Positions 1 to 64,000 of a stretch of DNA of 64,000 nt are shown here, piece after piece. The notes under the pieces were generated by a model. The model searched no databases, had not been told where the DNA came from, and saw only the letters and a list, made by a program, of their open reading frames with translations. The first letter of the stretch is position 1; every line of letters starts with the position of its first letter. The stretch is taken from contig JAJEAI010000201.1 of the NCBI GenBank assembly GCA_022824205.1, positions 4,704-68,703 of the forward strand, in the 5' to 3' direction. The position numbers were made by a program, and so were the translations under genes. This DNA is from Candidatus Binatia bacterium (GTDB taxonomy: Bacteria > Desulfobacterota > Binatia > UBA9968 > JAJDTQ01).

Positions 1-70
1 ACCCTGAGTGTCGCCGTGGACGACCTCGTGGCCGCCGGAGATGACGAGTGGGATACCTCAGGAGGCGGCG

Positions 71-658
71 ATGGACGGTGCCCCGAAGAATAGTTCTCTG
101 CATCATAGAATACTGGATACGCTCATGCGCCGTTACGATACGCCGGTCATGAGCAACGTTTATCGGGCCGACTATGTCGAGTGCCTGGTTGTGCTTGCAC
201 TGGGGACGGACTGGTGGCTGACGTGGGAACGCGGTTGGGACTGGGCCGCATGGGACATTCAGCATAGCTCCGGGGCCCGGCTTGAGGTCAAGCAGGCCGC
301 GGCGAGGCAGTCATGGGATCGTGAGACACGAGCGCCGTATCGCTCCCCCAGATTCGACGTCGCGCCTCGCACCGGCTACTGGACAGAGGACGGGAGTCGA
401 TGGGTGGACTCACCGGGACGGCCAGCGGACATCTATGTTTTTGCATGGCATGACGAGAGGCGCGATAGGTATGCCAATCACAGCGATCCCCGCCAATGGC
501 TTTTCTTCGCGGTGGCGGAGCAGCATCTCCCGAGGAACAGGAAGTCCATCGGGTTGACGGGGCTCAGAGCCACAGTCTCTCCGTGCCGAATCGCGGACCT
601 CAAACACGTGGTCGAGAATGCGTGCCCCGGACGAGCGCACCTCAAGGCCGCCCTCTGA
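71..658 (+). CDS. hypothetical protein (possibly PD-(D/E)xK-like); start refined to ATG 71 preceded by AGGAGG
   Basis: The ORF track frame begins at 8. An in-frame ATG at 71 has an AGGAGG box 5 nt upstream. I recognise no family; there are only weak D...E.K-like residues. The protein may be complete or the frame may continue upstream of the window. Confidence 0.35.
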   Translation: MDGAPKNSSLHHRILDTLMRRYDTPVMSNVYRADYVECLVVLALGTDWWLTWERGWDWAAWDIQHSSGARLEVKQAAARQSWDRETRAPYRSPRFDVAPRTGYWTEDGSRWVDSPGRPADIYVFAWHDERRDRYANHSDPRQWLFFAVAEQHLPRNRKSIGLTGLRATVSPCRIADLKHVVENACPGRAHLKAAL

Positions 659-822
659 CATTTCAACTCGGACCCCTCGCCGAATTGAACCCCTGATCGA
701 ACGCACTGGTCGATAAGGGGAAAGACAATCCAGCCTGGGCCTAAAGTCTCACCCGAAAGACCCGAATATCATGGTACAGGCGGCGAACTAATCCTCGCCG
801 TCTTTGTCCAGGCCCGGGAGGT

Positions 823-1824
823 GTGTCCATGGCCCACGAAATCGACCATCCCCACGACCGGCTGTTCCGCGCGGTGTTTTCGGATGCGGCGGAAGCCGCC
901 GGCCTGTTGCGGGCGGCTTTGCCCGCCGGATTCCGGGACAGGGTGGATTGGGAGACGCTGAACCTGCTGGAGGGAACGTTCCTGGACGACGCCCTGCGGG
1001 AGAGCGAGTCGGACCTGCTGTACGAGGCGGTGTATGGGGAGGATACAGAGCGGATATGGCTGTACCTGCTGTTCGAGCATCAATCGACGTCGGACGCATG
1101 GATGCGGTTCCGGTTGCTCAAGTATTGCTGCCGGATCTGGGATGCGGGGCTGCGGGACGAGGCGGGGCGGCCGGGGTTGCGTCCCATCGTGCCGGTGGTG
1201 TTCTACCAGGGAGGCCGCGGATGGGGGCACTCGACGGAGTTCGCGGACCTGTTTCCTGCGGCGGTTCGGGGATGGCCGTGGGTGCCTCGGTTCGAGCACG
1301 TGCTTGTGGACCAGACGAGTCTCGGTCCGGACGGCGTGGAGGGAGGGGTCAAGGGGCGCATCGCGCAGTTGTTGATGATGGCGGCCTATGGACGGAACGT
1401 GGGTCTCGCGATGGACGCCGCGGCGAGGTTGCTGGCGACGTTGTTTTCAGGTGGCGGGGTGAACTATATTCGTCTATTCATGGTGTACGTGATGGCGACA
1501 CAGGATGAAGCGGGAGCGCTGGCTTTCAACGAAGCGTTGCGGCGCCGTGGCCGCGAGCAGGGAGGCGAGATCATGTCATATGCTCAACAACTCCTGGAAG
1601 AGGGTAGAGCGGAAGGCCGGAGCCAAGGCCGTGAGGAAGGCCGTGGCCAAGGGCTGGCGGAAGGCGCACAACGCGGCAAGGTGGAGGTGGTTGAAGGCTT
1701 TCTGCGGGTCGGGGTGACCTGGGATGTGATCGAGGCCGCGACGGGGCTGAACGAAGCCGGGTTCCGCACTCTCAAGGAGCACTTGGCGGCCTTCGACGGG
1801 CCGAGGGGCGAACAGGAACCGTAG
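823..1824 (+). CDS. Rpn/YhgA-like recombination-promoting nuclease / putative transposase (PD-(D/E)xK) with C-terminal DUF4351-like tail
   Basis: The N-terminus HDRLFRAVFSD, then ...DLLYEAVY...LLFEHQS, and the C-terminal tail QQLLEEGRAEGR...VVEGFL are hallmarks of the Rpn (YhgA-like) family. Confidence 0.7.
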   Translation: MSMAHEIDHPHDRLFRAVFSDAAEAAGLLRAALPAGFRDRVDWETLNLLEGTFLDDALRESESDLLYEAVYGEDTERIWLYLLFEHQSTSDAWMRFRLLKYCCRIWDAGLRDEAGRPGLRPIVPVVFYQGGRGWGHSTEFADLFPAAVRGWPWVPRFEHVLVDQTSLGPDGVEGGVKGRIAQLLMMAAYGRNVGLAMDAAARLLATLFSGGGVNYIRLFMVYVMATQDEAGALAFNEALRRRGREQGGEIMSYAQQLLEEGRAEGRSQGREEGRGQGLAEGAQRGKVEVVEGFLRVGVTWDVIEAATGLNEAGFRTLKEHLAAFDGPRGEQEP

Positions 1825-1861
1825 GGCTCCACGTCTGTGCGGGACGATTGGTGCGCTTGTT

Positions 1862-3538
1862 TCAGGGCTTCAGATCCCCCTCCCCGAACGGAATCGGCTT
1901 GACCACCGCCTTCACCCGGTCGCCATCCTTCTCCACCGCGATCCAGTTGAGGCAGTTCTTGTCGTCCCGTTCGGGGTAGTCGTCGCGGGTGTGCTGGCCG
2001 CGGGATTCCTTGCGTTCCAGGGCGCAGGCGGCAACCATCTCGCCTACCCATGAGAGGTTTGCGCATTCGAGGGACTTGATGAGGCCGCGGAGGTCGTCCG
2101 CCTTGAGGCGGGGGACCTTTTCGTTGCGGATTTCCCGGAAGCGTTCCACGCCGGCGGTCAGGCCGCGCTCGTTCCGTACGACCCCGGTGCTTTCCCAGGC
2201 GATGTCCTTGATCTCCTCGTGCAACTCGGTGGGATCCAGTCCGTCGTCGCGCTTGAAGGATTCGATTCGCGCGACCTCGGCGGACAGCTCACCCGGGTCC
2301 ACCTCGCCCATCTCGGCGTCCGCCCCGTAGATGGCGGCGTACTTGCCGGACCGTGCGCCCAGCGCGAAGGCGCTGGCGATGGCGTTGCCGCTAAGGCGGT
2401 TGGAGCCGTGGGTGCCGGTGGCGGACTCGCCCGAGGCGTACAGTCCCTCCACTCCGGCCACCTCGCAGCGCTCGTTGATGTCGAGGCCGCCCAGGAAGGT
2501 GTGCAGCGCCGGGACCCACTCGAAGCGGTCGGAGCGAGGGTTGACGCCGGCCTTGCCGAGCTTGGGGGTGTACTCGAACTGGATCTCGTCGTCCCATTTC
2601 TCGTCCGGGATGTAGGACGGGTCCAGGTAGACGGGGCCGCGGCCTTCGAGCATTTCCTTGTAGGTGGCGCCCACCAGGATGGCGCGGGTTGTGCCTTCCA
2701 GGCGCTCGGGGTCGTACCGTTCCAGGAAGCGTTCGTTCAGGGCGTTGAAGAAGCGGCCGCCCTTGCTGGTGAAAGGGGACAGGCCGGCCATGGAGATGGC
2801 CTCGCCGCCGGGGGCCGGGATCAGCGTGAACTCCAGGAACTCCAGGTTGGCCAGGGGGGCGCCGATGTCGAAGGCGGCGACGTAGGCGTCGCCCGTGGTG
2901 AGGAAATTGGCGCTGGTGTACTTCTGGATCGCGATGGCGCTGCCCGCGGCCAGCACGACGGCCCGGGCGCGGAACGCTTCATAGGTGCCCTTCTGGACGT
3001 TGAGGCCGAAGGCTCCGGTGACCCGGCCGTTCCGGCGCAGGAGCTTCGTGACCATGGTCCACTGGCGCACCTGGACTTCCCGGTTGAAGACCTCCTTGCG
3101 GAGGTACCCCAGCATGCCCACGCTGCCGCCCACCGGCGGGCAGCTTCGCGCGTAGGAGCTACCCAGGCGCTTCTCCTGGTAGAACTGCTTGCCGTCCGGG
3201 GTCTTCTTGAAGTGGAGGCCCATCTCCTCCAGCTCGATGACCCGGTCGGTTACCTCGTCGACGATGGCGCGCACGATCTTCTGGTTGGGGATGAAGTCCC
3301 CGCCCACGATGGTGTCGCGGAAGTGCATGTCCTTGCTGTCGCGGGGGTCGGCGTGGGCGAAGGCCGCCTGGGGGACGCCGCCGGAAGTGGGGCTGGAGCC
3401 GCTGCGCCCGAGGCGGCCCTTGTCCACCAGCACCACTTCCATGTTGCGCTTGGACGCTTCCAGCGCCGCCATGCACGCGGCCAGCCCGCCGCCGATGATG
3501 AGGACGTCGCAGTCGGTGGTGGGGATGGAATCGCTCAT
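1862..3538 (-). CDS. FAD-binding flavoprotein of the succinate dehydrogenase/fumarate reductase/AprA superfamily
   Basis: The N-terminal FAD motif is DVLIIGGGLAACMAA. HTRDDYPERDD near the C-terminus is the conserved SdhA/FrdA/AprA-family motif. The gene is co-oriented with, and directly downstream of, a 4Fe-4S ferredoxin. Confidence 0.7.
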   Translation of the reverse strand: MSDSIPTTDCDVLIIGGGLAACMAALEASKRNMEVVLVDKGRLGRSGSSPTSGGVPQAAFAHADPRDSKDMHFRDTIVGGDFIPNQKIVRAIVDEVTDRVIELEEMGLHFKKTPDGKQFYQEKRLGSSYARSCPPVGGSVGMLGYLRKEVFNREVQVRQWTMVTKLLRRNGRVTGAFGLNVQKGTYEAFRARAVVLAAGSAIAIQKYTSANFLTTGDAYVAAFDIGAPLANLEFLEFTLIPAPGGEAISMAGLSPFTSKGGRFFNALNERFLERYDPERLEGTTRAILVGATYKEMLEGRGPVYLDPSYIPDEKWDDEIQFEYTPKLGKAGVNPRSDRFEWVPALHTFLGGLDINERCEVAGVEGLYASGESATGTHGSNRLSGNAIASAFALGARSGKYAAIYGADAEMGEVDPGELSAEVARIESFKRDDGLDPTELHEEIKDIAWESTGVVRNERGLTAGVERFREIRNEKVPRLKADDLRGLIKSLECANLSWVGEMVAACALERKESRGQHTRDDYPERDDKNCLNWIAVEKDGDRVKAVVKPIPFGEGDLKP

Positions 3539-3600
3539 GGGTCTCCCGAGGCAGGCTTACGCGTGCCGGCTCATCCGCCGGTGTTGTCCGATGGACTTCC

Positions 3601-3861
3601 TCATGCGTCTCCCGAGCCGGTGGCTCCGGCGGCCGCCGCGGCCTTTTTCTTCTTGGGCCGCAGCACGACCTCGATGGCGTCTTCGGGGCAGACCAGCTCG
3701 CACAGGAAACAGTTGACGCAGTACTTGTTGCCGAAGGGAAAGACCTTGTCTTTCTTGTTGGTGAAGCGGAACACGTCGGCGCCGCAGTCGTACACGCAGA
3801 TGCCGCAGCCGTCGCATTTGTGGGGGTCGACTCGAATCACGCCTGCTCCCTTCCGGGCCAA
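3601..3861 (-). CDS. 4Fe-4S dicluster ferredoxin (AprB-like small partner)
   Basis: Two CxxCxxC...CP motifs are present: CDGCGICVYDC and CVNCFLCELVCP. Confidence 0.7.
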   Translation of the reverse strand: MARKGAGVIRVDPHKCDGCGICVYDCGADVFRFTNKKDKVFPFGNKYCVNCFLCELVCPEDAIEVVLRPKKKKAAAAAGATGSGDA

Positions 3862-3905
3862 CGTCGCATCGCGAGTGGCGTCAAAGCCCCGCCTCGCCCC
3901 GCCTC

Positions 3906-4207
3906 GATTCCCGCTTTCCAGGCTGTGTCAAAACTCCAAACGAACACGGAATGGCACGGCCACCCCGAACCGTCATGGATATGAAAATAAATTCTTGTTC
4001 AATGATTTCTGGTAGTTACGGAATCCCGCTACACCCCAACGAGTCATTCCCGCGGAAGCGGGAATCCAGGCGGTGTGGGGCCGGGCAATAAGGCCGCCAG
4101 ACCCCCCACCCCTGGATTCCCGCTTCCGCGGGAATGACTCATTGGGGTGTGGGTGCCACCTCTTGTCCGCCAACGTTTTGACACAGCCTCTTCCGCGGAA
4201 TGACGAG
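3906..4207. repeat. MITE/REP-like nested palindromic element, copy A: outer IR GATTCCCGCTTTCCAGGCTGTGTCAAAAC / GTTTTGACACAGCC...GGAATGACGAG flanking a ~175-bp inner palindrome
   Basis: The inner unit GATATGAAAATAAA..TTGTTCAATGATTTCTGGTAGTTACGGAATCCCGCTACACCCCAA.GAGTCATTCCCGCGGAAGCGGGAATCCAGG is followed by its own reverse complement. The same unit recurs at copies B-F. Confidence 0.8.
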
Positions 4208-4449
4208 TTGGTACGGCGCCGCCTTGGCCTGATCCGGTCATTCCGGGACGCGTGCAGGCCGAAGAACGTCGTTGACAGCGCGTTCGGGCCTTTGATATGG
4301 CCTTGCTCAACCGCGCTCGTGCGCGGGATTTCACGAGAGCGTGACATACGGAGTGTACCTATAGCGAAAATCACCGGGTAAAGCCACATCGAACCTCGGC
4401 ACTGGAACGCCCGACACTGGAGCACCAGCAGGGAAAGGAGCGAGGGATC

Positions 4450-6021
4450 ATGAGGGAAATCGATCGACGCACGTTTCTCAAGGGCATCGGCGTTGTCGGC
4501 GGCACCGCCATCGGCCTGAGCGCGCTGCACCCGTTCGCCATCGGCGCCGAAGGGGACGTCCTGGAGTATGGGTTGGGAGCCGCGGACATCCGCCGTCTCG
4601 ATCCCATGGCCGGTCCCAACTCGACCGACAAGACGGTGCTGGAGCACGTGTACCGGGGGCTTGTGCGGCCGGTGCCCGGCGAGGTGAACGCGGAACGGTT
4701 CGAGCCCGACCTGGCGGAGAGCTGGGAGGCTTCCGGCGACCTCAAGGCGTGGACCTTCAAGCTGAGGCAGGGTGTCGAGTTCCACGGCGGCTTCGGCGAG
4801 TTCACGGCCGACGACGTGGCGTTCTCGCTGAACCGCGCCAGGAACAAGAAGACCAGCATCTACGCCAAGTTCTACAAGCAGTTCGATGACGTCAAGGCGT
4901 TGGACAAGCACACCGTCCGCATCACCCTCAAGACGCCGCAGGGCAAGCTCATCCTGTTGCCCAACCTGCTCGGGTGGCAGGGGGGCATGATCATGAGCCG
5001 GAAGGCTTCCGAGAAGCTCGGCGACAAGATCAAGACCCAGCCCATCGGCACCGGCCCGTTCGCGTTCAAGGAGCACATACCGCAGGAGCGGCTGGTGCTG
5101 GTTCGGAACGACGGCTACTACCGGGGCAAGCCCAACATCCGGCAGATCAACTTCCGCTTCCTGCCGGACGCCAGCAGCCGGAACCTCGCCTTCAAGGCCG
5201 GGGAGCTGCACATCATCGAATTGGCCCGGGAGCAGCGCGCCATCAACCAAGTCAAGGGCCCGGGCGTGGCCATCGAGTCCTTCGGTCCTTCCACGGTGGT
5301 GAAGCTTCACATGGACCGGACGCGCAAGCCGCTGGACGATCTCAGAGTACGCAAGGCCATCGCCCACTCCATCAACCGCGAGGCGCTGGTCCGTTTCATC
5401 GGTCCCGACGTGGCGTCGGTCCTTCACTCGGTGATCCCGCCCACGTTCGTGGGCTCCCTCAAGGACGTGCCCGCGGAACTCCGCTACGACTACAACCCGG
5501 AAAAGGCGAAGCAGCTCCTGGCCGACGCCGGCTTCCCCAAGGGCTTCAAGATCGATCCGGTTTTCATCAGCGAAAAGCCCATGTTCCGGCGCCCCATCGA
5601 GGTGCTTCAGAACCAGTTGCAGCAGGTTGGCATCAACATCAACATCAACGTCATCGCCCATCCGGCCTGGCACAAGAAGAACGACGAGGGCAGCAACCCG
5701 CTGGTGCTGCGGGCGGCGACGCGCTTCCCCACGGCGAACTTCATCCTGGAAGAGTTCTTCGCCAAGGGCGCGAAACGGAACTTCTCCCATTTCAACGGCG
5801 CGGACCCGTCCATTCAGAAGGCCAAGGCCCAGATCGACCCGCGGGGGCAGATCGATGCGTGGCAGGACGCCCAGGTCAAGATACTGGAGGACCTGGCGGC
5901 GCTCCCCACCCACGAGATCAAGAACGTCTACGCGCGCAAGTCCAGCGTCGACATCGGCTTCAAGCTGGAGTCGGACCTGTGCATCTGCGTGCCGCTCAAG
6001 TGGGATGCCAAGATGGGCTAA
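4450..6021 (+). CDS. ABC transporter substrate-binding protein, family 5 (DppA/OppA/NikA-like), Tat signal
   Basis: RRTFLKGIGVVGG is a twin-arginine signal. The length and overall pattern fit peptide/nickel/opine-type substrate-binding proteins. A GGAGCGAGGG ribosome-binding site lies upstream. Confidence 0.8.
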   Translation: MREIDRRTFLKGIGVVGGTAIGLSALHPFAIGAEGDVLEYGLGAADIRRLDPMAGPNSTDKTVLEHVYRGLVRPVPGEVNAERFEPDLAESWEASGDLKAWTFKLRQGVEFHGGFGEFTADDVAFSLNRARNKKTSIYAKFYKQFDDVKALDKHTVRITLKTPQGKLILLPNLLGWQGGMIMSRKASEKLGDKIKTQPIGTGPFAFKEHIPQERLVLVRNDGYYRGKPNIRQINFRFLPDASSRNLAFKAGELHIIELAREQRAINQVKGPGVAIESFGPSTVVKLHMDRTRKPLDDLRVRKAIAHSINREALVRFIGPDVASVLHSVIPPTFVGSLKDVPAELRYDYNPEKAKQLLADAGFPKGFKIDPVFISEKPMFRRPIEVLQNQLQQVGINININVIAHPAWHKKNDEGSNPLVLRAATRFPTANFILEEFFAKGAKRNFSHFNGADPSIQKAKAQIDPRGQIDAWQDAQVKILEDLAALPTHEIKNVYARKSSVDIGFKLESDLCICVPLKWDAKMG

Positions 6022-6121
6022 CGGCCTTTCCCGGTAATTGGAATGCGTTGCGGGGGCGGCCGGCCGGTGGCCCCCGCACGGAACCACCGCGGCGCAGGTT
6101 CCGGGAGGGCCTGGCGGCACC

Positions 6122-7252
6122 ATGGACAACGACGCCTACGTCACCTACCACGGCAATACCGAGGCCGACCGGGAGATCGCGCAGCGGAGCGTTCTCTTCA
6201 TCGACAATGAGACCGCGGCTCGCGTCCTCACCATGGAGGACACCATCGACGCGGTCGAGGTGTCGTATCGTGAGTGGGGTTTGGGGCGGGCCACCGCCAC
6301 CCGGGCGACCCACTCTGTGCCGCGGCCCAACGGGGACGGCTGGTACACCTGGGACCCCATGGCCTCCGCGCTCCCGAAGATGGACGCGCTGGCCGTCCGC
6401 ATGAAGTCGGACATCCTTCCGGCCTCCGGGACCCAGGTCAAGAAGTACTGCGTGGCGCCCGGCAAGTTCTGCGGCCTCATCCTGCTGTTCAGCACCGACG
6501 ACGGCGCGCCCCTGGCGATCATGAACGACGGCCACGTCCAGCACATGCGCGTGGGCGCCGCGGGCGCCATCAGCGTCAAGCACATGGCCCGCGAAGACGC
6601 CGCCGTCCTGGGTCTCTACGGCACAGCCGGCATGGCCACGGCACACGCCCTGGCCATCGCCAAGGTGCGGCCCATCCGCGAGGTCCGCGTGTACAGCCCC
6701 AACCCGGAGCACCGGACGGCCTTTGCCGACCGCACCGGCGCCAACCTGGGAATCCCGGTGGCGGCGGTGGACGACCCGCGCCGCGTGATGGAAGGCGCGG
6801 ACATCGTCGCGGCCTGCACCAACTCGCTGGAGCCGGTGATCAAGGGAGAGTGGCTGGAGCCCGGCATGCACGTCCTGGCCGTGTTGCCCAACGAGATGGA
6901 CGACGACGTGTTTCGCCGGTGCCACCGCTACGTGTATTCCCGCACGCCCAGGACCGACTACCACGTCGCCGACCCCGAACGGCGCCCGGCCGTGGGCTAT
7001 GAGCCCATCGACACGGAGTGGCTGCGCCGGGAGAAGCAGACCATGGGCCGGGAGAAGCGGGTGTTCCTTTCCGACGTGGTTCTCGGGAACCGACCCGGGA
7101 GGGCCTCCTCCGAGGAAATCACCTGCTTCGTCACCCAGGGCATCCCCATCCAGTTCGCGGCGGCGGCCCGCAAGGTCTACGAGGGCGCCCGCGCCCGGGG
7201 CCTGGGCCACGAGTTGCCGCTGAGCTGGTTCCTGCAGGACATCAGCGACTGA
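6122..7252 (+). CDS. ornithine cyclodeaminase / mu-crystallin family protein
   Basis: The Rossmann motif LGLYGTAGMATAHALA and the overall length match the OCD/mu-crystallin family. The start is refined to the ATG at 6122 within the 6038 frame. Confidence 0.65.
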   Translation: MDNDAYVTYHGNTEADREIAQRSVLFIDNETAARVLTMEDTIDAVEVSYREWGLGRATATRATHSVPRPNGDGWYTWDPMASALPKMDALAVRMKSDILPASGTQVKKYCVAPGKFCGLILLFSTDDGAPLAIMNDGHVQHMRVGAAGAISVKHMAREDAAVLGLYGTAGMATAHALAIAKVRPIREVRVYSPNPEHRTAFADRTGANLGIPVAAVDDPRRVMEGADIVAACTNSLEPVIKGEWLEPGMHVLAVLPNEMDDDVFRRCHRYVYSRTPRTDYHVADPERRPAVGYEPIDTEWLRREKQTMGREKRVFLSDVVLGNRPGRASSEEITCFVTQGIPIQFAAAARKVYEGARARGLGHELPLSWFLQDISD

Positions 7253-7262
7253 TCGGGCGGAG

Positions 7263-8204
7263 ATGAGCAGCTATATCGTTCGCAGGACCCTGTGGGCCAT
7301 CCCCACCATGCTGGGGGTCATGGTCTTCATTTTCGTGGTGATGCGGATTCTGCCCGGCGACCCCGCCTATGCCATCCTGGGGGACGAGGCGCCGCCGGAA
7401 GCCCTGGAGCAGTTCCGGCGGAGCTGGGGTCTCCACGAACCGCTCTGGATCCAGTTCCGGGATTATGTCTGGGGTCTCCTGCGGGGCGACCTCGGCATAT
7501 CCATGGCCAACCGCAGGCCCATCCTGCCGCAGATCCTGCGCGCCCTGCCGTACACGCTGGACCTCGCCGTCTCCGGACTGGCGGTGGGTCTCCTGCTGGG
7601 CATCCCCCTGGGCATCCTCACCGCGCGCCGGCGCAACACCATGACGGACTATTGCGCCAGGGTGCTCTCGCTGGCGGGCATCTCCACTCCGTCCTTCTAC
7701 CTCGGCATCCTGCTGATCTTCTTCTTCGCCTACCAGATGCGCCTCTTCCCGGTCATCGGCGCGGGAGACCTCAACGACCCGTGGGACCGTCTGCACCACC
7801 TGGTGCTGCCGGCGCTGAGCGTGGGGTTGGCCATGATGTCCTACATCACCCGGGTGACCCGGTCCGCCCTCCTCGAGGTCATCAACATGGAGTACGTGCG
7901 CACGGCCCGGGCCAAGGGACTCAAGGAGCGCTGGGTGATGTACAAGCACGCGCTCCGCAACGCCTTGATGCCGGTGGTTTCCGTGGTCGGCATCTACACC
8001 GGCATCCTCATCGGCAGCTCCATCCTGGTCACCATCGTGTTCAACCGGCCGGGCCTGGGGAAGCTCATGGTAGGCGGCATCAACACCCATGACTACGCGA
8101 TGCTCCAGGCCGTGATGACCTTCTATGCCGGGATCATCGTGCTGGTGAACCTGTTGACGGACCTGACCTACGCGCTCATCGATCCGCGGATCCGGTACAA
8201 GTGA
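7263..8204 (+). CDS. ABC transporter permease (DppB/OppB-like)
   Basis: This is a multi-pass membrane protein with an EAA-like loop, PALSVGLAMMSYITRVTRSALLEV. The position and size are typical of DppB. Confidence 0.8.
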   Translation: MSSYIVRRTLWAIPTMLGVMVFIFVVMRILPGDPAYAILGDEAPPEALEQFRRSWGLHEPLWIQFRDYVWGLLRGDLGISMANRRPILPQILRALPYTLDLAVSGLAVGLLLGIPLGILTARRRNTMTDYCARVLSLAGISTPSFYLGILLIFFFAYQMRLFPVIGAGDLNDPWDRLHHLVLPALSVGLAMMSYITRVTRSALLEVINMEYVRTARAKGLKERWVMYKHALRNALMPVVSVVGIYTGILIGSSILVTIVFNRPGLGKLMVGGINTHDYAMLQAVMTFYAGIIVLVNLLTDLTYALIDPRIRYK

Positions 8205-9100
8205 ACCGAACCATGAACGCCGATACACAAGAACCCGTGAGCGCCCAAGTCTCGTCCGGCAGCCGCCGGCGCCGCAGGGTCTGGCGCGCCATGAAGCGCA
8301 ACAAGACCACGTTGGTGGGCCTTGTCCTGACCACCGCGATCCTGCTGGTGGCCCTGTTCGCGCCGTGGCTGGTCCCCTTCGATCCGGTCCAGCAGAACCT
8401 CCTCAAGGGAGACATGCCGCCCGGAGCGGAGCACGTGCTGGGCACGGACAGCTTCGGCCGGGACGTGCTCTCGCGCATCGTCATGGGGGCGCGCGTGTCC
8501 CTGGGCATCGCCCTGTCCGCGGTGGGCATGGCGCTGATCTTCGGCAGCACCCTCGGCGTGGTCGCGGGCTACAAGGGCGGCGCCATCGATACCGTCACGG
8601 TCCGCTTGACGGACCTGTTGATGACCTTCCCCACGACGATCCTCGGCTTGATGGTGCTGGCCGTCCTGGGTTCCGGCATGGTGAACCTCTCCATTGCCAT
8701 CGCCATCGCCATCACGCCGCGCTTCGCGCGCATCGCCCGCGGCTCCGCCATCTCGCTGCGGGAGCGGGACTTCATCCAGGGCGCCCGCGCCCTCGGCATG
8801 AGCGACGCGCGCATCATCTGCAAGCACGTCCTGCCCAACATCTCCAACGAGGTGCTCGTGGTCGCAAGCCTCTGGACCGCCACCGCCATCCTCCAGGAAG
8901 CCAACCTGAGCTTCATCGGCCTCGGCGTGAAACCCCCCACCCCCAGTTGGGGCGGCATGATCCGCGACGGCGTCAACCAGCTCCTCAACCAGCCCTGGCT
9001 CTCCATCGCCCCCGGCGCCGCCATCTTCGCCGTGGTCCTGGCCTTCAACATGATCGGCGACGGCCTGAGGGACATCCTCGATCCGCGGACCATGGACTGA
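8201..9100 (+). CDS. ABC transporter permease (DppC/OppC-like)
   Basis: It overlaps the upstream permease by 4 nt. It has an OppC-type N-terminus and a BPD_transp-like core, RFARIARGSAISLRERDFIQGARALG. Confidence 0.8.
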   Translation: MNRTMNADTQEPVSAQVSSGSRRRRRVWRAMKRNKTTLVGLVLTTAILLVALFAPWLVPFDPVQQNLLKGDMPPGAEHVLGTDSFGRDVLSRIVMGARVSLGIALSAVGMALIFGSTLGVVAGYKGGAIDTVTVRLTDLLMTFPTTILGLMVLAVLGSGMVNLSIAIAIAITPRFARIARGSAISLRERDFIQGARALGMSDARIICKHVLPNISNEVLVVASLWTATAILQEANLSFIGLGVKPPTPSWGGMIRDGVNQLLNQPWLSIAPGAAIFAVVLAFNMIGDGLRDILDPRTMD

Positions 9101-9203
9101 CGGCGAACTCGGCGAAGGTGATGGCGAAGGCCCTCGCGTAGCACGAGGGGTCCTTTGCCGGAAAGTTTGCGATTTCAGATAACCTTGGGTAACCTCGATT
9201 GAA

Positions 9204-10388
9204 ATGGATCCGAGACTGAATCCCTATGCACCGGGGGCCGGGACGCCGCCGCCGGAATTGGCCGGGCGAGACACGCTGATCGAAGAGGCTGCCATCGCCC
9301 TGGACCGCATCCGTAACGGCTTGGCGGCCAAGAGCATGCTGATGGTGGGTCTCCGGGGGGTAGGCAAGACCGTCCTTCTCAACCGGATCTGCGACGACGC
9401 CCGAGGCCGCGGCTTTACAACGCTCCTCCTGGAGGCGCCGGAAGACAGATCGCTTCCCGTCCTGCTTGTTCCACCGCTACACGCCGCGCTGGTGCGCATG
9501 AACCGCATCGCTGCCGCCAGCGCCGCCGCCCGCCGGGCACTCAGAGCGCTTGCCGGGTTCGTCAGCGCCATCAAGGTAGGCACCGGCGACCTCAACATCA
9601 GCCTGGATCTCGCCCCGGAACACGGCCTCGCCGACAGCGGCAACCTGGACGCCGACCTGACGGCGCTCCTGGAATCCGTCGGCGAAGCCGCCCGCGATCA
9701 GGACACGGCGGTGGCGCTGTTCGTCGATGAGTTGCAGTATGTGCAGGAACGCGAACTGGCCGCGTTGATCGCCGCCCTCCACCGTGCCGCCCAGAGCCGC
9801 TTGCCGGTCACTCTGGTGGGCGCGGGCCTGCCCCAACTGGTCGCCCGCACCGCGTCCGCCAAGACCTATTCCGAGCGTCTCTTCACTTTCCCGGGGATTG
9901 GTCCGCTGGACCCCGATTCCGCAAGGCTTGCCATCGAAGCGCCGGCAAGGCGCCTTGACGTCGTCTTCCAACCGGCTGCCCTGGATGCGGTGCTGCAAGA
10001 CACCCGGTGCTACCCGTATTTCCTCCAGGAGTGGGGCAAGCACTGCTGGGATTGCGCCAGGTCGTCACCGGTGACGGCGGAAGACGTCGAGTCCGCCACC
10101 CGACAGGCAACCGCCGAACTGGACGCCAGCTTCTTTCGCGCCCGCTTCGATCGCTTGGCGCCCTCCGAAAAGCGCTACCTGCGCGCCATGGCCGAACTCG
10201 GCACCGGCCCGCACCGATCCGGCGAAATCGCCGACGTCCTCGGCCAGTCCGTCCGCGTCGTAGCCCCGACCCGCGCAAAGCTCATCGGCAAAGGCATGAT
10301 CTACAGCCCCGCCCACGGCGACACCGCCTTCACCGTCCCGCTGTTCGACGCCTACCTGCGCCGCGTGATGCCGTTTCCAGAGGGGTGA
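9204..10388 (+). CDS. AAA ATPase, ORC/Cdc6- or COG1672-like, with predicted C-terminal winged helix
   Basis: The N-terminus NPYAPGAGTPPPELAGRD, followed by the Walker A motif GLRGVGKT, is typical of AAA_16/archaeal-type ATPases. It converges on the SIR2 gene. Confidence 0.5.
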   Translation: MDPRLNPYAPGAGTPPPELAGRDTLIEEAAIALDRIRNGLAAKSMLMVGLRGVGKTVLLNRICDDARGRGFTTLLLEAPEDRSLPVLLVPPLHAALVRMNRIAAASAAARRALRALAGFVSAIKVGTGDLNISLDLAPEHGLADSGNLDADLTALLESVGEAARDQDTAVALFVDELQYVQERELAALIAALHRAAQSRLPVTLVGAGLPQLVARTASAKTYSERLFTFPGIGPLDPDSARLAIEAPARRLDVVFQPAALDAVLQDTRCYPYFLQEWGKHCWDCARSSPVTAEDVESATRQATAELDASFFRARFDRLAPSEKRYLRAMAELGTGPHRSGEIADVLGQSVRVVAPTRAKLIGKGMIYSPAHGDTAFTVPLFDAYLRRVMPFPEG

Positions 10389-10390
10389 GG

Positions 10391-10430
10391 CGCCCACAAG
10401 GAGGGCCGGACACCAGCTGTGGGCGCCCTT
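10391..10430. terminator. GC-rich hairpin (GGCGCCCACA...TGTGGGCGCC) between convergent genes; possible bidirectional terminator
   Basis: A perfect 10-bp stem lies immediately after the stop codon at 10388. No strong T-run follows it. Confidence 0.4.
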
Positions 10431-10486
10431 ATAGTTCTAGACCCTCACAGATCTGGTTCGCTCTGTTGTGGAAACAGCGACTGGTA

Positions 10487-13400
10487 TCAGGACGTGGCCC
10501 GTCGGTACATCTCCTGAAAATCCGGTTCCGTTTCTAGTGCGGGCAATGCCTTTTTGAGACTATCGAGAATCCCTTGGATACGATACGCGCTGCCGGGTTG
10601 AATGGGTCCGGGTCCCACAACTCGCGTAAGGATGTCGAAGACGGTCTCCGGATACTTCGAAACACAATCACTCTCTTCCAGGACATATAGACCGTATTGG
10701 TCCCCAGGATTCAGATGGTGAGAAAATTCCGCCACAGCCTTCGGGAATGCGTCGCCGCACTCGAGCAGCAAGAGTAACATTCCCCTGGATGTCTCGGACG
10801 TGTTGCGGGCTCCCTCGTTGGGCCAATACTTTTTGAGCCACGGCAACAACGCGCTCTCCCACATCGTTGCGCGTTCCCCGGAGTCGCCATTCAGCCGTCT
10901 TCTGAGGCTGTCAAGAACCGCCGGTAGTTGATTGTTCGTCAAAGATGCAACGACTTCGCGAATCTCGTCCTCCGCCAACTCGCTTGGTGCTTCAATGCAA
11001 ATGACCATGAACAGTTCCACGAGTCGATCCCGATCATGTTCCCTGACCCCGTCCAACGTCTTGAGTACGCTCAGGAAGGGCTGTTTGAATGCGGCGAGAA
11101 GATCAGGGCCAACCTTGGGCGATAGCGCATACGCTCCCCAAAGGATGTAGGCTTCCTCGGGCGGTTGTGACGGATCGAGACGCCAGAGGAGGTGCTTGTT
11201 GGTCCAGTGTGGGTCAATCGCGAATAGGTCGTACAGCCTATGAACCAAATTGACCCGACCCCAAAGGCCTTCTGGATCGCTAACGATTTTATCAAAATAC
11301 GGTAGGATTGCCGCCGGCAATTTCCCCTGAACAGTCGGGCTGTATTTCCACAGTCGGGTCAGCGCCGCTTGTGCCAGTCTACCAGTCACATGGGTCAACG
11401 CTTGATCGGACAGATCGTGTCCATTCGGTGCTGACTCGGGCGCCCCTTCCCACGCTTTTTGCCAGAGTGTCGCAAACTCCGGTTCTCGTTCAAGGCCGTA
11501 CCTCTCTGCCAAATTGTCCACAAAACCAGCGGCCGCTGAGTCGACGCCTGAGAACAGCGTGACAGGGGCATTGGCAAGGACACGGGCGACACAGTCCTGA
11601 AGTCTCGGCGTCGACCTCTGCACGTTCGGTCCCTGCAAGTGCCAAAGGAAGAGCTGCCAGCAGCGTTGAGGATATTCTTCTTGGTCCGCCAGTCGTCGCA
11701 AAGCCCGTGCAACCTTTACGGGTCGCCGACGGATAAGCCCTTCGAGGGGCAAATCGCCGATTCCTGGATCTTGCAAGGCAGTCGTCAGACCATGAACGGT
11801 AGTCTCGACGAGTTCAGGTGGCGCAAACTCTGCCGGATCGATCCAGTGCGCTTCGCTTCCCCACGACAAGAATTCGTCGCGATCCTCATTGGCATCCCCA
11901 CCCTGCCATTTCACGGCGAGTGACCTGGACTCCTTGTCCAGTTTAGCGCCGCCAGCCGCAAGTTTGCTGAGCCGTAGCGCTTTCTCACGGTCGAGGATGT
12001 CGCTGTCGTAAGCCGAAAACGATCCTTGCCCTGCCTTCGGTCCCGCGTGAATGGCTCGAACGATATCGACGCGCAGACTTCGAGGCAAACGCATCCCTGC
12101 CAACCTTAGGAAGCGCAAGACTTCCCTCCGCAGCTCGTATTCCCACAGGCCGGGTTTCCGACCCGTGATGAGGAGTTTCCTGGCGATACCCATGTCGGGT
12201 TTTCCGCTCTCCGTGAGCGCATGAAGTGCAAGCCGCTTAAGCAGAGGCCGCCTAGACAGTACCCACCGCTCCAGGAGATTTGCCGCAAGTGCCCGGTCTC
12301 TTTGGAACAAGGCCGGGTAGCTGTCTCGGACGAGGTCTATGATGTACGTCCAATCGGCTCGGTGTAGATTTTGCCTGTGCGATGCAATAGACGGACGATA
12401 ATTTCCTGAATCTTGACGATGGCCTTCCATGTCTTCGAGCAGGGTAAGCGCTGTTTCCAGGTAGGTCGTCAGTGTCATGGCGTTTTCGGCGACGAAGCCT
12501 GGATCGTTCAGAATGTTGCGAATACGGTGCCGCATGTCTTTGTCGCCGACCAACAGTTCAAGGTGAGCGCAGGAATCCACCGCCGACAAGGCGCGTTGCT
12601 TCCCTCCGAGGGACTGTCGGAACCTCTTGTGCCACGAAGGACCGGAACGAACCACGTACCGTGGAGCGATGCTCTGGACCACCTGTTCATTGAGCCGACG
12701 GCGTTCAGCCTCGGAGGCTGTTTGTTGCATTGATGCCGGTGGCCATAGGAACGGCTCGTGATAGATCAACTCATTGTCCGAAAGAACTGTCCAGATGTGT
12801 CTGAGTTCGCTGGGGACCTCCACGGCAGGTTCGATAAGTTTCCCTCGGATCAGCCTGTGAAGGGAGGGGTGCATTTTCCCGCCCCTCTCAACTACCCAAG
12901 TCAGTACTTGGGAAATATGGAGATGCAGAGCAATCCACCGCGCCAAATGCCATGTGACCTTTCCCAATAATGGAGGACTTTGGGTACGTTCGCCTCCGTC
13001 TACCAACTGGACGTGGGAGCTGGCGTGGTCCACCCCGGCTTCGTCCAGGCTTTCAGCGCAAGATAGCAATCCCGCATCGGCGAAGATGTCTAGCCACTTC
13101 GTCAGTCTTGGGAAATCTCTTTCGTCCGTCAGCGGGGTGCTGTCGGCCAATCTTTCCGCAGCTATCGGGTCGTGCAGAGCCCACACAACGCGCTCCACGA
13201 CCGGGTCGTCCGGGCCACCCGGGAGCTTCGACATCTCATTAAGGGCTATTTGAGTGCGCGCCCGGAAGGGATCGTTCCGAATGCGTGCCCACTCTGTTAA
13301 TGTCTGGCGGAGCAGGCCATGATCGCCTTGTTTGTCATACAAAATCGGCACGACGTTCTTTGCCTGCCAGGCTCTGTCGGTTCTCTCCTTGTTTGCGTCG

Positions 13401-14164
13401 GTGCCGTCGTGGTCGGCGAACGCGTAAGCCAGCCGGAAAGAGGCTCCCTTGGAGCGTTCGGCTGCGAGAGCGTCGACCATGTAACCCATAACGGGGTCGT
13501 CGAGGCTGTAACCGATGAACACAATCGTGAACTCACGAAACAGCTCGGTGACGAATCGGGCCGCCCACTGCTCCGTAAGGTAGGCACGCCCGAAGTCGGC
13601 AGCGGTCAAAACCAGATCGGTGCCGTCGCTGTCCCCACAGATGCGGCCATGAAGATGCACAACCGACGACCAGTTGTGGCGCTTTGGCCAAGGTAGTTTC
13701 GGCGCGGAATCAACCTTCTTTTCGTCAATCCCCGCTTCCACGAAGCGGTTGTCGAAATTGGTAGTGACAAGACGGACACCCTGTTTGTGGCGCGAAAGGT
13801 CGATCAGCGCTTTGTGGTTGGTCAGTTCATCATGGGGTGGCTTCGATAGCAGAGTCATGACACAGCGACGTAGCTGTAGAGTGCCGAGACGTTCCGGCCT
13901 CTCGATCAAGTTGAGCACCTTGTCGAGTTGCGGTCGTCGACGGGTGTCGTCCTTCTCGTCGCAGTCGAGAGCTTCTCTCTCGACAATGTCAGGCGTGAGG
14001 TCTTTGGTCTTGTAGATATGCTTCACGAGACCGCCAAAGTTGGGAAGTCCAGACTCCGGTCCCATGGAAACGCCAGCCCCACAGAAGAAGACGGCACGGC
14101 CGTCGTCGAGTTCGTTCATTAGGCGAATGGGGATGTTTGGTCCCTTCGCTACGAGTTCAGGCAT
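10487..14164 (-). CDS. SIR2-like (SIR2_2) domain protein with ~950-aa alpha-helical C-terminal region; DSR-like (DSR1/DSR2-type) candidate anti-phage NADase
   Basis: The N-terminal 270 aa carry AVFFCGAGVS...GLPNFGGL, VTTNFD and HLHG, which are the signature blocks of the SIR2_2 family. The rest is helical repeats with no other motif. The GC content looks lower than in flanking genes. Confidence 0.7.
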   Translation of the reverse strand: MPELVAKGPNIPIRLMNELDDGRAVFFCGAGVSMGPESGLPNFGGLVKHIYKTKDLTPDIVEREALDCDEKDDTRRRPQLDKVLNLIERPERLGTLQLRRCVMTLLSKPPHDELTNHKALIDLSRHKQGVRLVTTNFDNRFVEAGIDEKKVDSAPKLPWPKRHNWSSVVHLHGRICGDSDGTDLVLTAADFGRAYLTEQWAARFVTELFREFTIVFIGYSLDDPVMGYMVDALAAERSKGASFRLAYAFADHDGTDANKERTDRAWQAKNVVPILYDKQGDHGLLRQTLTEWARIRNDPFRARTQIALNEMSKLPGGPDDPVVERVVWALHDPIAAERLADSTPLTDERDFPRLTKWLDIFADAGLLSCAESLDEAGVDHASSHVQLVDGGERTQSPPLLGKVTWHLARWIALHLHISQVLTWVVERGGKMHPSLHRLIRGKLIEPAVEVPSELRHIWTVLSDNELIYHEPFLWPPASMQQTASEAERRRLNEQVVQSIAPRYVVRSGPSWHKRFRQSLGGKQRALSAVDSCAHLELLVGDKDMRHRIRNILNDPGFVAENAMTLTTYLETALTLLEDMEGHRQDSGNYRPSIASHRQNLHRADWTYIIDLVRDSYPALFQRDRALAANLLERWVLSRRPLLKRLALHALTESGKPDMGIARKLLITGRKPGLWEYELRREVLRFLRLAGMRLPRSLRVDIVRAIHAGPKAGQGSFSAYDSDILDREKALRLSKLAAGGAKLDKESRSLAVKWQGGDANEDRDEFLSWGSEAHWIDPAEFAPPELVETTVHGLTTALQDPGIGDLPLEGLIRRRPVKVARALRRLADQEEYPQRCWQLFLWHLQGPNVQRSTPRLQDCVARVLANAPVTLFSGVDSAAAGFVDNLAERYGLEREPEFATLWQKAWEGAPESAPNGHDLSDQALTHVTGRLAQAALTRLWKYSPTVQGKLPAAILPYFDKIVSDPEGLWGRVNLVHRLYDLFAIDPHWTNKHLLWRLDPSQPPEEAYILWGAYALSPKVGPDLLAAFKQPFLSVLKTLDGVREHDRDRLVELFMVICIEAPSELAEDEIREVVASLTNNQLPAVLDSLRRRLNGDSGERATMWESALLPWLKKYWPNEGARNTSETSRGMLLLLLECGDAFPKAVAEFSHHLNPGDQYGLYVLEESDCVSKYPETVFDILTRVVGPGPIQPGSAYRIQGILDSLKKALPALETEPDFQEMYRRATS

Positions 14165-14262
14165 AGTCTCTACAGGTTGGGTACTTTGCCGTTCGTCGTG
14201 TCACAGGCGCATACAGGTCGGAATGCCTTACTCCAGGAGTCTCCCGGGAAATTACGCTGAGC

Positions 14263-14955
14263 TTAAGCCCCGTGGCTCTCCAACCGTTGCAACCACGCTT
14301 CGAAGTGTGGACATTCTGCCCGTATGGCATCTAGGCCGATTCCCAGCGCGGCGAGGGTTCCCATCAAGGGTTTTTGGTATCCGGGAATGAGTGCAGCGAC
14401 TCGCTTCGAAGGCGCCGTGTCCGGGGAGTCGTCGATTTCTTCGGGGTTTGAGAAGGCGTCTCTAATCGCCTGAAGCGGGCCGGTCAGTTCGGACTTGCCG
14501 ATCCCAAGGGCAAATTGCTCGCAATCGCTGAACAGGAGTGCCTCGAACTCGTGCATTGTGACGAACGGAATGAAGCGGGACGAATCGAAGCCGCCGCCCA
14601 TTATCCTAGCGACATCCTCCAGAAGGGCCTTCTCCACGACTTCGGGTTTTGCCTGGGATCCGGCATGAGAGGCTTCCTCGCGACCTGGCCATGCTTTGGG
14701 ACCGGTACGTGGCAACCCGTAGTAGTCCACCATCGTGGCCGCGCTGCTCGCGGGGTCTTGCCTCAGGTGATTCACAATCGTCTTGCGCACTTCCGATCAC
14801 GGTCGGACACCGCCACGCTTGCCCCGCTGCCGGGCGTTACCGATGAGCCGGGCGCTGACTGAGGAGTATCCGTGATCTTGGAGATGGGGCGCGAGCAATT
14901 TGTTGACGAATTGCTCTTCGGTCTGCCCCTCGACATGAACGAGTAGCCGGGTCAC
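14263..14955 (-). pseudogene. DUF4276 family (TOPRIM/RloB-like) gene, disrupted by a frameshift at ~14790-14797
   Basis: The N-terminal fragment, GTG at 14955 to TGA at 14797, reads MTRLLVHVEGQTEEQFVNKLLAPHL. It resumes in another frame as the 175-aa ORF 14263..14790, which contains ...MHEFEALLFSD...PEEIDDSPDTAPSKR...CPHFEAWL. The two pieces together, ~228 aa, equal a full-length DUF4276. Confidence 0.6.
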
Positions 14956-16124
14956 CGCGAAGACTGCCGGTCCTTGTTTTCAGGGTAAGGACGTCCGCCG
15001 AGTTCGTTCTTCTCCCAAAGTTGTCCCAGGCTGTAGTCCTCCAGCCAGACCTTGAGCGCTTCGGCATCCTGTCTGCGGAGTTCCGTGGCACCGTTCACCC
15101 GCTCGGCCACCAACACGTCTTCGGGGTCGAAGTGATCCAGAAGTATAGGCGATTGGGTTGCCGCGATGACCTGGGACTCTACTGAGGCCTGTTTTAGCAA
15201 TGAGGCCAACAAGGTGATCGCATGTGGATGCAAGCCAAGCTCCGGCTCGTCGAGAAAAATGACAGAGGGGCGTAGCGACGCTGGCTGGAGCAGTAACGTA
15301 GCCAAAGCAATGAACCGGAGCGACCCATCGGAAAGGGAGGAGGCATCGAAATAGGCATCCGAGTCGACATGCCGCCATTCGAGCCGGATCGTGTCTTCGT
15401 TCAGTGCTAGAGGTTCGAGCGCGAAATCATCGAAGAACGGCGCCGTCAATCGAATAGTACGGCGAATCTGCGTATAGGAACTTCCGTGTCTCTTCCGCAG
15501 GAAATAAAGGAACGCCGCAAGATTCGCGCCGTCCGGGCGAAGATAGCGATTGTCGTTTACTTTTCCGGTCTCCTTCATTGGGGATTTTGAGCCCGCGTCG
15601 TGAAAGTGGTAAAGTCGCCAACTCTCCAACCTGCTCCTGATGAATTCAAGAGCCGGCGCCATACCAGGCTGCACTTCGAGGTTGCTTGCGAAATCCGGCG
15701 GCAGTTCGGTTGCGGCAATCGATATTCGTGGAAACAACTGATCGTCCGCCCCGTAAGGCATATCGACACTAAAGTCCGCCAAACCGTCACTGAAGCGGAT
15801 GTTGAAGTTTATCGAGCGAGTCTTTTTTGAACCGAAGTGAAGAAGACGGTTGGCCCCGCCAGAACGCCGGACATAGTCTGATGTCCGAGACGCGCTCAGA
15901 ATGGCGGTTCGCAAGAGCTGCAGGGCGCCAAGAAAGTTGGACTTGCCTGACCCGTTGGCGCCGATGAGGACGTTCAGGGGCCGCATTTCCAGGTCCCGCA
16001 TCTCAGCAATGCTCCTGAAGCCTTCAATCGAAATGGCACGAATCGCCGACATGGTTCCCTCTGTACCCGGAACACCGGCCGACGCTGTGGGTTCGACTGG
16101 GTGTTCCGAAAGCCAAGATGCCAC
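14952..16124 (-). CDS. ABC-type AAA_15/AAA_21 ATPase (OLD/RloA/AbiLi-like)
   Basis: The Walker A motif is VLIGANGSGKSN. The Walker B/D-loop is VIFLDEPELGLHP. The stop TGA overlaps the GTG start of the downstream DUF4276 gene (GTGA). Confidence 0.75.
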   Translation of the reverse strand: MASWLSEHPVEPTASAGVPGTEGTMSAIRAISIEGFRSIAEMRDLEMRPLNVLIGANGSGKSNFLGALQLLRTAILSASRTSDYVRRSGGANRLLHFGSKKTRSINFNIRFSDGLADFSVDMPYGADDQLFPRISIAATELPPDFASNLEVQPGMAPALEFIRSRLESWRLYHFHDAGSKSPMKETGKVNDNRYLRPDGANLAAFLYFLRKRHGSSYTQIRRTIRLTAPFFDDFALEPLALNEDTIRLEWRHVDSDAYFDASSLSDGSLRFIALATLLLQPASLRPSVIFLDEPELGLHPHAITLLASLLKQASVESQVIAATQSPILLDHFDPEDVLVAERVNGATELRRQDAEALKVWLEDYSLGQLWEKNELGGRPYPENKDRQSSR

Positions 16125-16213
16125 GTCCCTGCGCTAGCGGCAAGCTGGCAGCCTGCGGTGACTTACACCAGTGCGCCAGCGTCCGTTGGGAACACAAGCC
16201 GGCCGGCCTGCCA

Positions 16214-16480
16214 TCAGAAAATCTCCTCGATGTCCTTCCCAATCATCGACCGTTCGCGGACAACGATCTCCAGACCAAGAGCGGTCATCACATCCAGCAA
16301 CGTGCGCATCCGCGTCCCCGGCATACCGTTCTCCAAGGCCGAGATGGTTGCCTGTCGTAGACGAATCCTGTCCCCGACTTCCTGCTGACTCAGTTTGAGT
16401 ATCCGACGCCGACGGCGAATTGCTGCACCCAGTTGTATCGAGGTTCGGGCCATCTGTTCCACAAGCCTTCCTCCTCTCAA
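16214..16480 (-). CDS. XRE-family helix-turn-helix transcriptional regulator
   Basis: LKLSQQEVGDRIRLRQATISALENG is a Cro/C1-type HTH. The true start may be the internal Met of MARTSIQLG, about 30 nt downstream. Confidence 0.6.
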   Translation of the reverse strand: MRGGRLVEQMARTSIQLGAAIRRRRRILKLSQQEVGDRIRLRQATISALENGMPGTRMRTLLDVMTALGLEIVVRERSMIGKDIEEIF

Positions 16481-16516
16481 TACGGATCTACTATGCGTTA
16501 TAGCGAATAAATAGCA

Positions 16517-16545
16517 AATATACGGTCTCCCGTATACGGTCTATG
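16517..16545. promoter_or_regulatory. direct repeat TATACGGTCT-CCCG-TATACGGTCT containing the palindrome CCGTATACGG; candidate operator upstream of the XRE gene
   Basis: This is read directly in the 16480-16568 intergenic region, immediately 5' of the XRE gene start. Confidence 0.3.
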
Positions 16546-16567
16546 GCAAGACCGGAGCACACACGCC

Positions 16568-17341
16568 CTACCGCTTGTAGAGACTGGGTAATCTCGGCCA
16601 AGCCGACCGGCGCATCTCGCCGTCGAACACGCCCCGCTTCCCCCTCAGAAACTCCATGGCGTCGGTCCACGCCTTGGCTTCGGCCGGGATGATTTCTTCC
16701 CGCGCGCGGTGGTCGTGTTTCTCGGTGAACCGGTCGAGGGTGTCGTGCAAGGATTGTGCGGCGCGGATCTGGAGTTGCCGTAGTTCGGCGAAGTGCGGGT
16801 CACCGCCCTGGGTTTCTTCGGCCACGAGGAAATGCGGGATGCAGATACCGAAAGAGTTGCGGTACTTCTCGGCGAAGGTCCCGTCTCCGAGCAGGTCCAG
16901 CAGTTGTTGGAGGTGGACGGACTCCGACCGGGCGGCAACCACGCAGGCGGGACAGGGCGTCTTTTTGAGTCGTGCCCGGAGGCCTGAACGAGCACGTGTC
17001 AGCCAACCTTTGAGCGTGGCCCATCCAGCCACGCGTGGTGCATTGGCCCTGTCGTGGAAACGGCTCAGCAGGTCCTTGGCGATGATGGCGAAGCCCAGGT
17101 CCGGGGCGCTGGATGCCGGCAGGTCGCGCAGCAGCCACATGTGCGGGTTGCAGAGGCCGAAGGACTCCCGCAGCCCCTCGCGCGTGGGCACGTCGGTGAC
17201 GCGTTCGTAGAGGACGCTGTCCAGGTAGGCGTGGCTGTCGTCGATGACGATGGCGCAGATGGGGCAGCCCGGCTTGCCGAGGCGGTCGAAGAGCTTGAAG
17301 TAGAAGCTGTCGTGGCGCGCTTGTTCGTTCACGTCACTCAT
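16568..17341 (-). CDS. hypothetical protein with two tandem CPxC...CxPH(M/F)(W/L) modules (putative metal-binding)
   Basis: The repeated modules are GCPICAIV...FGLCNPHMWLL and PCPACVVA...FGICIPHFLVA. I recognise no enzymatic motif. Confidence 0.45.
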   Translation of the reverse strand: MSDVNEQARHDSFYFKLFDRLGKPGCPICAIVIDDSHAYLDSVLYERVTDVPTREGLRESFGLCNPHMWLLRDLPASSAPDLGFAIIAKDLLSRFHDRANAPRVAGWATLKGWLTRARSGLRARLKKTPCPACVVAARSESVHLQQLLDLLGDGTFAEKYRNSFGICIPHFLVAEETQGGDPHFAELRQLQIRAAQSLHDTLDRFTEKHDHRAREEIIPAEAKAWTDAMEFLRGKRGVFDGEMRRSAWPRLPSLYKR

Positions 17342-17370
17342 GAAATCGGGCGTGTTGGCCGCCTCCGGGT

Positions 17371-17677
17371 CATTGATATGAAAATAAAGTCTTGTTCAAT
17401 GATTTCTGGTAGTTACGGAATCCCGCTACATCCCAATGAGTCATTCCCGCGGAAGCTTGCCCTCGACTCCGATCGGGGGCGGGAATCCAGGGGTGGGGCC
17501 GGGCAGTGAGGTCGCCACACCCCCCACCCATGGATTCCCGCCCCCGATCGGAGTCGAGGGCAAGCTTCCGCGGGAATGACGATATGGGGTGGCGGTGCCA
17601 CTTCCACTTCGTAGCCGAGCGGAGTCTTGACACAGCCTGGAAAAGCGGGAATGACGGAGGGAGCCGGGAATGACGGA
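17371..17677. repeat. MITE/REP-like element copy B (inner palindrome with a 25-bp insertion, plus right outer arm CTTGACACAGCCTGGAAAAGCGGGAATGACGG)
   Basis: It has the same unit as copy A. It abuts the stop codon of the MOP-like gene at 17678. Confidence 0.8.
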
Positions 17678-20422
17678 TCATTTCCTCAGCGCCCGCCAGA
17701 CCTTCTCTCCCGTAATCGGCAGGTCGGTGATGCGCACGCCCACGGCCTGGTCCACGGCGTTGGCGATGGCCGAGGGGACGGGAAGGATGCCGCTCTCGCC
17801 CAGTCCCTTGGCGCCGTAGGGGCCGGCGCCGTTACCGTTTTCGAAGAGGATGTTGACCTGCTCGTCGGGCAGGTCGGAGATCTTCGGCAGGCGGTAGGTG
17901 AGCGCGTCGGGGGTGAGCATCAGGCCGTTCTCGTACACGGTTTCCTCGAACAGCGCCTGGCCGAGCCCCTGCAGGAACGCGCCCTGCTCCTGGGTGTGGC
18001 ACTGCTGGGGGTTGATGGCCTTGCCGGCGTCGGCGATGCCGACGTACTTGAGCACCCGCACGTCGCCCGTGTCCCGGTCCACGTGCACCTTGGCGGCCCC
18101 CCATCCCACCTCCCAGAACGGCGCGCGGGCGCCGAGGGGGGCGTCGGGATCGCGTTCGCTCACCTGCCGGCCCTCGCCGGTGATGACGCCGCCCTCACCG
18201 TTGACGTGCCGCACCAGCGCCGAGAACGGGAAGGCGATCTCCGCCAGGCGCACCTCGCCGTTGGCGAAGGTCGCGACGGCGTCGGGGCTCTGGCCCATGG
18301 AGCGAGCGGCCTCGACGAGCTGGTCGCGGACGGCCTGGGCGGCCTTCTGCACCGCGAGCCCCATGACCGTGGTGGCGCTGCTGGCGTAGGTGCCCATGTC
18401 GAAGGGGGTCGAGTCGGTGTCCAGGGACGCCACGTGGACGGCCGTGGGGCTCACGCCCAGTTCTTGGGCGGTAATTCGCGCCATGGCCGTGTGGGAGCCC
18501 TGGCCGATCTCGATGGTGCCCTCGTGCAGGGTGATGCCGCCGCTGTCGTCCACCTCCACCCGCGCGGACGAGATCTTGAAGTTGCCGCCGCCGTCCTTGC
18601 AGCCGCAAGCGACGCCGATGCCGCAGTCCGGCTCCAGCTCCTGCCCCCAGCCGATCTCCCTGGCGGCGCGCAGAAGTCCTTCCTTGAGGTCGGTGTCCAG
18701 GGGGGTCTCGCCGGGGGCGAAGTCTTCGCCCTTGTCGAGCAGGTTCTTGAGCCGGAACTCCACCGGGTCCCAGCCCATCTCCCGCGCGATGATGTCCATC
18801 TGCGATTCGTAGGCCCACACCACCTGGGGTGTGCCCATGCCCCGGAACGCGCCGGCCGGCACCGTGTTGGTGTAGACGGTGTAGGCGTGGGAACGGAGGT
18901 GCGGGATGCGGTACGGGCCGGGCGCCCGGTAGCCCGCCTTCTGCGTGACCCGGGGACCCGAGTCCGAGTAGGCGCCGCCGTCCACGTGCACGAGGCAGTC
19001 CCGCGCCACGAGCTTCCCGTCCCGGTCCACGCCGGTGCGGAGCCGGACGCGCGCGGCCGGCTTGCTCACGATGCGCGACTCCTCTTCCAGCGACAGGTGC
19101 AGGAACACCCGCCGTCCGGCCTTGCGGGACAGCGCCACCGCCAGGGGCTCGAGCTTGGTGTGGTTCTTGTTGCCGTAGGTGCCACCCACCAGCGGCACCA
19201 CCACCCGCGCGCGTTCCCGCGGTACGCCGAACATCTCCGCCAGCTCGTTGCGCACGATGAACTGGTGCTGGGTGGACGCCCACACGGTGAACCCGCCCTC
19301 ATGCCACTCGGCGACGGCGAGTTGCGGCTCCATGGAGTAGTGGGCGATCTTGGGGAAGTCGAAGGTGTGTTCGAATATCCGCTCCGATGCGGCGAACCCT
19401 TCGTCCACGTCGCCCTTGCCGCGCTCGTAGTGGAAGCTCACGTTGCCGTACTTCTTGGCCTCGTCGTCGACGCGGGGATACCCGGGAAAGCTCGGGGCGT
19501 CGTCGCTGACGGACTCGTGGATGGGCGGGGCATCGGGGTCCAGCGCCTCGTCCATGGTCATCAGCGCCGGCAGGGGCTCGTATTCCACCCGGATGAGTGC
19601 CAGCGCCGCGGTGGCCGTCTCCAGGGTCTCGGCGGCCACCGCCGCCACCGCGTCGCCCTCGTAACGGACCTTGTCCGTGGCCAGCACCGGCGTGTCCTTC
19701 ACCAGCGGGCCGTGGTAGTGCTCGACGTCCGCGAGGTCCGCGACGGTGAGCACCGCCACCACGCCGGGATGGGCTTCGGCCGCGGAAGTGTCGATGCCGA
19801 GGATGCGCGCATGGGCGTGGGGGCTGCGCAGGACCCGCCCGTAGAGCATGCCCGGGTACGTCAGGTCGGCGGTGTACACGGGCTCGCCGCGGACCTTGGC
19901 GGCGCCGTCGAGGCGGCGCTCGTCGAGCGGCCTCGGCGCCGACGTCTCCTGCCCGCGCAGCAGCGCCGCGGCCCGGTCCACCGACCGGATGATGGACCGG
20001 TAACCGGTGCATCGGCAGATGTTGCCGTCCAGCGCGTCCTTGATTTCCTCTTCCGAAGGGTCGGGATTCTCGTCCAGCAGGGCGCGGGCGGCTAGGATCA
20101 TGCCCGGCGTGCAGAAGCCGCACTCGAAGCCGCCTTCCTCCCAGAACGCCTCCTGCACAGGGTCCAGCGCGTCGTCGTTGCCAAGACCCTCGATGGTCGT
20201 CAGCGAGCGCCCGTTGACCTCGTGCGCCAGGGTCGTGCACGCGCTCACCGGGCGGCCGTCCAGCAGCACCGTGCAGGAGCCGCACACCTCCACCTCGCAA
20301 CTCGTCTTGGTGCCCTTGAGCCCCAGGTCGCGGCGCAGGAAGTCCGCCAGCAACAGTTCCGGCGCCACGCTGGCGCCGCGCGCCTGGCCGTTCAGCTCGA
20401 ATTGAATCTCGATCTCGTTCAT
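17678..20422 (-). CDS. molybdopterin aldehyde oxidoreductase, MOP-like (fused N-terminal 2x[2Fe-2S] domain plus xanthine-dehydrogenase-family Mo-binding domain)
   Basis: The N-terminus carries CEVEVCGSCTV and CGFCTPG...CRCTGY, which are the [2Fe-2S] motifs. The remaining ~750 aa resemble a CoxL/XdhB-type Mo subunit. At 914 aa the length matches the single-chain MOP type. Confidence 0.8.
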   Translation of the reverse strand: MNEIEIQFELNGQARGASVAPELLLADFLRRDLGLKGTKTSCEVEVCGSCTVLLDGRPVSACTTLAHEVNGRSLTTIEGLGNDDALDPVQEAFWEEGGFECGFCTPGMILAARALLDENPDPSEEEIKDALDGNICRCTGYRSIIRSVDRAAALLRGQETSAPRPLDERRLDGAAKVRGEPVYTADLTYPGMLYGRVLRSPHAHARILGIDTSAAEAHPGVVAVLTVADLADVEHYHGPLVKDTPVLATDKVRYEGDAVAAVAAETLETATAALALIRVEYEPLPALMTMDEALDPDAPPIHESVSDDAPSFPGYPRVDDEAKKYGNVSFHYERGKGDVDEGFAASERIFEHTFDFPKIAHYSMEPQLAVAEWHEGGFTVWASTQHQFIVRNELAEMFGVPRERARVVVPLVGGTYGNKNHTKLEPLAVALSRKAGRRVFLHLSLEEESRIVSKPAARVRLRTGVDRDGKLVARDCLVHVDGGAYSDSGPRVTQKAGYRAPGPYRIPHLRSHAYTVYTNTVPAGAFRGMGTPQVVWAYESQMDIIAREMGWDPVEFRLKNLLDKGEDFAPGETPLDTDLKEGLLRAAREIGWGQELEPDCGIGVACGCKDGGGNFKISSARVEVDDSGGITLHEGTIEIGQGSHTAMARITAQELGVSPTAVHVASLDTDSTPFDMGTYASSATTVMGLAVQKAAQAVRDQLVEAARSMGQSPDAVATFANGEVRLAEIAFPFSALVRHVNGEGGVITGEGRQVSERDPDAPLGARAPFWEVGWGAAKVHVDRDTGDVRVLKYVGIADAGKAINPQQCHTQEQGAFLQGLGQALFEETVYENGLMLTPDALTYRLPKISDLPDEQVNILFENGNGAGPYGAKGLGESGILPVPSAIANAVDQAVGVRITDLPITGEKVWRALRK

Positions 20423-20552
20423 GGGTTCCTCGGTGGGGAGGTTTCGCGGGTTCTTGCGGCGGACTCGATCATCTGTAGCAGATCGCCGTGCGGGCCGCGA
20501 GGAGGAAACGACGAGGAAAACATCGTTGCGGTTGGCCGCCGACGCCCCTCAA

Positions 20553-20778
20553 CGTCATTCCCGCGGAAGCGGGAATCCAGGGGTGGGGGGTGTGGCGGCC
20601 TCATTGCCCGGCCCCACCCCGCCTGGATTCCCGCTTCCGCGGGAATGACTCATTGGGGTGTAGCGAGATTCCGCAACTACCAGAAATCATTGAACAAGTT
20701 TTTGTTTTCATATCAATGACGATTCGAGGAGTCTCTGCCCTGTGAGTATTGACACAACCTGAGAAGCGGGAGACAAGG
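20553..20778. repeat. MITE/REP-like element copy C (reverse orientation, left half truncated)
   Basis: The sequence GTCATTCCCGCGGAAGCGGGAATCCAGG...CATTGGGGTGTAGCGAGATTCCGCAACTACCAGAAATCATTGAACAAGTTTTTGTTTTCATATCAATGACGA...TTGACACAACC lies between the UbiD stop and the MOP start. Confidence 0.75.
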
Positions 20779-20787
20779 GAGTGGGGC

Positions 20788-22233
20788 TCACGACCAGTAC
20801 GTGGTGCGGTCCACCGGGATGTGCGCGAGCACTTCGCCGGGGATGTAGTCTTCCACCTTGATGCGCGCCATGGCCTCGTCCGGGACCTTGGAGACGGGGG
20901 AGAAGGGGCGGTCCAGGGGGCGGGTGGCGTCGACGATCATCACCGACGTCTTTGTTTCGTCCACCACCGTGGGGTCGAGGTAGTTGCCGGTGAAGGTGGG
21001 CTGCATGATCGACACCTGCCGGTGCGGCTGCACGCGGGTGGCCAGGGCCCACAGGATCTCCGTGGGGTTGTAGACGTCGATGTCGTCGTCGAAGACGAAG
21101 ACGTGCTTGGCGTGGAGCTCGGTGAGGGCGGCGGCCGCGGCGCGGCCGGGGTCGCCCTCGGAGAGCTTCTTCATGGCGATGAAGATGTTGTAGTGGGCGT
21201 GGCGCCCGGCCTTGCACACGGCGGTGACGCCGGGCACGGCTTCGCGGATGCGCCGCAGGTAGGCACCTTCCCGCGGCAGGTCGAGCCAGGGCTTGTCGCC
21301 CTCGGGCGTGATCACCGACTGGTACATGGCGTGGTTGCGGAAGTTGATGGCGCGCACCTCGTAGCGGCAGGCGGAGAAGAAGCGTTGCGGTCCCAGGTAA
21401 CCCGGCGCTTCGCCGAAGGGGCCGTCGACGATGCGTTCGCCGGGTATCAGCGCGCCCTCGACGACGATCTCCGCGTCCGCGGGAATCAGCAGGTCGTCGC
21501 CCCAGGTGGTGGACGGCGTCACCCGGAGCGGCTCGCCGAGGTAGGCGCCGATGACGTCGTATTCGCTCACCTCGAAGGGGCCGGTGTAGCACGCGCCCAT
21601 GTAGAACGCCGGGTGGTGTCCCAGCACCGTGGCCACCGGACATTCCAGGCCCTGGTCCTCGTAGTCGCGGAAGATGATCCACTGGTGGTGCTGCGAGTGG
21701 TAGTGGGAGGTGTGGTTCTTCGACTTGATCTCCATGCGGTGATACGAGGCGTTGTAGATGCCTTGCCGGCGGTCCTTGGCGATGGTGCACAGGGTGATGT
21801 AGGGGCCGCCGTCCATGTAGTGGTGGCGCATGATGGGGAGCTCGTAGAGGTCCACGTCGCCGCCGCTCCGGACGTTCTCCATCACCGGCGCTTCGCCGTT
21901 CTCCACCACCACGGGCGCCACGCGGTTGCGCTCGATGTCCACGCACGCCTCGGCCATCCGCGCCCGGCTCATCTCCTTGGGAAGGCCGAGGGCGATCTGG
22001 GTCTTGCGCTGGGAGATGGTGAAATTCATCACCAGCTTGAAGTCGCCGACGCGGCCGTGCAGGTTGCGCGGCCGCTCGAAGATGAGCATGGGGAACTTCC
22101 GGGCGGCGCCCAAGTGCTTGATGATGGCGCTCACGTCGTAGCGCGCGGGGTCCACCTCCCGCTCCACGTGCACCACCTCGGCGGGGATCTCACGGCGGCA
22201 GTCTTCGAGGAAGGTGCGCAGGCTCTTGGGCAT
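20788..22233 (-). CDS. UbiD-family (prenylated-FMN-dependent) decarboxylase
   Basis: The length of 481 aa and the conserved blocks, such as GPYITLCTI, YHRMEIK, DDDIDVYNPTEILWAL and VQPHRQV, match UbiD/PAD1-type carboxy-lyases. Confidence 0.8.
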   Translation of the reverse strand: MPKSLRTFLEDCRREIPAEVVHVEREVDPARYDVSAIIKHLGAARKFPMLIFERPRNLHGRVGDFKLVMNFTISQRKTQIALGLPKEMSRARMAEACVDIERNRVAPVVVENGEAPVMENVRSGGDVDLYELPIMRHHYMDGGPYITLCTIAKDRRQGIYNASYHRMEIKSKNHTSHYHSQHHQWIIFRDYEDQGLECPVATVLGHHPAFYMGACYTGPFEVSEYDVIGAYLGEPLRVTPSTTWGDDLLIPADAEIVVEGALIPGERIVDGPFGEAPGYLGPQRFFSACRYEVRAINFRNHAMYQSVITPEGDKPWLDLPREGAYLRRIREAVPGVTAVCKAGRHAHYNIFIAMKKLSEGDPGRAAAAALTELHAKHVFVFDDDIDVYNPTEILWALATRVQPHRQVSIMQPTFTGNYLDPTVVDETKTSVMIVDATRPLDRPFSPVSKVPDEAMARIKVEDYIPGEVLAHIPVDRTTYWS

Positions 22234-22243
22234 GTCGGCTCGG

Positions 22244-23059
22244 CTACTCGATGTCGGAATGGCTTCGCGGCACCACCACGAGATTCGCGGTCACCTCGCC
22301 GACGTCGGGAATGCGCTTGATGGCCGCCACCACGCCCTCCACCGTAACCGGCGGGGACACCATGCCGGACACGGTCACCGTTCCGTTGTGGGCCTTCACG
22401 TCGATGGGCAGGCCGCGGTACAGGTCGGACTGGAGCAGCGTCGCCTGGGTCTTCCGCGCCAGTGCCAAGTCTTCGAAGGCTTGCTTGGAGGCCGGCGTCT
22501 CGGCGAATGCCCCGAGCCGTGCCGTGGTGCCGATGACCTCGCTGGCGGCGTCCACGCCCATGGCGAGATTGAGCACCAGGTGGTAGCGGGTCGGGTCCTG
22601 CCAGTCGTGGCCGAACAGGGACATGAGGCGCCGGCTGCGGGCCCGGTCGGTGTGCTCGAGCTGCTTGCGGATGGTACCCTCGTCCACGGCGAGGCGCGAC
22701 CGCAGCAGGTCGATGCGCAGCTCCATGGAGCCGGTCAGGAATACCTTCAACACATGGGAGACTCCGGGAAGCAACTCGTGCCCCACGTGGCCGTGGTAAA
22801 CCATCGGGCCGGCCTGGGCCATCTCGCACATGGCCGCCTGGAGCGCGATGCGGTAGGGCCGCAGGTCCTGCAGCCACTGTTCCCACCAGTGCGGCTCCTT
22901 CTCAGTGATGTCGTCGAGCTTGGCGCGCGGCACGCCGTAGTTGGGCAGCGTTGCCGCCAGGTCCTGCCGTCCCACGCACTTGTAGCTCAGGGACTTCGCG
23001 ACCCGGTTGGCGACTTCCTCAGCGCCCTGGATACCCTCGTAGATCATGATGACCGACAT
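22244..23059 (-). CDS. cytidylate-kinase-like (AAA_33-type) family protein with C-terminal BON domain
   Basis: The C-terminal VKAHNGTVTVSGMVSPP..VEGVVAAIKRIPDVGEV is BON-like. The N-terminal half resembles cytidylate-kinase-like family proteins. The gap to the UbiD start is 11 nt. Confidence 0.5.
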   Translation of the reverse strand: MSVIMIYEGIQGAEEVANRVAKSLSYKCVGRQDLAATLPNYGVPRAKLDDITEKEPHWWEQWLQDLRPYRIALQAAMCEMAQAGPMVYHGHVGHELLPGVSHVLKVFLTGSMELRIDLLRSRLAVDEGTIRKQLEHTDRARSRRLMSLFGHDWQDPTRYHLVLNLAMGVDAASEVIGTTARLGAFAETPASKQAFEDLALARKTQATLLQSDLYRGLPIDVKAHNGTVTVSGMVSPPVTVEGVVAAIKRIPDVGEVTANLVVVPRSHSDIE

Positions 23060-23172
23060 GACGAACCCTCCTTTCCAAAGGGACGCGACACCAGACCATG
23101 CTTGACCTCACAATTCAGCATACTGCCGGGACGGGGAATAGGCAACGAAGAATTGACGGGGCAGGGCGCTGG

Positions 23173-23410
23173 CCCCCCAATGAGTCATTCCCGCGGAAGC
23201 GGGAATCCAGGCGGGGTGGGGCCGGGCAATGAGGTCGCCACACCCCCCACCCCTGGATTCCCGCTTCCGCGGGAATGACTCATTGGGGTGTAGCGAGATC
23301 CCGTAACTACCAGAAATCATTGAACAAGTTTTTATTTTCATATCAATGACGACTCGATGGGCCTCCGCCCCATGAGTCTTGACACAGCCGCTTCCGCGCG
23401 AATGACGACC
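23173..23410. repeat. MITE/REP-like element copy D
   Basis: It has the same inner palindrome plus the outer arm CTTGACACAGCCGCTTCCGCGCGAATGACGACC. Confidence 0.8.
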
Positions 23411-23484
23411 ATAGAACGTGACGAAACTTGTGGCGATTGGCCGCCCTTGGAGGGTCCGCACCCACCCTGCTATACGGTGTCGGC

Positions 23485-25401
23485 ATGGGATACCCGCTGA
23501 AACGTTCCAGTTTGGCGGGACCGCTGGGGCGGCTTGCAGCGGTCGGCACGCTGCTCGTTGCGGCGCTGCTCGTTAGAACGCTTGCCGCGAGCCCCACGGA
23601 GGGTTCCCACCCATCTGCCGGCGCGGGTCCGACCCTTGAGCTGCGCGTCGCGCAGGCCGGCCGCCAGACTCCCATCGGGCAGGTCCAGGGGCGCGGCCAC
23701 ATCTCGCCTTTCCGCGGACGGCGGGTGACCACCACCGGCATCGTGACCGCCGTGGACACGGACGGCTTCTACCTGCAGGACCCGGCGGGAGACGGCGACC
23801 CCGATACCTCGGACGGCATCTTCGTCTTCACGCGAAGGGCTCCGGCGGCCGCCACCGGCGACCGGCTGCGGGTGAGCGGCGTGGTCACGGAGTTCCAGCC
23901 CGGCGGCGCGGCCACCGGCAACCTCACCGTCACGCAGATCACGCGCCCGCGGCTCACGCGCTTGTCCCGCCGCAACCGGCTTCCCGCCCCGGTGGTGTTG
24001 GGGTCCGGAGGGCGCGTTCCGCCCGGCCGCGTCATCGACAACGACGGGTTCGCGGTGTTCGATCCGGGAGAAGACGGCATCGACTTCTACGAGACCTTCG
24101 AAGGCATGCGGGTCACCGTCAGGGACGCGGTAGCCGTAAGCCCAACCAGCCGTTTCGGTGAAATCTTCGTGCGCGCTCGCGGTACCGCGTCATCGGGTTT
24201 GAGCCCGCGCGGCACCCTCACGCTGCGCCCGGATGACTTCAACCCCGAGCGCATCCAGATCGACGACGACTTCGGACTGAGTCCCATGGCCACGCCGCAT
24301 GTCCAGGTGGGCGATTCCCTGGGCGACGTGACCGGCGTGATGAGCTATGGGTTCGGCAACTACGAGGTGCGTTTCACCGAGCGCTTCAGGCGCACGCGGG
24401 GCGGGCTGAAGCCCGAGGTCACGTCCTTGCGGGGCGGCGGCGACCACCTCACCATCGCCACCTTCAACGTGCTCAACCTCGACCCCAACGACGGCGACGG
24501 CGACACGGACGTGGCGAGCGGCCGTTTCGACGCCGTGGCGTCCATCATCGCCCGCAACCTGCGGCACCCCGACATCGTGGCCCTCCAGGAGATCCAGGAC
24601 AACGACGGCTCCGCCAAGACCGGGGTCAAGGCCGCCGGCGCCACGCTGCGCCTGCTCGTGGACCGCATCGCGGCCCTGGGACCGGTGCGCTACCGCTTCA
24701 TCGACCACCCGTTCATCGGCGACGACACCAGCGGCGGCCAGCCCGGCGGCAACATCCGCGTGTCCTTCCTCTACAACCCGGCCCGCGTGGAGTTCGTCCC
24801 CGGCTCGGTGGCCACGGTCACGGATCCCGCGGACCAGCGCACCAACCCGCGCAACCCGTTCTTCAACGGCCGCCTGTCGCTGGCGGCGAGCTTCCGCCCG
24901 CGTGCTTCCGGCCATGCGCCCGTCACCGTGGTCAACAACCACTTCAATTCGAAGCGCGGCAGCAGCCCGTTGTTCGGAGAGGTCCAGCCCTTCACGGAGC
25001 GCCAGGAAGATCCGGCGGTCAACGGCGGTCTGGGCAACCGCCGGAGACAGGTCGAGGCCGTGCAGGCGTGGGTTGCCCGGCGGCTCGCGACACAGCCCGA
25101 CGCCGCCATCGTCGTCCTCGGCGACTTCAACGAGTTCGCGTTCGTCTCCCCGCTCCGGGTCCTCGAACGCAGCCTCCGGAACCTCACGGAAACGCTGCCC
25201 CCGACCGAGCGCTACACCTACATCTTCGAGGGCAACGCCCAGTCCCTGGACCACATCCTGGTGAGCCCTTCGCTGGGCGCGTCCGCCGAAGTCGACATCG
25301 TCCACGTCAACGCCGAGTTCGCGGAAACCGCGGCGCGTGCCAGCGACCACGACCCGATCGTGGTGCGGGTGAGGCTGCCACGGACGGGAGCTGAACGATG
25401 A
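23485..25401 (+). CDS. secreted ExeM/NucH-type extracellular nuclease (endonuclease/exonuclease/phosphatase family)
   Basis: A signal-peptide-like N-terminus runs from MGYPLKRSS.. (ATG 23485); the ORF frame opens at 23428. The EEP motifs LTIATFNVLNLD...IVALQEIQD...SDHDPIVV are present. Confidence 0.7.
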   Translation: MGYPLKRSSLAGPLGRLAAVGTLLVAALLVRTLAASPTEGSHPSAGAGPTLELRVAQAGRQTPIGQVQGRGHISPFRGRRVTTTGIVTAVDTDGFYLQDPAGDGDPDTSDGIFVFTRRAPAAATGDRLRVSGVVTEFQPGGAATGNLTVTQITRPRLTRLSRRNRLPAPVVLGSGGRVPPGRVIDNDGFAVFDPGEDGIDFYETFEGMRVTVRDAVAVSPTSRFGEIFVRARGTASSGLSPRGTLTLRPDDFNPERIQIDDDFGLSPMATPHVQVGDSLGDVTGVMSYGFGNYEVRFTERFRRTRGGLKPEVTSLRGGGDHLTIATFNVLNLDPNDGDGDTDVASGRFDAVASIIARNLRHPDIVALQEIQDNDGSAKTGVKAAGATLRLLVDRIAALGPVRYRFIDHPFIGDDTSGGQPGGNIRVSFLYNPARVEFVPGSVATVTDPADQRTNPRNPFFNGRLSLAASFRPRASGHAPVTVVNNHFNSKRGSSPLFGEVQPFTERQEDPAVNGGLGNRRRQVEAVQAWVARRLATQPDAAIVVLGDFNEFAFVSPLRVLERSLRNLTETLPPTERYTYIFEGNAQSLDHILVSPSLGASAEVDIVHVNAEFAETAARASDHDPIVVRVRLPRTGAER

Positions 25402-25656
25402 CCGGACGCCCCCGCATGAGGTCGGAAACGTTCGGAACCTGGAAATACGGAACTCGGATGTCTGTTTTTCCAGGTTCCGTCGCGTCGAAGTGGATCGAGC
25501 AAGGCGTCCAGGCATGGACCGGGTCGTCGTTCTTGACTCGAAGCGACCGACGTCTAATTGACAGCCGATGGTTTGTCGGATAGGTTCCTGCCGGCTTTTG
25601 TGCCCGGTTTGCGCGCATCGAACGCTGCATTTCGTTCGTCGACACGGGACCACGAG

Positions 25657-26655
25657 ATGACCCTGCCCAAAGTTGCGCTTATCCTGACCGGAGGCACCAT
25701 CGACTCGGTGGGTGCCGACCGGCTCGACCTCGCTTGGTACATCGAGAACAACAAGCGGCTCGGCGAGGGCGAATTGGTGGGCTCCGTTCCCGAGTTGGCC
25801 GCCATCGCCGAGGTGGAGGAGGTGCCGTTCCGGCGGCTTCCGAGTCATGCGTTGGTAAACCGGGACTGGCTCGACCTGGCGGGGCTGCTGCACGGGATTT
25901 TCGAGCGCGGCGAGGCCGACGGCGCGGTCATCACCCACGGCACCAACACCCTCGAAGAGACCGCCTACTTCCTGAACTTGGTGTTAAAGACCGATAGGCC
26001 GGTGGTGCTGGTGGGGTCCATGCGGCCCGCGTCGGCGCTGGGCGCGGACGGCTACCTGAACCTGTTCAACGCGGTGCGCGTGGCGGCGGAACCGGCATCC
26101 CGCGGGCAGGGCGTGCTGGCGGTGCTGAACGACCGCATCTACGGCGCCCGGGACCTGACCAAGACGGCCACGTACCGGGTGGAGGCGTTCCAGGGACGGG
26201 AACTCGGGCCTTTGGGCTTCGCCGACGGCGACGGCCGCGTGTGCTACTACCACCGCATCGTCAAGCCTCACACCACCGCCACCGAGTTCGACGTGGCGCG
26301 GCTGGAGTCCCTGCCCCGGGTCGATGTCGTCGTGTCGCACGCGGGCGCCGACGGCGCCATGATCGACGCCTGCGTGGCGGCCGGCGCCAGAGGCATCGTC
26401 TGCGCCGCCACCGGCGCGGGCCGTCCCACGCCGGCTCAGGACGAGGCCTTCGCCCGCGCCCGGGAGAAAGGCGTGGTCGTGTGCATTGGCAGCCGGGTCG
26501 GTTCGGGGAGGGTGGCCCGGAGTCCGGGTTTGCGCCAGCGCGGCGTCGTCACCGCTGACAACCTCCAGCCCTGGAAGGCACGGGTGTTGCTGGCCCTGGC
26601 CCTCAGTGCCACCGAAGACCCCGACGCCATCCAGCGGATGTTCGATACGTACTGA
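25657..26655 (+). CDS. L-asparaginase (type II family)
   Basis: LTGGTIDS is the threonine active-site motif. HGTNTLEETAYFL is also present. The start is refined to the ATG at 25657. Confidence 0.8.
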   Translation: MTLPKVALILTGGTIDSVGADRLDLAWYIENNKRLGEGELVGSVPELAAIAEVEEVPFRRLPSHALVNRDWLDLAGLLHGIFERGEADGAVITHGTNTLEETAYFLNLVLKTDRPVVLVGSMRPASALGADGYLNLFNAVRVAAEPASRGQGVLAVLNDRIYGARDLTKTATYRVEAFQGRELGPLGFADGDGRVCYYHRIVKPHTTATEFDVARLESLPRVDVVVSHAGADGAMIDACVAAGARGIVCAATGAGRPTPAQDEAFARAREKGVVVCIGSRVGSGRVARSPGLRQRGVVTADNLQPWKARVLLALALSATEDPDAIQRMFDTY

Positions 26656-26707
26656 CGCTCAGATCGAATCCGTCAGTCTTACCTCACCACCGTCACCTCT
26701 CTGATCG

Positions 26708-26985
26708 TCATTGATATGAAAATAAAATCCTGTTCAATGATTTCTGGTAGTTACGGAATCCCGCTACACCCAATGAGTCATTCCCGCGGAAGCGGGAATC
26801 CAGGCGGGGTGGGGCCGGGCAATGAGGTCGCCACACCCCCCACCCCTGGATTCCCGCTTCCGCGGGAATGACTCATTGGGGGGGCCGACGCCCCATTTTC
26901 ATTCCCCTTTGTGTCGGCTGCAAGCCGACATGGGTGATTCCCGCCCCCGATTGGGGTCGAGGGCAAGCTTCCGCGGGAATGACTC
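26708..26985. repeat. MITE/REP-like element copy E (full left arm plus accessory hairpin TCGGCTGCAAGCCGA)
   Basis: It has the same unit, followed by ...GTGTCGGCTGCAAGCCGACATGGGTGATTCCCGC... Confidence 0.8.
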
Positions 26986-27046
26986 AGGAGAAAGCGACGG
27001 GGATCGATGCGGGTTCCAGATAGCATGTTCGGATGAGCACCGAACT

Positions 27047-27805
27047 TCAGTGCATGTGCTGGCCGCCGTCCACGCTGATGGACTGGCCGGTGACGAAGTC
27101 GCTGTCGTCGGAAGACAAGAAGATCACCGTGCCAACCAGGTCGTCCGGGTACTGGTCGCGCTGGAAGGCGCGGCTCTTGCGCCGGTTCTCCAGTTGCTGG
27201 GGAGTGGTGACGCCTTCCTGGTTGTCGCCCGAGATGGTGAGGCCGGGCATGATGGCGTTGACGTTGATTCCGTCGGGACCGATCTCCCGCGCCAGCGCCC
27301 GGGTGAATCCGAGCACGCCGGCCTTGGACGAGACGTAGTGCAGGAACATCGGCGTCCCGCCCAGGATGGTGCCCGAGGAGATGTTGATGATCTTCCCCTT
27401 GCCCTGCGCCTTCATGGCCGGATAGACCGCCTGCACGCACAGGAACAGGCCCTTGACGTTCACCGCCATGACCCGGTCCCACTCGTCCTCGGGGATCTCC
27501 ATGAAGGACTTCTTCGTGAGCGCCGTGTAGAGGCCGGCGTTGTTCACCAGGATGTCGATGCGCCCGTACTCCTTCAGCACCGCGTCGGCCATCTCGCGGG
27601 TCCTCTCCGGGGATGAGACGTCCACCGCCACGGGGATGGCCTCGCCGCCGTCCTTCTTGATCTCCGCCGCCACCTGCGTGGCCGCCTCCACCTGGATGTC
27701 GGCCACGGCTACCTTGGCGCCTTCCTGCGCCAGCGCCTTGGAGTAGGCCCGGCCAATGCCGATGCCGCCGCCCGTCACGATCGCCACCTTTCCGTCCAAA
27801 CGCAT
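27047..27805 (-). CDS. SDR-family oxidoreductase
   Basis: The N-terminus is GKVAIVTGGGIGIGRA. The active-site motif is YVSSKAG. The length is 252 aa. Confidence 0.8.
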   Translation of the reverse strand: MRLDGKVAIVTGGGIGIGRAYSKALAQEGAKVAVADIQVEAATQVAAEIKKDGGEAIPVAVDVSSPERTREMADAVLKEYGRIDILVNNAGLYTALTKKSFMEIPEDEWDRVMAVNVKGLFLCVQAVYPAMKAQGKGKIINISSGTILGGTPMFLHYVSSKAGVLGFTRALAREIGPDGINVNAIMPGLTISGDNQEGVTTPQQLENRRKSRAFQRDQYPDDLVGTVIFLSSDDSDFVTGQSISVDGGQHMH

Positions 27806-27842
27806 GATGGATTCCTCCTTTACCGAATCTTATCCGATGAAT

Positions 27843-28159
27843 TCAGGTAGTTACAGACGTCCGTCTTCGTCATTCCCGGCGCTCCAATACGTTATTTCCG
27901 CCCCCCAATACGTCATTCCCGGTCCCCTCTCCGTCATTCCCGCCCCCTCTCCGTCATTCCCGCCCCTTCTCCGTCATTCCCGCGGAAGCGGGAATCCGGG
28001 CGGGGTAGGGCCTGGGGCAATGGGGCCGCCACACCACCGCCCCTGGATTCCCGCTTCCGCGGGAATGACGGAGAGGGGGCCGAAGTCTCCTTTTCAACGG
28101 CCTGTGTGTCGGCCGAAAGCCGGCATGGGTGATTCCCGCGAAACAGGCTGTGACGAAAC
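27843..28159. repeat. MITE/REP-like element copy F, including a 3x21-bp minisatellite (CTCTCCGTCATTCCCGCCCC) at ~27925-27990
   Basis: There are five GTCATTCCCG occurrences in 130 bp. The core is GCGGAAGCGGGAATCCGGGCGGGGTAGGG...CCCCTGGATTCCCGCTTCCGCGGGAATGACGG. The outer-arm variant is GATTCCCGCGAAACAGGCTGTGACGAAAC. Confidence 0.75.
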
Positions 28160-28206
28160 TGTGCTCGGACACTGGAATTTTTCCCTCTGCCGCCGCCGCG
28201 CCGCCC

Positions 28207-29247
28207 TTACCGCTTCGGCACCAGGATGTCCTTCAGCTTGACCATCAGCTCGGGATCGAGCTGGAAGAACTCGTTCACCGCCTCCACGACCCGTGTGCCG
28301 CGAATCGGGTTGATGATGAGATTGGCCTTTTTGGCCTCGGCCATCAGCTCGGGGTCCTTGAAGGTGGCGGCGAAGGCCTTGCGCAGGAGCTCCACGCGGT
28401 CCTTCGGCGTGCCCGGCGGCAGGGAGAAGGCTCTCAGGATCTCGTGGGCGTTGCGCCCGACGACGTTGGCCAACTGGCGCTGTTCCTCGGTCTTGGCCAG
28501 TTCGACGATGTTGGGCACGCCGGCGAGCCTGGGGTGCCGCCCGACGCCGACCTGCACGACGAAGTTCAGCTCTCCGGGGATCCGCTTGGGCCAGAAGGAG
28601 AGGATGACGTCGGGACTCCAGCAGCCGCCGAAGACCTCGCGCTTCTCGATGGCCAGGCGGATCCTGGCGGCGCCGCCATAGCCCTCGATCAACTGATACG
28701 GAACCGGGGTGATGGCTCCCACTAGCCTGGGGATGTCCGAGATGGAGCTTCCCGGCCCCATGCCGCCGAGCTTCAGAGGCTTCTCGGCTGCGAGCCACTG
28801 TTCGACGTTGGTGATGCCGCTGTCCTTGGCCACGATGCACGCGGTGTAGCTGGGCTTGGGGACGGTGATCCACTCGAACTTCCGGGCGTCGAACTGCACC
28901 CGCTTGTTCCCCAGCACCTGCTGCAGCACCAAGGTCCCCACCCAGTGGCCGATGGTGAGGCCGTCGGGCTTGGCCTTGTTGTACATGTAGTTGGCGGCGA
29001 TGAGGTTGCCGGCACCGGTCATGCTGGTCACCAGGGTTCGCGGCGCCCCGGGTATGTGCTTGCCGATGTGCCGGGCCACCAGGCGCGCGTAGGTGTCGAA
29101 GCCCCCGCCAGGGGCGGAGCCCACGATGATGCGGATGGTCTTGCCCTTGTAGAAGTCCTCGGCCGAGGCTGCGGTGGCGGCAACGGTGAACAGGGTGATG
29201 CCCGCCGCGAGGGCGACACGGAGCAGTGAGCGGAGATACGGTCTCAT
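28207..29247 (-). CDS. TctC-family (Bug/UPF0065) tripartite tricarboxylate transporter substrate-binding protein
   Basis: The start is refined to the ATG at 29247, which has a GGAGGAAAAACC ribosome-binding site. A signal peptide is followed by DFYKGKTIRIIVGSAPGGGFDTYARLVARHIGKHIPG, the TctC signature. The ORF-track N-terminal extension is a GC artefact. Confidence 0.75.
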   Translation of the reverse strand: MRPYLRSLLRVALAAGITLFTVAATAASAEDFYKGKTIRIIVGSAPGGGFDTYARLVARHIGKHIPGAPRTLVTSMTGAGNLIAANYMYNKAKPDGLTIGHWVGTLVLQQVLGNKRVQFDARKFEWITVPKPSYTACIVAKDSGITNVEQWLAAEKPLKLGGMGPGSSISDIPRLVGAITPVPYQLIEGYGGAARIRLAIEKREVFGGCWSPDVILSFWPKRIPGELNFVVQVGVGRHPRLAGVPNIVELAKTEEQRQLANVVGRNAHEILRAFSLPPGTPKDRVELLRKAFAATFKDPELMAEAKKANLIINPIRGTRVVEAVNEFFQLDPELMVKLKDILVPKR

Positions 29248-29297
29248 GGTTTTTCCTCCTTTTCGGAACGTGATCGTCCGGAGCAGGGCGCGGTCCG

Positions 29298-29867
29298 TTA
29301 CGCGTCGTCCGCCATCATGCGCCGGCAGCGCACGGCTTCCACCAGCAGATCGGTGACGAGGAATGCCTCCATGAGGTCGCGGCCGCGGGACACCGTGCCG
29401 TGGCCCCGCAGGATCACCACCGGGTGGTGGCGCAGGGCCTCCGCCACCGGTTCCGGGTCGGCGACGGTCGGGCCTTCGTGAGCGATGACGGGCACGCGGC
29501 CCAGAGTGTACTCCTCTTCGAAGCTCAACGGTACGAATTCCTCGATGTCTCTGCAACCGGCGACGATCTCGGGGGGATGCACGTGGACCACCGCGCGGGC
29601 GCCGGTGGCCGCGTAGACGGCCAGATGGAGCGGGGTTTCGCTGGACGGTTGCCGGTCCGGCCGGACGGCTTGGCCGCGGGCGTCGATCTCGACGACGTCC
29701 GCGGCCTTGAGGAAACCCAGGGCGGCTCCGCTCGCCGTTACCAGGAAGCGGTCCCGGCCGAAGCGGCAACTGAGGTTGCCGCCCCATCCGCTCACCAGGC
29801 GGCGCTCGAAGAGCTTCTCGCCCCAATGGATGATCTCGGCCCGCGTGCTTCTCGAACGCTGTGCCAT
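29298..29867 (-). CDS. class II aldolase/adducin-family protein (short form)
   Basis: The zinc-ligand pattern HVHP is present. The pattern GWGGNLS...FLVTASGAALG matches the fuculose-phosphate aldolase / MtnB-like family. Confidence 0.65.
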   Translation of the reverse strand: MAQRSRSTRAEIIHWGEKLFERRLVSGWGGNLSCRFGRDRFLVTASGAALGFLKAADVVEIDARGQAVRPDRQPSSETPLHLAVYAATGARAVVHVHPPEIVAGCRDIEEFVPLSFEEEYTLGRVPVIAHEGPTVADPEPVAEALRHHPVVILRGHGTVSRGRDLMEAFLVTDLLVEAVRCRRMMADDA

Positions 29868-30121
29868 GGATTCTCTCCCGCCGCCGGGTCACCCGTGTCG
29901 CGTCCCGCAAACAAGCGGGATGATTCGCGGGTCGTTTTCGCCCCCGGCGGGGTTACGTCACCCGGGCTTGACCCGGGGTCTTCCTCGCGTGGTGTCCGCC
30001 ACTGGGGCGACCGCGGGTCGGGGCGACCGCGGGTCGCCCCTACAAGGCATCGTGCCTTGCCGACGACAAGAAACCCTGCGCCGGCGCCCCGCCCGGGCAC
30101 GCCGGAGGCCGGCGCGCCGGG

Positions 30122-30856
30122 TCAGAGCCATTCCACCGCCTTGAGGGCGATCTCCATGGCGTGCTTCTCGGCCTCGCGGGCCGGCGGGCCGTGGAAGCCG
30201 AGCTTGCCGGTGACGCACTCGTCGGAAACCGCGAGGACGGCGCCGGCCCTGGCGCCCTTGACCTGGGCCACGGTGAGGAAAGCGGCGGTCACCATGTCGA
30301 TGGCGGTGATGCCTTGTTGCTCCAGGTCGGCCAGCAGTTCCGGCGTTTCCCGGAACAACGCGTCGGTGGTGAACACGCGGCCGTGGTGGACCGGCACGCC
30401 GAGACTCTTGGCTGCGCGCGTCAGCGCGTCCTCCACGCGCGGGTGGGACAAGGTGTCGAAGTCGTCGCCGACGTAGCGGGGACTGGCGCCGTCCCCGCGC
30501 ACGGCCCCCGTGGCGATGACGACGTCGCCCAGCTTGACGCCTCCCTGCAGCGAGCCGCAGCTCCCCACCCGCACCAGGGTTTCCACGCTGGCGGCACACA
30601 GCAGCTCGGTGGTGATGGCGGTGTCCGCGGAGTACCGACCGCCGTTGCCCACGGTGACGCGGCGCCCGGCCAGGGTGCCGGTGTGCATTTCGTAGTCCTG
30701 GAAGGCGAGGGTCTTGCGCGGGTTGTCGAGGGCGAGCCGCAGCCGCGCCGCCCGTTCGCGCGGGCCTGGCACCAGGGCCACCTTTCCCATGGCGCCGGGC
30801 TTGACCCCGAGCCGGGCGAGCATGCCCGCCGCGGTGATGTGGGGTTCGCTCCTCAT
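30122..30856 (-). CDS. nucleoside phosphorylase, PNP/UDP family 1 (DeoD/Udp-like)
   Basis: The phosphate-binding/active-site blocks RVGSCGSL and VSDE are present. The length is 244 aa. Confidence 0.65.
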   Translation of the reverse strand: MRSEPHITAAGMLARLGVKPGAMGKVALVPGPRERAARLRLALDNPRKTLAFQDYEMHTGTLAGRRVTVGNGGRYSADTAITTELLCAASVETLVRVGSCGSLQGGVKLGDVVIATGAVRGDGASPRYVGDDFDTLSHPRVEDALTRAAKSLGVPVHHGRVFTTDALFRETPELLADLEQQGITAIDMVTAAFLTVAQVKGARAGAVLAVSDECVTGKLGFHGPPAREAEKHAMEIALKAVEWL

Positions 30857-30923
30857 GGCGTACGGGTCCCTACCAGGGCGGCCTTGATGATGTTCCCACC
30901 CCAGGTGATGTGCGGCCGGCTCC

Positions 30924-33900
30924 TCATGGCGCGCGGGTCTCCGCCGCCGGTCCCGGTGACACGTCCACGGCCCGCCCCAGCCGCAGCAGGATCAGCCGGA
31001 AGGCCGCCACCTCCCGGTCCAGGCCGCGCCGCACGGCTTCGGTGTAGATTTCCGCCTGGTGGCGGTAGTCGTTCATGATACGGCCGACGTCGTCGGCGGC
31101 AACCTGGTCGGTCTTGTAGTCCGCCACGTAGAGCCGCCCGTCCCGTTCGTAGACCAGGTCGATGACGCCTTCCATGACCTGCCCGTTCCAGGGCATGACG
31201 AAAGGCATCTCGCGTCCCAGGATGCGCGCGGACCCAAGCTCGTCATAGACCTCGGAACGGGCCAGGGTGGTCCAGATCTTCTTCAGCTCCCGGATGACCA
31301 TCTGCTTCTCCGCCGCGGGCAGGGCGGGCGCAAGCCGGGCCACGGCTTCGTCAAGGTCCTCCTCGACGTGCCGCGTCCGGAAGTCCCAGTGCTCCAGCAC
31401 CCTGTGGGCCAGCGTCCCGAGCACCAGCGCGGTGTCGCGCTCGATGCGCTGGCCATCGGGTGTGCCTCCGGCGCGGGGCTGCGCCATGTCCGTTTCCGCC
31501 GCCTCGCCGGCGGCCTTGAGGCGGGTGGGAGTGATGAACAGCGGGGTCTGGCGGCGGGCTTCGCGGTCCTCCCGGCGCCGGCGCCACAGGTCTTCGTACC
31601 ACGTCCAGTCATCCGTATCCGGCGCCGCCGGCTGTCGGCTGTCGCGTTTCCCGGCCGCCGCGTCCTCCTCCACCACTTCGACTTCCAACTCCCCCAGGTC
31701 GCAGGGAACGACTCCAGGCTTGGCCTGGGCGAGGTTCACGCCCGTGGCCACGTCCAGCATGGCCAGCAGGCTATCGCTCGGAGCCCTTGGCGCCCGCTCC
31801 CTTTCAGCGAAGGAAATGACCAACCGCTCCCGCGGCCGGGTCATGGCCACGTAAAGCAGCCGGCTGCGCTCATACGCCTCCCTCTGGCGCCGTTTCGCAT
31901 CGAGATAGACGCCGGCGAGGCCCGACAGCTCGCCGATGCGCAACCCCGTCAGCCCCGTGGCCCAGTCCCGCCGCACCTCGGCCTCCGGAGAACGGTTGCT
32001 CCCGGTGCCGCCCATGGCGTCCGCGAGCACGACCATGGGGAACTCCAGACCCTTGGCGCGGTGGATGCTCATGATCCTCACGGCGTCCAGGGTCTCTTCC
32101 TCCAGCGGGCTCTCGGGCTCGTTCTCCCGATCCAGGACCCGGCGTTCCAGCTCGGCGACCACGTCCTTCAGGGTGCCGCTGCCTTCGGCGCTGGTCTCCT
32201 CGGCCACGAGCCGGATCTTCTCCAGGTTGGCCACGGCCTGCTGGCCCGCCCCCGTGCTCGCCGCCAGGACGGACAGGGGCAGTTCGTTGAATACCCGCCG
32301 CACGGCTTGCCCGGCCTCCAGGAAACGCGCCTCGCGGTGCAGGCGGTCGAGGCGCCGATAGAGATCCAGGGTCGTCCGGGGCAGGTCCACCCAGCGGTGG
32401 CCGGCGGCCGCGCGGTAGCCCAGGAGGTTCTTCCGGCTCAACTCGTAGATCTCGACGTCGTCGTGCCCGCCCAGCGGCGAGCGCAGCACTCCCACCAGGG
32501 CCAGACGGTCATGCGGGTTGTCGATGGCCCGCAGCAGGTTGACCGTGTCGACGACTTCCTGTGTGGCGTAGAAGTCACGCTCGCCTTCCACGACGTAGCC
32601 GATACCGCGCCGGCGCAGCGCGTCCAGGTAGACCTGCACGTTGGTCAGGGCGCGCAGGAGGAAGGCTATGTGGCCGGGTTGCGCGCGCACGAGGTTGCCG
32701 TCTCGATCGTGGAAGGAGGCGCGGCCCAGGACCTCCTCGTCGAGCCAGCGCGCCAGGGACTCCGCCTCCAGCCGGCGCGCGCCTTCGGCATTCAGCTTGC
32801 GGTCCGCCGCGGTTACCCGGCGCAGCCGCACCGGCCTTGAACCCGGCCCGGCCGATGGGTCTCCGCGACGCTGTTCAGCCGGCGCTCCGCCGAGCTTGTC
32901 CTGGGCCCGTCGGCCGAGCCTCTCGTGAGCCTTGTCGAAGGGCCTGTCCTGAGCTTGGCCGAAGGGCTCGGGGTGAACGGAGGTCGCCTCGGCTACGGTC
33001 TCGTGGCCGGGTTGGAGCGGGATGTACTCCGGCTGAAGCCCGGGTTCTTCCCGGATCAGGTTCCGGAAGACGCCGTTCACCACGTCCAGGATGCGGGCGT
33101 CGCTGCGGAAGTTGGCGGTCAGCGGGTAGCGGACCCCTCCCTGGGCTACGATCACTTCCTGGATGACCTTCAGGTAAGCTTCGATGTCGGCGCCGCGAAA
33201 CCCGTAGACGGATTGCTTGGGGTCCCCCACCACGAAGAGCTTGTCCGGGGCCAGGCGGATGTCGCGCCAGGTCGCCGCGCGTTGGGACCGCTCCTCGCAC
33301 AGCCACAGCAGGATCTCGTACTGGAGCGGGTCCGTGTCCTGGAACTCGTCCACCAGCATGGCCTTGTAGCGGTCCTTCAGCTCCTCGCGGATGCGCGGGT
33401 GGTCGCGCAGCAGGTCGCGGGCGCGCACCAGCAGTCCGTCGAAGGTCACCAGGCCCTTGCGGGTGAAGTCCGCGCGACACTCACGGGCAAAGGGCGTCAA
33501 CAGGGCACAGAGCTGGTCCACTTGCCCGTGGTCGACCCGAACCAGTGCACCGGCGGCCTTCAAGAGGGCGCGGGCGCGTTCGAGATCCTCATCGTTCCAC
33601 CCCTTCACGGGGGATGGTTTCCATTGCAGAAGGTTCAAGTCGTCGGGATCGACGGCAACGGCTTCGGCGGGAGCCGTGCGCATCGACCGGATCACCTCCC
33701 CCGCCGCCGCCAGCGCCTGCTCGTTCCTCCGCTGTTCCGGGTGGCGCGCGATGAGGTCCGTTACGGTTTCATCCAGATCGCCCAGCCACTGCCCAAGGAC
33801 GTCCGCGGAGTCCCCGGATGCGCCGTTGCGCCGGATTCCCTCCAGATCCACGTTCTCCGCGCACAGGCCCAGCGCCAGCTCCCCGATCTGTTCCAGCGGA

Positions 33901-34499
33901 AAGCGCGCGAGGACCTGTTTCCACTCCCCGGTCCTCGGCCCGGCGCTCGACAGCTCGCCGTCGAGCCACAGGCCCCAGGACGTGTCGAAGTGTCTCCGCA
34001 GAAGCCGTTCGTCGTCTTCGCGGAACCCGGGATCCAGTCCGGTCTCCAGCGGATAGAGCCGGAGTAGCGACGCGGCGAAGCCGTGGATGGTGCCGATCTG
34101 GGCCCGCTCCAGGTCCGCCAGCGCCATGTCGGCGCGGCCGCGGACATCGTCCGGCGTGAGACCGTAGCGTTCGCACAGGGCGCTGATCTCTTCCGTCCCG
34201 GCGTCCTCCGTCCCGGCGTCTTCCACCGGCCGCCGCGAGGACGCTGCCATCCCGGCCAGCGCTTCCAGGCGGTCGCGCAGGCGCGCTTTCATCTCGTTGG
34301 CCGCCTTGTTGGTGAAGGTGAGGGCCACAAGCTCGGTCACGCGCACTGGCGCGGGCTCCCGGCGCATCAGCAGGTTGACGCAGCGCTCCACCAGCAGGGT
34401 CGTCTTGCCGGTGCCGGCGCCCGCGGTCACCACCACGTTGCGCTCGAAGGTGGTGGTGGCAAGCCGGCGTTCCCGATGGTCCGCGGGCAGAGTCGTCAT
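30924..34499 (-). CDS. AddA/RecB-like UvrD-family helicase with C-terminal PD-(D/E)xK nuclease
   Basis: The start is refined to ATG 34499, which gives an ATGA overlap with the upstream gene's stop. The Walker A motif is TAGAGTGKTT. The C-terminal nuclease block is GVIDLVYERDGRLYVADYKTD...Y. The ORF track's 100-aa N-terminal extension is rejected. Confidence 0.75.
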   Translation of the reverse strand: MTTLPADHRERRLATTTFERNVVVTAGAGTGKTTLLVERCVNLLMRREPAPVRVTELVALTFTNKAANEMKARLRDRLEALAGMAASSRRPVEDAGTEDAGTEEISALCERYGLTPDDVRGRADMALADLERAQIGTIHGFAASLLRLYPLETGLDPGFREDDERLLRRHFDTSWGLWLDGELSSAGPRTGEWKQVLARFPLEQIGELALGLCAENVDLEGIRRNGASGDSADVLGQWLGDLDETVTDLIARHPEQRRNEQALAAAGEVIRSMRTAPAEAVAVDPDDLNLLQWKPSPVKGWNDEDLERARALLKAAGALVRVDHGQVDQLCALLTPFARECRADFTRKGLVTFDGLLVRARDLLRDHPRIREELKDRYKAMLVDEFQDTDPLQYEILLWLCEERSQRAATWRDIRLAPDKLFVVGDPKQSVYGFRGADIEAYLKVIQEVIVAQGGVRYPLTANFRSDARILDVVNGVFRNLIREEPGLQPEYIPLQPGHETVAEATSVHPEPFGQAQDRPFDKAHERLGRRAQDKLGGAPAEQRRGDPSAGPGSRPVRLRRVTAADRKLNAEGARRLEAESLARWLDEEVLGRASFHDRDGNLVRAQPGHIAFLLRALTNVQVYLDALRRRGIGYVVEGERDFYATQEVVDTVNLLRAIDNPHDRLALVGVLRSPLGGHDDVEIYELSRKNLLGYRAAAGHRWVDLPRTTLDLYRRLDRLHREARFLEAGQAVRRVFNELPLSVLAASTGAGQQAVANLEKIRLVAEETSAEGSGTLKDVVAELERRVLDRENEPESPLEEETLDAVRIMSIHRAKGLEFPMVVLADAMGGTGSNRSPEAEVRRDWATGLTGLRIGELSGLAGVYLDAKRRQREAYERSRLLYVAMTRPRERLVISFAERERAPRAPSDSLLAMLDVATGVNLAQAKPGVVPCDLGELEVEVVEEDAAAGKRDSRQPAAPDTDDWTWYEDLWRRRREDREARRQTPLFITPTRLKAAGEAAETDMAQPRAGGTPDGQRIERDTALVLGTLAHRVLEHWDFRTRHVEEDLDEAVARLAPALPAAEKQMVIRELKKIWTTLARSEVYDELGSARILGREMPFVMPWNGQVMEGVIDLVYERDGRLYVADYKTDQVAADDVGRIMNDYRHQAEIYTEAVRRGLDREVAAFRLILLRLGRAVDVSPGPAAETRAP

Positions 34500-37400
34500 G
34501 ACGTTCCGGCCTCCCCCGTGAGCTTCATCTGCCGGATGCGCGCCAGCGCCTCCGCCGCGGGATGTCGGGCGGCGCGCGAAGCCGACGGGAAGTGGTCCTT
34601 GCGGCAGATTTCCCTTACTTGGCAGAAGCGGCAGTAGTCGCCTTGCACCAAGGGGAACTCGCCGTCCCGCATGCCCCTGAGCAGGTGCGCGACCGTGTCG
34701 CGAATCTTCGCGCCCGCGGGCTCGCGCCACGACTGTCCCGAAAGCTTCTTCGCCACCAACGGCCCGTTCTCCCAGCGCGGCGCCAGGAAGTACCAAGCCG
34801 CGTCGACGGCCCCCGCGTCGCCCGCTTCCCGGCCGATTTCGTCGCCGGCGGCCAGCAGCAGGTAGATTGGCAGTTGCAACCTGCGCCCCTGGAGCGCGGC
34901 GAGCACGGGATTATTGTCCACCGCTCCGGGTGCCCTGCCGCTTTTGTACTTGTAGTCGATGACCCGGAACCGGCCGCCCCGCGCATCGTGATCGACACGG
35001 TCGAGCCGGCCCTGAAGCGGGAGCCCGCGCAGGTCTTCCGGCCAGTCCGCATCGAGTTGCGCGGCGAGGTCCATTTCCAATCCCACGGGGCGAAAGCCCG
35101 AGACCGCCATTTCCTCCCGATCCACCCGCACCGCCTCCCGCAGCATGGCCAGCAACTCTCCCTTGGCGGCTTCCCAGACTGCCGGGTAGCCCGTGGGGCT
35201 GCGTTCCTCGAAGGCGGACAGGACCCGGGCGGCGGCGCTGTCGAGCCACTCGCGCCAGCCGTCCCCGAGGGCGCGGTCAAGGTCGCCGAAAAACGCCTGC
35301 AGGATCTCGTGACAGATCTGTCCCTGTTCCAGCGCCTGGATCGGCGCGGTCCACTCGGGCCGCTCCAGCCGTTCCAGGCGAAGCACGCGGCCGGCGAAGT
35401 ACTGGAAGGGGCAGCGACCGTAGGCTTCGAGCGTCGTCGGCGAGATCCGGCGTTCCAGGAGCCGGTCCCACGCTTCAGGCAGCGGCCCGGTGACCCCGTC
35501 GAACGGTCCCGGGACGCCGGCGCCGTCGTCGAGCGCGTGGATGGCCGCCAGGCTCCTGTCGAGGTTCTCCATGGACGCGCCGGCGATTCGCGCAAGCGGC
35601 CGCGGGTCCTCGCCGCTGAGCGCCCGGCGCACCGCCAACTCCTCGGGCAGGAGCCATCGGGGATCGTCGAAGGGTGGCGTGTCGCGCTTGCCGAGGACGC
35701 TCTTGGGAATGGATCGGGACTCCATGCCGCCGCCCTCCGTGTCCGTGGCGGGAGCCACCGCGCGGAGGTACCAGGACGGGGCCAGCGCGCGCCCGGCCGC
35801 ATCGGCCCGGGACCACGTGCAACAGAAACGCTCGCCGGCCGCGTCCCACAGCAGGGCGAACAGCAGCTTCTCCTCGTCGTAGCCCGCCAGCTTCGAGGAA
35901 GTCTTGTAGCCCAGCACGGTTTCCAGCGTGCGCCGGGCGCGGTCCGGCAGGAACGGGTCCTCCCGGATGGTGCGGGGGAACACGCCTTCGTTCATGCCCA
36001 CGAGGAAGAGGGCGCGGAACGGGATGCCCCGGGCCGCGCCGGCATCCAGCACCTGCACGCCCGGCACGGGCACGCCCGACAGCGGCACCGAGGCCCGGTC
36101 CAGGGCCTTGCGCAGAGCCGCGACGAAGTCCGGCAACGACACCCTTTCGCCGACGGCGTCCAGGGCCGCGAGCCCCGCGAAAGCGTCGTCGATGGCACGG
36201 GTCACCTCGGCCTCGCCTTCATCCGGGCTCGGGACCAGGAAGCGCTCGATGAGCGCGTGCCAGCGGGCCGCGAGATCGGACCACGCGCCTTCCCGTGGCA
36301 GGGCGCCCAGATCGGCGTGCAGGGCTTCGACCGCGTCCAGCAGCGCGCGGAGTTGTCGCGGGTCGACGCGCAGGTGCCGGCCTTCTTCCTCTTCGTCCAC
36401 CAGGTTGAGTTCAAGGCTCGTATCGCGGTAGCGCTCCAGGCGCCGCCACTCGCCCATGCCGCGGCCGATGCCCAGGGAGCGCGTGGCGACGTCCCACAGC
36501 TCGGGACGGGGTTCCACCGGCCTGTCGAGGACGCCGGCGAAGTTGAAGTGATGGGACGCGAGCAGGTCGATGACCGCGGCGCGCGGGTAGTCCCGGACCG
36601 GGAGGTCCAGCAGCGCCAGCACGGCGCGGACCCGTTGGGAGCGCCGGAGTGGCTCCTGCGCCGGCGTGTGGAACGGGATGCCGTGCGCGGGGAAGATTTC
36701 GCGGATCCACGGCAGGTAGGGTTCGAGCGTCCGCGCCACCACTCCCGCGTGCCGGAAATCGAGCCCTTCCTCCTCCACGAGGCGGAGCAGGTGCTTGGCC
36801 ACGGTGAGGACCTCGTCCCGCGGGTTGGCGCAACCGAGGACCTCGCCGCGGGGCGCCGGGCCGGGCAGAATCCCCGGCTTTCGAAGGCCGTCTCCCGCCA
36901 TGGCGCGCGCGTCTCGTTCCCGGCGGCCCGGGTCGTGCCGTTCCGGGCCGCCGGAGACCGCAACGCTGTCGCTGCCGCCGTCCAGCAGATCCACGACCTC
37001 GTCCGCGCCGGCGAGGCCGCGCAGGTAGCGGTCGAAGAAGTCCTGGGCGAAAGACCATTCCGGACATCCCTGGGCAAGGGGGTAGAACAGTGTCACGGGA
37101 TGGTTGGCGGCGATGTTCCGGAAGAGTTCCAACTGCGTCTGGGTCAAGTCGTAGAAGCCGTAGTAGCAGATGCGCTCGAACCCCCCGAGCCAGCGCGACA
37201 GCGGAGCCTCGCGCGCCGCCAGGCCGTCGAGGTCCTGGTGATCCCGCGCCCGCCACTCCGGGAAGCGTCGCGTCACCTCCCGGTGCAACGCGAAGAGATC
37301 GTGCAGCGCGTCACGGTCCCGGCCGGCGAAATGGCCTTCCCGCAACGCGTCCAGCGCCGGCTCCGGATCCACCATGGCGTCCTTGAGGTCGCGCAGGCTT

Positions 37401-37756
37401 TGCCACAGCGCGGCGCAGCCGCCCTCGTTGTCGGCGATGCGCGCGAACCGACCGTGGTCCGGGAGCACGCGTTTCAGGGCCTCTTCCATGAAGGTCGCGT
37501 CGCGCAGGGTCGGCGTTTCCGGTCCATGGGCCTCGTGAAACAGGTTCAGGGTGAGTCGGGAGAAGGTGAGGATGTGGGTGTTCAGGAGATGGAGGCGGTG
37601 CTCATGGGCGAGCAGGGTCTTGACCCGCCGGCGCAACGTCTCCGAGGGCACCACCAGCAAGAGCGGGGCGAGCCGGTCGCGCGCGTGCAGGGTGCGGACC
37701 TCGGTGGCGAGGGCGTCTTCCAGGTGCGGGTGATGGGGGCCGAGAACGATGTTCAT
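34496..37756 (-). CDS. AddB-like inactivated-helicase/nuclease subunit (PD-(D/E)xK with Cys cluster)
   Basis: The C-terminus RFRVIDYKYK...CRFCQVREICRK is the RecB-family nuclease plus an Fe-S-type Cys cluster seen in AddB. It is coupled to the AddA-like gene. Confidence 0.65.
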   Translation of the reverse strand: MNIVLGPHHPHLEDALATEVRTLHARDRLAPLLLVVPSETLRRRVKTLLAHEHRLHLLNTHILTFSRLTLNLFHEAHGPETPTLRDATFMEEALKRVLPDHGRFARIADNEGGCAALWQSLRDLKDAMVDPEPALDALREGHFAGRDRDALHDLFALHREVTRRFPEWRARDHQDLDGLAAREAPLSRWLGGFERICYYGFYDLTQTQLELFRNIAANHPVTLFYPLAQGCPEWSFAQDFFDRYLRGLAGADEVVDLLDGGSDSVAVSGGPERHDPGRRERDARAMAGDGLRKPGILPGPAPRGEVLGCANPRDEVLTVAKHLLRLVEEEGLDFRHAGVVARTLEPYLPWIREIFPAHGIPFHTPAQEPLRRSQRVRAVLALLDLPVRDYPRAAVIDLLASHHFNFAGVLDRPVEPRPELWDVATRSLGIGRGMGEWRRLERYRDTSLELNLVDEEEEGRHLRVDPRQLRALLDAVEALHADLGALPREGAWSDLAARWHALIERFLVPSPDEGEAEVTRAIDDAFAGLAALDAVGERVSLPDFVAALRKALDRASVPLSGVPVPGVQVLDAGAARGIPFRALFLVGMNEGVFPRTIREDPFLPDRARRTLETVLGYKTSSKLAGYDEEKLLFALLWDAAGERFCCTWSRADAAGRALAPSWYLRAVAPATDTEGGGMESRSIPKSVLGKRDTPPFDDPRWLLPEELAVRRALSGEDPRPLARIAGASMENLDRSLAAIHALDDGAGVPGPFDGVTGPLPEAWDRLLERRISPTTLEAYGRCPFQYFAGRVLRLERLERPEWTAPIQALEQGQICHEILQAFFGDLDRALGDGWREWLDSAAARVLSAFEERSPTGYPAVWEAAKGELLAMLREAVRVDREEMAVSGFRPVGLEMDLAAQLDADWPEDLRGLPLQGRLDRVDHDARGGRFRVIDYKYKSGRAPGAVDNNPVLAALQGRRLQLPIYLLLAAGDEIGREAGDAGAVDAAWYFLAPRWENGPLVAKKLSGQSWREPAGAKIRDTVAHLLRGMRDGEFPLVQGDYCRFCQVREICRKDHFPSASRAARHPAAEALARIRQMKLTGEAGTS

Positions 37757-37902
37757 GGAACCGCGGGCATCGGCGCCTTCGATTGCGCCCCGCTACGGCG
37801 GCGTCGAGCTGGTCGAAGGGTGCGTCCACCAGAATCTTTGGGGAATGTGGCAGACCCGCCGCTCATTGCCAAGGTCGGCGGGGCGCTGGTAGTGTTGCCC
37901 CT

Positions 37903-38625
37903 GTGAAAGTCCACTTTCTCGGGTCCGGGGACGCCTTCGGCAGCGGCGGCCGGAACCAGACCGCGTACCTCCTGGAGCATCGGTCGCACCTGTATCTCCT
38001 GGACTGCGGCCCCTCGACCCTCCCGGCCCTCAGGCGCGCCGGCCTGGACCCCGCCAATCTCGACGCGGTCATCCTGAGCCACTTGCACGGCGACCACTTC
38101 GGCAGGTTGCCCTTCTTCTTCATCCACTACCTCTACGACAAGCCGCGCACGCGTCCGCTGGAGGTGGCCGGACCGCCGGGCACCGAAGAGCGCGTGCGCG
38201 CCCTCATGAGGCTGATGTACGGCGAGAAGGAACTGCCCTTCGCCGCCTTCACCGAGCTTCATCCCGACACCGTCACCGCCGTGGCCGGCGCCGAGGTGCT
38301 GGCCTTCCGGGTGCCGCACCAGACCGACGCCGTGTCCCTGGGACTCAGGGTGACGGCGGCGGGCCGCACCGTGCTCTTTTCGGGCGATTCGAGCTGGACG
38401 GACCAGTTCGTCACGCACAGCCGCGGCGTGGACCTGTTCATCTGCGAATGCTGTTTCTACGACGATCCGTCCACGTCGCACATGAGCTACGTCCAGGTCG
38501 CCGCCCACCGTGACCGCCTGGAGTGCAAGCGGCTGATCCTGACGCACATGGGGGAGGAGATGCTGGCGCGGCGCCGGTCGCTGCCCATCCGGACCGCCGA
38601 GGATGGAATGGTGGTGGACCTCTAA
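37903..38625 (+). CDS. MBL-fold metallo-hydrolase (RNase Z/ElaC-like)
   Basis: The LSHLHGDH motif is present. A probable GTG start at 37903 reads VKVHFLGSGDA. The ORF-track start at 37783 is likely an extension. Confidence 0.6.
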   Translation: MKVHFLGSGDAFGSGGRNQTAYLLEHRSHLYLLDCGPSTLPALRRAGLDPANLDAVILSHLHGDHFGRLPFFFIHYLYDKPRTRPLEVAGPPGTEERVRALMRLMYGEKELPFAAFTELHPDTVTAVAGAEVLAFRVPHQTDAVSLGLRVTAAGRTVLFSGDSSWTDQFVTHSRGVDLFICECCFYDDPSTSHMSYVQVAAHRDRLECKRLILTHMGEEMLARRRSLPIRTAEDGMVVDL

Positions 38626-38673
38626 CTGAGGGCGAAACTTGACATCCCTCCGGCCGTCTCCTACAAACCCGCC

Positions 38674-38958
38674 ATGCCCAAAGTCACTTTCATGCCCCTG
38701 GGACAGAGCTTCGAGGTCGACGACGGCACCACCATCCTGGTGGCCGCGATCCGCAACGGCGTCAAGCTGCGCCACGACTGCACCGAGGCCATCTGCGGCA
38801 CCGACAAGGTGAAGATCCTCGCGGGCCAGAACAACCTGAGCCCCATGGACGACAACGAAGAGCTCACGCTGTCCATGCTCGAATCCGACGACGCCGACCG
38901 CCTGGGCTGCGTCGCCAAGGTGCTCGGCGACGTGATCGTGGAGATTCCGGCGGAGTGA
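38674..38958 (+). CDS. small 2Fe-2S-ferredoxin-fold-like protein (third Cys ligand replaced: CTEAICGTD)
   Basis: The 94-aa pattern MPKVTFMP.GQSFEV.DGTTIL.AA...GV.L...C....CGT..V matches the plant-type ferredoxin fold, but only 3 Cys residues are present. Confidence 0.35.
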   Translation: MPKVTFMPLGQSFEVDDGTTILVAAIRNGVKLRHDCTEAICGTDKVKILAGQNNLSPMDDNEELTLSMLESDDADRLGCVAKVLGDVIVEIPAE

Positions 38959-38987
38959 CGGGAGCGTCCGCCTCGTAGAGAACTCCC

Positions 38988-41666
38988 CTACGACTTCCAT
39001 CCACGGGCCAGGGTCTGCCGTTTTGCGTCGTCGTCCAACACTTGCGCGCACGATTCCCAATCGATGGGCTTGATCTCATGGTACCGGATCTCGAACGGGT
39101 GTTTCTCCGGCACCATGTCGATGGTCCTTCTCGCTTCCTCCATCCGACCCAGGGCGACTTGGATCCAGACGTCTTCGAGCGTGTCCGGCAACTGCCCGAA
39201 CAGGCCGGAGATGTTTTGCAGCCGTTGCGATAGGAGCTGATGCACACGATCCTCCACCGAGCCCGTGTAACGCAGGTTGTAGACATCGACTTCAGGGCGA
39301 ACCTGCCCGATGCGCTGAATACGGCCCTTGCGCTGTTCGAGGCGGGAGGGATTCCAGGGTAGGTCCAGGTTGATGAGGGCGCCCAATCGTTGCAGGTTCA
39401 GCCCTTCCGAGGCCGCATCCGTGCCAAGCAGCAGCCGCAGTTCGCCCCGGCGCACGGCTTCTTTCAACGAGTCGCGATGCCGGCGCTCGAAAATCCCGCC
39501 GCGTACCACGCCCGAACGGTTCATACCAGCGTAGATGCCGATGGTTTCATCCGGCAACTCGCGCGTGAGTTGGTTCGCCAGCCACCATGCCGAGTCGTAG
39601 TACTGGCTGAAGACGATGCAGCCGCGCGCCAACCAACCGTCGTCCACGAGCAAACCCTTGACGGCGGCGTATTTCGGGTCCTGGTCCCGGTTCGCTTCCA
39701 TTGCCTGGGCGAGCCGCGAGAGCAGTTGGCGTTCTTCGCTCGTCAGGGCGCCAATCCGGTCATCCGTCTCGTCGTCATCGTTGAGGTCGTTGCGCAGTTC
39801 TCCGTCGTGGAGGATTTTCGTGACCGTGAGTCGTCCTGCCTCGATGGTGCTGCCGATCCGGCGTAGCAGTACGGTACGGAAGAGCCCGGCGTTCGTACGC
39901 TTGTCCAGCAGCCCGCAGAATTCTTCCGCGAGAGAGTAGGCGTCCTCCAGGAACGGCGGCAATTTGATCGCGTCGTCGTCCGACTCGCCGTGCAACCGAA
40001 TCCTTACGGGCGCGAGGTAGGGCTCGCCCGTGCCGGGATCGATGGTGCTTTCCAGATACTCCCGGGTGCGTCTGACGATGGTGCGGATATAGGGACTGTG
40101 GCGCTCGATAAAGCGTTCGAATCCGTTTTCGATCCGCTGCCTGTCGGGTGGACGCAACATCTCCACCGCTTTCCCCGGCGCATACGCGTCGTCGTCCGAC
40201 AGGGAAAGCGACCGACGCAACATCTCGAAGTCCTTGTCCTCCGTGCGTGGGGGCAGGGGATTGCGGACCCACTCCCAACGCTCGTGGAAATCGACGGGTG
40301 GAGACGTCTTTCTCAGGAGCATGTCGAGGGACTCCCGTGGGCGGCGCCAGCGGCTTCCCGGAGCGCCCAGCACGGCTTCCGAGCCTCGCGCCAGGGCATC
40401 GAGCAGATCATGGGCCTCAATGGGATGCAGTTGCACCGGGGTTGCAGTGGCGAGCAACAGGCTCTTTGTGCGCGGCGAGATCCGTTGCAGGAAGTGCAGG
40501 AGATTGTTCGGCTTGGCTGATGCCCACGGTTGGTTCATGCGGAAGTTCCGGCGCCGCGCTCTGTGGGCTTCGTCCAGAATCACGCATTCGAAACGCATGT
40601 TCGCCAACAACTCCACCGCGTCGCCGCCGCGCGTAATCAACCCTGTGGACACGATCCCGACCCGACGCGGACAGCTCCGAACGGACTCTTCGCCCGTCCC
40701 AGGATGTTCCACGCCTTGCTCGTCCACCCACTGGCCGCCATCCCAGATCGCCGATGGCAATCCGAGCAACGTGTCGAGTTCGTCTTGCCACTGCTGAAGC
40801 AGCGGCTTGGGGGCCAGGACCAGCACTGGCCCGTCGCCTGCCAAGGCCATCAGTTGGGCCGTCATCGCGAGTTGGAGGGTCTTTCCGAGCCCAACCTGGT
40901 CAGCCAACACGAAGCGTGCACCGTGTGGACCCCGATGAGCGTCGAAAGCGAGCTTCACGAAGTGTTTCTGGTGCTCCCACAGGCCGACTTCTTTTCGGTA
41001 GACGGGCGACTCGATGACAGCCGATGCAGGGTTTGGTTCGTCTCGCCAATGATCGACGTCCCGCACCAGTTCACGGCGCGAGAGCCGGTCGAGGTCCTGC
41101 ACGACGAAGTCCGCGAGTTGAACCGCGAAGGGCGAAGACCAGAGGACATCGAACTCTTCCTGAACCCACGACACCGCCTCCGGTGAGTCGTCCTCCCAAA
41201 TGAGTTCATAGTTGAGACGAAACGCGGTCCTGGATTCGTTGGCGCTGCCCAGGAAGGAGGTCCGCCGTCCATCCGCAAGGGTGATTACGCCCGCCTTGCC
41301 GTGGATCAGGCCGAAGACGTCATCGGGCAAGACGCGAATCTCGATCTTCCCTGAACGGAGGAAGTCGTAGAGCCGCTTGAAGCGCGGCTTGGCGGCGACG
41401 CCGAGATGTTCCGGACCGGAATCGCACCATTCGCGGCGCATGGCCGCCTGTGCCGCCTTGGCGACCTCCACGTCAGCACGGGAGAGGCCGGAATTGCACA
41501 CGACCCGCACCTTGCCTTCGATGCTTTCCAACGCCTCGCCCGCGACTTCGAGGATGGACGACGAGAAGTAGCCGGCGATGCGGTCGTAGGACCTGGCTCT
41601 GGTAAGCCGGTTGGTCAGAAAGCCGGCGTCCAGCGGCTTGCGGCGAGAGGAGTATCGCTTGAGCAT
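38988..41666 (-). CDS. phospholipase-D-family nuclease :: SNF2-family helicase fusion (defense-island helicase)
   Basis: The N-terminus carries the HKD motif HGKAGVI...GSANES. The helicase core has the Walker A motif GLGKT, the DEAH box VILDEAH, and the C-terminal helicase motif LDLPWNPSRLEQRKGRIQRIGQ. Confidence 0.8.
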   Translation of the reverse strand: MLKRYSSRRKPLDAGFLTNRLTRARSYDRIAGYFSSSILEVAGEALESIEGKVRVVCNSGLSRADVEVAKAAQAAMRREWCDSGPEHLGVAAKPRFKRLYDFLRSGKIEIRVLPDDVFGLIHGKAGVITLADGRRTSFLGSANESRTAFRLNYELIWEDDSPEAVSWVQEEFDVLWSSPFAVQLADFVVQDLDRLSRRELVRDVDHWRDEPNPASAVIESPVYRKEVGLWEHQKHFVKLAFDAHRGPHGARFVLADQVGLGKTLQLAMTAQLMALAGDGPVLVLAPKPLLQQWQDELDTLLGLPSAIWDGGQWVDEQGVEHPGTGEESVRSCPRRVGIVSTGLITRGGDAVELLANMRFECVILDEAHRARRRNFRMNQPWASAKPNNLLHFLQRISPRTKSLLLATATPVQLHPIEAHDLLDALARGSEAVLGAPGSRWRRPRESLDMLLRKTSPPVDFHERWEWVRNPLPPRTEDKDFEMLRRSLSLSDDDAYAPGKAVEMLRPPDRQRIENGFERFIERHSPYIRTIVRRTREYLESTIDPGTGEPYLAPVRIRLHGESDDDAIKLPPFLEDAYSLAEEFCGLLDKRTNAGLFRTVLLRRIGSTIEAGRLTVTKILHDGELRNDLNDDDETDDRIGALTSEERQLLSRLAQAMEANRDQDPKYAAVKGLLVDDGWLARGCIVFSQYYDSAWWLANQLTRELPDETIGIYAGMNRSGVVRGGIFERRHRDSLKEAVRRGELRLLLGTDAASEGLNLQRLGALINLDLPWNPSRLEQRKGRIQRIGQVRPEVDVYNLRYTGSVEDRVHQLLSQRLQNISGLFGQLPDTLEDVWIQVALGRMEEARRTIDMVPEKHPFEIRYHEIKPIDWESCAQVLDDDAKRQTLARGWKS

Positions 41667-41672
41667 GGGCGA

Positions 41673-42353
41673 TCAGCACGGAACCGGGTGAAAACCGAGG
41701 AACGCATGATGGAGGTCGATGGGCGTGGGTCGGCTTGGTCTCGGATGACGGCTGCTCCGCGCCCAAAACGCATTGACGATGGTGGACGGCCGAAGATGCT
41801 CGCGCCCGCGTCTTGTGCGGGCCAGGTACCGGTTGATGCCCGCCACTGCGGCACCGGCGTCGCCCGACAACAGGTATCCGGTCATGAAACCCACCGCGTG
41901 ACTACCCGCATACTTTCCGTTCTCGAAACGGTCGATACCCTCGACGACGTACTGGCGGCAGAGATTGGCGTCGTTTCCTGCCACGCGTTTGCACTCGATA
42001 ATTGCGTGAGGGTCGTGTTCATCGTATTTCTCGCGAATGTCTTGAAAGAAGATAGGGATGTCCGTTCGTCCGTCAGGCGTCAAAACCGCAGCGCTCGACC
42101 GAGACTCGGTCCCCGGCAATACAGTCAGATTTCTGCGCCAATCACCGGTCATCTCCGCCAGCGCCTCTCTCATGCCGGTCCGAAGACATTCTGTTATGGC
42201 TACCTCGCCCGCCTCGCGATGCGCGTCTGGCGAGGCAATCGCCCGTGCCCAGCCCGCGAGGAGAATCTGCAGAATCGCGTCGCAGCGTTCACGCTGGATG
42301 TCAATGCACTGCAGTCCACGAACGCCATGTCGCCGAGGAACGTCGTACTTCAC
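41673..42353 (-). CDS. hypothetical protein, putative small PD-(D/E)xK nuclease
   Basis: ...PDGRTDIPIFF...HAIIECKRV fits the PD-x(n)-ExK restriction-endonuclease-fold motif. There is a 4-nt overlap with the methyltransferase gene upstream and a 7-nt gap to the helicase gene. Confidence 0.4.
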   Translation of the reverse strand: MKYDVPRRHGVRGLQCIDIQRERCDAILQILLAGWARAIASPDAHREAGEVAITECLRTGMREALAEMTGDWRRNLTVLPGTESRSSAAVLTPDGRTDIPIFFQDIREKYDEHDPHAIIECKRVAGNDANLCRQYVVEGIDRFENGKYAGSHAVGFMTGYLLSGDAGAAVAGINRYLARTRRGREHLRPSTIVNAFWARSSRHPRPSRPTPIDLHHAFLGFHPVPC

Positions 42354-45300
42354 GTTGTGTGGCTACCGTGAACGCTGTCCTTTACGACCGCATCCGCATC
42401 TTCCAGGCCGCAGACGCCCAACCAATGCCGGCGCGCCGCGGGCTTGATGATGGAGACCTCGTCCCTTGCGTGTACTCGCAGATCGCGCAAGCCGACCAAG
42501 GCGTCGGTGATCTGAACCTGTGTGCGTTCACCTATCTGTGCAAGCACCTGTTTGAGCGGACCGTCGGGAGGCACCACCTCCATCACCGAGGGACCGGGCG
42601 TATCCTCCAACACGAACCGAATGACCCTGAGCGGGTCGTTGTCTTCAAGCGCAAAAATTTCAGCGCGCATTCGACGACGGTTCGACGCCGACAGCCATAC
42701 GTCCATGGTGGAAAGAAACGCACGTGCATAGTCCTGAAGATGGTCCGTGCCAGCCGGTGTGACGGATTCAAGCCGTCCCTGCTTCCACTGCCAGCCTGCT
42801 CGAAACAGGCCGTCCCGCACGACGACTCGATTTGTCTCATCCAGTCCGTAAAGGTCGAAGACAGCCTCGTCGAGCGTTCGCCAACCGTCATCATCGGGTG
42901 TGTTGCCCCGGAAGGACCGTGCCAGTTGGACAATGTGCCGGCCAAGGTCGGAATTGGCCGCATTTTCCAGATCGGGTACGGGCAAGGAGGTGATGTCGCT
43001 GGTTAGAAGTCGCCGTTTCCACACTCCGAAAGTGGATGCCGTCATGATGAAGTACCAAGAGGCCAGCGCCGAACCAAGGATAGCTGCCAGCAAATGCGCG
43101 ACCCCGGCATGTTTGGCGGAAAAGGAGGCGCCGAAGTAGGCCTTGGTGAACACTACGGCTTCTTCGGAAACGGCGACCAGGGGTCGCGGTGTCTTTCGCA
43201 GGAACTCTTCCACAACCAGAAGCGGGGCTTCGTAGATACTTCGTTCACGCGCGCGTTCCACAAGTTCTTCACGGAAATGGGGAAGATCTGTAGGCATGGA
43301 GAAATGCCTAAGATCGCGACCGGAGTTAAGTTTGCGGTCGCCGGGTAGCCTGCCCAGCAGTGGCAGTCCGTGCAGAAAGGCCGCGTTTGCACTACGGTTT
43401 CCGAACGTCAGGCCGACCTTCAATTCCGAGTTGATCGTAGTCAGGCGGTCCTTCAGTGTCTTGTGCGATGTAGCGAGATCGTCCAACAAAAGCAGATCGT
43501 GCCGCCTGCCCAGGAACGCCGCCTTGAACAACCCTTGGTGACGCGTCCAGCTTGCGATGGGAAGCGTGGTGATGTCGCTCGGCGCGACCTCGATGGTGTG
43601 ACTGCGCTCGCCAGCAGCCGACCAGGACGTTTGCACAAGGACCATCCGATCAGCGGAGTCCTCGCGCTGGCAGGCGAGGAGGGCCATGGCAGGCATGTTG
43701 GCCTTGGGGAACAACCAACCGGAAAGATCGGATAGATTGATCAAGGTTACGGGGGCAAGGGCCTCGACAAGGCTGCGCGCCGCGTTGATGCCGGTCGAAC
43801 TGCGGCTGAAGAATGGCAGCGCGCTCAGGATCAGCCCGAACCTTGTTTTGTCGTGCGCGAAGTTCAGCGCACGCAAGGCGAAGTCGAGACTTTCACCACG
43901 GGGTTGAAGAGGCGTCTGCGATCCGGCAGTTCGCCGGGCGTCAGTTCCGGCTCTTCCCTTGAAGGTCCACGGCGGGTTGCCCACGATGACGTCGAATTTC
44001 CGTAAACCCTCGGCAGTGGTCAGAGCATTTCGTCCGTCCGGAGTCTGTTCGATTTGTCTTGCGTCGCCAACAAGCAGGGTCCTGCCTTCGAGGGGATCGA
44101 ACCTGAGTGCATGTGGGGGTTGCGGATCAGGGTCCAGCTCCAGCGCCGCCAGATAAAGGCTAAAAGCCGCGATGCGGACGGCAGCCCTGCTGACATCCAC
44201 GCCGCATACCTGCTTGTAGAGGGTATCACGGATTATCTTGCGACTCGGCCTCGATCCGTTGGACTTGAGGTACACGAGCCTTCGTAGCGCCTCTACGAGA
44301 AAGACGCCCGAGCCACAGGTGAGGTCCAGAACCTGTTCATGACCCGTCAGGCCGTCGAACACCTCGTCCAGCACGAGGGAAACCGCCGCTAATGGCGTGT
44401 AATATGCACCTTCGGATTTTGCAGGCAAAGGCGTCTCGCCGCTCCCATCCGCCGCCGAATGAACGAACTGTTCGTAGATTGCACTGATCAACTCCACCGG
44501 AATGACGTCGAATCGGTAAGGAAAGAGAGACATCTGACCGGTTTCAGGGTCTTCCGCTTCAAGGAATCTCGCCACCTGCTCAAGGTGCTTGGTGGCAGGA
44601 ACCGATTTCGGCGCTGGCGGAAACATGTCGCCATTGAAGGTCTCTCGAAGCCACTCGAAAAGGCTTCGAGTGGCTGAGCGGTCACGCAAGACTTGAGGCA
44701 GGTCCCGGTGGCCGCAAAGTTTCATTAAACGCTGGGCGGTAACGATCCGCCGGTCGATCAGATATTTGGTGAAAATGGACCGGCCGATCAGGCTCTGTGC
44801 ATCCTCGCGCCCGAGATCCAATTCGACAAGAGAGCGTTCGAGTCCGCTGATGTCACGCAGCAACCGGCTATCGACACTGTCCTTGCGATTGACGCCTTCC
44901 ACCCTGCGCCAAAATTGACCGGTTTCCATGGCCAATCGGCCGGCGAGTCTGTCGAGTTCCGCCAACTTTGTGTCTAGAAGGCTGAATGTGTTCAGCCGAT
45001 TCTCAATCGCATCTTCAGGCTGCCTCGGAACACCGAAGCCGTTGTACAGATCGACGCGCTCCGGGGACACGATCCACAGCAAAGGAGAGAATCCTCGGTT
45101 CCAGATCTCCTGTTGCCAGTCGGCAATCGGCGCCTGATCCGGTTCATCCACGTATTTGAAGTAAACCGTCAGGTCGGAAGCGTTGCCGCCCCAAGGGGCA
45201 GAGTCGGCATTGTTCCGCCACCAGGCTTCCGGCTCGAAAGAAGGGAGCCGATCAGGTGGATGCGGACGGGCGAGTGCCTCGGCGGAACCGGCAACCATCA

Positions 45301-45376
45301 CGCTGGGTGCGGCAGGCTCACCGTCCGACAGATACCCAGTGGCTTCGAGAACGCGGCTGAGAGGCTCGGCGATCAT
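42350..45376 (-). CDS. N6-adenine DNA methyltransferase, Eco57I/PglX-like (gamma class), with C-terminal TRD-like extension
   Basis: The motifs are SEGAYYTP, the motif I block VLDLTCGSGVFLVEA, and motif IV VIVGNPPW. The N-terminal FPYRFDVIPVELISAIYEQFVHS block is typical of PglX/type IIG methyltransferases. I see no nuclease motif. Confidence 0.75.
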   Translation of the reverse strand: MIAEPLSRVLEATGYLSDGEPAAPSVMVAGSAEALARPHPPDRLPSFEPEAWWRNNADSAPWGGNASDLTVYFKYVDEPDQAPIADWQQEIWNRGFSPLLWIVSPERVDLYNGFGVPRQPEDAIENRLNTFSLLDTKLAELDRLAGRLAMETGQFWRRVEGVNRKDSVDSRLLRDISGLERSLVELDLGREDAQSLIGRSIFTKYLIDRRIVTAQRLMKLCGHRDLPQVLRDRSATRSLFEWLRETFNGDMFPPAPKSVPATKHLEQVARFLEAEDPETGQMSLFPYRFDVIPVELISAIYEQFVHSAADGSGETPLPAKSEGAYYTPLAAVSLVLDEVFDGLTGHEQVLDLTCGSGVFLVEALRRLVYLKSNGSRPSRKIIRDTLYKQVCGVDVSRAAVRIAAFSLYLAALELDPDPQPPHALRFDPLEGRTLLVGDARQIEQTPDGRNALTTAEGLRKFDVIVGNPPWTFKGRAGTDARRTAGSQTPLQPRGESLDFALRALNFAHDKTRFGLILSALPFFSRSSTGINAARSLVEALAPVTLINLSDLSGWLFPKANMPAMALLACQREDSADRMVLVQTSWSAAGERSHTIEVAPSDITTLPIASWTRHQGLFKAAFLGRRHDLLLLDDLATSHKTLKDRLTTINSELKVGLTFGNRSANAAFLHGLPLLGRLPGDRKLNSGRDLRHFSMPTDLPHFREELVERARERSIYEAPLLVVEEFLRKTPRPLVAVSEEAVVFTKAYFGASFSAKHAGVAHLLAAILGSALASWYFIMTASTFGVWKRRLLTSDITSLPVPDLENAANSDLGRHIVQLARSFRGNTPDDDGWRTLDEAVFDLYGLDETNRVVVRDGLFRAGWQWKQGRLESVTPAGTDHLQDYARAFLSTMDVWLSASNRRRMRAEIFALEDNDPLRVIRFVLEDTPGPSVMEVVPPDGPLKQVLAQIGERTQVQITDALVGLRDLRVHARDEVSIIKPAARRHWLGVCGLEDADAVVKDSVHGSHTT

Positions 45377-45406
45377 CGGCGGCCTCTCAGCCTTGTCTTA
45401 CGAAGA

Positions 45407-48400
45407 TCAGACATGGTCGTTCTCCACTGCGCCGGCAACGACACGTGCAGCGGAGGCGTCGTCACGCCAATGCTCGATTTCGATGGCGGTGAGGTAGCGA
45501 AGCACCGCAGCCAGCGCTTCGCGTTGCGTCCAATAGTCGGCTAGCTCGGTGTGCAGCCAAGTGAGGCTGTCGGCGACTTCGCCGCTTTCCGCCGCGCGCC
45601 ATATGGCGTAGAGGGCGTGGCGGACGAGGCTGTTGCCGAAGGCGGAGCCGCCGAGCTCCCGGCGGCCGAACTCCGAGGCGGTCTTCAGGCGAGTTTCGTT
45701 GGCCTTGGCGGTCTGGAGCAGCACGCGGTAGTCCCGCACGCCGAACCCGCGGGCGAACTCCTGATAGACCCCGTTCCGGAACTCGCCGCGGCTTTCGACT
45801 TCGATCCCCTTGAGATAGAGCTTTTCCTCCGGGCCGAGCCGCCGCCACAGGTAATCGGGGATGCCTCTTGGAACAAGGAAATTGCTCGCGGTCTTTACGG
45901 CGTCGTCGATGATCCGTTCGATGGGATTGACCTCTCCCGCTTCCCGCTCACGCGAGAGTTGCCAGGCGATGTCGATGTCCTCGATGGCTCCGTACCGGGT
46001 CAACACCCGCAACGCCGCGGCGTAGGCAGCGAGCTGATAGTCGGCGTCAGAGAAATTCGGGGCCTCCCGGTCATCGAGTTGGAGCATGGAGTCGAGCTGT
46101 CGCTCCACCTCACTCTCGACTTCCGGGACCAACTCGTCCAGGAAAGCGGTTTCATCGGAGGTCTGCTTGCGCAGCACCATCAACACGGTGCCCTGGACGT
46201 AGTTGCCGTCCTTGAGGGCTGAGTCGGTCTCCGTCGCGATGGTCCATGCGGCGGTCACGCGCAGGCCCGCGGCCCATAAAATAAGGGCAAGGTTGGCCCA
46301 GACGGATGCGTCCTGGTGGGTGAACATGACGACCTGGAGGCCGTTATCGGGCATGTGCGCGGCGAGGTTGCGGTAGCAGTCCACCATGCTGCGGCGGAAG
46401 TCGGCGGCGGCACCTTGGACGGCGAGGGCGCGCTTGCTGTCAGCGTACCATGCCGGGAAGAGCTCCGGCAGGGTCTTTTCGTACCATGCGAGGAAGAACT
46501 CGGAGAGTTCGTGGTAGTTGATGGCGTCGGCGTAAGGTGGGTCCGTGATCCATATATCCACATCGCTTAGTTCCTCGCGCGCGTCACGCGAGAAAACACT
46601 ACTAGTTGACGCCTTTCTGCCGGTGACGATGTGATTGACAATGGATGTCATGCGCGGCCAGGGACGCGATATATAGATGTAAAGTGTGTTCAACGCCTGA
46701 TTGGCAAACGTGTCAGCCCCTTTCTCGTTAGCGGCGTTGTTGACCCAACGAGTAAGGCGACTATTAAAGTTCAGGCATCGAGCTAATCCCAAACAGAGTG
46801 CTCTTCTCTGTTGCTGACTAAATTTTTCGTGTTCAATGGTGAACTCGCCGAACAATCCTGCCAATAACAACTGGCGTTGATTGAACAGATGGTGCCAATA
46901 TGTCCAGCCGCGCGTTCGGATCGGCTCATCCGTCTTGGCCCCAGGTGTGATTGCCCGGCTCGGGATGTAGCCATGCGTCTGCCATTCCGCAAAGCGCTCC
47001 CGAAGCAGCGTCAGTGTATGCGCTTCCCGCTCCAGGTCGGCCTCATCCACGCTCCGGTACAATGTTTTCGGAAGCGAGTTGGCGAGGGCTTTCACCCGTT
47101 CGTTCCTTTGGATTATGGTCTCTCGCAGTCGTTGGATTCCTTGAATCGCCGCTGCAAGGTCGCGCTTTGGGAGACCTGCCGCCTTTCGAGTCTCGAACTC
47201 GTGCTGCGCTTCCACGAGGGCGTGGTCTTCGGCTCGCCAGTCGCGTATGCGCAGTTCCGCAACTTCACAGCGCTCGTCAGCCGCGAGCAGGGCAACCAAT
47301 GCGTCGGTCGCGCGTTCGCGGTCAACCCATTCCGGCAGGGGAAAGAGGGTACCCTCTGGGGTCGCAGACGCAGCGTCCTCGCCAGTGTTGCACGCCGACG
47401 ATGGCCGTGCCTGCTGTTCAGCCCAGAGCACTTCATCCAGGCGCGGCAGCCGCCAGCGAACGCAGTAGAGCCTTTCCTGGAACACGTCGTCCGGCCGTGG
47501 GAGGATGTCGTCATTCTCCCACTGCCGCAGCCCATATTTCTTGCCTGCACCCGTTCCCGCAGAGGTAGGCCCGCCACGCTGATCACCGCGAATCGCTGTC
47601 ATGGGCGTCGATGCCTCGCCCTCGTGGCCGGGGTTGGGGCATACCAGCCGTGATTGCTTCACGGTGCCGGCGTTGCGCGCCGTGTCCAGGTCATCGGTGC
47701 TGACGCCGGAGCGGATGTCGATGGCGAAGCGCCGTTGCTCCGGCTCCGGTCGCAACTGCGCGATCGCTCGCGTCTTCTCTCCAATGACCCAACTCGGCGC
47801 CAGCGGCACCAGCCAACCGCACTCGGGGCAGGTCGTCTCGGTGCAATAAAGGAAGGCATCGGCCCGCCAGCCGACGTCGTTGTGCTCGATGCGCCATTCC
47901 GTGATCTGCCGATCGACGGCGTCGAACACGTCGGCTTGGGCCTGTCGGACGCTCTCGGCAACCTTTTGGCCGCCACCGACGATATTGAGCGCGCCCCAAG
48001 TGAGCAACGCGGCCACCGGGTTGAGATCGGAACCATAGGCTTCGCATCCAAGCCGGGCGGCTTCAAAGGGAATACTGCCGCCCCCGCAGAAGGCGTCGCC
48101 AACCCGTGGCGCGTGTCCGAAACGGCGCTCGCCCAACTCTTTCACCAGTTCCGTCAAGTTCGCCGCCGCGCCAAGGTGCTCGTTGATGCGTTGCCAGGCA
48201 TCGGGTGAGGGGCCATCCACGTGCTCGGGCCGAACGCACCAGTTCAGCTTTTCGTCATAGCTCATCCGGTCGAAGACGATGCGTTGCAACCGTTGCTTGT
48301 CGGCGGACTTCAGGCCCGGCTTGAGTTTCGGACGGCTTGGGTCTGCGGCGTCCATAAACCACTGCTGCCGTTCTGACGGCGACAGACGACCGTAGACTTC

Positions 48401-48814
48401 CTTGAGCGGGATATTCTTCTGCTTGCGCCGCCACAAGCCGTCCGCGTCCATGGTCAAGAGTGCAAGGAAAACCTCCAGGTCCTTTCTGGGGTCATCGGTG
48501 GCGGGCATGAGTAGCCCGAGAATCACCGCCCGTACCAGGATGAGTGGCTTTCGGCCCCACCACTTGCCGAGGCCGGTCAGCGTTTGGCTGTAGTTGGCCT
48601 TGCGTTCCTTGTAGCTCTCCTTTGACAGTCGCGAAACCGGAAACTGGGTCTCGATGAAGCTCGAAACGGGCTCTGCCTCCCCGACCCCGCCCTTCCTGGA
48701 TTCCCGCTTGCGCGGGAATGACGGATCAGGGGCGCCGTTACCTGTTTCCGTACCAACTGTGGGCAGTCGGTCGGCGGATGAATCGCGTCTCTTCTCAGGC
48801 CGTCCCATGTCCAT
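45407..48814 (-). CDS. DUF1156-type Zn-ribbon adenine-specific DNA methylase (anti-phage-associated DUF1156 family)
   Basis: SFIETQFPVSRLSKESYKERKA...GKWWGRKPLILVRAVILGLL is the DUF1156 N-terminus. The AdoMet motif is VGDAFCGGGSIPFEAARLG. The Zn ribbon is CPECGW. Motif IV is IWITDPPY. Confidence 0.75.
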   Translation of the reverse strand: MDMGRPEKRRDSSADRLPTVGTETGNGAPDPSFPRKRESRKGGVGEAEPVSSFIETQFPVSRLSKESYKERKANYSQTLTGLGKWWGRKPLILVRAVILGLLMPATDDPRKDLEVFLALLTMDADGLWRRKQKNIPLKEVYGRLSPSERQQWFMDAADPSRPKLKPGLKSADKQRLQRIVFDRMSYDEKLNWCVRPEHVDGPSPDAWQRINEHLGAAANLTELVKELGERRFGHAPRVGDAFCGGGSIPFEAARLGCEAYGSDLNPVAALLTWGALNIVGGGQKVAESVRQAQADVFDAVDRQITEWRIEHNDVGWRADAFLYCTETTCPECGWLVPLAPSWVIGEKTRAIAQLRPEPEQRRFAIDIRSGVSTDDLDTARNAGTVKQSRLVCPNPGHEGEASTPMTAIRGDQRGGPTSAGTGAGKKYGLRQWENDDILPRPDDVFQERLYCVRWRLPRLDEVLWAEQQARPSSACNTGEDAASATPEGTLFPLPEWVDRERATDALVALLAADERCEVAELRIRDWRAEDHALVEAQHEFETRKAAGLPKRDLAAAIQGIQRLRETIIQRNERVKALANSLPKTLYRSVDEADLEREAHTLTLLRERFAEWQTHGYIPSRAITPGAKTDEPIRTRGWTYWHHLFNQRQLLLAGLFGEFTIEHEKFSQQQRRALCLGLARCLNFNSRLTRWVNNAANEKGADTFANQALNTLYIYISRPWPRMTSIVNHIVTGRKASTSSVFSRDAREELSDVDIWITDPPYADAINYHELSEFFLAWYEKTLPELFPAWYADSKRALAVQGAAADFRRSMVDCYRNLAAHMPDNGLQVVMFTHQDASVWANLALILWAAGLRVTAAWTIATETDSALKDGNYVQGTVLMVLRKQTSDETAFLDELVPEVESEVERQLDSMLQLDDREAPNFSDADYQLAAYAAALRVLTRYGAIEDIDIAWQLSREREAGEVNPIERIIDDAVKTASNFLVPRGIPDYLWRRLGPEEKLYLKGIEVESRGEFRNGVYQEFARGFGVRDYRVLLQTAKANETRLKTASEFGRRELGGSAFGNSLVRHALYAIWRAAESGEVADSLTWLHTELADYWTQREALAAVLRYLTAIEIEHWRDDASAARVVAGAVENDHV

Positions 48815-48843
48815 TTCGCAACAACAATGGTTGTGGTGACAGT

Positions 48844-49503
48844 TCAGGCACCGGCTGTCCTTGCGTGAGCGGCCTTGCGCCGGGAGGCGACCTTGCGGGG
48901 CGGCGGTTCTTCCTTACCTTCCTCCGTTGCCACCAGACGGAATATCTCGGCCTGACGCTCCTGACTGTCACTCACCGGATTTTCGGTCAGCGCGAAGCGT
49001 ACCGCCTTGCGCCAGCCCTTGTTCCGGCCGTGCAGGGCGTGACCGGTGGCCGCGTTGGTCATGGTGAACAGCCACCAGCGCTCTTCTGGCGCGAGCCCTA
49101 TCCAGTTCTTGATGGCGGTGTGGATGAGCGCGGGGTCGGCGTCTTCGACGGCCCAGGCAAGGAGGGTTAACTCCTTGCCCAGCAGCCGGGCAACCGGATT
49201 GTCGCCACGTTTCCAGCGCGCCGCCGGCAGGCCTTGCTTCGCGAGGCGGCGATTGAACTCCATCCGCGCCTCGTCGGCGATGGCATCCCATTTGGTGCGC
49301 GGCAGGGCCACACGGAGTTTGGCGTCCTGAATGCCTACACCCAACGAAGGCGCCGCACGGCGCGTATTCGCATCGAAACGCACGTGTTCCGCGATGAGCA
49401 CGTCCTGGAGATGACCGCCGGGCACGGTCACTACGAAGTGGTGTTCCGACTCCTCCGGCTGAAAGCCGAATCCCATGCACTTGGATCGGGGAGGCGCACT
49501 CAT
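48844..49503 (-). CDS. DUF3780-like protein (middle gene of the DUF499/DUF3780/DUF1156 module)
   Basis: The N-terminus is MGFGFQPEESEHHFVV. The size of 219 aa, the position between the DUF499 and DUF1156 genes, and the ATGA overlap with the DUF499 stop all fit. The family assignment is from memory and not searched. Confidence 0.45.
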   Translation of the reverse strand: MSAPPRSKCMGFGFQPEESEHHFVVTVPGGHLQDVLIAEHVRFDANTRRAAPSLGVGIQDAKLRVALPRTKWDAIADEARMEFNRRLAKQGLPAARWKRGDNPVARLLGKELTLLAWAVEDADPALIHTAIKNWIGLAPEERWWLFTMTNAATGHALHGRNKGWRKAVRFALTENPVSDSQERQAEIFRLVATEEGKEEPPPRKVASRRKAAHARTAGA

Positions 49504-52500
49504 GGGTCCACGTCCTCGCGTCTGAAGTCCGCCTTGATTTCGGCAACGTAGTCCAGGAAGCGTTGGCCGGTGTCGAAGTGGATGCGCTTTGCCTCGATGG
49601 ACACTTCGCCGTCAGCGACGAGTTCCCTCAAGTGTTCTACTGCCCGCTCGATGGTCTCGCCGTCGAGTGCAATATCACCGTGGAGACTCAGTTCACTCCA
49701 TTGCCCGCTTCCATCGGAGTGAGCGCTCAGGCGCAGGCCGCTCGCGCTCCCTACGTGTTTCTTCAAGCGGGTCACGAAGCCGTAGGCCGTGCGAGTCGAG
49801 GAGAACTCGCATCCGCCGTGGGGGGACCATGCCGCCGGACTGGTCTTGTCGATGGGCTTGACGGCAGGTTTCTCGGCAATCTCGCGCCGGTGTACGTCCG
49901 AAACGATGCCGTCCTTCTCCGCCACGGCAAGGATCAGGCGCGCGCCCGACGGGACCGCAAACGGTCCGTCGTAGGCGCCGCCGGCGACCTTGGGATCGGA
50001 GCCGTCGGTGGAATAACGGATGGGGACGGCGGGTGCGGCGCGGATTTCCATCATGCGCTCGTCGCCTTCCATGTATTCGCGGGATTGCAGCGTGACGCGG
50101 TTGGGCCACTCCACCGGCTCCCCGGTCTCGTGCTCACCGCTGGAATCCACGGCAAGAAACGATACCCGGAGTTCCGATGTCTCGAAATCGCGGCCATCGA
50201 GCTTCATGGACGCCGTCGTCGCCGGGCCGCCGTAGTCTGCATACAGCATGTCGGCGTTGACGGGCGTGAGCCGCAGCTTTGCCACGCCCGTGCCGTCGTC
50301 GCGCGACAGTTCCTTGACGCGCACGGTGGTCGCCGGCTTGGGGAACGGCCCCCTGTTGACGTAGTTGCCTTCCTCCCGCCACAGGTCCTTGTGGATGCAG
50401 TCCGCCTTCATCCTGGTCAAGGCGTCGGGGCGGTGCCATTGCCATCCCGGCGACGTGGCGGCGCGGCGCTCGATCTCCGACCACGGCATCGACTGCTGGG
50501 TGAACAGCCGCGCTTCGATCTTCTGGCGGTACACATCGCTGGTGACGTCTGTGGTGTACTTCTGCTTGCCGGCGAGGGCGTCGCGCACCTGCTCTTCGCC
50601 GTCGTAGTGGTTCTCCTTGAACTCCATGAGGAAGTCCACCTTCGCCAGCCGGGCGCGGGTGGGATAGTACAGTGTGGTGAAGGTCTCGCGGACGGCGCTG
50701 TGGAACTGCGCGAGGAACCGCGGCAACAGCGTCTCCCGCGCCTGTTGCATCTGCGCGTCGCCGTCGGCCACGCCCTCTTCGTGCATCTCGCCGATGATCT
50801 GGTTGATGGCCTTCAGCTCTCGCGCGCGTTCCAGGAGCGAGTCGAATGCGCGCTGCCCGGTCAGAAACCCGACCCGGTTCCGGTAGGTAAGCTGCTCGTA
50901 CCACGTGACGAGGTCCGGGTGCAGGCCGTCCGGGTGCGGCTCGGCCACCACCAGCGTAATCCGCTCCGGGCCGACGTCGATCTCGTCGACGGCCGGCAAC
51001 GGCAGCAGGCGCTGGTAGCAGGACCCCTCGGCGGGTTTGAACATCTCGGTCAATCGCTCCTTGAGTTCCTTCGTCGCCTGATCGCGCAGGTATGCGCCCG
51101 CGGTTGTGGTGACGCGGGCGACGAGGTTTTGAACGTTGCGCAGGTGCAGGCGTCCGTCATTGGTAGTGTGCAAATACCATGCCGCCGTCGCCAGGCGCCC
51201 GATGACGTTCCCGGACAACCGCGAGACGTCCCGTTCGGGCGCGCACAGATTGGCGACGATCTCGGGTATGGTCAGCCCCTTGACGGCGTTGGGGACGTTG
51301 GCGAGAGAGGCGATCAAGAGCAGGCGCATCACGTCCTGGGCGTCCTCGCCGCCGCCCAGGTTGGCGTCGATGGTCTCGGAGACGGCGCCGCCGCCGGACG
51401 CGATGTCGTGGGCTATGGCGTTTTCCAGGGTGTTGTTGATCTGGTTGATCTCCGTCAGGGTCTCGCGGCTCTCCAGGTCGATGTCATGGGTCGCGATGAG
51501 GTACGGGTCGCGGTCGGACTGCCAGATCCGTGACACAATGACACGCATCAGACGGATCAGGCCGCGGGTCTGTTGAAAGCCCTGGTTCTCGCGGAACCTT
51601 CCATAGAGATCCCGGATGGCCGGATGGAAGGGGTAGGACTCGACGATCTGGCCGGCGAACTGTTCGGGCGAGGCGTTGGTCACGTCCATCAGTTTCGCCT
51701 CGCGGACGGCTCGCGCGTAGCCCTGCGCCACATGTTCGATCTCCGCGTCGTCAGGCAGCGTCTCGAAGATGCGTTTGCGAAGGATGTGGTAGAACTCGTC
51801 CGTGTTCATGCGCACGGGTTCCAGGTTCATCGCCACGCGGTCCGTTTCCGCCTCCATGTGATTGAGGGCGGTGGTAATCTGCGCGGCTCCGGTGTCGTAG
51901 GTGGCCCTGAGATCGGAGATCACCAGGCACACGTTGGCGAGTTCCGGCCGCCCGACCGCGACCAGGAGATTCGACAAGGCCGTGGTGGTCACCACGGACA
52001 AGTCGGAGTTGCCGATGCTTTTCGAAGCCGCGTTCTCGAAGTAGGGCGGCAACTCGTCCAGCATGATCACCAAGGGCTCGCCTTCCAGCAGGTTTACCCA
52101 AGCGGTCTGACCAGGCGCAGCGAGGGGCGTGTAGTATTCGTTGAACTGCTCCTTTTTCCCGAGTTGTGCCGCGATGGCGCCCCAGATGCCCAGCGGCGCG
52201 TCGCTTTCCCGTCCGGAGAAGGCGACCACGCGGACCGGCCCGAGTTCGGCGCTTGGCGCGTAAAAGCCGTCCATGACAGCGGCCCGGTAGCCGGGGTTTC
52301 GCGCGAGCAGCCCGAGGGCGAGCAGGTTGTGGGTCTTGCCGCCGCCCATGGCTTGGGTCAGCTTGAACACGCCCTGGGCGGATTTGCCTTCAAGACGCCG
52401 AAAACCTTCCGTGAGCAGCGTCTTCATGCCCTCGGTGATGTAGTTCTCGGCAAAGAAATCGGCGGGATCGATGCGGTCGTCGATCAGGTCGGTGAGGTCG

Positions 52501-52571
52501 AGAACGGTATCCCGGCGGGCGGGATCAAAGGCGGCCGGCCGGGGTTTGCACGCCTGCTTTACGGTCTGCAA
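49500..52571 (-). CDS. DUF499-family ATPase (anti-phage-associated DUF499)
   Basis: The Walker A motif is AMGGGKTHNLLALGLLA. The Walker B motif is VIMLDELPPY. The protein is 1023 aa and is the first gene of the co-directional block. Confidence 0.7.
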   Translation of the reverse strand: MQTVKQACKPRPAAFDPARRDTVLDLTDLIDDRIDPADFFAENYITEGMKTLLTEGFRRLEGKSAQGVFKLTQAMGGGKTHNLLALGLLARNPGYRAAVMDGFYAPSAELGPVRVVAFSGRESDAPLGIWGAIAAQLGKKEQFNEYYTPLAAPGQTAWVNLLEGEPLVIMLDELPPYFENAASKSIGNSDLSVVTTTALSNLLVAVGRPELANVCLVISDLRATYDTGAAQITTALNHMEAETDRVAMNLEPVRMNTDEFYHILRKRIFETLPDDAEIEHVAQGYARAVREAKLMDVTNASPEQFAGQIVESYPFHPAIRDLYGRFRENQGFQQTRGLIRLMRVIVSRIWQSDRDPYLIATHDIDLESRETLTEINQINNTLENAIAHDIASGGGAVSETIDANLGGGEDAQDVMRLLLIASLANVPNAVKGLTIPEIVANLCAPERDVSRLSGNVIGRLATAAWYLHTTNDGRLHLRNVQNLVARVTTTAGAYLRDQATKELKERLTEMFKPAEGSCYQRLLPLPAVDEIDVGPERITLVVAEPHPDGLHPDLVTWYEQLTYRNRVGFLTGQRAFDSLLERARELKAINQIIGEMHEEGVADGDAQMQQARETLLPRFLAQFHSAVRETFTTLYYPTRARLAKVDFLMEFKENHYDGEEQVRDALAGKQKYTTDVTSDVYRQKIEARLFTQQSMPWSEIERRAATSPGWQWHRPDALTRMKADCIHKDLWREEGNYVNRGPFPKPATTVRVKELSRDDGTGVAKLRLTPVNADMLYADYGGPATTASMKLDGRDFETSELRVSFLAVDSSGEHETGEPVEWPNRVTLQSREYMEGDERMMEIRAAPAVPIRYSTDGSDPKVAGGAYDGPFAVPSGARLILAVAEKDGIVSDVHRREIAEKPAVKPIDKTSPAAWSPHGGCEFSSTRTAYGFVTRLKKHVGSASGLRLSAHSDGSGQWSELSLHGDIALDGETIERAVEHLRELVADGEVSIEAKRIHFDTGQRFLDYVAEIKADFRREDVDP

Positions 52572-52855
52572 AAGCGGGTCTCCTGTTGGCTCATGGAACG
52601 ATGCTTCAACTGCGCCTTGGAGGCATCGCGTTGAAGGGATAGTCGAAATCTCGTGTTGGAAGGCCGAGCAAGTTGCCCTCGGGATGCAAGATACTTGATC
52701 GGGGGCGACGGTTTCAAGGTTTGGCCCGATGACCGTGGGCGCCGATGCACTCGCGCCGATGGAGTTTGCAACGGAGTCCGGATCGGACCATAAGAAACAC
52801 GGCTAGCCGAGGACAAGGGATAGCAGTCCACGAACCAAACAACCTGGAGGCCCAA

Positions 52856-53710
52856 ATGAGCAGAGTCAAGGAAGCTCTCGACCGGCAGGGAACCCTGGTC
52901 ATGCCCGGCGTGTACGATGCGCTGAGCGCGCGCATTGCCGAGCGCGCCGGGTTCGACGTCATCTTCACTACCGGTTACGGCATCTCGGCGACGTTCCTGG
53001 GGGAGCCGGACTTCGGCATCCTCACGCAGACCGAGATGCTGAACACCATCTACCGGATCTGCGGGGCGGTGCGGACCCCGGTGATCGTGGACTCGGACAC
53101 GGGTTACGGCAACGCGGTCAACGTGGTGCGCACCGTGAACGAGCTGATGCGGGCGGGGGCCGCGGGCATGTTCCTGGAGGACCAGGTCTGGCCCAAGCGT
53201 TGCGGCCACATGAGGGGCAAGCAGGTGGTGCCGCTGGACGAGTACCTGAAGAAGCTCAACGCCGCGGGGGCGGCGCGCGCGGACGGCGATCTGTTCATCG
53301 TGGCCCGGACCGACGCGCGCCAGGCCCTGGGCCTCGATGAGGCCATCCAGCGCGGCCTGGCCTTCAAGGAGAACGGCGCCGACGCGGTCTTCATCGAGGC
53401 GCCGGAGACCCGCGAGGAGATGCGCGAGATCGCCCGCAACATTCCCGGGCCGCTCGTGGCCAACATGATCGAACGCGGGGTCACGCCGCTCATGACGCCG
53501 GCGGAGTTGCGGGAACTGGGCTTCGCGCTGATCGTGTGGCCGGTGGGACCGCTCTATTCAGCGGCCATGGCGCTGCAGAAGTACTACGCGAACCTGCGCG
53601 AGAAGGGCACCGCCGAGGACCTCATGGACGGTTTGCTGCCGTTCGACGACTTTCACGAGATCGTGGGGCTCGAGGAGAAATACGCCCTGGACGAGAAGTA
53701 CCGGACGTGA
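52856..53710 (+). CDS. isocitrate lyase/PEP mutase family protein (2-methylisocitrate lyase / carboxyvinyl-carboxyphosphonate phosphorylmutase-like)
   Basis: The motifs are PGVYDALSA, VDSDTGYGN, KRCGHMRGK and FIEAP. The start is the ATG at 52856, preceded by GGAGG. Confidence 0.8.
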   Translation: MSRVKEALDRQGTLVMPGVYDALSARIAERAGFDVIFTTGYGISATFLGEPDFGILTQTEMLNTIYRICGAVRTPVIVDSDTGYGNAVNVVRTVNELMRAGAAGMFLEDQVWPKRCGHMRGKQVVPLDEYLKKLNAAGAARADGDLFIVARTDARQALGLDEAIQRGLAFKENGADAVFIEAPETREEMREIARNIPGPLVANMIERGVTPLMTPAELRELGFALIVWPVGPLYSAAMALQKYYANLREKGTAEDLMDGLLPFDDFHEIVGLEEKYALDEKYRT

Positions 53711-53788
53711 TCGCGCCCCGCGCGGGGTGTTTTCGGAGCAACGGGCCATCCGGCGCCACGAACGGACGTGCTCGCGCGCGCGGGGTGT

Positions 53789-54763
53789 TCAGGAGGCGGT
53801 TCGGGTCGTGGTGTCCGCCATCAGGGGTTTCGTTTCCCGCGGCGGCAGGGGGGCCATGGCGCCGTCGGGCAAGTCCAGCAGAAGTTCCCGCAACCTGCGC
53901 AGGTCTACGTCGAGCTCGAGCTTGGCGATCCGCCGGATGAGGATGGCCATGAGCTCGCTGTCGGTGGCGCGGCCGTGGCGGTGGACCTGGAAGTAGGCCT
54001 TCCCGTCCCGCAGGCCCACCTTGGCGTGCTGATAGATCACGCGCGCGGGCGTCCCCTCGGGAACCAATGAATACAGATGGGCGATGTCCTCCGGGTAGAG
54101 GCGGATGCAGCCGTGGGTCACCCGCCTGCCGATGGCCCATGAGTTGTTGGTGCCGTGGATGCCGTAGGTGGTGTGGGACAGGCGCATCCAGTATTTCCCC
54201 AAGGGATTGTCCGGCCCTGGCGGGACCACCTTGGGTTGGTCTTCTCCGCGTTCCTTCTGGATGGAAACCGGCACGTACCAAACGGGGTTCTCGCGTTTCT
54301 GCCGGATACGGTACTTCCCCGCCGGCGTGTGCTGGCCCTCCACGCCCACTCCCAAAGCGAAGGTCATCACCTTGGAGTCGGACAGGTAGTAGTACAGCCT
54401 CATCTCCGGGATGTTGAGGACGAGGCCCTCGCGCGGGGCGTCGGGAAGAATCCACTGGGACGGGATGGCGACCCGTGTGCCCTCGCCGGGCAGCCAGGTG
54501 TCCACGCCTGGGTTGGCCAGGATCAACTCCGTGTAGCCGAGGTGGTGCCGGCGGGCGATGTCGAGCAGGGTGTCCTTGTGTCGGGCGATGTAGATCGCGC
54601 GGTTCCCGATGATCGTGGATGCGGGGCCTCCGTCAGTCTCGCCGCCGGCGGGCACCCGGTATTCGAACACTCCGGTAGCGGGCTCCCAGGACTCTCCCAT
54701 CGAAGGAGCGGCGAAAGCCGCGAGTCCGAAGACCACGAGAGCGCACCAGAACCGTTTCCGCAT
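53789..54763 (-). CDS. L,D-transpeptidase (YkuD domain) with LysM-like domain, lipo/signal peptide
   Basis: The catalytic motif is HGT...SHGCIRL (here HGTNNSWAIGRRVTHGCIRL). The signal peptide begins MRKRFWCALVVFGLAAFA. The start is refined to 54763. Confidence 0.75.
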   Translation of the reverse strand: MRKRFWCALVVFGLAAFAAPSMGESWEPATGVFEYRVPAGGETDGGPASTIIGNRAIYIARHKDTLLDIARRHHLGYTELILANPGVDTWLPGEGTRVAIPSQWILPDAPREGLVLNIPEMRLYYYLSDSKVMTFALGVGVEGQHTPAGKYRIRQKRENPVWYVPVSIQKERGEDQPKVVPPGPDNPLGKYWMRLSHTTYGIHGTNNSWAIGRRVTHGCIRLYPEDIAHLYSLVPEGTPARVIYQHAKVGLRDGKAYFQVHRHGRATDSELMAILIRRIAKLELDVDLRRLRELLLDLPDGAMAPLPPRETKPLMADTTTRTAS

Positions 54764-54893
54764 GGATGTTCCCCGTTGTGGAGGCTGCATCAACCCGCCC
54801 GCACAGCCATCGGGTTGGTTGTGGGCTGGTTGAAATTTGTTAAGCCGGATTATACCATCTTTTGCCACTCGTTCAGAAGGGAACCCGTCAAAG

Positions 54894-55757
54894 ATGTCAT
54901 TCGTCGCCGCCGTGGCCGCCAGCCACGCTCCCAACATCCTGCTCGAACCGGGCGCGGAGTGGGAGGAGTTCATGACGCTCCACTACCGCATGGCGCCGCA
55001 GGCGGCGGGGACCAAGCCCTCTCTGGAGGCGCAGCAGAAGCTGCGGCAGGACGCCGAGCACGCCTTTTCCGTGCTTCGCGCCGAGCTTGAGGCCGCCCGG
55101 CCCGACGTGCTGATCGTGGTGGCCAACGACCAGTTCGTGAACTTCTTCTTCGACAACATACCGACGTTCTTCGTGACGCTGGCGGACGAGGTGCGCGGCC
55201 AGTTCACCCGCCACCGCTTCCGCTACCGCAACCATGCCGATCTCGGCCGCGCCATCCTGAAGGCCGGGGTGGACGCCGGTCTCGACCTTTCCTTCGGCGA
55301 GGACATCGAGCTGCAGCACACCCAGCTCGTGCCGCTGCATTTCCTGCTGCCCGAACCGGGGATCCCGATCCTGCCGATTTTTGTCAACACCTGGATCGAC
55401 CCCCTGCCCACGCCGGCGCGGTGCTACGCGCTGGGAAGGCTGATCCGTGAGGTGGCGGACGCCGCGCCCGAACGGGTGGCCATGCTCGCCACCGGGGGAC
55501 TGTCGCATTTCCCGGGGTCGCCCCGAATCGGCGAAATCGACACCAGCTTCGATGAAGGGTTGCTGGAGCAGATGCGCGCGGGCCAGGGCGCCGCGCTGGC
55601 GGACCTGACGCTGGAGCAACTCCGCCAGTCCGGCAACACCGAGTTCCTGAACTGGATGGTCACGGTGGGAGCCGTGAGCGACGCACCGGCCTCCGAGACC
55701 TTCTACATGCCCGACCACGTCGCCACCGGATGGGGTTTTGCAAGCTGGAAGCTCTGA
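54894..55757 (+). CDS. class III extradiol ring-cleavage dioxygenase, LigB-family catalytic subunit
   Basis: The N-terminus is AASHAPN. HFLLPE and GGLSHF match LigB/MhpB-type dioxygenase blocks. Confidence 0.7.
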   Translation: MSFVAAVAASHAPNILLEPGAEWEEFMTLHYRMAPQAAGTKPSLEAQQKLRQDAEHAFSVLRAELEAARPDVLIVVANDQFVNFFFDNIPTFFVTLADEVRGQFTRHRFRYRNHADLGRAILKAGVDAGLDLSFGEDIELQHTQLVPLHFLLPEPGIPILPIFVNTWIDPLPTPARCYALGRLIREVADAAPERVAMLATGGLSHFPGSPRIGEIDTSFDEGLLEQMRAGQGAALADLTLEQLRQSGNTEFLNWMVTVGAVSDAPASETFYMPDHVATGWGFASWKL

Positions 55758-55815
55758 CGCTTCGACGCCCGCCACCCGGCCGAGTCCGCGACCGCAACGC
55801 ACCCGAGAGCACCCC

Positions 55816-56061
55816 ATGAGCCGATACCACCTGAACCGGTTCCTGTTCGACCTGAAGATGAAGCCCGGCGCCGTGGACCAGGCCAGGTCCGACCTCGACA
55901 CGGCCCTGTCCGGCTACGACCTGAGCGACGAGGAGGTCGCCGCCCTCAAGACCCGCGACCCGCGGCAGTTGCGTCCGCTGGGCGCCCACGGGATGCTGGC
56001 GCTCTACCTGATGCGGCTGGATTCCGAGTTCGACGACAACATTTACTGGACGCAGAAGTGA
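55816..56061 (+). CDS. LigA-like small subunit of LigAB-type dioxygenase
   Basis: YHLNRFLFDLKMK...LSDEEVAALKTRDPRQLRPLGAHGMLALYL matches the LigA-subunit domain. It is 81 aa and lies immediately after the LigB-family gene. Confidence 0.6.
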   Translation: MSRYHLNRFLFDLKMKPGAVDQARSDLDTALSGYDLSDEEVAALKTRDPRQLRPLGAHGMLALYLMRLDSEFDDNIYWTQK

Positions 56062-56089
56062 ACGCGCCCAACACGACAAGGAGCTTTGG

Positions 56090-56881
56090 ATGGATCTGGG
56101 TTTGACAGGCAAGGTGGCGCTGGTGGCCGGCGCGAGCCAGGGGATGGGGCGCGCCATCGCCGAGGGCTTCGCCCGGGAAGGGGCCAAGGTGAGCATGTGC
56201 GCCCGCGGCGGCGAGGCGCTGGAGCGGGCCGCGGAGGAGGTCCGCAAGGCCACCGGCGGCGAGGTCCTGGCCACGGTGGCGGACATGTCCAGCTACGACG
56301 ACATCCGCAACTACGTGGAAAAGAGCGTCGAGGCCTTCGGTCGCGTGGACGTGATCGTGAACAACGCCGGCGGCCCTCCGTTCGGGACCTTCGACGCCCT
56401 GAGCGAGGACGACTGGATGGCCGCCTACAACCTGAGCCTCATGGGCACGGTCCGGCTCACCCGCGAGGCCGTGCCGCACATGAAGAAGGCGGGGGCGGGA
56501 CGCGTCATCAACATCACCTCCTACGGCGTCAAGGAGCCCATCGCCGGCCTGATCCTTTCCAACACGTTCCGCACGGGCGTCGTGGGCTGGGCGCGGACTT
56601 TGTCGCGCGAGCTGGGGCCGGACAACATTCTCGTCAACACGGTGTTGCCGGGCCGCATCGACACCGAGCGCCACCACAGCCTCAACGTGGCCCGGTCCAA
56701 GCGCCTCAACCTGCCGCTGGAGCAGGTGCAGCAGCAGAGCCGGGAGGAGATCCCCGTGAAGCGTTTCGGGCAGTCCGAGGAAGTGGCCGACCTGGTGGTC
56801 TTTCTCGGTTCCGACCGCGCCAGCTACATCACCGGCACCGCGATCCTCATCGATGGCGGGCTCGTCCGGACCCTCATGTAA
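56090..56881 (+). CDS. SDR-family oxidoreductase
   Basis: The N-terminus is GKVALVAGASQGMGRA. NNAG is present. The length is 263 aa. Confidence 0.8.
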   Translation: MDLGLTGKVALVAGASQGMGRAIAEGFAREGAKVSMCARGGEALERAAEEVRKATGGEVLATVADMSSYDDIRNYVEKSVEAFGRVDVIVNNAGGPPFGTFDALSEDDWMAAYNLSLMGTVRLTREAVPHMKKAGAGRVINITSYGVKEPIAGLILSNTFRTGVVGWARTLSRELGPDNILVNTVLPGRIDTERHHSLNVARSKRLNLPLEQVQQQSREEIPVKRFGQSEEVADLVVFLGSDRASYITGTAILIDGGLVRTLM

Positions 56882-56901
56882 GGAACAGGCAAGGAACAAG
56901 C

Positions 56902-57231
56902 ATGGTATATTACATCGTTCAGTGGGACCTGCCCGACCAGAAGGCCAACCTCACCATCTACAGCAACAAGGCCAAGAACGACTGGCTGCCGATGACGCTG
57001 GCGACGCCCGGAGTCCGAGAGATCCGCAACCTCCGCAACCCGTTGGAGGTCAGCCCTCAGGTCGCCATCCTGATCGAGTTCGACTCCCTCCAGGCGTGGC
57101 AGGGCTTCATCGAGTCGCCGGACTATATCCGCATCATGCGCGAGCTGCGGATTCTCGGATGCACCAACTTCAACGCGCAGATCTGGTCCCCGTCCCGCTA
57201 CTTCCCGGAGTCGCTGAAGCGGGAGGAGTAG
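56902..57231 (+). CDS. hypothetical small protein (possible dimeric alpha/beta-barrel)
   Basis: It is 109 aa, MVYYIVQWDL...VAILIEFDSLQAWQGF. The ATG at 56902 lies in the frame of the long 56086 ORF, whose upstream part is spurious. Confidence 0.35.
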   Translation: MVYYIVQWDLPDQKANLTIYSNKAKNDWLPMTLATPGVREIRNLRNPLEVSPQVAILIEFDSLQAWQGFIESPDYIRIMRELRILGCTNFNAQIWSPSRYFPESLKREE

Positions 57232-57241
57232 CCGGAGGTCC

Positions 57242-57826
57242 GTGAACGCCCACCCCGACAGATTCCGGATTCTCAGGACCCGTACCCCCAGGGCCGTCGA
57301 CGGCGACGACTTCCGGCCGGCCGCGGTCCTCGCGCCGGTCCAGGAGCGCGCGGACGGCGATTACCTGATCCTCACCCTGCGCGCATCGAACCTCAGCTCC
57401 CACAGCGGGCAGGTGGCGTTCCCGGGCGGCAGCGTCGACCCGGAAGATGACGGCGCGCTGGCCGCGGCGCTTCGGGAGAGCCGGGAAGAGATCGGGATCG
57501 ACCCCGATCACGTGCGTATCGTGGGCCAGCTCGACCAGGTGGCGGCCGGGTACAACTTCCTGGTGACCCCGTTCGTGGGCCTGATCCCCCATCCCTACGA
57601 GTTTCGTCCCGACCCGCGGGAAACCGCCGCGGTGTTCTCCGTACCGGTGGCCGCGTTGCTGCGACAGGACGCGCTGACCCTGGACTCGCGCCTGTCCCGG
57701 CGCTCGGAGCCCATCTACCACTTTCAGTACGAGGACTGGGACATCTGGGGCGCGACGGCCCGGATGGTGAAACAGTTGCTGGAGCTGGTTTACGGCTACG
57801 AGGCGACGCCTGTCAGGCCGTGGTGA
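57242..57826 (+). CDS. NUDIX hydrolase, CoA pyrophosphatase-like
   Basis: The Nudix box is GGSVDPEDDGALAAALRESREEIG. The length is 194 aa. Confidence 0.7.
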   Translation: MNAHPDRFRILRTRTPRAVDGDDFRPAAVLAPVQERADGDYLILTLRASNLSSHSGQVAFPGGSVDPEDDGALAAALRESREEIGIDPDHVRIVGQLDQVAAGYNFLVTPFVGLIPHPYEFRPDPRETAAVFSVPVAALLRQDALTLDSRLSRRSEPIYHFQYEDWDIWGATARMVKQLLELVYGYEATPVRPW

Positions 57827-57889
57827 CGGAGGACCGGGACGGCGGCGCGACCTGGCGCTGCCGGATGGCCGGGACCGCGGGGGTCGAAG

Positions 57890-58198
57890 TCAGTCGAGGT
57901 CGATGTCCTTGAGCGGCTTCTCGATGGGCTCGTCCTTGGCCTTCTTGAACAATTCCTGAAACTTCCGGTCGAGCACCTTGCCCTTGTCCTTTTCCGCATC
58001 GAGGATGTGACGGTACTTCTGGTCGCGCTGTGTCGCTTCTTCCCGAAGCATGCGCCCGGCGTCCTTGAGGTCCGGCGCCTTGTGCTGCGGCGGCGGCGAC
58101 TCGTGCCGCAGCACCACCGCCAGCGACGGATCGACGACCAGCGTCGCGCCGCAACAGGGGCAATCCAGCCTGATGGTCTGTGCTTCCTGGTCTGCCAT
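57890..58198 (-). CDS. small zinc-ribbon protein (CPCC...CQQC)
   Basis: The start is refined to ATG 58198. The N-terminal part is MADQEAQTIRLDCPCCGATLVVDP. The C-terminal half is a charged helix. The ORF-track N-terminal extension runs through MITE fragment H and is rejected. Confidence 0.45.
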   Translation of the reverse strand: MADQEAQTIRLDCPCCGATLVVDPSLAVVLRHESPPPQHKAPDLKDAGRMLREEATQRDQKYRHILDAEKDKGKVLDRKFQELFKKAKDEPIEKPLKDIDLD

Positions 58199-58259
58199 GG
58201 TCGCCTCGAATCGTCCTTCCCGCGAAAGCGGGAATCCAGGGGTCGGGAGGGGCCGACTC

Positions 58260-58628
58260 CTAGCCGCGCAGTTCGATCTGCTCGCCGTCGGGGCCGCCGA
58301 AGACGACCCGGCGCCAGCCTTCCTCGCGCGGCTCCCGCGCCGCGGTGCCGTGGGGCGCGCGCAGCAGCGGCACGCCGCGCCGCTGCAAATCCGCCACCGT
58401 TTCATCGAAGCTGTCCGTCTCCAGGCAGAAGTGGAAACCGGTCATGGAGCCGTCGCTCTTGTGCGTCAGTTCCAGCACGGTGTCGCCGAGCTTGAGGTAC
58501 GCGATCTGCATCCCCGCGTTGGCCTGATGCTGGAAGTACTTTCGGAAGCCGAACTTGTCCTCATAGAAGGCGATGGCCCGGTCCAGGTCCGCGACATGGA
58601 GCGCTACGTGGTCGATTCTCTTGAACAT
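58260..58628 (-). CDS. VOC-family (glyoxalase/bleomycin-resistance/dioxygenase) protein
   Basis: RIDHVALHVADLDRAIAFYEDKFGF is a glyoxalase-fold N-terminus. The start is refined to 58628. Confidence 0.65.
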   Translation of the reverse strand: MFKRIDHVALHVADLDRAIAFYEDKFGFRKYFQHQANAGMQIAYLKLGDTVLELTHKSDGSMTGFHFCLETDSFDETVADLQRRGVPLLRAPHGTAAREPREEGWRRVVFGGPDGEQIELRG

Positions 58629-58832
58629 GGAGGTTCCCCGTTTCTGCCACACGGAACGTTCCGCCACACGGAACAGTATGGCGCGATTGTGCCCCGGACC
58701 GGCACGATTCGTCAACGTGTTTGTTCCAGAGCCGGTGATTCGGCAACGGACCCTTGCCATCCGCGACAGGTAGCGTCAAGGGCAAGGACAACGTGACTTG
58801 CATCCCCGGCGGCGATTCATCATGGTTCCCCC

Positions 58833-59528
58833 ATGCCTGTCTATCGCCTGAGCCGGGAGCTCGTCTTTCCCGACCCGCGCGAGGCGGAGCCCAGCGGGCT
58901 TCTGGCGGTGGGAGGCGATCTCGGCGGCGCGCGGCTGCTGCTGGCGTACTCCATGGGCATCTTCCCGTGGTACAGCGAGGGTCAGCCCATCCTGTGGTGG
59001 TCGCCGGACCCGAGGTGCGTCCTCGACCTCGACGATTTCCATGTCTCCAGGCGGCTGCGGCGGGTGCTGAACCAGGGGAGGTTCGACGTGACCTTCGATA
59101 CGGACTTCCGCGGCGTGATCCGGGCGTGCGCGTCCGTGGACCGGAACGGCCAGGACGGTACCTGGATCACGCCGGAGATGGAACAGGCCTACGTCCGGCT
59201 GCACGACGCGGGCCTGGCTCATTCGGCGGAGTGCCGGCGCGGCGGCGAGTTGGTGGGCGGCATCTATGGTGTCGCCCTCGGGCGCGGGTTCTTCGGCGAG
59301 TCCATGTTTCACCGCGCGACGGACGCCTCCAAGGTGGCGCTGGCGCGGCTGGTGGAGCGGCTCGCCGGCTGGGGCTTCCATTTCATCGACGCCCAAGTTA
59401 CAACTTCCCACATGTTGAGCCTCGGCGCGCGGGAGGTGCCGAGGGAGGCTTTTCTGGCGAGTCTCGTCGAAGCGTTGCGCCATCCCACCCGCCGCGGCAG
59501 TTGGCGGAAAGCCGGCGGGGCGCCATAG
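58833..59528 (+). CDS. aat: leucyl/phenylalanyl-tRNA--protein transferase
   Basis: The motifs GIFPWYS, PILWWSPDPR and GESMFH are conserved blocks of the Aat family. The length is 231 aa. Confidence 0.8.
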   Translation: MPVYRLSRELVFPDPREAEPSGLLAVGGDLGGARLLLAYSMGIFPWYSEGQPILWWSPDPRCVLDLDDFHVSRRLRRVLNQGRFDVTFDTDFRGVIRACASVDRNGQDGTWITPEMEQAYVRLHDAGLAHSAECRRGGELVGGIYGVALGRGFFGESMFHRATDASKVALARLVERLAGWGFHFIDAQVTTSHMLSLGAREVPREAFLASLVEALRHPTRRGSWRKAGGAP

Positions 59529-59617
59529 CGCGGCAAGTCGCGGGACGGGTTCCGGACACGCCGACGATCGACAAGCACGGGAAGACAGCCGAACCACAGC
59601 GAAGGGAGGGGCCTCGG

Positions 59618-59803
59618 ATGGCCACGGTCAAGGAAGGATTTACGTTCAAGTATCAGGCGAACAAGAACTCATCCATCGAGGAAACCACGTTCTCGCCGGG
59701 AGACGAGCTGGAGGTGGTGGAGGAGTGGAGCAACGACCTGTGTCTCGTGCGGGACGCGGACGGCGTGGTCTACAACGTGCCGAAGAAAAATCTCGACCTG
59801 TGA
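59618..59803 (+). CDS. small hypothetical protein (61 aa)
   Basis: The ATG at 59618 lies after a GAAGGGAGGG ribosome-binding site, in the tail of the long 58754 ORF. I recognise no motif. Confidence 0.3.
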   Translation: MATVKEGFTFKYQANKNSSIEETTFSPGDELEVVEEWSNDLCLVRDADGVVYNVPKKNLDL

Positions 59804-59851
59804 CAAGACGCCGGTGACAGGGCGCCGGCGTCTGTCCGGCCCGGCCGCCCG

Positions 59852-61084
59852 TTACGCGCCGCGGAACTCTTCCGGGAAGAGCCGGACGGCGCTCTCGATG
59901 GGCGGCCCCGGCATGTTGATCAGGCTGCAGAACCCCTTGCCCTTGTTGAAGGCGATCAACTTCCCGAACTGCTCCACCAGCGCATCGTTTCCCTCGCCCG
60001 CCTGAACCTTCTTGAGCAGCGCCGCCAGCATGTTGGTCTCCATGCGGCAGGCCGGGCACTGGCCGCAGGACTCCTGGGCGAAGAAGTCCGCGATGCGCAC
60101 CACCTCGTCCAGCACGGAATCGTCCTCCGTCAGGACCTTGACGACGCCGCAGCCGATGGAAGAGCCCGCTTCGCGCAGGGAGTCGTGGTCGAGGGGCAGG
60201 TCGAGGCCCTCGGGCAGCAGAAAGCCCGATGACGGCCCACCGGGAAGGATGGCCTTGATGGCCTTGCCGCTCTTCAAGCCTCCGCCGCACTCCTCCACGA
60301 GGTGGCGCAGCGGGGTCCCGAGGGGCAGTTCGTAGACCCCGGGCCGCTCCATTTCGTCCCCCAGCGAGAACACCATGGTGCCCGGGCTTTCCGCGGTGCC
60401 GAAGGAACGGTAGGACTCCGGCCCCTTGTTCACGATGGGCGCGATGTTGGCCAGGGTCTCGACGTTGTTGACCAGGCTGGGCTTGCCGAACAGGCCCTCG
60501 GTGACCGGGAAGGGCGGCTTCTGCCGCGGCAGCGGGTCCTTCCCCTCGATGACCTCCAGGGCCGCGGTGTCCTCGCCGGCGACGTAGTTCGACGGCGCCG
60601 CCACCATGACGATTTCGAGGCTGAACCCGGAACCGGCGATGTCCGCGCCGCAGTACCCGGCCTGCCGGGCTTCCTCGACGGCCGTCTCCACCGCGCGGGT
60701 GGCCGCCTCGTAGCCGTGGTTGATGTAGAGGTAGGCTTTCTCCGCCTGCACCGCGTAGGCCGCGAGAATGATCCCATCGAGGATGAGATGGGGGACGTTC
60801 TCCATGAGCACGCGGTCTTTTTTGCTGCCGGGTTCGTCCTCGCCGCCGTTCATGACGACGTAGTGGGGCGTCTCGGGGCACTCGAGGGTGAGGGCGAGCT
60901 TCCGGCCGGTGGGAAACCCGGCGCCGCCGCGGCCGCGCAGGCCCGACGCCTCCACCTTGGCGACAACCTCCTCCGGAGACATCTCGGCGAGCCGCTCCAC
61001 GGTCTGGTAGCCGCCGCGGGCGCGATAGGCGTCCAGCCCTTCGAGCCCCTCGGGCACGCCGCGCGGGAACAGGATGCCTTCCAT
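59852..61084 (-). CDS. NuoF-like NADH-binding flavoprotein (51-kDa subunit family; SLBB plus 4Fe-4S)
   Basis: The FMN/NADH blocks are GLRGRGGAGFPTG and YVVMNGGEDEPGSKKDR. The C-terminal Fe-S motif is ESCGQCPACR. The start is refined to 61084. Confidence 0.8.
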   Translation of the reverse strand: MEGILFPRGVPEGLEGLDAYRARGGYQTVERLAEMSPEEVVAKVEASGLRGRGGAGFPTGRKLALTLECPETPHYVVMNGGEDEPGSKKDRVLMENVPHLILDGIILAAYAVQAEKAYLYINHGYEAATRAVETAVEEARQAGYCGADIAGSGFSLEIVMVAAPSNYVAGEDTAALEVIEGKDPLPRQKPPFPVTEGLFGKPSLVNNVETLANIAPIVNKGPESYRSFGTAESPGTMVFSLGDEMERPGVYELPLGTPLRHLVEECGGGLKSGKAIKAILPGGPSSGFLLPEGLDLPLDHDSLREAGSSIGCGVVKVLTEDDSVLDEVVRIADFFAQESCGQCPACRMETNMLAALLKKVQAGEGNDALVEQFGKLIAFNKGKGFCSLINMPGPPIESAVRLFPEEFRGA

Positions 61085-61089
61085 GGCGG

Positions 61090-61413
61090 TCAAAACACTC
61101 CGGTGTCCAGCAACTGGTAGATGAGTTCCTTGAGGGAGGGGTCGATCTTGTCCAGCCGGTCCACCGCCGGGCCGCCGGCCATGTGCTCGACGATGTCGTC
61201 CAGATCCTCGCTCTTGACGCCAGCGTACCAGAACCTGTCGGGGTAAAGGACCATGTTGGGACCTTCCTGACAGGCGCCGAAGCACATGTAGGAACGCACC
61301 TCCACGTCCGTCAGCCCCTTGGCCGCCACGCGCTCCTGGAGATCCTTCATGATCTCCTCGGAGCCGCGGCTCTTGCAGTCGACGTTCTGACACACCAGGC
61401 AGAATCGATTCAC
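61090..61413 (-). CDS. thioredoxin-like [2Fe-2S] ferredoxin (NuoE/HoxF-N-like)
   Basis: The cysteine motifs are CLVCQNVDC and CFGACQEGP. The GTG start at 61413 has an AGGAG box 6 nt upstream. The stop is 5 nt before the NuoF-like start. Confidence 0.55.
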   Translation of the reverse strand: MNRFCLVCQNVDCKSRGSEEIMKDLQERVAAKGLTDVEVRSYMCFGACQEGPNMVLYPDRFWYAGVKSEDLDDIVEHMAGGPAVDRLDKIDPSLKELIYQLLDTGVF

Positions 61414-61822
61414 GGGTTCTCCTTGCTCGCAGAGGGAGTCGACGAGCCGGACCGCCGGCTCACCCGAAGAACCCGGCCCTTGTCCTTGAAGATCTCGCTC
61501 AGGACATGCTCGTCGTGGGCGTTGGGAAACGCCTCGGACAGATGTTTCCATATTCCGCCTCGGAGAGCAAATCGCCGTCGACGCCGTAACGCATGCCCGC
61601 GTGGTCGCCCACGACTCCACCTAGCCGCACGGACTCACGGTACTTTGCGCACGCTTCCCTTTGCCTGTGATTTGTGCGAAAAACGTGAGTTTAATATCGG
61701 TGCGGTGTTTCACCGTGAGGCATCACGAATCCATGGGCTGGACGCGGTCACGCGGACCGTCCATGCCCGATGATGAAGAGTGCCCCGGCGAGTCACCGCA
61801 GACAAAGCGTAGGAGGCTCGTC

Positions 61823-62857
61823 ATGGTCAATCGGTTACTCCGAATGTTGATGCTCTCGGCGCTTGTCCTTGTGTTGGTGCCGTCCCTGTCCCTCGGCGCG
61901 GACGACTTCTTCAAGGGCAAGACCATTCGTTTCGTGGTCGGATTCTCCCCGGGCGGGGGTTTCGACACTTACACCCGGCTCATCGCCCGCCATTTCGGCA
62001 AGCATGTGCCCGGCAACCCCCGGACGGTGGTGCAGAACCGGACCGGCGCCGGCAGCATGATCGCCGCCAACTACATCTACGCCAAGGCCAAGCCGGACGG
62101 CCTGACCATCGGCAACTGGATCGGCCCGTTGGTGTTGCAGCACGTGCTCGGCAAGAAGGGCATCCGGTTCGACGGGCGCAAGTTCAACTGGCTCGGTGTC
62201 CCGTCTACGGACGACAACACCTGTGCGCTCACCAAGGCCAGCGGCATCAACAACGTCAAGGACTGGCTCAACTCCAAGAGGCCGATCAAGATCGGCGCCA
62301 CCGGTCCCGGCTCGACCACCGATGACGTGCCCAAGCTGATCAAGGCCGCGACGGACCTGCCGATACAGATCATCGAGGGTTACGGCGGTACCGCGACCAT
62401 ACGGCTGGCGGCGGAAAAGGGCGAGATCGACGGCGGCTGCTGGGCGTGGCAGTCCATCAAGCCGACCTGGAGCCAGGGTATCGAAAGCGGCAACGTCAAG
62501 CCCGTCCTCCAGGTGGGCCCCGACAAGCACCCCGACCTCCAGGACGTGGGAGTGGCTTTCGATTTGGCCAAGGGCGACACCGGCAAGAAGCTGTTGGGGG
62601 TGGCCGCCGACGTCTACCGCGCACTGTCGCGGCCCTACAGCCTGCCGCCCGGAGTGCCCGCGGACCGGGTCAAGACGCTCCAAAAGGCGTTCGTGGATAC
62701 CTTGAAGGACCCCGAGCTGGTCGCCGCCGCCAAGAAGTCGAAGGTGGAGTTGAACCCGTACGACGGCAATTGGGTGGCGAAGAAGATGCAGGGGCTCTAC
62801 GACATGGACGACGCCACGTTGGCCTTGTTGAAGAAGACGCTGTTGCCGAAGAAGTAG
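61823..62857 (+). CDS. TctC-family (Bug) substrate-binding protein, paralogue of 28207..29247
   Basis: The ATG at 61823 lies after a GTAGGAGG ribosome-binding site. A signal peptide is followed by DFFKGKTIRFVVGFSPGGGFDTYTRLIARHFGKHVPG. It is about 50% identical by eye to the other TctC. Confidence 0.75.
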   Translation: MVNRLLRMLMLSALVLVLVPSLSLGADDFFKGKTIRFVVGFSPGGGFDTYTRLIARHFGKHVPGNPRTVVQNRTGAGSMIAANYIYAKAKPDGLTIGNWIGPLVLQHVLGKKGIRFDGRKFNWLGVPSTDDNTCALTKASGINNVKDWLNSKRPIKIGATGPGSTTDDVPKLIKAATDLPIQIIEGYGGTATIRLAAEKGEIDGGCWAWQSIKPTWSQGIESGNVKPVLQVGPDKHPDLQDVGVAFDLAKGDTGKKLLGVAADVYRALSRPYSLPPGVPADRVKTLQKAFVDTLKDPELVAAAKKSKVELNPYDGNWVAKKMQGLYDMDDATLALLKKTLLPKK

Positions 62858-63030
62858 TCGTGTATTGGATGGAGGAGACCGTTTCCCGGCCGCGCCCGGC
62901 GTGAGCCGGGGAACGGTTTCCTCCATGTGCCGGATTGGTTGGGCTTGACGGACAGCCGTCAGGGACGCCCTGCCGGTTGCCCGGCTACTCCTTTTGCGGG
63001 CTCACCTCTTTTCACTGGAAGTCAGGGATC

Positions 63031-64000
63031 ATGGGCGAAATGGTTCAGGCCTTCGGGGCCGGCTTGGCACAGGTTTTCACGGCGACTACCTTCACGCTCA
63101 TGATGCTGGGCATCGTGATCGGGTTCGCCGTGGGCATCCTGCCGGGGCTCGGCGGGCCGGTCACGCTGGCGCTGATGCTGCCGTTCATCTTCAAGATGGA
63201 GGCGGTGGAGGCTTTCGCTTTCCTCCTGGGCATGTCGGCGGTCACCGCCACCACCGGCGACATCACCTCCATCCTGTTCGGCATCCCCGGCGAGGCCATT
63301 ACCGCGTCCACCATCGTGGACGGCCATCCCATGGCCAAGAAGGGCGAGGCCGGGCGCGCCCTCGGCGCCTCGCTCATGAGCTCCCTGGTGGGCGCCGTCT
63401 TCGGCGCCTTCGCCCTGGCCCTGGCCATCCCCATCGTGCGCCCGCTGGTGCTGGCCATCGGCTCGCCCGAGTTCTTCATGCTGGCGCTCCTGGGGGTGAC
63501 CTTCCTTGCCGCGTTGAGCGGCGAGGCCGTGGTCCGAGGGCTCACCGCCGCGGCCCTGGGGCTCATGCTCGCCACCGTGGGGCTCGATCCCATCTCCGGC
63601 ATCGAGCGCTTCACCTTCGACAACCTCTACCTGTGGGACGGCATCAGGTTGGTGCCGGTCACCCTTGGCCTGTTCGCCATCCCGGAGGTCATCGAGCTCT
63701 GGGTCAAGGGCTCCAGTATCGCGGAAGAGAAGGTGGAGAAGCTGGGCGGGGTCATGGAGGGCGTCAAGGACACCTTCCGCCACTGGGGCCTGGTGCTGCG
63801 CTGCAGTGCCATCGGCACCTACATCGGCATCATCCCGGGCATGGGGGGTGCGGTCTCCCAGTGGGTCGCCTACGCCCACGCGGTGCAGAGCACCCCCGAC
63901 AAGGAGCGCTTCGGCAAGGGGGCGGTGGAAGGGGTGCTGGGACCGGGCGCGGCCAACAACTCGAACCTGGGCGGCGCGCTGGTGCCCACCATCGCCTTCG
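63031..64000 (+). CDS. TctA-family tripartite tricarboxylate transporter large permease (3' partial, runs off window)
   Basis: MGEMVQAFGAGLAQVFT...GILPGLGGPVTLALMLPFIF is the TctA N-terminus. It is not in the ORF track because there is no stop before the window end. Confidence 0.7.
   Translation, partial: MGEMVQAFGAGLAQVFTATTFTLMMLGIVIGFAVGILPGLGGPVTLALMLPFIFKMEAVEAFAFLLGMSAVTATTGDITSILFGIPGEAITASTIVDGHPMAKKGEAGRALGASLMSSLVGAVFGAFALALAIPIVRPLVLAIGSPEFFMLALLGVTFLAALSGEAVVRGLTAAALGLMLATVGLDPISGIERFTFDNLYLWDGIRLVPVTLGLFAIPEVIELWVKGSSIAEEKVEKLGGVMEGVKDTFRHWGLVLRCSAIGTYIGIIPGMGGAVSQWVAYAHAVQSTPDKERFGKGAVEGVLGPGAANNSNLGGALVPTIAF

Follow-up and report, generated by a model that had tools for sequence, protein, structure and literature searches.

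Palindromic elements recur between genes in a 64-kb stretch of DNA from an uncultured Binatia-like bacterium (the window), which raises the question of what kind of repeat they are and which enzyme acts on them. The first-pass annotation had labelled them MITE- or REP-like. We favor, with a probability of roughly 0.65, the reading that they are arrays of NTS/SRM-type hairpin repeats, of the same motif class as the Neisseria dRS3/NTS repeats and the CGTC-1 tagged REPs, with an Ssn-type mode of action.

Core Repeat Unit and Family Assignment

The repeats in the window were built on a 28-nt core, (C/A)GTC-ATTCCCGC-GGAA-GCGGGAAT-CCAG. The published Neisseria NTS consensus, CGTCATTCCCGCGMAVGCGGGAATCYRG, matched the window 12 times at ≤2 mismatches, where shuffled sequences are expected to give 0. 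One match was exact (the solitary copy at 48696..48723), four carried one mismatch, and seven carried two. Mismatches fell only at base 1, where A replaced C, a substitution permitted by the published SRM pattern, and at the loop base M (G); the stem, the GTC tag, and the 3' C were identical to those of the Neisseria motif. Eleven units were perfect instances of GTC-ATTCCCGC-N4-GCGGGAAT-CCA/CCG with perfect 8-bp stems, and AGTC replaced CGTC in seven units. All 12 NTS copies had GTC directly 5' of the palindrome and C directly 3' of it, the nucleotides described by Chenal et al. (Nat Commun 2025, PMC11893778) as critical for SsnA cleavage and binding, respectively. Across the window, the Binatia-type loci, and the metagenome loci, 278 palindromes with a perfect tag and 8-bp stem were counted; after mononucleotide shuffling, the count was 0.

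The published degenerate SRM search pattern, HGTCWYN(0-2)YYVSBRHN(0-5)WNVSBRGN(0-2)RNCYNB, which is a search heuristic and not a functional definition, matched only the copy at 48696..48723 (1/12 copies, against a shuffle mean of 0.9), because the other 11 have a G at one loop position. According to the same source (PMC11893778), loop identity is dispensable for cleavage and loop extensions are tolerated, so that the 24-nt long-loop variant found in E2 and E5 is accommodated. The GGAA-loop and long-loop variants escape the published search patterns, and pattern-based surveys therefore undercount such genomes.

Units were mostly paired head-to-head around a G/C-rich spacer of ~42 nt; the window held five short-loop dimers and one long-loop dimer, all with tags facing outward. 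The core units also fit the dRS3 pattern ATTCCC-N8-GGGAAT. CGTC-1 repeats are defined by a CGTC (or TGTC/CCTC) tag, head-to-head dimers, and conserved 20–100-bp spacers (PMC3733652), and the core had the CGTC tag, AT-initial 8-bp stem, 4-nt loop, and CCA tail of this family. The REP-like half of the original label was thus apt, with the core fitting a CGTC-tagged REP of family CGTC-1.

Copies in the Window and Their Gene Context

The six large copies and two fragments listed by the first-pass annotation were all recovered at or near the positions it gave (Table 1), and the gene map agreed with it in placing every copy between genes or against a gene end. Elements filled 5 of the 7 intergenic gaps in 17341–28207. 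The AT-rich 22-mer TGTTCAATGATTTCTGGTAGTT occurred exactly five times in the window, where 100 dinucleotide shuffles gave an expectation of 0. The recurring peptide that had been remarked on, SFPRKRESR, was seen 11 times and is the translated core; for annotation, the arrays give rise to spurious ORFs. The E4 spacer had the opposite orientation relative to its AT-box to that of E3.

Table 1. Repeat elements in the window, with their component parts and adjoining genes.
Element	Position	Strand	Layout	Context
E1	3907..4204	+	Sole copy having both outer arms: half-site and GGCTGTGTCAA unit 3907-3971; AT-box 3972-4042 (+); NTS 4042-4069 (+); spacer 4070-4111; NTS 4112-4139 (-); mirrored unit, TTGACACAGCC at 4178; degenerate half-site 4194-4204	Divergent genes, ferredoxin 3601-3861 (-) and SBP_bac_5 4450-6021 (+)
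E2	17369..17675	+	AT-box 17369-17439 (+); long-loop NTS 17439-17491 (+), 24-nt loop insert; spacer; long-loop NTS 17528-17581 (-); ~67-nt unit ending in half-site 17645-17655; extra half-site 17664-17674	Extra half-site beside stop codon of Mo-hydroxylase gene
E3	20553..20775	-	NTS 20553-20580 (+); spacer; NTS 20623-20650 (-); AT-box 20650-20720 (-); unit remnant with TTGACACAACC at 20749	
E4	23173..23406	-	NTS 23183-23210 (+); spacer; NTS 23253-23280 (-); AT-box 23280-23350 (-); unit with TTGACACAGCC at 23379; half-site 23396-23406	
E5	26707..26985	+	AT-box 26707-26776 (+); NTS 26776-26803 (+); spacer; NTS 26846-26873 (-); M module 26874-26933; long-loop NTS 26934-26985 (-)	Convergent genes, asparaginase and SDR
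E6	27815..28139	+	Variant AT-box ~27815-27868; tandem 20-21-nt half-site array 27869-27971; NTS 27972-27999 (+); spacer; NTS 28043-28070 (-); M module 28071-28139	Variant AT-box abuts ribosome-binding site and start of SDR gene
Solitary NTS	48696..48723	-	Half a spacer on tail side	5' leader or first ~40 codons (longest ORF) of DUF1156 methyltransferase gene
Solitary NTS	58212..58239	+	Slightly degenerate, 1 stem mismatch; then half a G-rich spacer	21 nt downstream of stop, gene 58260-58760 (-)

Hairpin Structure

The dimers were predicted to fold as single-stranded DNA hairpins of 105–147 nt, with energies of −51 to −88 kcal/mol and z-scores of −9 to −19. A ~90-bp arm mirrored into a ~180-bp hairpin had been proposed, of which the hairpin held and the length did not: only the distal 45–54 nt of the arm (70 nt in E2) were mirrored and the AT-rich 71-nt part was one-sided in every window copy, which is why the hairpins measure 105–147 nt. 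In the predicted minimum-energy fold, the dimer formed a single long hairpin and not a pair of small NTS hairpins; in naked single-stranded DNA such a fold would compete with Ssn binding.

Stable hairpins between genes, several of them just 3' of a gene, could also act on RNA, as bidirectional terminators, mRNA-stabilising hairpins, sRNAs, or outward promoters in the AT-box. The outer end of the AT-box faced a nearby gene start in about 9/31 copies, and the E6 variant adjoins the SDR ribosome-binding site, as such a role would have it. We nevertheless consider it very unlikely, as the elements had no Rfam match, no sigma-70-like promoter was predicted in 16.5–28.5 kb, and the NTS dimers were without a T-tract terminator. 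One terminator-like site fell within the elements, a 5-bp stem in the E5 M module (26881–26894), and the five such sites in the region were below the shuffle mean of 6.4. Both orientations and divergent, convergent, and tandem gene contexts were all represented, and the core was conserved across contigs of 32–72% GC, alongside a gene for a DNA nuclease.

Accessory Modules

Around the dimers we distinguished a 71-nt AT-box, ~67-nt TTGACACAGCC units, arrays of 20-nt half-sites, and an M module. Respectively, these gave 35, 17, 24, and 7 matches in 0.25 Mb of Binatia-type sequence, against none in 1.7 Mb of other NTS-bearing loci. Among the sequences searched, these modules were confined to two related MAGs (Binatia and "Syntrophobacterales").

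Outer inverted repeats had been described as often enclosing the unit; they were complete in E1 only, and in E2–E4 they were one-sided. Related loci carried the outer-repeat units as tandem ~67-nt units. This bears on the MITE label, under which the elements would be internally deleted insertion sequences bearing GGCTGTGTCAA / TTGACACAGCC as terminal inverted repeats and mobilised by the transposase of a parent element. Two-sided GGCTGTGTCAA…TTGACACAGCC arms in E1 and several related loci, enclosing a 220–300-bp palindromic unit, do recall such an origin. However, E1 ended without a target-site duplication, the supposed terminal repeats stood as 2–3 tandem copies in three related loci (L017, L025, and L006), each such unit was bounded by NTS half-sites, and module composition differed in every copy. 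A motif map of the window and related MAG sequence (254 kb) showed no candidate parent element between arm pairs; the transposase search of the 25 related loci covered RayT only. The label is thus not supported, and we regard a classical MITE as highly improbable.

The distance from the AT-box core to its NTS was fixed at 26–30 nt in 30/31 copies, and in three unrelated taxa, arrays of 18–21-nt half-sites had a full NTS at their end. Given the fixed distance and the arrays ending in a full NTS, the lineage-specific modules might have inserted as passengers beside the tag of the NTS, near the Ssn cut position, although we hold this to be unlikely. If true, Ssn cleavage of single-stranded DNA would be recombinogenic in vivo and drive array growth, and NTS/Ssn would be a mobile, self-expanding GIY-YIG-based system, beyond restriction-like modulation of transformation. 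The fixed, tag-adjacent module position and the half-site arrays in unrelated taxa offer a handle on array growth.

Related Genomes and Array Dynamics

Assembly duplication was ruled out as a source of the copies, which were 75–100% identical to each other, not all alike, and set in unrelated flanks. The same loci in an independent MAG (L024), 95–96% identical, carried the same elements, and intergenic gap lengths were identical in an independent ENA scaffold. E2 and its ortholog were distinguished by an indel of exactly 24 nt within one palindrome, and colinearity with the related MAG stopped at E5. Comparison of two genomes at ~95% identity shows the arrays gaining and losing modules and synteny breaking at an array. 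They also break assemblies, with contigs ending at arrays in three cases (L008, L015, and L147).

Probable Partner Enzyme

Contigs bearing the core 25-mer were examined for neighboring genes (120 metagenome and 114 viral-collection contigs, 234 in total, spanning 32–72% GC). The only recurrent neighbor family was a ~95-aa GIY-YIG ORF (Pfam PF01541), present in 8 of the 234. In four of these (L030, L046, L047, and L174), the gene was bracketed as NTS(+)-gene-NTS(−), with gaps of about 10–20 nt, and the L046 cassette had the GGAA loop seen in the window. This reproduces the Ssn single-stranded DNA nuclease association of Chenal et al. (2025, PMC11893778), who describe NTS hairpins of Neisseria being cut in single-stranded DNA by the small GIY-YIG nuclease SsnA, a cd10448-type single-domain protein; its gene usually lies between copies of the motif. 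The 64-kb window and 25 related MAG loci (~200 kb) yielded no ssnA homologue. In the published survey, ssnA is lacking from about 19% of the SRM-rich genomes.

A different partner would be expected if the head-to-head dimers were REPINs copied in trans by a RAYT whose single gene copy lies elsewhere in the genome. Such a system, pairing the Neisseria ATTCCCGCGCAGGCGGGAATC repeat with a Group 2 RAYT, was proposed by Bertels and Rainey, who tie the Neisseria version of the palindrome to the RAYT NMAA_0235; the inverted REP doublet forming a hairpin, the defining REPIN architecture, is present here. One contig (L131) had a RAYT-like ORF abutting an NTS dimer, a C-terminal fragment scoring 59 bits against an NCBIfam cut-off of 80 bits; it was the only RAYT match among the 234 NTS contigs, compared to SsnA-like genes in eight. 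A phmmer search of the window and the 25 related loci, using E. coli RayT as query and allowing E-values up to 10, gave no RAYT-like ORF, in line with the absence of RAYT from the window reported earlier, and in none of the species surveyed by Di Nocera et al. (PMC3733652) did CGTC repeats flank a RAYT. The tag here is (C/A)GTC and not the GTAG recognised by characterised RAYTs; GTAG occurred only within the AT-box, 26–30 nt from the NTS. On balance, REPIN-RAYT is a rather unlikely explanation. RAYT or IS200-IS605 is probably the wrong partner to look for, since the published partner of the motif is the GIY-YIG nuclease SsnA and it was recovered independently here.

The repeats could also be sites used for integration: dRS3 is a documented integration site of Nf prophages, and the exact 25-mer was present in 114 viral-collection contigs. 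The AT-box, however, had no match in the viral collection, and genes flanking the arrays carried metabolic Pfam annotations and no recombinase or phage domains. This role would explain use of the sites and neither their origin nor the dimer architecture, and we judge it exceedingly improbable.

Under the NTS/Ssn reading, the mode of action in the Binatia-like host is most likely that described in Neisseria. Wherever DNA becomes single-stranded (incoming transforming or conjugative DNA, or recombination and replication intermediates), each NTS would form its 8-bp hairpin, to be bound by an Ssn-family nuclease, a single GIY-YIG domain of ~95 aa that requires GTC 5' of the stem and C 3' of it. 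The nuclease would then cut a few nucleotides 5' of the tag, on the strand that carries the hairpin. The head-to-head dimer would present a correctly oriented NTS on each strand, so that an array-flanked gene could be cut at both ends on either strand, and cutting may limit or redirect homologous recombination of the flanked segment. As to their spread, the repeats are probably non-autonomous relatives of an NTS-ssnA-NTS cassette.

Comparison with Known Systems

The kind of element, NTS/dRS3/CGTC-REP, is known; what is new is its lineage, an uncultured Binatia-like bacterium. The class is thereby extended to the uncultured phylum Binatota and, by inference, so is the Ssn system. The motif core is the same as in Neisseria although the host is unrelated and has 65% G+C. 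Mosaic arrays of the NIME kind thus also exist outside Neisseria.

With REPIN-RAYT systems the elements share inverted REP doublets, a ~100-nt hairpin, high copy number, and intergenic location, whereas the recurrent neighbor of the motif across taxa is a GIY-YIG nuclease and not an HUH transposase. They agree with the CGTC-1 REPs of Di Nocera et al. (2013, PMC3733652) in every descriptive feature, including conserved 20–100-bp spacers with complementary ends and no associated transposase. That survey placed CGTC repeats in five phyla, Binatota not among them, and found clusters to be rare outside Neisseria and Wolbachia, whereas clustering here is strong.

NIMEs are arrays of 50–150-bp repeat units (RS) flanked by 20-bp inverted repeats (dRS3; PMC1797815). 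Here too, ATTCCC-N8-GGGAAT palindromes punctuate arrays of 20–150-bp modules, a G+C-rich palindrome alternates with an AT-richer module, and syntenic arrays vary between close relatives. The AT-box, TTGACACAGCC units, and M module are, however, unrelated to the Neisseria RS families, at many module boundaries an NTS half-site takes the place of a full dRS3, the units measure 20–71 nt, and the flanked genes are metabolic instead of encoding surface antigens. The Binatia-like arrays share the architecture of NIMEs and are not members of the family in the Neisseria sense.

The NTS/SRM system with SsnA, as presented in the available part of PMC11893778, has an identical tag, 8-bp stem, and 3' C, and its motif is likewise directional, intergenic, and clustered around genes. 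Contigs of many taxa bear the same 25-mer beside an NTS-ssnA-NTS cassette. Binatota is not mentioned as a host phylum in that part of Chenal et al., and the predominant loop here, GGAA, lies outside the NTS and SRM search patterns it gives. In a further departure from that system, nearly all Binatia copies are head-to-head dimers within larger, lineage-specific composite units.

Repeat Family and Gene Context

The repeat family in the window is real and dense. All six large copies (E1 to E6) and both fragments described by the first-pass annotation were recovered at its positions, the fragments being solitary copies of the NTS, the 28-nt hairpin core of the repeats. Repeat finding showed that the copies are 75–100% identical to one another and occur in both orientations, and the AT-rich 22-mer TGTTCAATGATTTCTGGTAGTT has five exact occurrences vs. 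zero expected. Assembly duplication was excluded, since L024, an independently assembled MAG locus 95–96% identical to the window, has the same elements in the same gaps between genes, and the gap lengths are identical in an independent ENA scaffold; the flanks of the copies are also unrelated to each other. On a GC3-based gene map annotated with Pfam, each copy lies between genes or abuts the end of one, as had been proposed; the interval 17341–28207 has seven gaps, five of them filled by elements. Their neighbours are ordinary metabolic genes (DUF6062, molybdo-hydroxylase, UbiD, cytidylate-kinase-like, EEP-family, asparaginase, and SDR). The recurring peptide of the false ORFs, also reported earlier, is SFPRKRESR (11 occurrences), which is the core in translation.

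A role in RNA or transcription as the primary function of the elements is not supported. The Rfam gathering scan of the window gave no match, no promoter was predicted in 16.5–28.5 kb, dimers (two NTS head-to-head, tags outward) carry no T-tract terminator, and the elements lie in all orientations and gene contexts. The terminator scan of 16.5–28.5 kb gave a total below the shuffle mean and placed one weak terminator-like site within the elements, in the M module of E5. The tRNA/tmRNA scan detected none.

Two defence-type clusters also lie in the window. The first, a 6.1-kb block of lower G+C (56–60%), is a strain-specific defence-island insertion, with ~22 nt in its place in L024. It encodes a 1225-aa SIR2 protein matching PADLOC Dsr1 (E 4e-161), together with an AAA_21 ATPase and a DUF4276 protein matching HEC-01 A and B; no NTS was found at its borders. 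The genes of the second cluster are listed in the table, and the only perfect-consensus NTS of the window lies at the 5' end of its DUF1156 gene. A 305-nt inverted repeat (75% identity), unrelated to the NTS family, falls inside two opposite-strand ORFs and is probably a trace of paralogous genes.

Coordinates of repeats, arrays, and accessory features (window positions unless a locus is named)
Feature	Position	Remark
E1	3907–4204	large copy
E2	17369–17675	large copy
E3	20553–20775	large copy
E4	23173–23406	large copy
E5	26707–26985	large copy
E6	27815–28139	large copy
Solitary NTS	48696–48723 (−)	perfect consensus
Solitary NTS	58212–58239 (+)	
Loop insert, left NTS of E2	17455–17478	24 nt
Half-site array	27869–27999	65% G+C
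Half-site array	L061 ~350–450	unrelated contig, 42% G+C
Half-site array	L103 ~5850–5945	unrelated contig, 67% G+C
First defence block	10392–16557	
PLD-SNF2 helicase	38988–52571 cluster	PADLOC PLD_Helicase, E 2e-231
Type IIG-like methyltransferase	38988–52571 cluster	
DUF1156 methyltransferase and DUF499 ATPase	38988–52571 cluster	Hma-like components
305-nt inverted repeat	28859–29163 and 61898–62202	
ORFs holding the inverted repeat	28207–29910 and 61661–62857	first: weak TctC-family match

Modular Architecture of the Elements

With E1 as the reference orientation, a full element opens with a half-site (part of the NTS), TTTCCAGGCTGTGTCAA, and ~40 variable nt, followed by a 71-nt AT-rich box (AT-box), GTCATTGATATGAAAATAAAATCTTGTTCAATGATTTCTGGTAGTTACGGAATCCCGCTACACCCCAATGA, and then the core, (C/A)GTC-ATTCCCGC-GGAA-GCGGGAAT-CCAGG. 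A G/C-rich spacer of ~42 nt with complementary ends leads to a core on the opposite strand, and the far end is the first unit mirrored, terminating TTGACACAGCC…GCGGGAATGAC. A hairpin of ~180 bp had been described; the actual hairpins measure 105–147 nt, because the mirrored part of the arm is limited to its distal 45–54 nt (70 nt in E2). The outer inverted repeats, thought to be frequent, are present and complete in E1 but complete in no other copy. Single-stranded dimers have predicted folds of −51 to −88 kcal/mol (z −9 to −19), and the whole of E1 has a predicted z of −10.5.

Related loci showed that the parts of the element are separable modules. Dimers without an AT-box exist, and the AT-box, whose copies were collected by blastn-short, may sit to the left, to the right, or on both sides (L013). 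Units of ~67 nt carrying TTGACACAGCC form two to three tandem copies in related loci, with a half-site closing each, while 20–21-nt half-site arrays were found in E6 and L006. An "M" module is common to E5, E6, L012, L015, and L020, and a long-loop core, with a 24-nt insert at the loop, occurs in E2, E5, L003, L006, and L014. The first-pass annotation had also called the copies MITE-like. A classical MITE reading is not supported: target-site duplication is absent at E1, other copies have their arms on one side or in tandem, and the 254 kb of window and related loci showed no evident parent element.

E3 and E4 have central 105-nt stretches that are 99% reverse-complementary, and their AT-box arms are direct repeats. 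Site-specific inversion was rejected as the explanation, since it suffices that the AT-box is placed to one side or the other of the asymmetric spacer in different copies, and to both sides in L013. The AT-box was also considered as an IHF site and rejected, as inspection of its consensus gave no full WATCAANNNNTTR match.

The tag of the NTS is 26–30 nt (mode 27) past the AT-box core in 30 of 31 copies, with the AT-box invariably flanking the NTS on its tag side, and truncated AT-boxes begin at …CTTGTTCAATG. Half-site arrays with an 18–21-nt period, in a single orientation and closing with a complete NTS, were found in three unrelated taxa; their repeat consists of the tag, the left stem arm, and ~9 nt. 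The portions of the literature on this motif class that were available to us hold no explanation for this architecture. The fixed spacing, the AT-box truncation points, and the half-site arrays ending in an NTS together suggest a speculation to which we give long odds, namely that arrays lengthen through events on the tag side, in the vicinity of Ssn cleavage.

Distribution and Candidate Partner Enzyme

Scanned against one genome per species, the AT-box 22-mer was found in only two MAGs: JAJDXX01, labelled Candidatus Binatia bacterium, and CAZFIU01, labelled "uncultured Syntrophobacterales" and 95–96% identical to the window. Going by these MAG labels, the host of the window most likely belongs to Binatota. 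The core 25-mer GTCATTCCCGCGNAAGCGGGAATCC, in contrast, was present in more than 120 metagenome contigs and in 114 contigs of a viral collection. Across 120 of these metagenome contigs the G+C ranged from 32% to 72%, and the 25-mer usually stood head-to-head with a second palindrome, often a different one. Four accessory modules gave 35, 17, 24, and 7 matches in 0.25 Mb of Binatia-type sequence and none in 1.7 Mb of other NTS-bearing contigs. The core is thus universal, whereas the accessory modules are lineage-specific. A phage origin of the AT-box was rejected, with no match in the viral collection.

In the flanks of the metagenome matches, small GIY-YIG ORFs start a few nt past the motif. 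With an HMM built from four of them, homologues were identified in 6 of the 120 metagenome contigs and in 2 of the 114 from the viral collection, all of them single-domain Pfam PF01541 proteins of ~95 aa. In four contigs (L030, L046, L047, and L174), the gene sits between an NTS(+) and an NTS(−) whose tags point outward, separated from each by about 10–20 nt; the cassette of L046 has the GGAA loop. When every ORF lying no more than 300 nt from the motif was clustered without bias, the GIY-YIG family emerged as the top recurrent neighbour. Chenal et al. (PMC11893778) describe SsnA, a small GIY-YIG nuclease of Neisseria, as a site-specific enzyme that binds the NTS hairpin as ssDNA only and cuts a few nt 5' of it, whose gene is typically motif-flanked, and which lowers transformation of N. 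meningitidis by NTS-containing DNA. The association seen independently here reproduces that published Ssn finding.

A REPIN-RAYT system, with a REP-associated tyrosine transposase as the partner, is possible but less supported. With E. coli RayT as the phmmer query, the full set of ORFs from the window and related loci gave no match, in agreement with the earlier statement that the window holds no RAYT. The motif has the wrong kind of tag, and what recurs next to it in different taxa is the GIY-YIG nuclease, not a RAYT. Against the 1.7 Mb of NTS contigs, the same query gave one match (L131), adjoining a dimer. The ORF (1932–2297) begins at the head-to-head NTS dimer, covers only the C-terminal third of NF047646 (59 bits vs. 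the NCBIfam cut-off of 80), and is followed by the contig end 30 nt beyond; the dimer may have truncated a RAYT gene here.

SsnA-type proteins form a very large family of high conservation, which includes named members of several phyla. At least 8000 homologues were matched, and the best 120 (P0001–P0120) are 64–100% identical to the first query sequence. None of these best 120 carries a Binatia label, and the search of the window and the 25 related loci returned no ssnA. The SsnA-like proteins of L030, L046, L047, L092, and L174, contigs that differ widely in G+C, share 58–65% identity with one another (41% for L045), and the same DNA motif is kept. High identity and a constant motif across such G+C point either to strong constraint or to an NTS-ssnA-NTS cassette that is often transferred horizontally.

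Proposed Mechanism and Turnover

By analogy with SsnA, a candidate Binatia Ssn nuclease would recognise the sites on ssDNA and cut 5' of the tag. A head-to-head dimer would then offer an NTS for cleavage no matter which strand is single-stranded, and the arrays might thereby flag the genes they bracket for homologous recombination that is reduced or altered. In Neisseria, genes with flanking NTS diverge more between strains than those lacking them. Possibly, the dimers are non-autonomous relatives of the NTS-ssnA-NTS cassette. Arrays serving as a phage or IS110 target would account for the use of the sites, but not for their origin.

Arrays turn over rapidly between ~95%-identical genomes. The left NTS of E2 carries a precise 24-nt loop insert that is absent in the L024 ortholog, whereas the right arm carries the insert in both. 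The recurring insert suggests either copying from one arm to the other (hairpin-templated conversion) or a second NTS allele that propagates. Colinearity with another MAG locus, L017, stops exactly at E5 (window ~26978, L017 position ~992). Past the SDR gene, this MAG has a different array with an oppositely placed AT-box, followed by 7 kb without a match in the window. Several MAG/ENA contigs (L008, L015, and L147) end inside repeats.

Comparison with Known Repeat Systems

The REP-like label of the first-pass annotation was correct. The core has each feature of a CGTC-1 tagged REP, namely the CGTC tag, an 8-bp stem starting AT, a 4-nt loop, and a CCA tail (Di Nocera et al., PMC3733652). These REPs are mostly head-to-head dimers with conserved 20–100-bp spacers, and the same study equated Neisseria dRS3 with CGTC-1 and concluded that CGTC repeats are without a dedicated transposase. 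The Binatia core also fits the dRS3 definition, ATTCCC-N8-GGGAAT, and in architecture the arrays resemble Neisseria intergenic mosaic elements, down to the differences that syntenic arrays show between close relatives (PMC1797815).

The closest specific match is the "Neisseria transformation sequence" (NTS), CGTCATTCCCGCGMAVGCGGGAATCYRG, as given by Chenal et al. 2025 (PMC11893778). Its consensus has 12 matches in the window at ≤2 mismatches vs. zero expected, with mismatches limited to the first base and one loop base. Both the GTC before the stem and the C after it are present, positions which the same study reports as critical to SsnA for cutting and binding, respectively. The published degenerate pattern of the Ssn-related motif (SRM) matched only 1 of the 12 copies, because the GGAA loop has a G where the pattern requires a non-G. 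Loop identity is dispensable and the loop extendable according to the same study, so the long-loop variant is also accommodated. The family belongs to an already described class (dRS3 / CGTC-1 REP / NTS-SRM), the partner enzyme of which was published in 2025. What is new here is the host lineage, the GGAA-loop and long-loop variants that published search patterns miss, and the Binatia-specific set of accessory modules.

Follow-up and report, generated by a model that had tools for sequence, protein, structure and literature searches.

In one clade of Candidatus Binatia, the DNA lying between dppC/AAA_16 and DUF6062/MoCo is best explained as an old defense hotspot between core flanks, long resident and reshaped by loss, decay, and recombination, and not as a fresh mobile island; we place the probability of this reading at about three in four. 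In the window analyzed here (64,000 nucleotides from a Candidatus Binatia bacterium), the hotspot holds an intact DSR1, a broken HEC-01 pair, and a leftover HipB-like regulator (Table 1). We propose that the cassette was either already at the site in the ancestor of several lineages or swapped repeatedly between lineages through homologous flanks, and that it was later reshaped as parts or all of it were deleted, genes were inactivated by point mutations, and alleles recombined. All components of the locus belong to known families.

Table 1. Features of the locus, with positions counted from the first nucleotide of the window
Feature	Position	Strand	Basis or remark
Convergent AAA_16 (ORC/Cdc6-like) ATPase, left flank	9204..10388	+	Pfam AAA_16, 2.4e-14
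GC-rich hairpin between the convergent AAA_16 and DSR1 stops	10389..10427	.	Folding
Cargo of the hotspot, extra DNA relative to closest relative L002	10393..16556	.	6.16 kb
DSR1, defense-associated sirtuin, 1225 aa, ORF intact	10487..14164	-	PADLOC, NCBIfam, and Pfam profiles
Spacer 5' of DSR1, putative promoter and RBS	14165..14262	-	Conserved blocks
HEC-01B (DUF4276, TOPRIM-like) pseudogene, 52-aa and 175-aa pieces	14263..14955	-	Frame-1 translation: one internal stop
Premature TGA at conserved Trp codon	14797..14799	-	Comparison with L004 and L008
HEC-01A ABC-type ATPase, intact	14952..16124	-	PADLOC, Pfam, motifs
HipB-like XRE regulator without HipA partner	16214..16480	-	Pfam HTH_3, 4e-8
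AT-rich spacer with palindrome TATACGG-N-CCGTATA (16518-16537)	16481..16556	-	Terminator-like match 16537-16518
DUF6062 protein, two CxxC...CxxH motifs	16568..17341	-	Pfam DUF6062, 1.7e-10
MITE-like palindromic intergenic repeat	17369..17677	.	Related copies, folding

Limits and composition of the cargo

The original prediction described a single-strand, five-gene defense island with short intergenic gaps, bounded by a MITE copy at one end and by a hairpin and convergent ATPase at the other. Its components are all present: the hairpin, the repeat, the ATPase, and five minus-strand ORFs of the families SIR2_2/Dsr1, DUF4276/HEC-01B (14263-14790), AAA_21/HEC-01A, HTH_3 (XRE), and DUF6062. The gaps are short as well: DSR1 and DUF4276 are separated by 98 bp, DUF6062 and XRE by 87-105 bp, and XRE and HEC-01A by 89-161 bp, this last figure varying with start codon choice. 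The proposed limits of the island did not hold, and the single-strand run is no hallmark of the block, as the upstream DUF6062, MoCo dehydrogenase, and UbiD genes also lie on the minus strand.

The closest relative, L002, aligns collinearly to positions 5034-10392 and 16557-20501 (95-96% nucleotide identity), and in L002 these flanks lie 22 bp apart. The cargo thus delimited in the window contains DSR1, the HEC-01 pair (14263-16124), and the HipB-like XRE gene. DUF6062, which had no match in the PADLOC search, is a native flank gene and not cargo. Among all examined relatives whose contig includes that side, it lies directly downstream of the MoCo gene in L002, L004, L006-L008, L065, and L066, whatever the cargo, and is present in L003. 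The repeat upstream of it was likewise found where predicted, but it also occurs in the cargo-free L002 and L003 and does not mark an island boundary; because both DUF6062 and the palindrome are present at the empty site, they belong to the native flank. The arms of the repeat (17429-17498 and 17522-17591) are 70 nt each, and the palindrome they form (17429-17591) folds at -98.9 kcal/mol (z -17). At least five related copies occur in the window, including those near 3972-4123, 20569-20720, 23199-23350, and 26707-26857. In L004, L006-L008, L065, and L066, a 44-bp MoCo-DUF6062 spacer stands in place of the repeat.

At the other end, the convergent ATPase is confirmed, although its suggested COG1672/ATPase_2 likeness is weak (E 0.005). 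AAA_16 is variably present in the clade: it is 89-98% identical in L002-L005, L008, L065, and L067, whereas L007 and L066 lack it and the L006 copy is truncated. The adjacent hairpin has a folding energy of -25.4 kcal/mol, and its z-score is modest (-2.4); both it and the whole 98-bp spacer are conserved in L067. A canonical intrinsic terminator is ruled out here by the lack of a T-tract.

The cargo is compositionally foreign, as the original prediction expected. GC falls from 0.66-0.70 to 0.55-0.59 across ~10500-16500, and tetranucleotide distance is maximal at 10001-17500. Third-position GC (GC3) is 0.63-0.68 in cargo and 0.91-0.95 in core genes, with an intermediate 0.81 in AAA_16 and 0.82 in DUF6062. 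The cargo is low in GC in every carrier lineage (0.56-0.60 versus 0.65-0.70), which sits poorly with a long history of vertical inheritance at the site, unless lineages often exchange the DNA or selection maintains its composition. No tRNA or tmRNA lies in the window, and no integrase, recombinase, or transposase domain turned up in the ORFs that were scanned from 1862 to 29910, all five block genes and their neighbors included; the original prediction likewise saw no integrase or recombinase inside the block. The search for att-like repeats returned just chance-level repeats of 12-16 nt, none of them at 10393 or 16556.

The same site in related genomes

We compared 11 related loci, most from metagenome-assembled genomes. 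Ten span the site and show six different contents, empty sites included. The site is empty in L002 (~95-96% nucleotide identity) and in L007, while L003 retains a 142-bp DUF4276 remnant. Other relatives hold HEC-01 and HipBA (L004), HEC-01 and XRE (L008), HipBA and ParE/HTH (L006), or two IS copies and an AAA_14/DUF4143 gene (L005). Three contigs carry HEC-01 and DSR1 together: the order is DUF6062-HEC-01A-DUF4276-DSR1 in L065 and L066, and HEC-01A-DUF4276-DSR1-AAA_16 on the short contig L067. Identity to the window is 83-96% for flank proteins and 76-78% for DSR1 in L065 and L066, and 95% for AAA_16 and 93% for DSR1 in L067. The absence of ATPase genes from the neighboring Dpp importer locus is unrelated to the block, as empty-site genomes and more distant relatives also lack them.

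Decay and mosaicism are evident within the cassette. L065 is missing the N-terminal 63 aa of DUF4276, and a 13-nt indel frameshifts DSR1 in L067; this frameshift and a stop in L066 could be assembly errors. HEC-01A alleles of the window, L008, and L065 form one class and those of L067, L004, and L066 another. These classes cut across the lineage groups of the flank genes, namely the window with L002, L003, and L067; L065 with L004; and L066 with L008. Identity to L067 falls from 91-99% to 62-70% inside HEC-01A.

DSR1

DSR1 family proteins carry an N-terminal SIR2 NADase that is kept inactive by a large C-terminal sensor region; once a phage component is sensed, NAD+ is depleted. The protein encoded here matches the family over its full length, beyond the SIR2 domain, in both PADLOC (PDLC04167, E 4e-161, residues 4-1217 against profile positions 3-1233 of 1248) and NCBIfam (NF041818, E 2e-190, residues 4-1219). 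Pfam SIR2_2 spans residues 132-274. The motifs GAGVS (29-33), TTNFD (N136), and HLHG (H172) are invariant in A1, and N136 and H172, the putative catalytic residues (Asn and His) of the SIR2 NADase site, are unchanged across 15 DSR1 homologues. The protein therefore resembles published DSR1 (Gao et al. 2020, Garb et al. 2022) in being a single protein of ~1200 aa with an N-terminal SIR2 and the catalytic residue pair. It is distant in sequence from the characterized Bacillus protein, and its host is an uncultured Binatia bacterium; because it scores 635 bits, under the NCBIfam equivalog cut-off of 1400, we place it on a divergent branch of the family. Bacillus DSR1 depletes NAD+ when triggered by phage, gives protection, and works as a single gene (Garb et al.). 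By analogy, the protein described here may act as a phage-triggered NADase. No relative with a solved structure was detectable by sequence.

The spacer 5' of the gene probably carries its own promoter and RBS, given that blocks of it are kept in L065, L066, and L067 notwithstanding 76-94% protein divergence. In a search of 5.8 billion proteins, the best DSR1 relatives were those at the same locus (93, 78, and 76% identity), and the next were at most 60% identical. Relatives are also present on 34 IMG/VR viral contigs, which indicates that the family is mobile in general.

The HEC-01 pair

HEC-01 joins an ABC ATPase to a TOPRIM-like DUF4276 nuclease, a combination that places it in the broader class of OLD, Gabija, and PARIS. 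The system was defined as an ABC ATPase with a TOPRIM-like protein; in assays the type system itself gave no defense, and HEC-01 is not known to protect against any phage (Payne et al. 2024 preprint). As in the described Hma-embedded candidate 01, an AAA_21-type ATPase gene is followed by an overlapping DUF4276 gene, and both profiles are strongly matched. Unlike it, the pair is not inside an Hma system, has XRE and DSR1 as neighbors, and includes a DUF4276 gene with a premature stop; Hma-like genes lie ~23 kb away at 38988-52571. The ATPase matches PADLOC PDLC04175 (E 3e-125, residues 26-379) and Pfam AAA_21 (E 2e-31), with complete Walker A (GANGSGKS), signature (LSDGS), and Walker B (VIFLDEPE) motifs. 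Its true start is likely the ATG at 16052, giving 366 aa; the gene call in Logan contig L001 begins at the equivalent position.

The original prediction listed DUF4276 as one of its five genes. The family is correct, but in place of a single 175-aa gene there are two fragments: the gene begins at 14955, where it overlaps the ATPase stop (GTGA), and is split by an in-frame TGA. At this point L004 and L008 have GGVKPW(S/P)EVRK, and the window has GGVRP*SEVRK. The TGA is also in L001, a 100% identical contig that is its sole confirmation and may come from the same sample. With the Trp restored, the protein covers Pfam DUF4276 positions 1-192 of 192 at 168 bits; the C-terminal fragment alone scores 130 bits and matches PADLOC HEC-01B at E 8e-54. 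The Trp-to-stop change would separate the N-terminal catalytic Glu (VEGQTEE) from the remainder of the TOPRIM-like domain and inactivate the nuclease gene. Because the stop falls where relatives have Trp, the HEC-01 system here is probably dead.

The HipB-like regulator

The best NCBIfam matches of the XRE protein are couple_hipB (3e-11) and HipB (2e-7), both under their cut-offs. It is orthologous by position and sequence (74-76% identity) to XRE proteins in L004 and L006, where a HipA gene is next. The HipA kinase gene of a type II HipBA toxin-antitoxin is absent here, unlike in those two relatives, and no hipA gene or remnant lies in the window; on sequence grounds the XRE is therefore an orphan antitoxin or regulator and not a toxin-antitoxin system. 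We read it as the leftover repressor of a HipBA module, one that may still control transcription from the region upstream. That AT-rich, palindrome-bearing stretch would be an XRE promoter/operator, a DUF6062 terminator, or both. Similar ATACG/CGTAT repeats occur 5' of the XRE genes in L008 and L066.

Origin of the locus

A single recent insertion, as originally envisaged for a five-gene mobile defense island between the MITE copy and the hairpin/ATPase, would account for the sharp drop in GC and GC3 and explain why L002 and L003, the two nearest relatives, lack the block. It is nonetheless largely refuted already, and we regard it as highly improbable: the empty site still has DUF6062 and the MITE, the cassette occupies this position in lineages with flank proteins only 83-96% identical, the L003 remnant indicates loss rather than gain, a recombination breakpoint falls inside the cassette, and integrase, att repeats, and tRNA were not found. 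Conserved gene order in the diverged L065, L066, and L067 makes the block neither recent nor private to this genome. Of the two features that the original prediction held to speak against insertion, conserved gene order across relatives was found and uniform composition was not. The foreign composition kept in all carriers, the general mobility of DSR1, and the incongruence of HEC-01A classes with flank genes could instead mean that sources beyond the clade have repeatedly supplied the cassette to a permissive convergent-terminator site, each lineage acquiring it independently and none inheriting it from an ancestor. This seems unlikely, as the nearest DSR1 relatives are exactly those at this locus, before the jump to at most 60%; carriers also conserve gene order and spacers, and the DSR1 groups (the window with L067, L065 with L066) roughly match the flank groups.

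Co-orientation, tight spacing, and co-inheritance at the locus in four contigs could suggest that XRE, HEC-01, and DSR1 form one cooperating system, for example one in which the ATPase/TOPRIM pair is a partner or regulator of the sirtuin. We find this very hard to credit. Among 114 further loci with DSR1 homologues (34 viral and 80 metagenomic, taken with as much as 6 kb on either side if the contig reached that far), none has a DUF4276 gene and only two show weak ATPase matches; HEC-01 occurs without DSR1 in L004 and L008; HEC-01B is broken and DSR1 intact here, with the reverse in L067; and a single gene suffices for DSR1. There is a slim chance that the three are a co-inherited functional module in this clade, for example with the ATPase/TOPRIM pair acting ahead of the NADase or backing it up. 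If so, the cross-lineage HEC-01A classes and lasting foreign composition would signify long-term balancing selection on a composite system and not mere neighborhood.

The core defense hotspot that we favor follows a concept of core flanks, lower GC, and no single mobilizing mechanism (Johnson et al. 2023). Like cDHS1/2 of Pseudomonas aeruginosa (Johnson et al. 2023) and the integration hotspots of E. coli (Hochhauser et al. 2023), the Binatia locus has variable defense cargo between conserved flanks, GC below that of the genome, a site occupied or empty depending on the genome, and no single mobilizing element. It differs from them in its small size (0-8 kb or more) and in spanning species-level lineages of an uncultured class instead of a single species; much of its variety comes from one shared cassette that has decayed and been reshuffled, rather than from a range of unrelated systems.

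Placement and boundaries of the cargo

The window is placed in Candidatus Binatia by its DppC protein, which is 98% identical to that of the metagenome-assembled (MAG) contig L002, 95% to that of the related contig L003, and 89-91% to those of several complete Binatia MAG chromosomes (L004-L008); a look-up for an identical DppC sequence returned no record. L002 is collinear with the window over 5034-10392 and 16557-20501 at 95-96% nucleotide identity. The 6.16 kb between these stretches corresponds to 22 bp in L002, and the cargo therefore consists of DSR1 (a defense-associated sirtuin), the HEC-01 pair, and an XRE regulator, positioned precisely where the stop codons of AAA_16 and DUF6062 converge. 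All five minus-strand ORFs of the original prediction exist as described. Their grouping into one unit bounded by a miniature element (MITE) is wrong, since DUF6062 and the MITE-like repeat occupy the same place in the cargo-less L002 and L003 and are thus native. DUF6062 lies directly behind the MoCo dehydrogenase gene in all relatives that cover that side.

Features of the window
Feature	Position	Strand	Remarks
Palindromic MITE-like intergenic repeats	about 3972-4123, 17369-17677, 20569-20720, 23199-23350, 26707-26986, 27911-28054		
AAA_16 ATPase	9204-10388		convergent to block
DSR1, 1225 aa	10487-14164	minus	PADLOC Dsr1 E 4e-161, full length; SIR2_2 at residues 132-274
DUF4276 (HEC-01B)	14263-14790	minus	as first called
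HEC-01A, AAA_21 ABC-type ATPase	14952-16124	minus	E 3e-125
XRE HTH protein	16214-16480	minus	
DUF6062 protein	16568-17341	minus	two CxxC...CxxH motifs
AddA/AddB-type helicase-nuclease pair	30924-37756		UvrD helicase + PD-(D/E)XK; ADDB_N + PD-(D/E)XK
Hma-like defense system	38988-52571	minus	
PLD-helicase (Hma-like)	38988-41666	minus	PADLOC PLD_Helicase 2e-231
Type IIG restriction-methyltransferase-like gene	42350-45376		embedded between Hma-like helicase and methylase
DUF1156 methyltransferase (Hma-like)	45407-48814	minus	7e-290
DUF3780 (Hma-like)	48844-49503	minus	
DUF499 ATPase (Hma-like)	49500-52571	minus	4e-211

The supposed MITE is a multi-copy intergenic repeat (core palindrome 17429-17591 with 70-nt arms; core motif GTCATTCCCGCGG...CCGCGGGAATGAC) with several copies between genes in both the window and L002. 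As the MoCo-DUF6062 spacer is 44 bp and repeat-free in L004, L006-L008, L065, and L066, the repeat insertion is a separate, older event in the group of the window, L002, and L003. No target-site duplication could be read, the 44-bp spacer of empty-site genomes being simply replaced; the repeat family has no Rfam match, and blastn of the region against PLSDB plasmids returned none. Copies of the repeat also break short-read contigs: L003 and L001, a Logan contig identical to the window, end within them.

Composition sets the cargo apart. GC content falls from 0.66-0.70 to 0.55-0.59 over about 10500-16500, and GC3 is 0.63-0.68 in cargo genes versus 0.91-0.95 in core genes, with AAA_16 and DUF6062 intermediate (0.81-0.82). 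These two genes may themselves be earlier accessory additions to this hotspot. DUF6062 diverges far faster than its MoCo neighbor (71-75% versus 85-90% identity between lineage groups), and three relatives have either no AAA_16 or a truncated one. A genuine yet modest hairpin lies at 10389-10427 (-25.4 kcal/mol, z -2.4). The reading of the block as accessory, foreign-looking defense cargo without an integrase is correct: no recombinase was found, and tRNA, tmRNA, and Rfam scans found nothing. A search for att-like direct repeats, which the original prediction suggested, covered both its proposed sites and the true junctions and yielded short repeats at chance level only.

The Dpp/Opp-type importer cluster to the left (4450-9100; SBP_bac_5, ornithine cyclodeaminase-like, DppB, DppC) lacks ATPase genes, and so does its counterpart in each close Binatia relative; in L010, which is more distant, an amidohydrolase follows dppC. 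Displacement of dppD/dppF by the island is rejected, as these genes are equally missing behind dppC in the empty-site L002 and L007 and in L010.

A probable long-lived, eroding defense hotspot

Comparison across relatives indicates that the locus is a small defense hotspot between conserved genes, of the same kind as the conserved-gene-flanked hotspots described for Pseudomonas aeruginosa and Escherichia coli.

Content of the locus in Binatia relatives
Contig or chromosome	Content
L002	AAA_16 then DUF6062, about 40 bp apart
L003	AAA_16, 142-bp remnant of DUF4276 3' end (81% nucleotide identity), DUF6062
L004	XRE-HipA-HEC-01A-DUF4276 and an unknown 214-aa ORF
L005	two tandem IS copies (DDE_Tnp_1) and AAA_14/DUF4143 gene
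L006	XRE-HipA, truncated AAA_16, ParE-like toxin with HTH partner
L007	dppC then DUF6062 directly; AAA_16 absent
L008	HEC-01A-DUF4276-XRE
L065, L066	DUF6062-HEC-01A-DUF4276-DSR1-(XRE)-AAA_16/dppC
L067 (short contig)	HEC-01A-DUF4276-DSR1-AAA_16

The original prediction held that conserved gene order with uniform composition would speak against an insertion; gene order is indeed conserved in relatives, and composition is not uniform, cassette GC being low (0.56-0.60) in all carrier contigs. The recency it implied is wrong, because diverged lineages share this low-GC cassette at one and the same site, where it erodes and recombines. A strong compositional "island" signal therefore need not imply recent insertion. 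Erosion takes several forms: the DUF4276 remnant in L003 shows deletion, DUF4276 lacks its first 63 codons in L065 and meets a stop 12 codons ahead of the gene end in L066, and DSR1 of L067 is frameshifted by a 13-nt indel. The flank genes form three groups ({window, L002, L003, L067}, {L065, L004}, and {L066, L008}), and two allele classes of HEC-01A, {window, L008, L065} and {L067, L004, L066}, cross them. Nucleotide identity between window and L067 is 91-99% across AAA_16, DSR1, and the greater part of DUF4276, and 62-70% within HEC-01A; this drop marks a recombination breakpoint. The parts all belong to known families, the hotspot concept is already known, and no new mechanism is revealed; the locus offers a worked, clean example of a long-lived, eroding, and recombining cassette in an uncultured class.

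In L005, a Binatia chromosome, the same hotspot is filled by two tandem IS-like units (12834-16898, 2176-bp period), each a DDE_Tnp_1 transposase with an overlapping DruA-like/DDE_Tnp_1_assoc ORF, and the AAA_14/DUF4143 ATPase gene is next.

State of the cargo genes

HEC-01 belongs to the ABC ATPase/TOPRIM kind and is a candidate system, for which defense was never seen in assays (Payne et al.). The DUF4276 gene begins at 14955 and overlaps the stop of the ATPase gene (GTGA), a detail absent from the original prediction, and is interrupted by an in-frame TGA at 14797-14799 (GGVRP* versus GGVKPW in the intact orthologues of L004 and L008). Putting the Trp back yields a protein that covers the full Pfam DUF4276 model (positions 1-192/192, 168 bits). 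Its VEGQTEE motif, which from general knowledge of TOPRIM domains and Payne et al. would be the counterpart of the TOPRIM catalytic Glu, sits on the N-terminal fragment cut off by the TGA. Because of this separation, the nuclease partner is very probably inactive. The stop recurs in L001, an independently assembled Logan contig (100% identical over 7389 bp), which may share the window's sample. Recoding of the TGA, for example as selenocysteine, is rejected, since AAA_16 and HEC-01A both end at TGA and relatives carry Trp. In the HEC-01A ATPase, the Walker A, Walker B, and signature motifs are all intact; judged from its genes, HEC-01 as a system is very probably disabled in the window.

Of the cargo components, DSR1 alone is probably active. 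Its reading frame is uninterrupted, and residues N136 and H172 do not vary among 15 homologues; a PDB sequence search with it gave zero matches. As a member of the DSR1 family, it would deplete NAD+ upon infection, as reported for DSR1 by Garb et al. In a collection of 5.8 billion proteins, the nearest homologues are 93%, 78%, and 76% identical, all three at the same locus in other Binatia contigs, and the next is 60% identical. No DSR1 remnants were found in genomes without the gene.

The adjacency of HEC-01 and DSR1 could suggest one composite system. A DUF4276 gene was near none of 114 other DSR1-homologue loci (34 contigs from IMG/VR and 80 from metagenomes; flanks of up to 6 kb on either side, contig permitting), weak ATPase matches occurred at only 2 of them, and L004 and L008 have HEC-01 but no DSR1. 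A general linkage is rejected on the DUF4276 count, and the association is therefore local co-residence.

XRE genes at the locus fall into two positional classes, and the window's copy groups with the HipB-type copies preceding hipA in L004 and L006; it is an orphan HipB-like regulator, a relic. No trace of hipA was found in the window, where the only short "HipA" match is an over-extended ORF overlapping XRE. The AT-rich palindromic region before XRE may be an operator. For annotation, the gains are corrected island boundaries, HEC-01B flagged as a pseudogene, and XRE recognized as a HipB relic.

Other defense-related loci

L007, whose hotspot is empty, has a second, distant HEC-01-like pair outside it, downstream of MoCo (8721-10443; identity to the window's pair 37% for the ATPase and 45% for DUF4276). 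Within the window, matches to the PADLOC models for GajB and DRT helicases are spurious, arising through the UvrD domain of the AddA/AddB-type pair. HEC systems were originally defined in the context of Hma systems (Payne et al.); in the Hma-like region here, an unknown 226-aa ORF is also embedded between helicase and methylase, and low-GC patches occur at 42-47 kb.

What the first reader, a model, noticed from the sequence alone, without database searches (positions are those of the whole stretch)
14263..16124. OLD/AbiL-like two-gene module: AAA_15/21 ATPase translationally coupled (GTGA) to a DUF4276 TOPRIM-like gene
The ATPase has the Walker A motif GANGSGKSN and Walker B motif VIFLDEPE. 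Its TGA stop shares three bases with the GTG start of the next gene. That gene begins MTRLLVHVEGQTEEQF..., which matches the conserved DUF4276 N-terminus. An ATPase plus a TOPRIM-like partner is the split form of OLD-family nucleases (compare Gabija GajA, PARIS AriA/AriB, AbiLi/AbiLii). This is a probable abortive-infection/defense module. An XRE regulator sits immediately upstream.
Basis: partly seen in the sequence, partly recalled or inferred. Interest (0 to 1): 0.65.

Follow-up and report, generated by a model that had tools for sequence, protein, structure and literature searches.

The report
HEC-01 defence gene pair, nuclease disrupted
This is an ordinary copy of a catalogued candidate anti-phage gene pair (an ABC-type ATPase plus a DUF4276 nuclease-like partner, PADLOC "HEC-01"), but the nuclease gene is cut short by a stop codon at a conserved tryptophan, so the module is probably switched off in this genome.

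Summary
The two genes exist at 14263-16124, on the minus strand. The ATPase (16052..14952, 366 aa) has intact Walker A, ABC signature and Walker B motifs. It overlaps the next gene by GTGA. That gene matches Pfam DUF4276 end to end (E 2.9e-48). PADLOC places the pair in HEC-01 (HEC-01A 3e-125, HEC-01B 2.9e-71).

It replaces a Trp that is invariant in 56 homologs (TGG>TGA). An independent assembly is 100% identical, stop included. The closest relative (94% nt identity) has the intact gene.

The ATPase-DUF4276 adjacency holds in every informative related locus, across many phyla. The XRE gene occurs only in close relatives. The downstream Dsr1 sirtuin is a 3.85 kb insertion unique to this genome.

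Stops at this same Trp recur in other lineages. A wider sample shows stops at W89 too, so this looks like ordinary mutability of Trp codons plus repeated loss of the effector, not recoding.

The TOPRIM fold rests on the literature. My Foldseek tests were not significant.

Verdict: a new, recently inactivated member of a known candidate defence family, of modest interest.

The parts
14952..16052 (-). HEC-01A: ABC-type (AAA_21/AAA_15) ATPase, 366 aa, apparently intact. The longest ORF extends to a GTG at 16124.
   Evidence: Pfam AAA_21 1.9e-31. PADLOC HEC-01A PDLC04175 3e-125, covering 5-362 of 363 profile positions. All 89 positions that are >=97% conserved in 128 homologs are retained, including G[AP]NGSGKSN, LSDG[TS]LRF, DEPE, LGLH and TQSP. 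Orthologs start MSAIR.
14952..14955 (-). GTGA junction: the ATPase TGA stop overlaps the GTG start of the DUF4276 gene.
   Evidence: Sequence. The same 4-nt overlap occurs in 27 of 81 related loci and the genes are adjacent in essentially all of them.
14797..14955 (-). HEC-01B (DUF4276), N-terminal 52 codons plus the premature TGA. Contains the invariant E9 and E14 and the basic GNARQRxxRGG loop.
   Evidence: Translation. Called as a separate 52-aa gene in an independent assembly. Alignments A1 and A2.
14797..14799 (-). In-frame TGA replacing the invariant Trp53 codon (TGG>TGA).
   Evidence: W is invariant in 56 homologs. The change is polarised to this lineage. An independent Logan contig is 100% identical.
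14263..14796 (-). Remainder of HEC-01B (codons 54-230, ending in TAA). All other invariant residues are retained (D77, H135-E136-x-E138, D176-S177-P178 and others).
   Evidence: Read-through translation matches DUF4276 1-192/192, E 2.9e-48, and HEC-01B PDLC04188 at 2.9e-71. Invariant columns.
16214..16480 (-). XRE/HipB-like HTH gene (82-88 aa), a lineage-specific neighbour upstream of the ATPase.
   Evidence: Pfam HTH_3 4.2e-08. NCBIfam Y4mF/HipB-type, below cut-off. Its sequence is present only in L005, L006, L007 and L165 among about 165 loci.
10487..14164 (-). Dsr1-like SIR2 defence gene (1225 aa). It is a neighbour, not part of the pair, and sits within an insertion (about 10424-14274) unique to this genome.
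   Evidence: PADLOC Dsr1 4.1e-161. NCBIfam Dsr1 2e-190, but 635 bits against a cut-off of 1400. Absent from all related loci.

Best explanation
The locus is a stand-alone copy of the PADLOC candidate defence system HEC-01. An ABC-type ATPase (HEC-01A) is translationally coupled to a DUF4276 protein (HEC-01B), which the literature classifies as a divergent TOPRIM metal-dependent nuclease. By analogy with PARIS, OLD and Gabija (inference), the ATPase acts as the sensor or regulator and the DUF4276 protein as the nucleic-acid-cleaving effector. The tight coupling suggests the two are made together and form a complex. In this genome the effector gene has a recent TGG>TGA nonsense mutation at the invariant Trp53. 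The 52-aa product lacks the invariant acidic residues D77, E136, E138 and D176; I infer these form the catalytic centre, but did not test that. Any restart product would lack strands beta1-beta2 and E9. The module is therefore most likely inactive: a young pseudogene allele of the effector next to an intact ATPase. It sits in a variable chromosomal defence hotspot that, in this lineage only, has also gained a Dsr1 sirtuin. Shown: family membership, gene coupling, the stop and its polarity, the intact ATPase motifs, and the lineage-specific Dsr1 and XRE. Inferred: nuclease activity, the sensor/effector roles, and loss of function.
For: Family: PADLOC HEC-01A 3e-125 and HEC-01B 2.9e-71; Pfam AAA_21 and DUF4276. 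Coupling: the ATPase ends just upstream of DUF4276 in all 80 genome loci and in 59 of 59 informative metagenome loci. Stop: in-frame TGA at codon 53. W53 is invariant in 56 homologs. The change W>* is assigned to this lineage using L165, L006 and L005. Logan contig L001 is 100% identical over 7389 nt, and gene callers split the gene into 52 aa + 156 aa. The closest relative, L165 (94% nt), has an intact 233-aa gene. Recency: dN/dS of about 0.25 equals the controls, and own-branch changes are 7N:6S against 5N:6S in the ATPase. ATPase integrity. Literature: HEC-01 is described as ABC ATPase plus TOPRIM with an OLD-like metal site; DUF4276 is placed in the Toprim superfamily and linked to Mad4; one HEC-01 protected against at least one of T4, T5 and T7; mad3 and mad4 deletions reduce MADS defence. 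Independent effector disruptions are common in the family: 5 of 161 loci carry nonsense mutations, and 192 short N-terminal fragments were found.
Against: The TOPRIM fold was not confirmed by my own tests. Foldseek of a confident model (pLDDT 90) found no significant hit in the PDB or BFVD. The PDB profile search returned nothing and no weak Pfam Toprim hit appeared. One published test of HEC-01 found no defence in E. coli. The absence of detectable relaxed constraint downstream of the stop is also what one would expect if the gene were still functional. The two assemblies that agree on the stop may come from the same reads.
Confidence: 0.72

Rival explanations
1. The TGA allele is still functional, either as an attenuated (hypomorphic) form or as a split form. 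Occasional read-through of UGA by tRNA-Trp would restore exactly the wild-type residue. Alternatively, termination followed by re-initiation at the GTG six nucleotides downstream would give two fragments that reassemble, since the break lies next to the model's only disordered loop.
For: Stops at this same codon recur independently: window TGA, L028 TGA, L106 TAG, plus seven more 52-residue-ending fragments in the protein collection. In the locus sample, 3 of 5 nonsense events fall on one codon, P about 0.002-0.02 under mutation-only nulls. There is no excess of nonsynonymous change after the stop. The stop sits just after the only low-confidence loop in the model.
Against: L106 uses TAG, and its codon 56 is GTT, which is not a start codon. 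Stops before W89 are also recurrent (4 fragments), and pooled W53:W89 is 10:4, not significant, with retrieval favouring shorter fragments. All stop alleles are tip-level variants with intact alleles at >=90-93% identity. No RNA family and no stable structure lie downstream of the UGA (z = +1.0). The base following the stop is not conserved.
Confidence: 0.08
2. The stop codon is a sequencing or assembly artefact and the gene is intact in the organism.
For: It is a single-base difference from relatives. The agreeing assemblies may derive from the same read set.
Against: A Logan assembly of SRR16351689 is 100% identical over 7.4 kb including the stop. Four contigs in the collection carry the truncated 156-aa product, drawn from NCBI, Logan and ENA sources. 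Substitution errors are rare in consensus assemblies.
Confidence: 0.05
3. The pair is not an anti-phage system at all. It could instead be a toxin-antitoxin-like addiction module or a DNA-repair-type ABC ATPase/nuclease pair, with its defence label resting only on genomic association.
For: [quoted passage not shown] Pfam labels AAA_21 'putative AbiEii toxin'. Frequent effector disruption fits any toxic gene.
Against: A HEC-01 representative protected against at least one of T4, T5 and T7. The homologous Mad3 and Mad4 contribute to MADS defence. Here the pair sits in a variable slot next to Dsr1 with low GC (0.575-0.589 against about 0.66 in the flanks), as defence islands typically do.
Confidence: 0.12
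4. XRE, ATPase, DUF4276 and Dsr1 together form one new four-gene system.
For: All four genes are co-oriented with short gaps (98 and 161 nt), and no convincing terminator lies between them.
Against: Dsr1 is next to the pair in none of about 160 related loci, and not even in the 94%-identical relative. The insertion boundary lies about 10 nt after the DUF4276 stop codon. XRE is confined to the closest relatives and lies downstream of the pair in L007.
Confidence: 0.03

Closest known systems
HEC-01 (Hma-embedded candidate 1; PADLOC-DB; Payne et al. 2024, bioRxiv 10.1101/2024.01.29.577857)
   Same: Both proteins hit the HEC-01A and HEC-01B models full-length and very strongly. The two-gene order and the tight coupling are the same, as is the ABC ATPase plus TOPRIM-like description.
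   Different: This copy stands alone in a metabolic gene neighbourhood and is not embedded in an Hma/MADS system. The B gene carries a premature stop at Trp53.
Mad3-Mad4 accessory pair of the MADS system (bioRxiv 10.1101/2023.03.30.534895; link to DUF4276 stated in PMC12065111)
   Same: An AAA_21-type ATPase paired with a DUF4276 homolog. The ATPase shows partial similarity to mad3 models (PADLOC 1.1e-24; NCBIfam 7.1e-31).
   Different: The NCBIfam MAD3 score is 107.8 bits against a cut-off of 420. No methyltransferase and no clear mad6, mad7 or mad8 genes lie nearby; the AAA_16 neighbour has only a weak mad8 hit (E 1.5e-4). Gene 2 hits no mad4 model at E <= 0.01.
PARIS (AriA ABC ATPase + AriB DUF4435 TOPRIM nuclease)
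   Same: A two-gene ABC ATPase plus TOPRIM-class partner. It probably works in a similar way, with the ATPase holding or activating a nuclease effector.
   Different: The partner is DUF4276, not DUF4435. The AriA models hit only weakly (1.6e-29 and below), and no AriB hit was found. The trigger and the target are unknown here.
AbiL (AbiLi ATPase + AbiLii RloB-like) and class 1/2 OLD nucleases, including Gabija GajA
   Same: The same broad class: an AAA_15/21 ATPase associated with a TOPRIM-superfamily nuclease. The best solved-structure sequence hit for the ATPase is an OLD-family nuclease (6p74, E 4.9e-6, Walker A region only).
   Different: AbiLi hits at 7.6e-24, Old at 2.6e-20 and GajA at 6.3e-17, against 3e-125 for HEC-01A. 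Gene 2 hits no AbiLii/RloB or OLD-TOPRIM model. OLD and GajA are single fused polypeptides, and Gabija also needs the GajB helicase.
Menshen NsnC variants with a C-terminal DUF4276 domain (PMC12065111)
   Same: The same predicted effector domain.
   Different: A different system architecture (NsnA/B/C). The NsnB model hits the ATPase only at 8.1e-19.

Membership tests
HEC-01 (PADLOC) | ATPase matches a HEC-01A profile | tested here: met
   PDLC04175 E 3e-125, residues 3-355 against profile positions 5-362 of 363.
HEC-01 (PADLOC) | Partner matches a HEC-01B profile / Pfam DUF4276 | tested here: met
   PDLC04188 E 2.9e-71. Pfam DUF4276 E 2.9e-48 over 1-192/192, using the read-through translation.
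HEC-01 (PADLOC) | The two genes are adjacent and co-oriented | tested here: met
   GTGA overlap. Adjacency is conserved in all 80 genome loci and in 59 of 59 informative metagenome loci.
HEC-01 (PADLOC) | Both genes are intact open reading frames (needed for a functional member) | tested here: not met
   TGA at codon 53 of the B gene, at an invariant Trp. The A gene is intact.
HEC-01 (PADLOC) | Confers anti-phage protection | not testable with these tools
   [quoted passage not shown] This copy has not been tested.
TOPRIM superfamily (for the DUF4276 protein) | TOPRIM fold (beta2-beta1-beta3-beta4 sheet) with a conserved Glu after beta1 and acidic residues after beta3 | tested here: inconclusive
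ABC-type ATPase (SMC/RecF/OLD-like) | Walker A, ABC signature (LSGG-like), Walker B and D-loop motifs | tested here: met
   G[AP]NGSGKSN, LSDG[TS]LRF, DEPE and LGLH are invariant in 128 homologs and present here. PDB hits are to OLD, SMC, UvrA and PtuA. The usual H-loop His is Gln (TQSP) across the family.
PARIS | AriB (DUF4435 TOPRIM) partner and an AriA-specific ATPase | tested here: not met
   No AriB hit for gene 2. AriA hits (1.6e-29 and 1.8e-16) are far weaker than the HEC-01A hit.
AbiL | AbiLi ATPase plus AbiLii (RloB-like) partner | tested here: not met
   AbiLi hits at only 7.6e-24. There is no AbiLii or RloB hit for gene 2, even at Pfam E <= 10 for orthologs.
OLD / Gabija | ATPase and TOPRIM fused in one polypeptide (plus the GajB helicase for Gabija) | tested here: not met
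   The genes are separate. Old hits at 2.6e-20 and GajA at 6.3e-17, both partial. No helicase gene is adjacent.
MADS | Mandatory mad6, mad7 and mad8 genes plus a methyltransferase; Mad3 equivalog score | tested here: not met
   NCBIfam MAD3 scores 107.8 bits against a cut-off of 420. The neighbours are metabolic genes, judged from gene calls in syntenic relatives. Only a weak mad8 hit (E 1.5e-4) was found, on the AAA_16 neighbour.
Dsr1 (neighbouring gene 10487-14164) | Full-length match to Dsr1 models with an N-terminal SIR2 domain | tested here: inconclusive
   PADLOC Dsr1 4.1e-161 over 4-1217, and Pfam SIR2_2 2.2e-21. NCBIfam Dsr1 scores 635 bits, below the equivalog cut-off of 1400. It is Dsr1-like, not an equivalog.

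The most novel reading that the evidence does not exclude
Stops at the invariant Trp codons of HEC-01B (W53 in at least 10 independent alleles, W89 in 4) could be a recurrent, selected 'dimmer switch' rather than plain decay. A UGA at a Trp codon is the one nonsense mutation that natural near-cognate read-through by tRNA-Trp repairs to the exact wild-type protein. Such an allele would keep a toxic nuclease at trace levels and could revert in a single step. In this lineage it coincides with the gain of Dsr1.
Probability: 0.06. Interest if true: 0.5.

Novelty: new member of a known kind. Interest (0 to 1): 0.27.

Why it matters
On its own this adds one more, probably inactive, copy to a family with thousands of members, so it changes little. 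It has two uses. First, automated defence-system callers would score this locus as an intact HEC-01, so it illustrates that domain hits alone overstate functional defence repertoires. Second, the comparative data describe how the family evolves. The ATPase-DUF4276 pair is the conserved unit. XRE and Dsr1 are exchangeable neighbours in a chromosomal hotspot. About 3% of family members carry independently disrupted effector genes, concentrated at Trp codons, which fits an effector that is costly or toxic to keep.

Tried and rejected
(1) Genetic-code recoding (TGA = Trp): rejected. The ATPase itself ends at TGA in the GTGA junction, and the same junction recurs in 27 of 81 related loci. One parallel W53 allele uses TAG.

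(2) Selenocysteine or structured read-through signal: rejected. Homologs carry Trp, not Cys. There is no Rfam hit, and the RNA fold downstream of the stop has z = +1.0.

(3) A window-wide scan for other genes split by a single stop: uninformative, because this high-GC sequence contains many long spurious ORFs.

(4) W53 as a special hotspot: initially suggestive (3 of 5 nonsense events, P about 0.002-0.02). It was largely dissolved by the fragment catalogue, which also shows W89 stops.

(7) Dsr1 or XRE as obligate partners: rejected by synteny.

(8) Sigma-70 promoter and terminator scan: nothing above background.

Full report
OBSERVATION. The interval 14263-16124 holds two co-oriented genes on the minus strand.

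The upstream ORF (GTG at 16124, 390 aa) most likely starts at the ATG at 16052, giving 366 aa. A GAGGGA motif lies 5-10 nt upstream of that ATG. An independent gene call gives 366 aa. Four orthologs begin MSAIR. The PADLOC profile alignment starts at residue 3.

It matches Pfam AAA_21 (1.9e-31) and AAA_15 (1.1e-14).

Its TGA stop overlaps the GTG start of the next gene as GTGA at 14955..14952. The two codons share two bases, not three.

The next gene begins (V/M)TRLLVHVEGQTEEQF. Read through, it matches DUF4276 over the whole profile (E 2.9e-48).

Codon 53 of this gene is an in-frame TGA (14799..14797). It splits the gene into a 52-codon ORF and a 175-codon ORF in the same frame.

FAMILY. PADLOC models place the pair in HEC-01: HEC-01A at 3e-125 and HEC-01B at 2.9e-71, both essentially full-length. 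Hits to AriA, AbiLi, Old, GajA, NsnB and mad3 are 100 or more orders of magnitude weaker. Gene 2 hits nothing except HEC-01B models. NCBIfam hits to transporter ATPases, SMC and RecF are all far below their cut-offs.

By sequence, the nearest solved structures are an OLD-family nuclease (Walker A region only, E 4.9e-6), SMC heads, UvrA and PtuA. The ATPase is therefore ABC-type, with no close solved relative.

Across 128 near-full-length homologs, the window ATPase keeps all 89 positions that are >=97% conserved. These include Walker A, the LSDG[TS]LRF signature, DEPE and the LGLH D-loop. They also include a family-wide TQSP in place of the usual H-loop histidine.

LITERATURE. Payne et al. define HEC-01 as an ABC ATPase plus a TOPRIM-like protein with an OLD-like metal site. 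They found no protection against their phage panel in E. coli. A 2026 Nature Communications paper reports that one HEC-01 representative protected against at least one of T4, T5 and T7. A 2025 NAR paper places DUF4276 in the Toprim superfamily and names Mad4 of MADS as a homolog. In MADS, mad3 and mad4 are accessory genes whose deletion reduces defence. The PARIS paper lists DUF4276 among the partner domains of AAA15/21 defence ATPases.

MY TOPRIM TEST. The model is confident: pLDDT 90.1, pTM 0.87. It has alternating beta-alpha elements. The invariant E9 sits at the end of strand 1, and the invariant D77 sits at the end of strand 3.

The TOPRIM assignment is therefore a literature-based inference, not something I confirmed.

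THE STOP CODON. Position 53 is Trp in all 56 aligned homologs. The closest sequences read RPWSEV. The change is therefore a single TGG>TGA transition. Using L165, L006 and L005 as references, it is polarised to this lineage.

A Logan assembly of SRR16351689 is 100% identical to window 10012-17400, including the stop. Its gene caller produced separate 52-aa and 156-aa products. The truncated 156-aa product is on record from NCBI, Logan and ENA sources.

The closest relative, L165, is 94% identical in DNA across 8.9 kb and encodes an intact 233-aa protein.

There is no measurable relaxation of constraint. dN/dS against relatives is about 0.25, the same as relative-versus-relative controls. This lineage's own changes are 7 nonsynonymous to 6 synonymous in DUF4276, against 5 to 6 in the ATPase. 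All other invariant residues are retained. The mutation is therefore either recent or, less likely, tolerated.

The 52-aa product keeps E9, E14 and the basic loop. It lacks D77, H135-E136-x-E138 and the DDSP motif. A restart product would lack strands 1-2 and E9. Loss of nuclease function is the straightforward inference.

IS THE STOP PROGRAMMED? Two other lineages have a stop at the same codon. L028 is a Candidatus Binatia MAG, 63% identical, with TGA. L106 is a metagenome contig, 63% identical, with TAG.

Among about 161 loci there are five nonsense alleles, three of them at W53. Under mutation-only nulls with transition and GC>AT bias, P(any codon hit >=3 of 5) is 0.002-0.02. I followed this up.

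A profile of the first 52 residues returned only short proteins from the 5.8-billion-protein collection: 192 hits, of which the best 120 were listed. Of those 120, 45 have clean in-frame ends. Eight end just before W53 and four just before W89. Smaller clusters end before Gln and Tyr codons.

Pooled, W53:W89 is 10:4, which is not significant, and retrieval favours the shorter fragments.

Several further points argue against recoding:
- L106 uses TAG, and its codon 56 is GTT, not a start codon.
- The stop alleles coexist with intact alleles at >=90-93% identity.
- No Rfam family matches the region, and no stable RNA structure follows the stop.
- TGA demonstrably terminates the ATPase gene.

I conclude that Trp codons are simply the family's most nonsense-prone sites, and that the effector is repeatedly and independently lost. 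About 3% of members are disrupted. A selected hypomorph or split-protein reading is not excluded, but it is unlikely (6-8%).

CONTEXT. GC drops to 0.575-0.589 across 10-16 kb, against about 0.66 in the flanks.

The ATPase lies immediately upstream of DUF4276 in all 80 genome loci, which span many phyla. The same is true in 59 of 59 informative metagenome loci. The 4-nt overlap is the commonest junction, at 27 of 81. The pair is therefore the conserved unit.

The window is collinear with related MAGs labelled Deltaproteobacteria, Thermodesulfobacteriota and Binatia. The shared order is Mo-hydroxylase, DUF6062, then the pair, then an AAA_16 gene and Opp permease genes.

The 1225-aa gene downstream (10487-14164) is Dsr1-like: PADLOC 4.1e-161, Pfam SIR2_2, and NCBIfam below the equivalog cut-off. 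It lies in a segment (about 10424-14274) that is absent from every relative. That segment begins about 10 nt after the DUF4276 stop codon. Relatives carry other short ORFs in this slot, with no Pfam or PADLOC match.

The XRE/HipB-like gene is present only in the closest relatives (L005, L006, L165), and it sits downstream of the pair in L007.

Neither XRE nor Dsr1 is part of the system. The locus is a variable defence hotspot. No tRNA gene lies in the window.

VERDICT. The precise family is HEC-01, related to Mad3/Mad4; it is not AbiL, PARIS or Gabija. The effector gene is interrupted, so this copy is probably inactive.

This is a new, degraded member of a known candidate family, of modest interest.

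Noticed in passing
window 10424-14274 (gene 10487-14164, minus strand): A Dsr1-like SIR2 defence gene of 1225 aa is a 3.85 kb insertion unique to this genome. It is absent even from a 94%-identical relative, and its boundary lies about 10 nt after the DUF4276 stop codon. Relatives hold different short, unannotated ORFs in the same slot.
   Followed up: partly
window 17429-17591; also ~4043-4138, 20551-20649, 23184-23279, 26777-26872, 27972-28070; L003 1728-1827, 4556-4655, 7812-7914, 17299-17398: A dispersed palindromic intergenic repeat of about 100 nt. The copy at 17429-17591 has 70-nt arms that are 91% complementary. Copies occur in both orientations in this genome and in relatives, resembling REP or MITE elements. 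No Rfam family matches the 17429-17591 copy at gathering threshold.
   Followed up: partly
window 9204-10388 (+); L019 8803-9982: An AAA_16/nSTAND-like 394-aa gene lies convergent with Dsr1 and has a weak PADLOC mad8 hit (E 1.5e-4). A 59-66% identical homolog sits directly downstream of the HEC-01 pair in a distant Chloroflexota MAG (L019), hinting at an occasional association.
   Followed up: no
L005 6919-8681 compared with window 14263-16052: The pair is mosaic in one relative. The DUF4276 gene is close to ours (88% aa, dS 0.32), but the adjacent ATPase is much more diverged (70% aa, dS 1.3). This suggests recombination between the two genes.
   Followed up: no
window ATPase residues 299-302 (TQSP); 128 homologs: The whole HEC-01A family has Gln (127 of 128) where ABC ATPases usually carry the H-loop/switch histidine.
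   Followed up: no
L028 8157-8159; L106 1412-1414; L075 6615-6617; L148 2656-2658; proteins P0131-P0249: Independent disruptions of HEC-01B are common. They include stops at W53 (TGA, TAG) and before W89, and many frameshift-like fragments. In all there are 192 short N-terminal fragments, against more than 7000 full-length homologs.
   Followed up: yes
window 16568-17341 (minus strand): A DUF6062 gene rich in CxxC motifs is the conserved upstream neighbour of the pair in the Binatia-like relatives. It is only 78% identical in DNA to L003, where the flanks are 90-94% identical.
   Followed up: no
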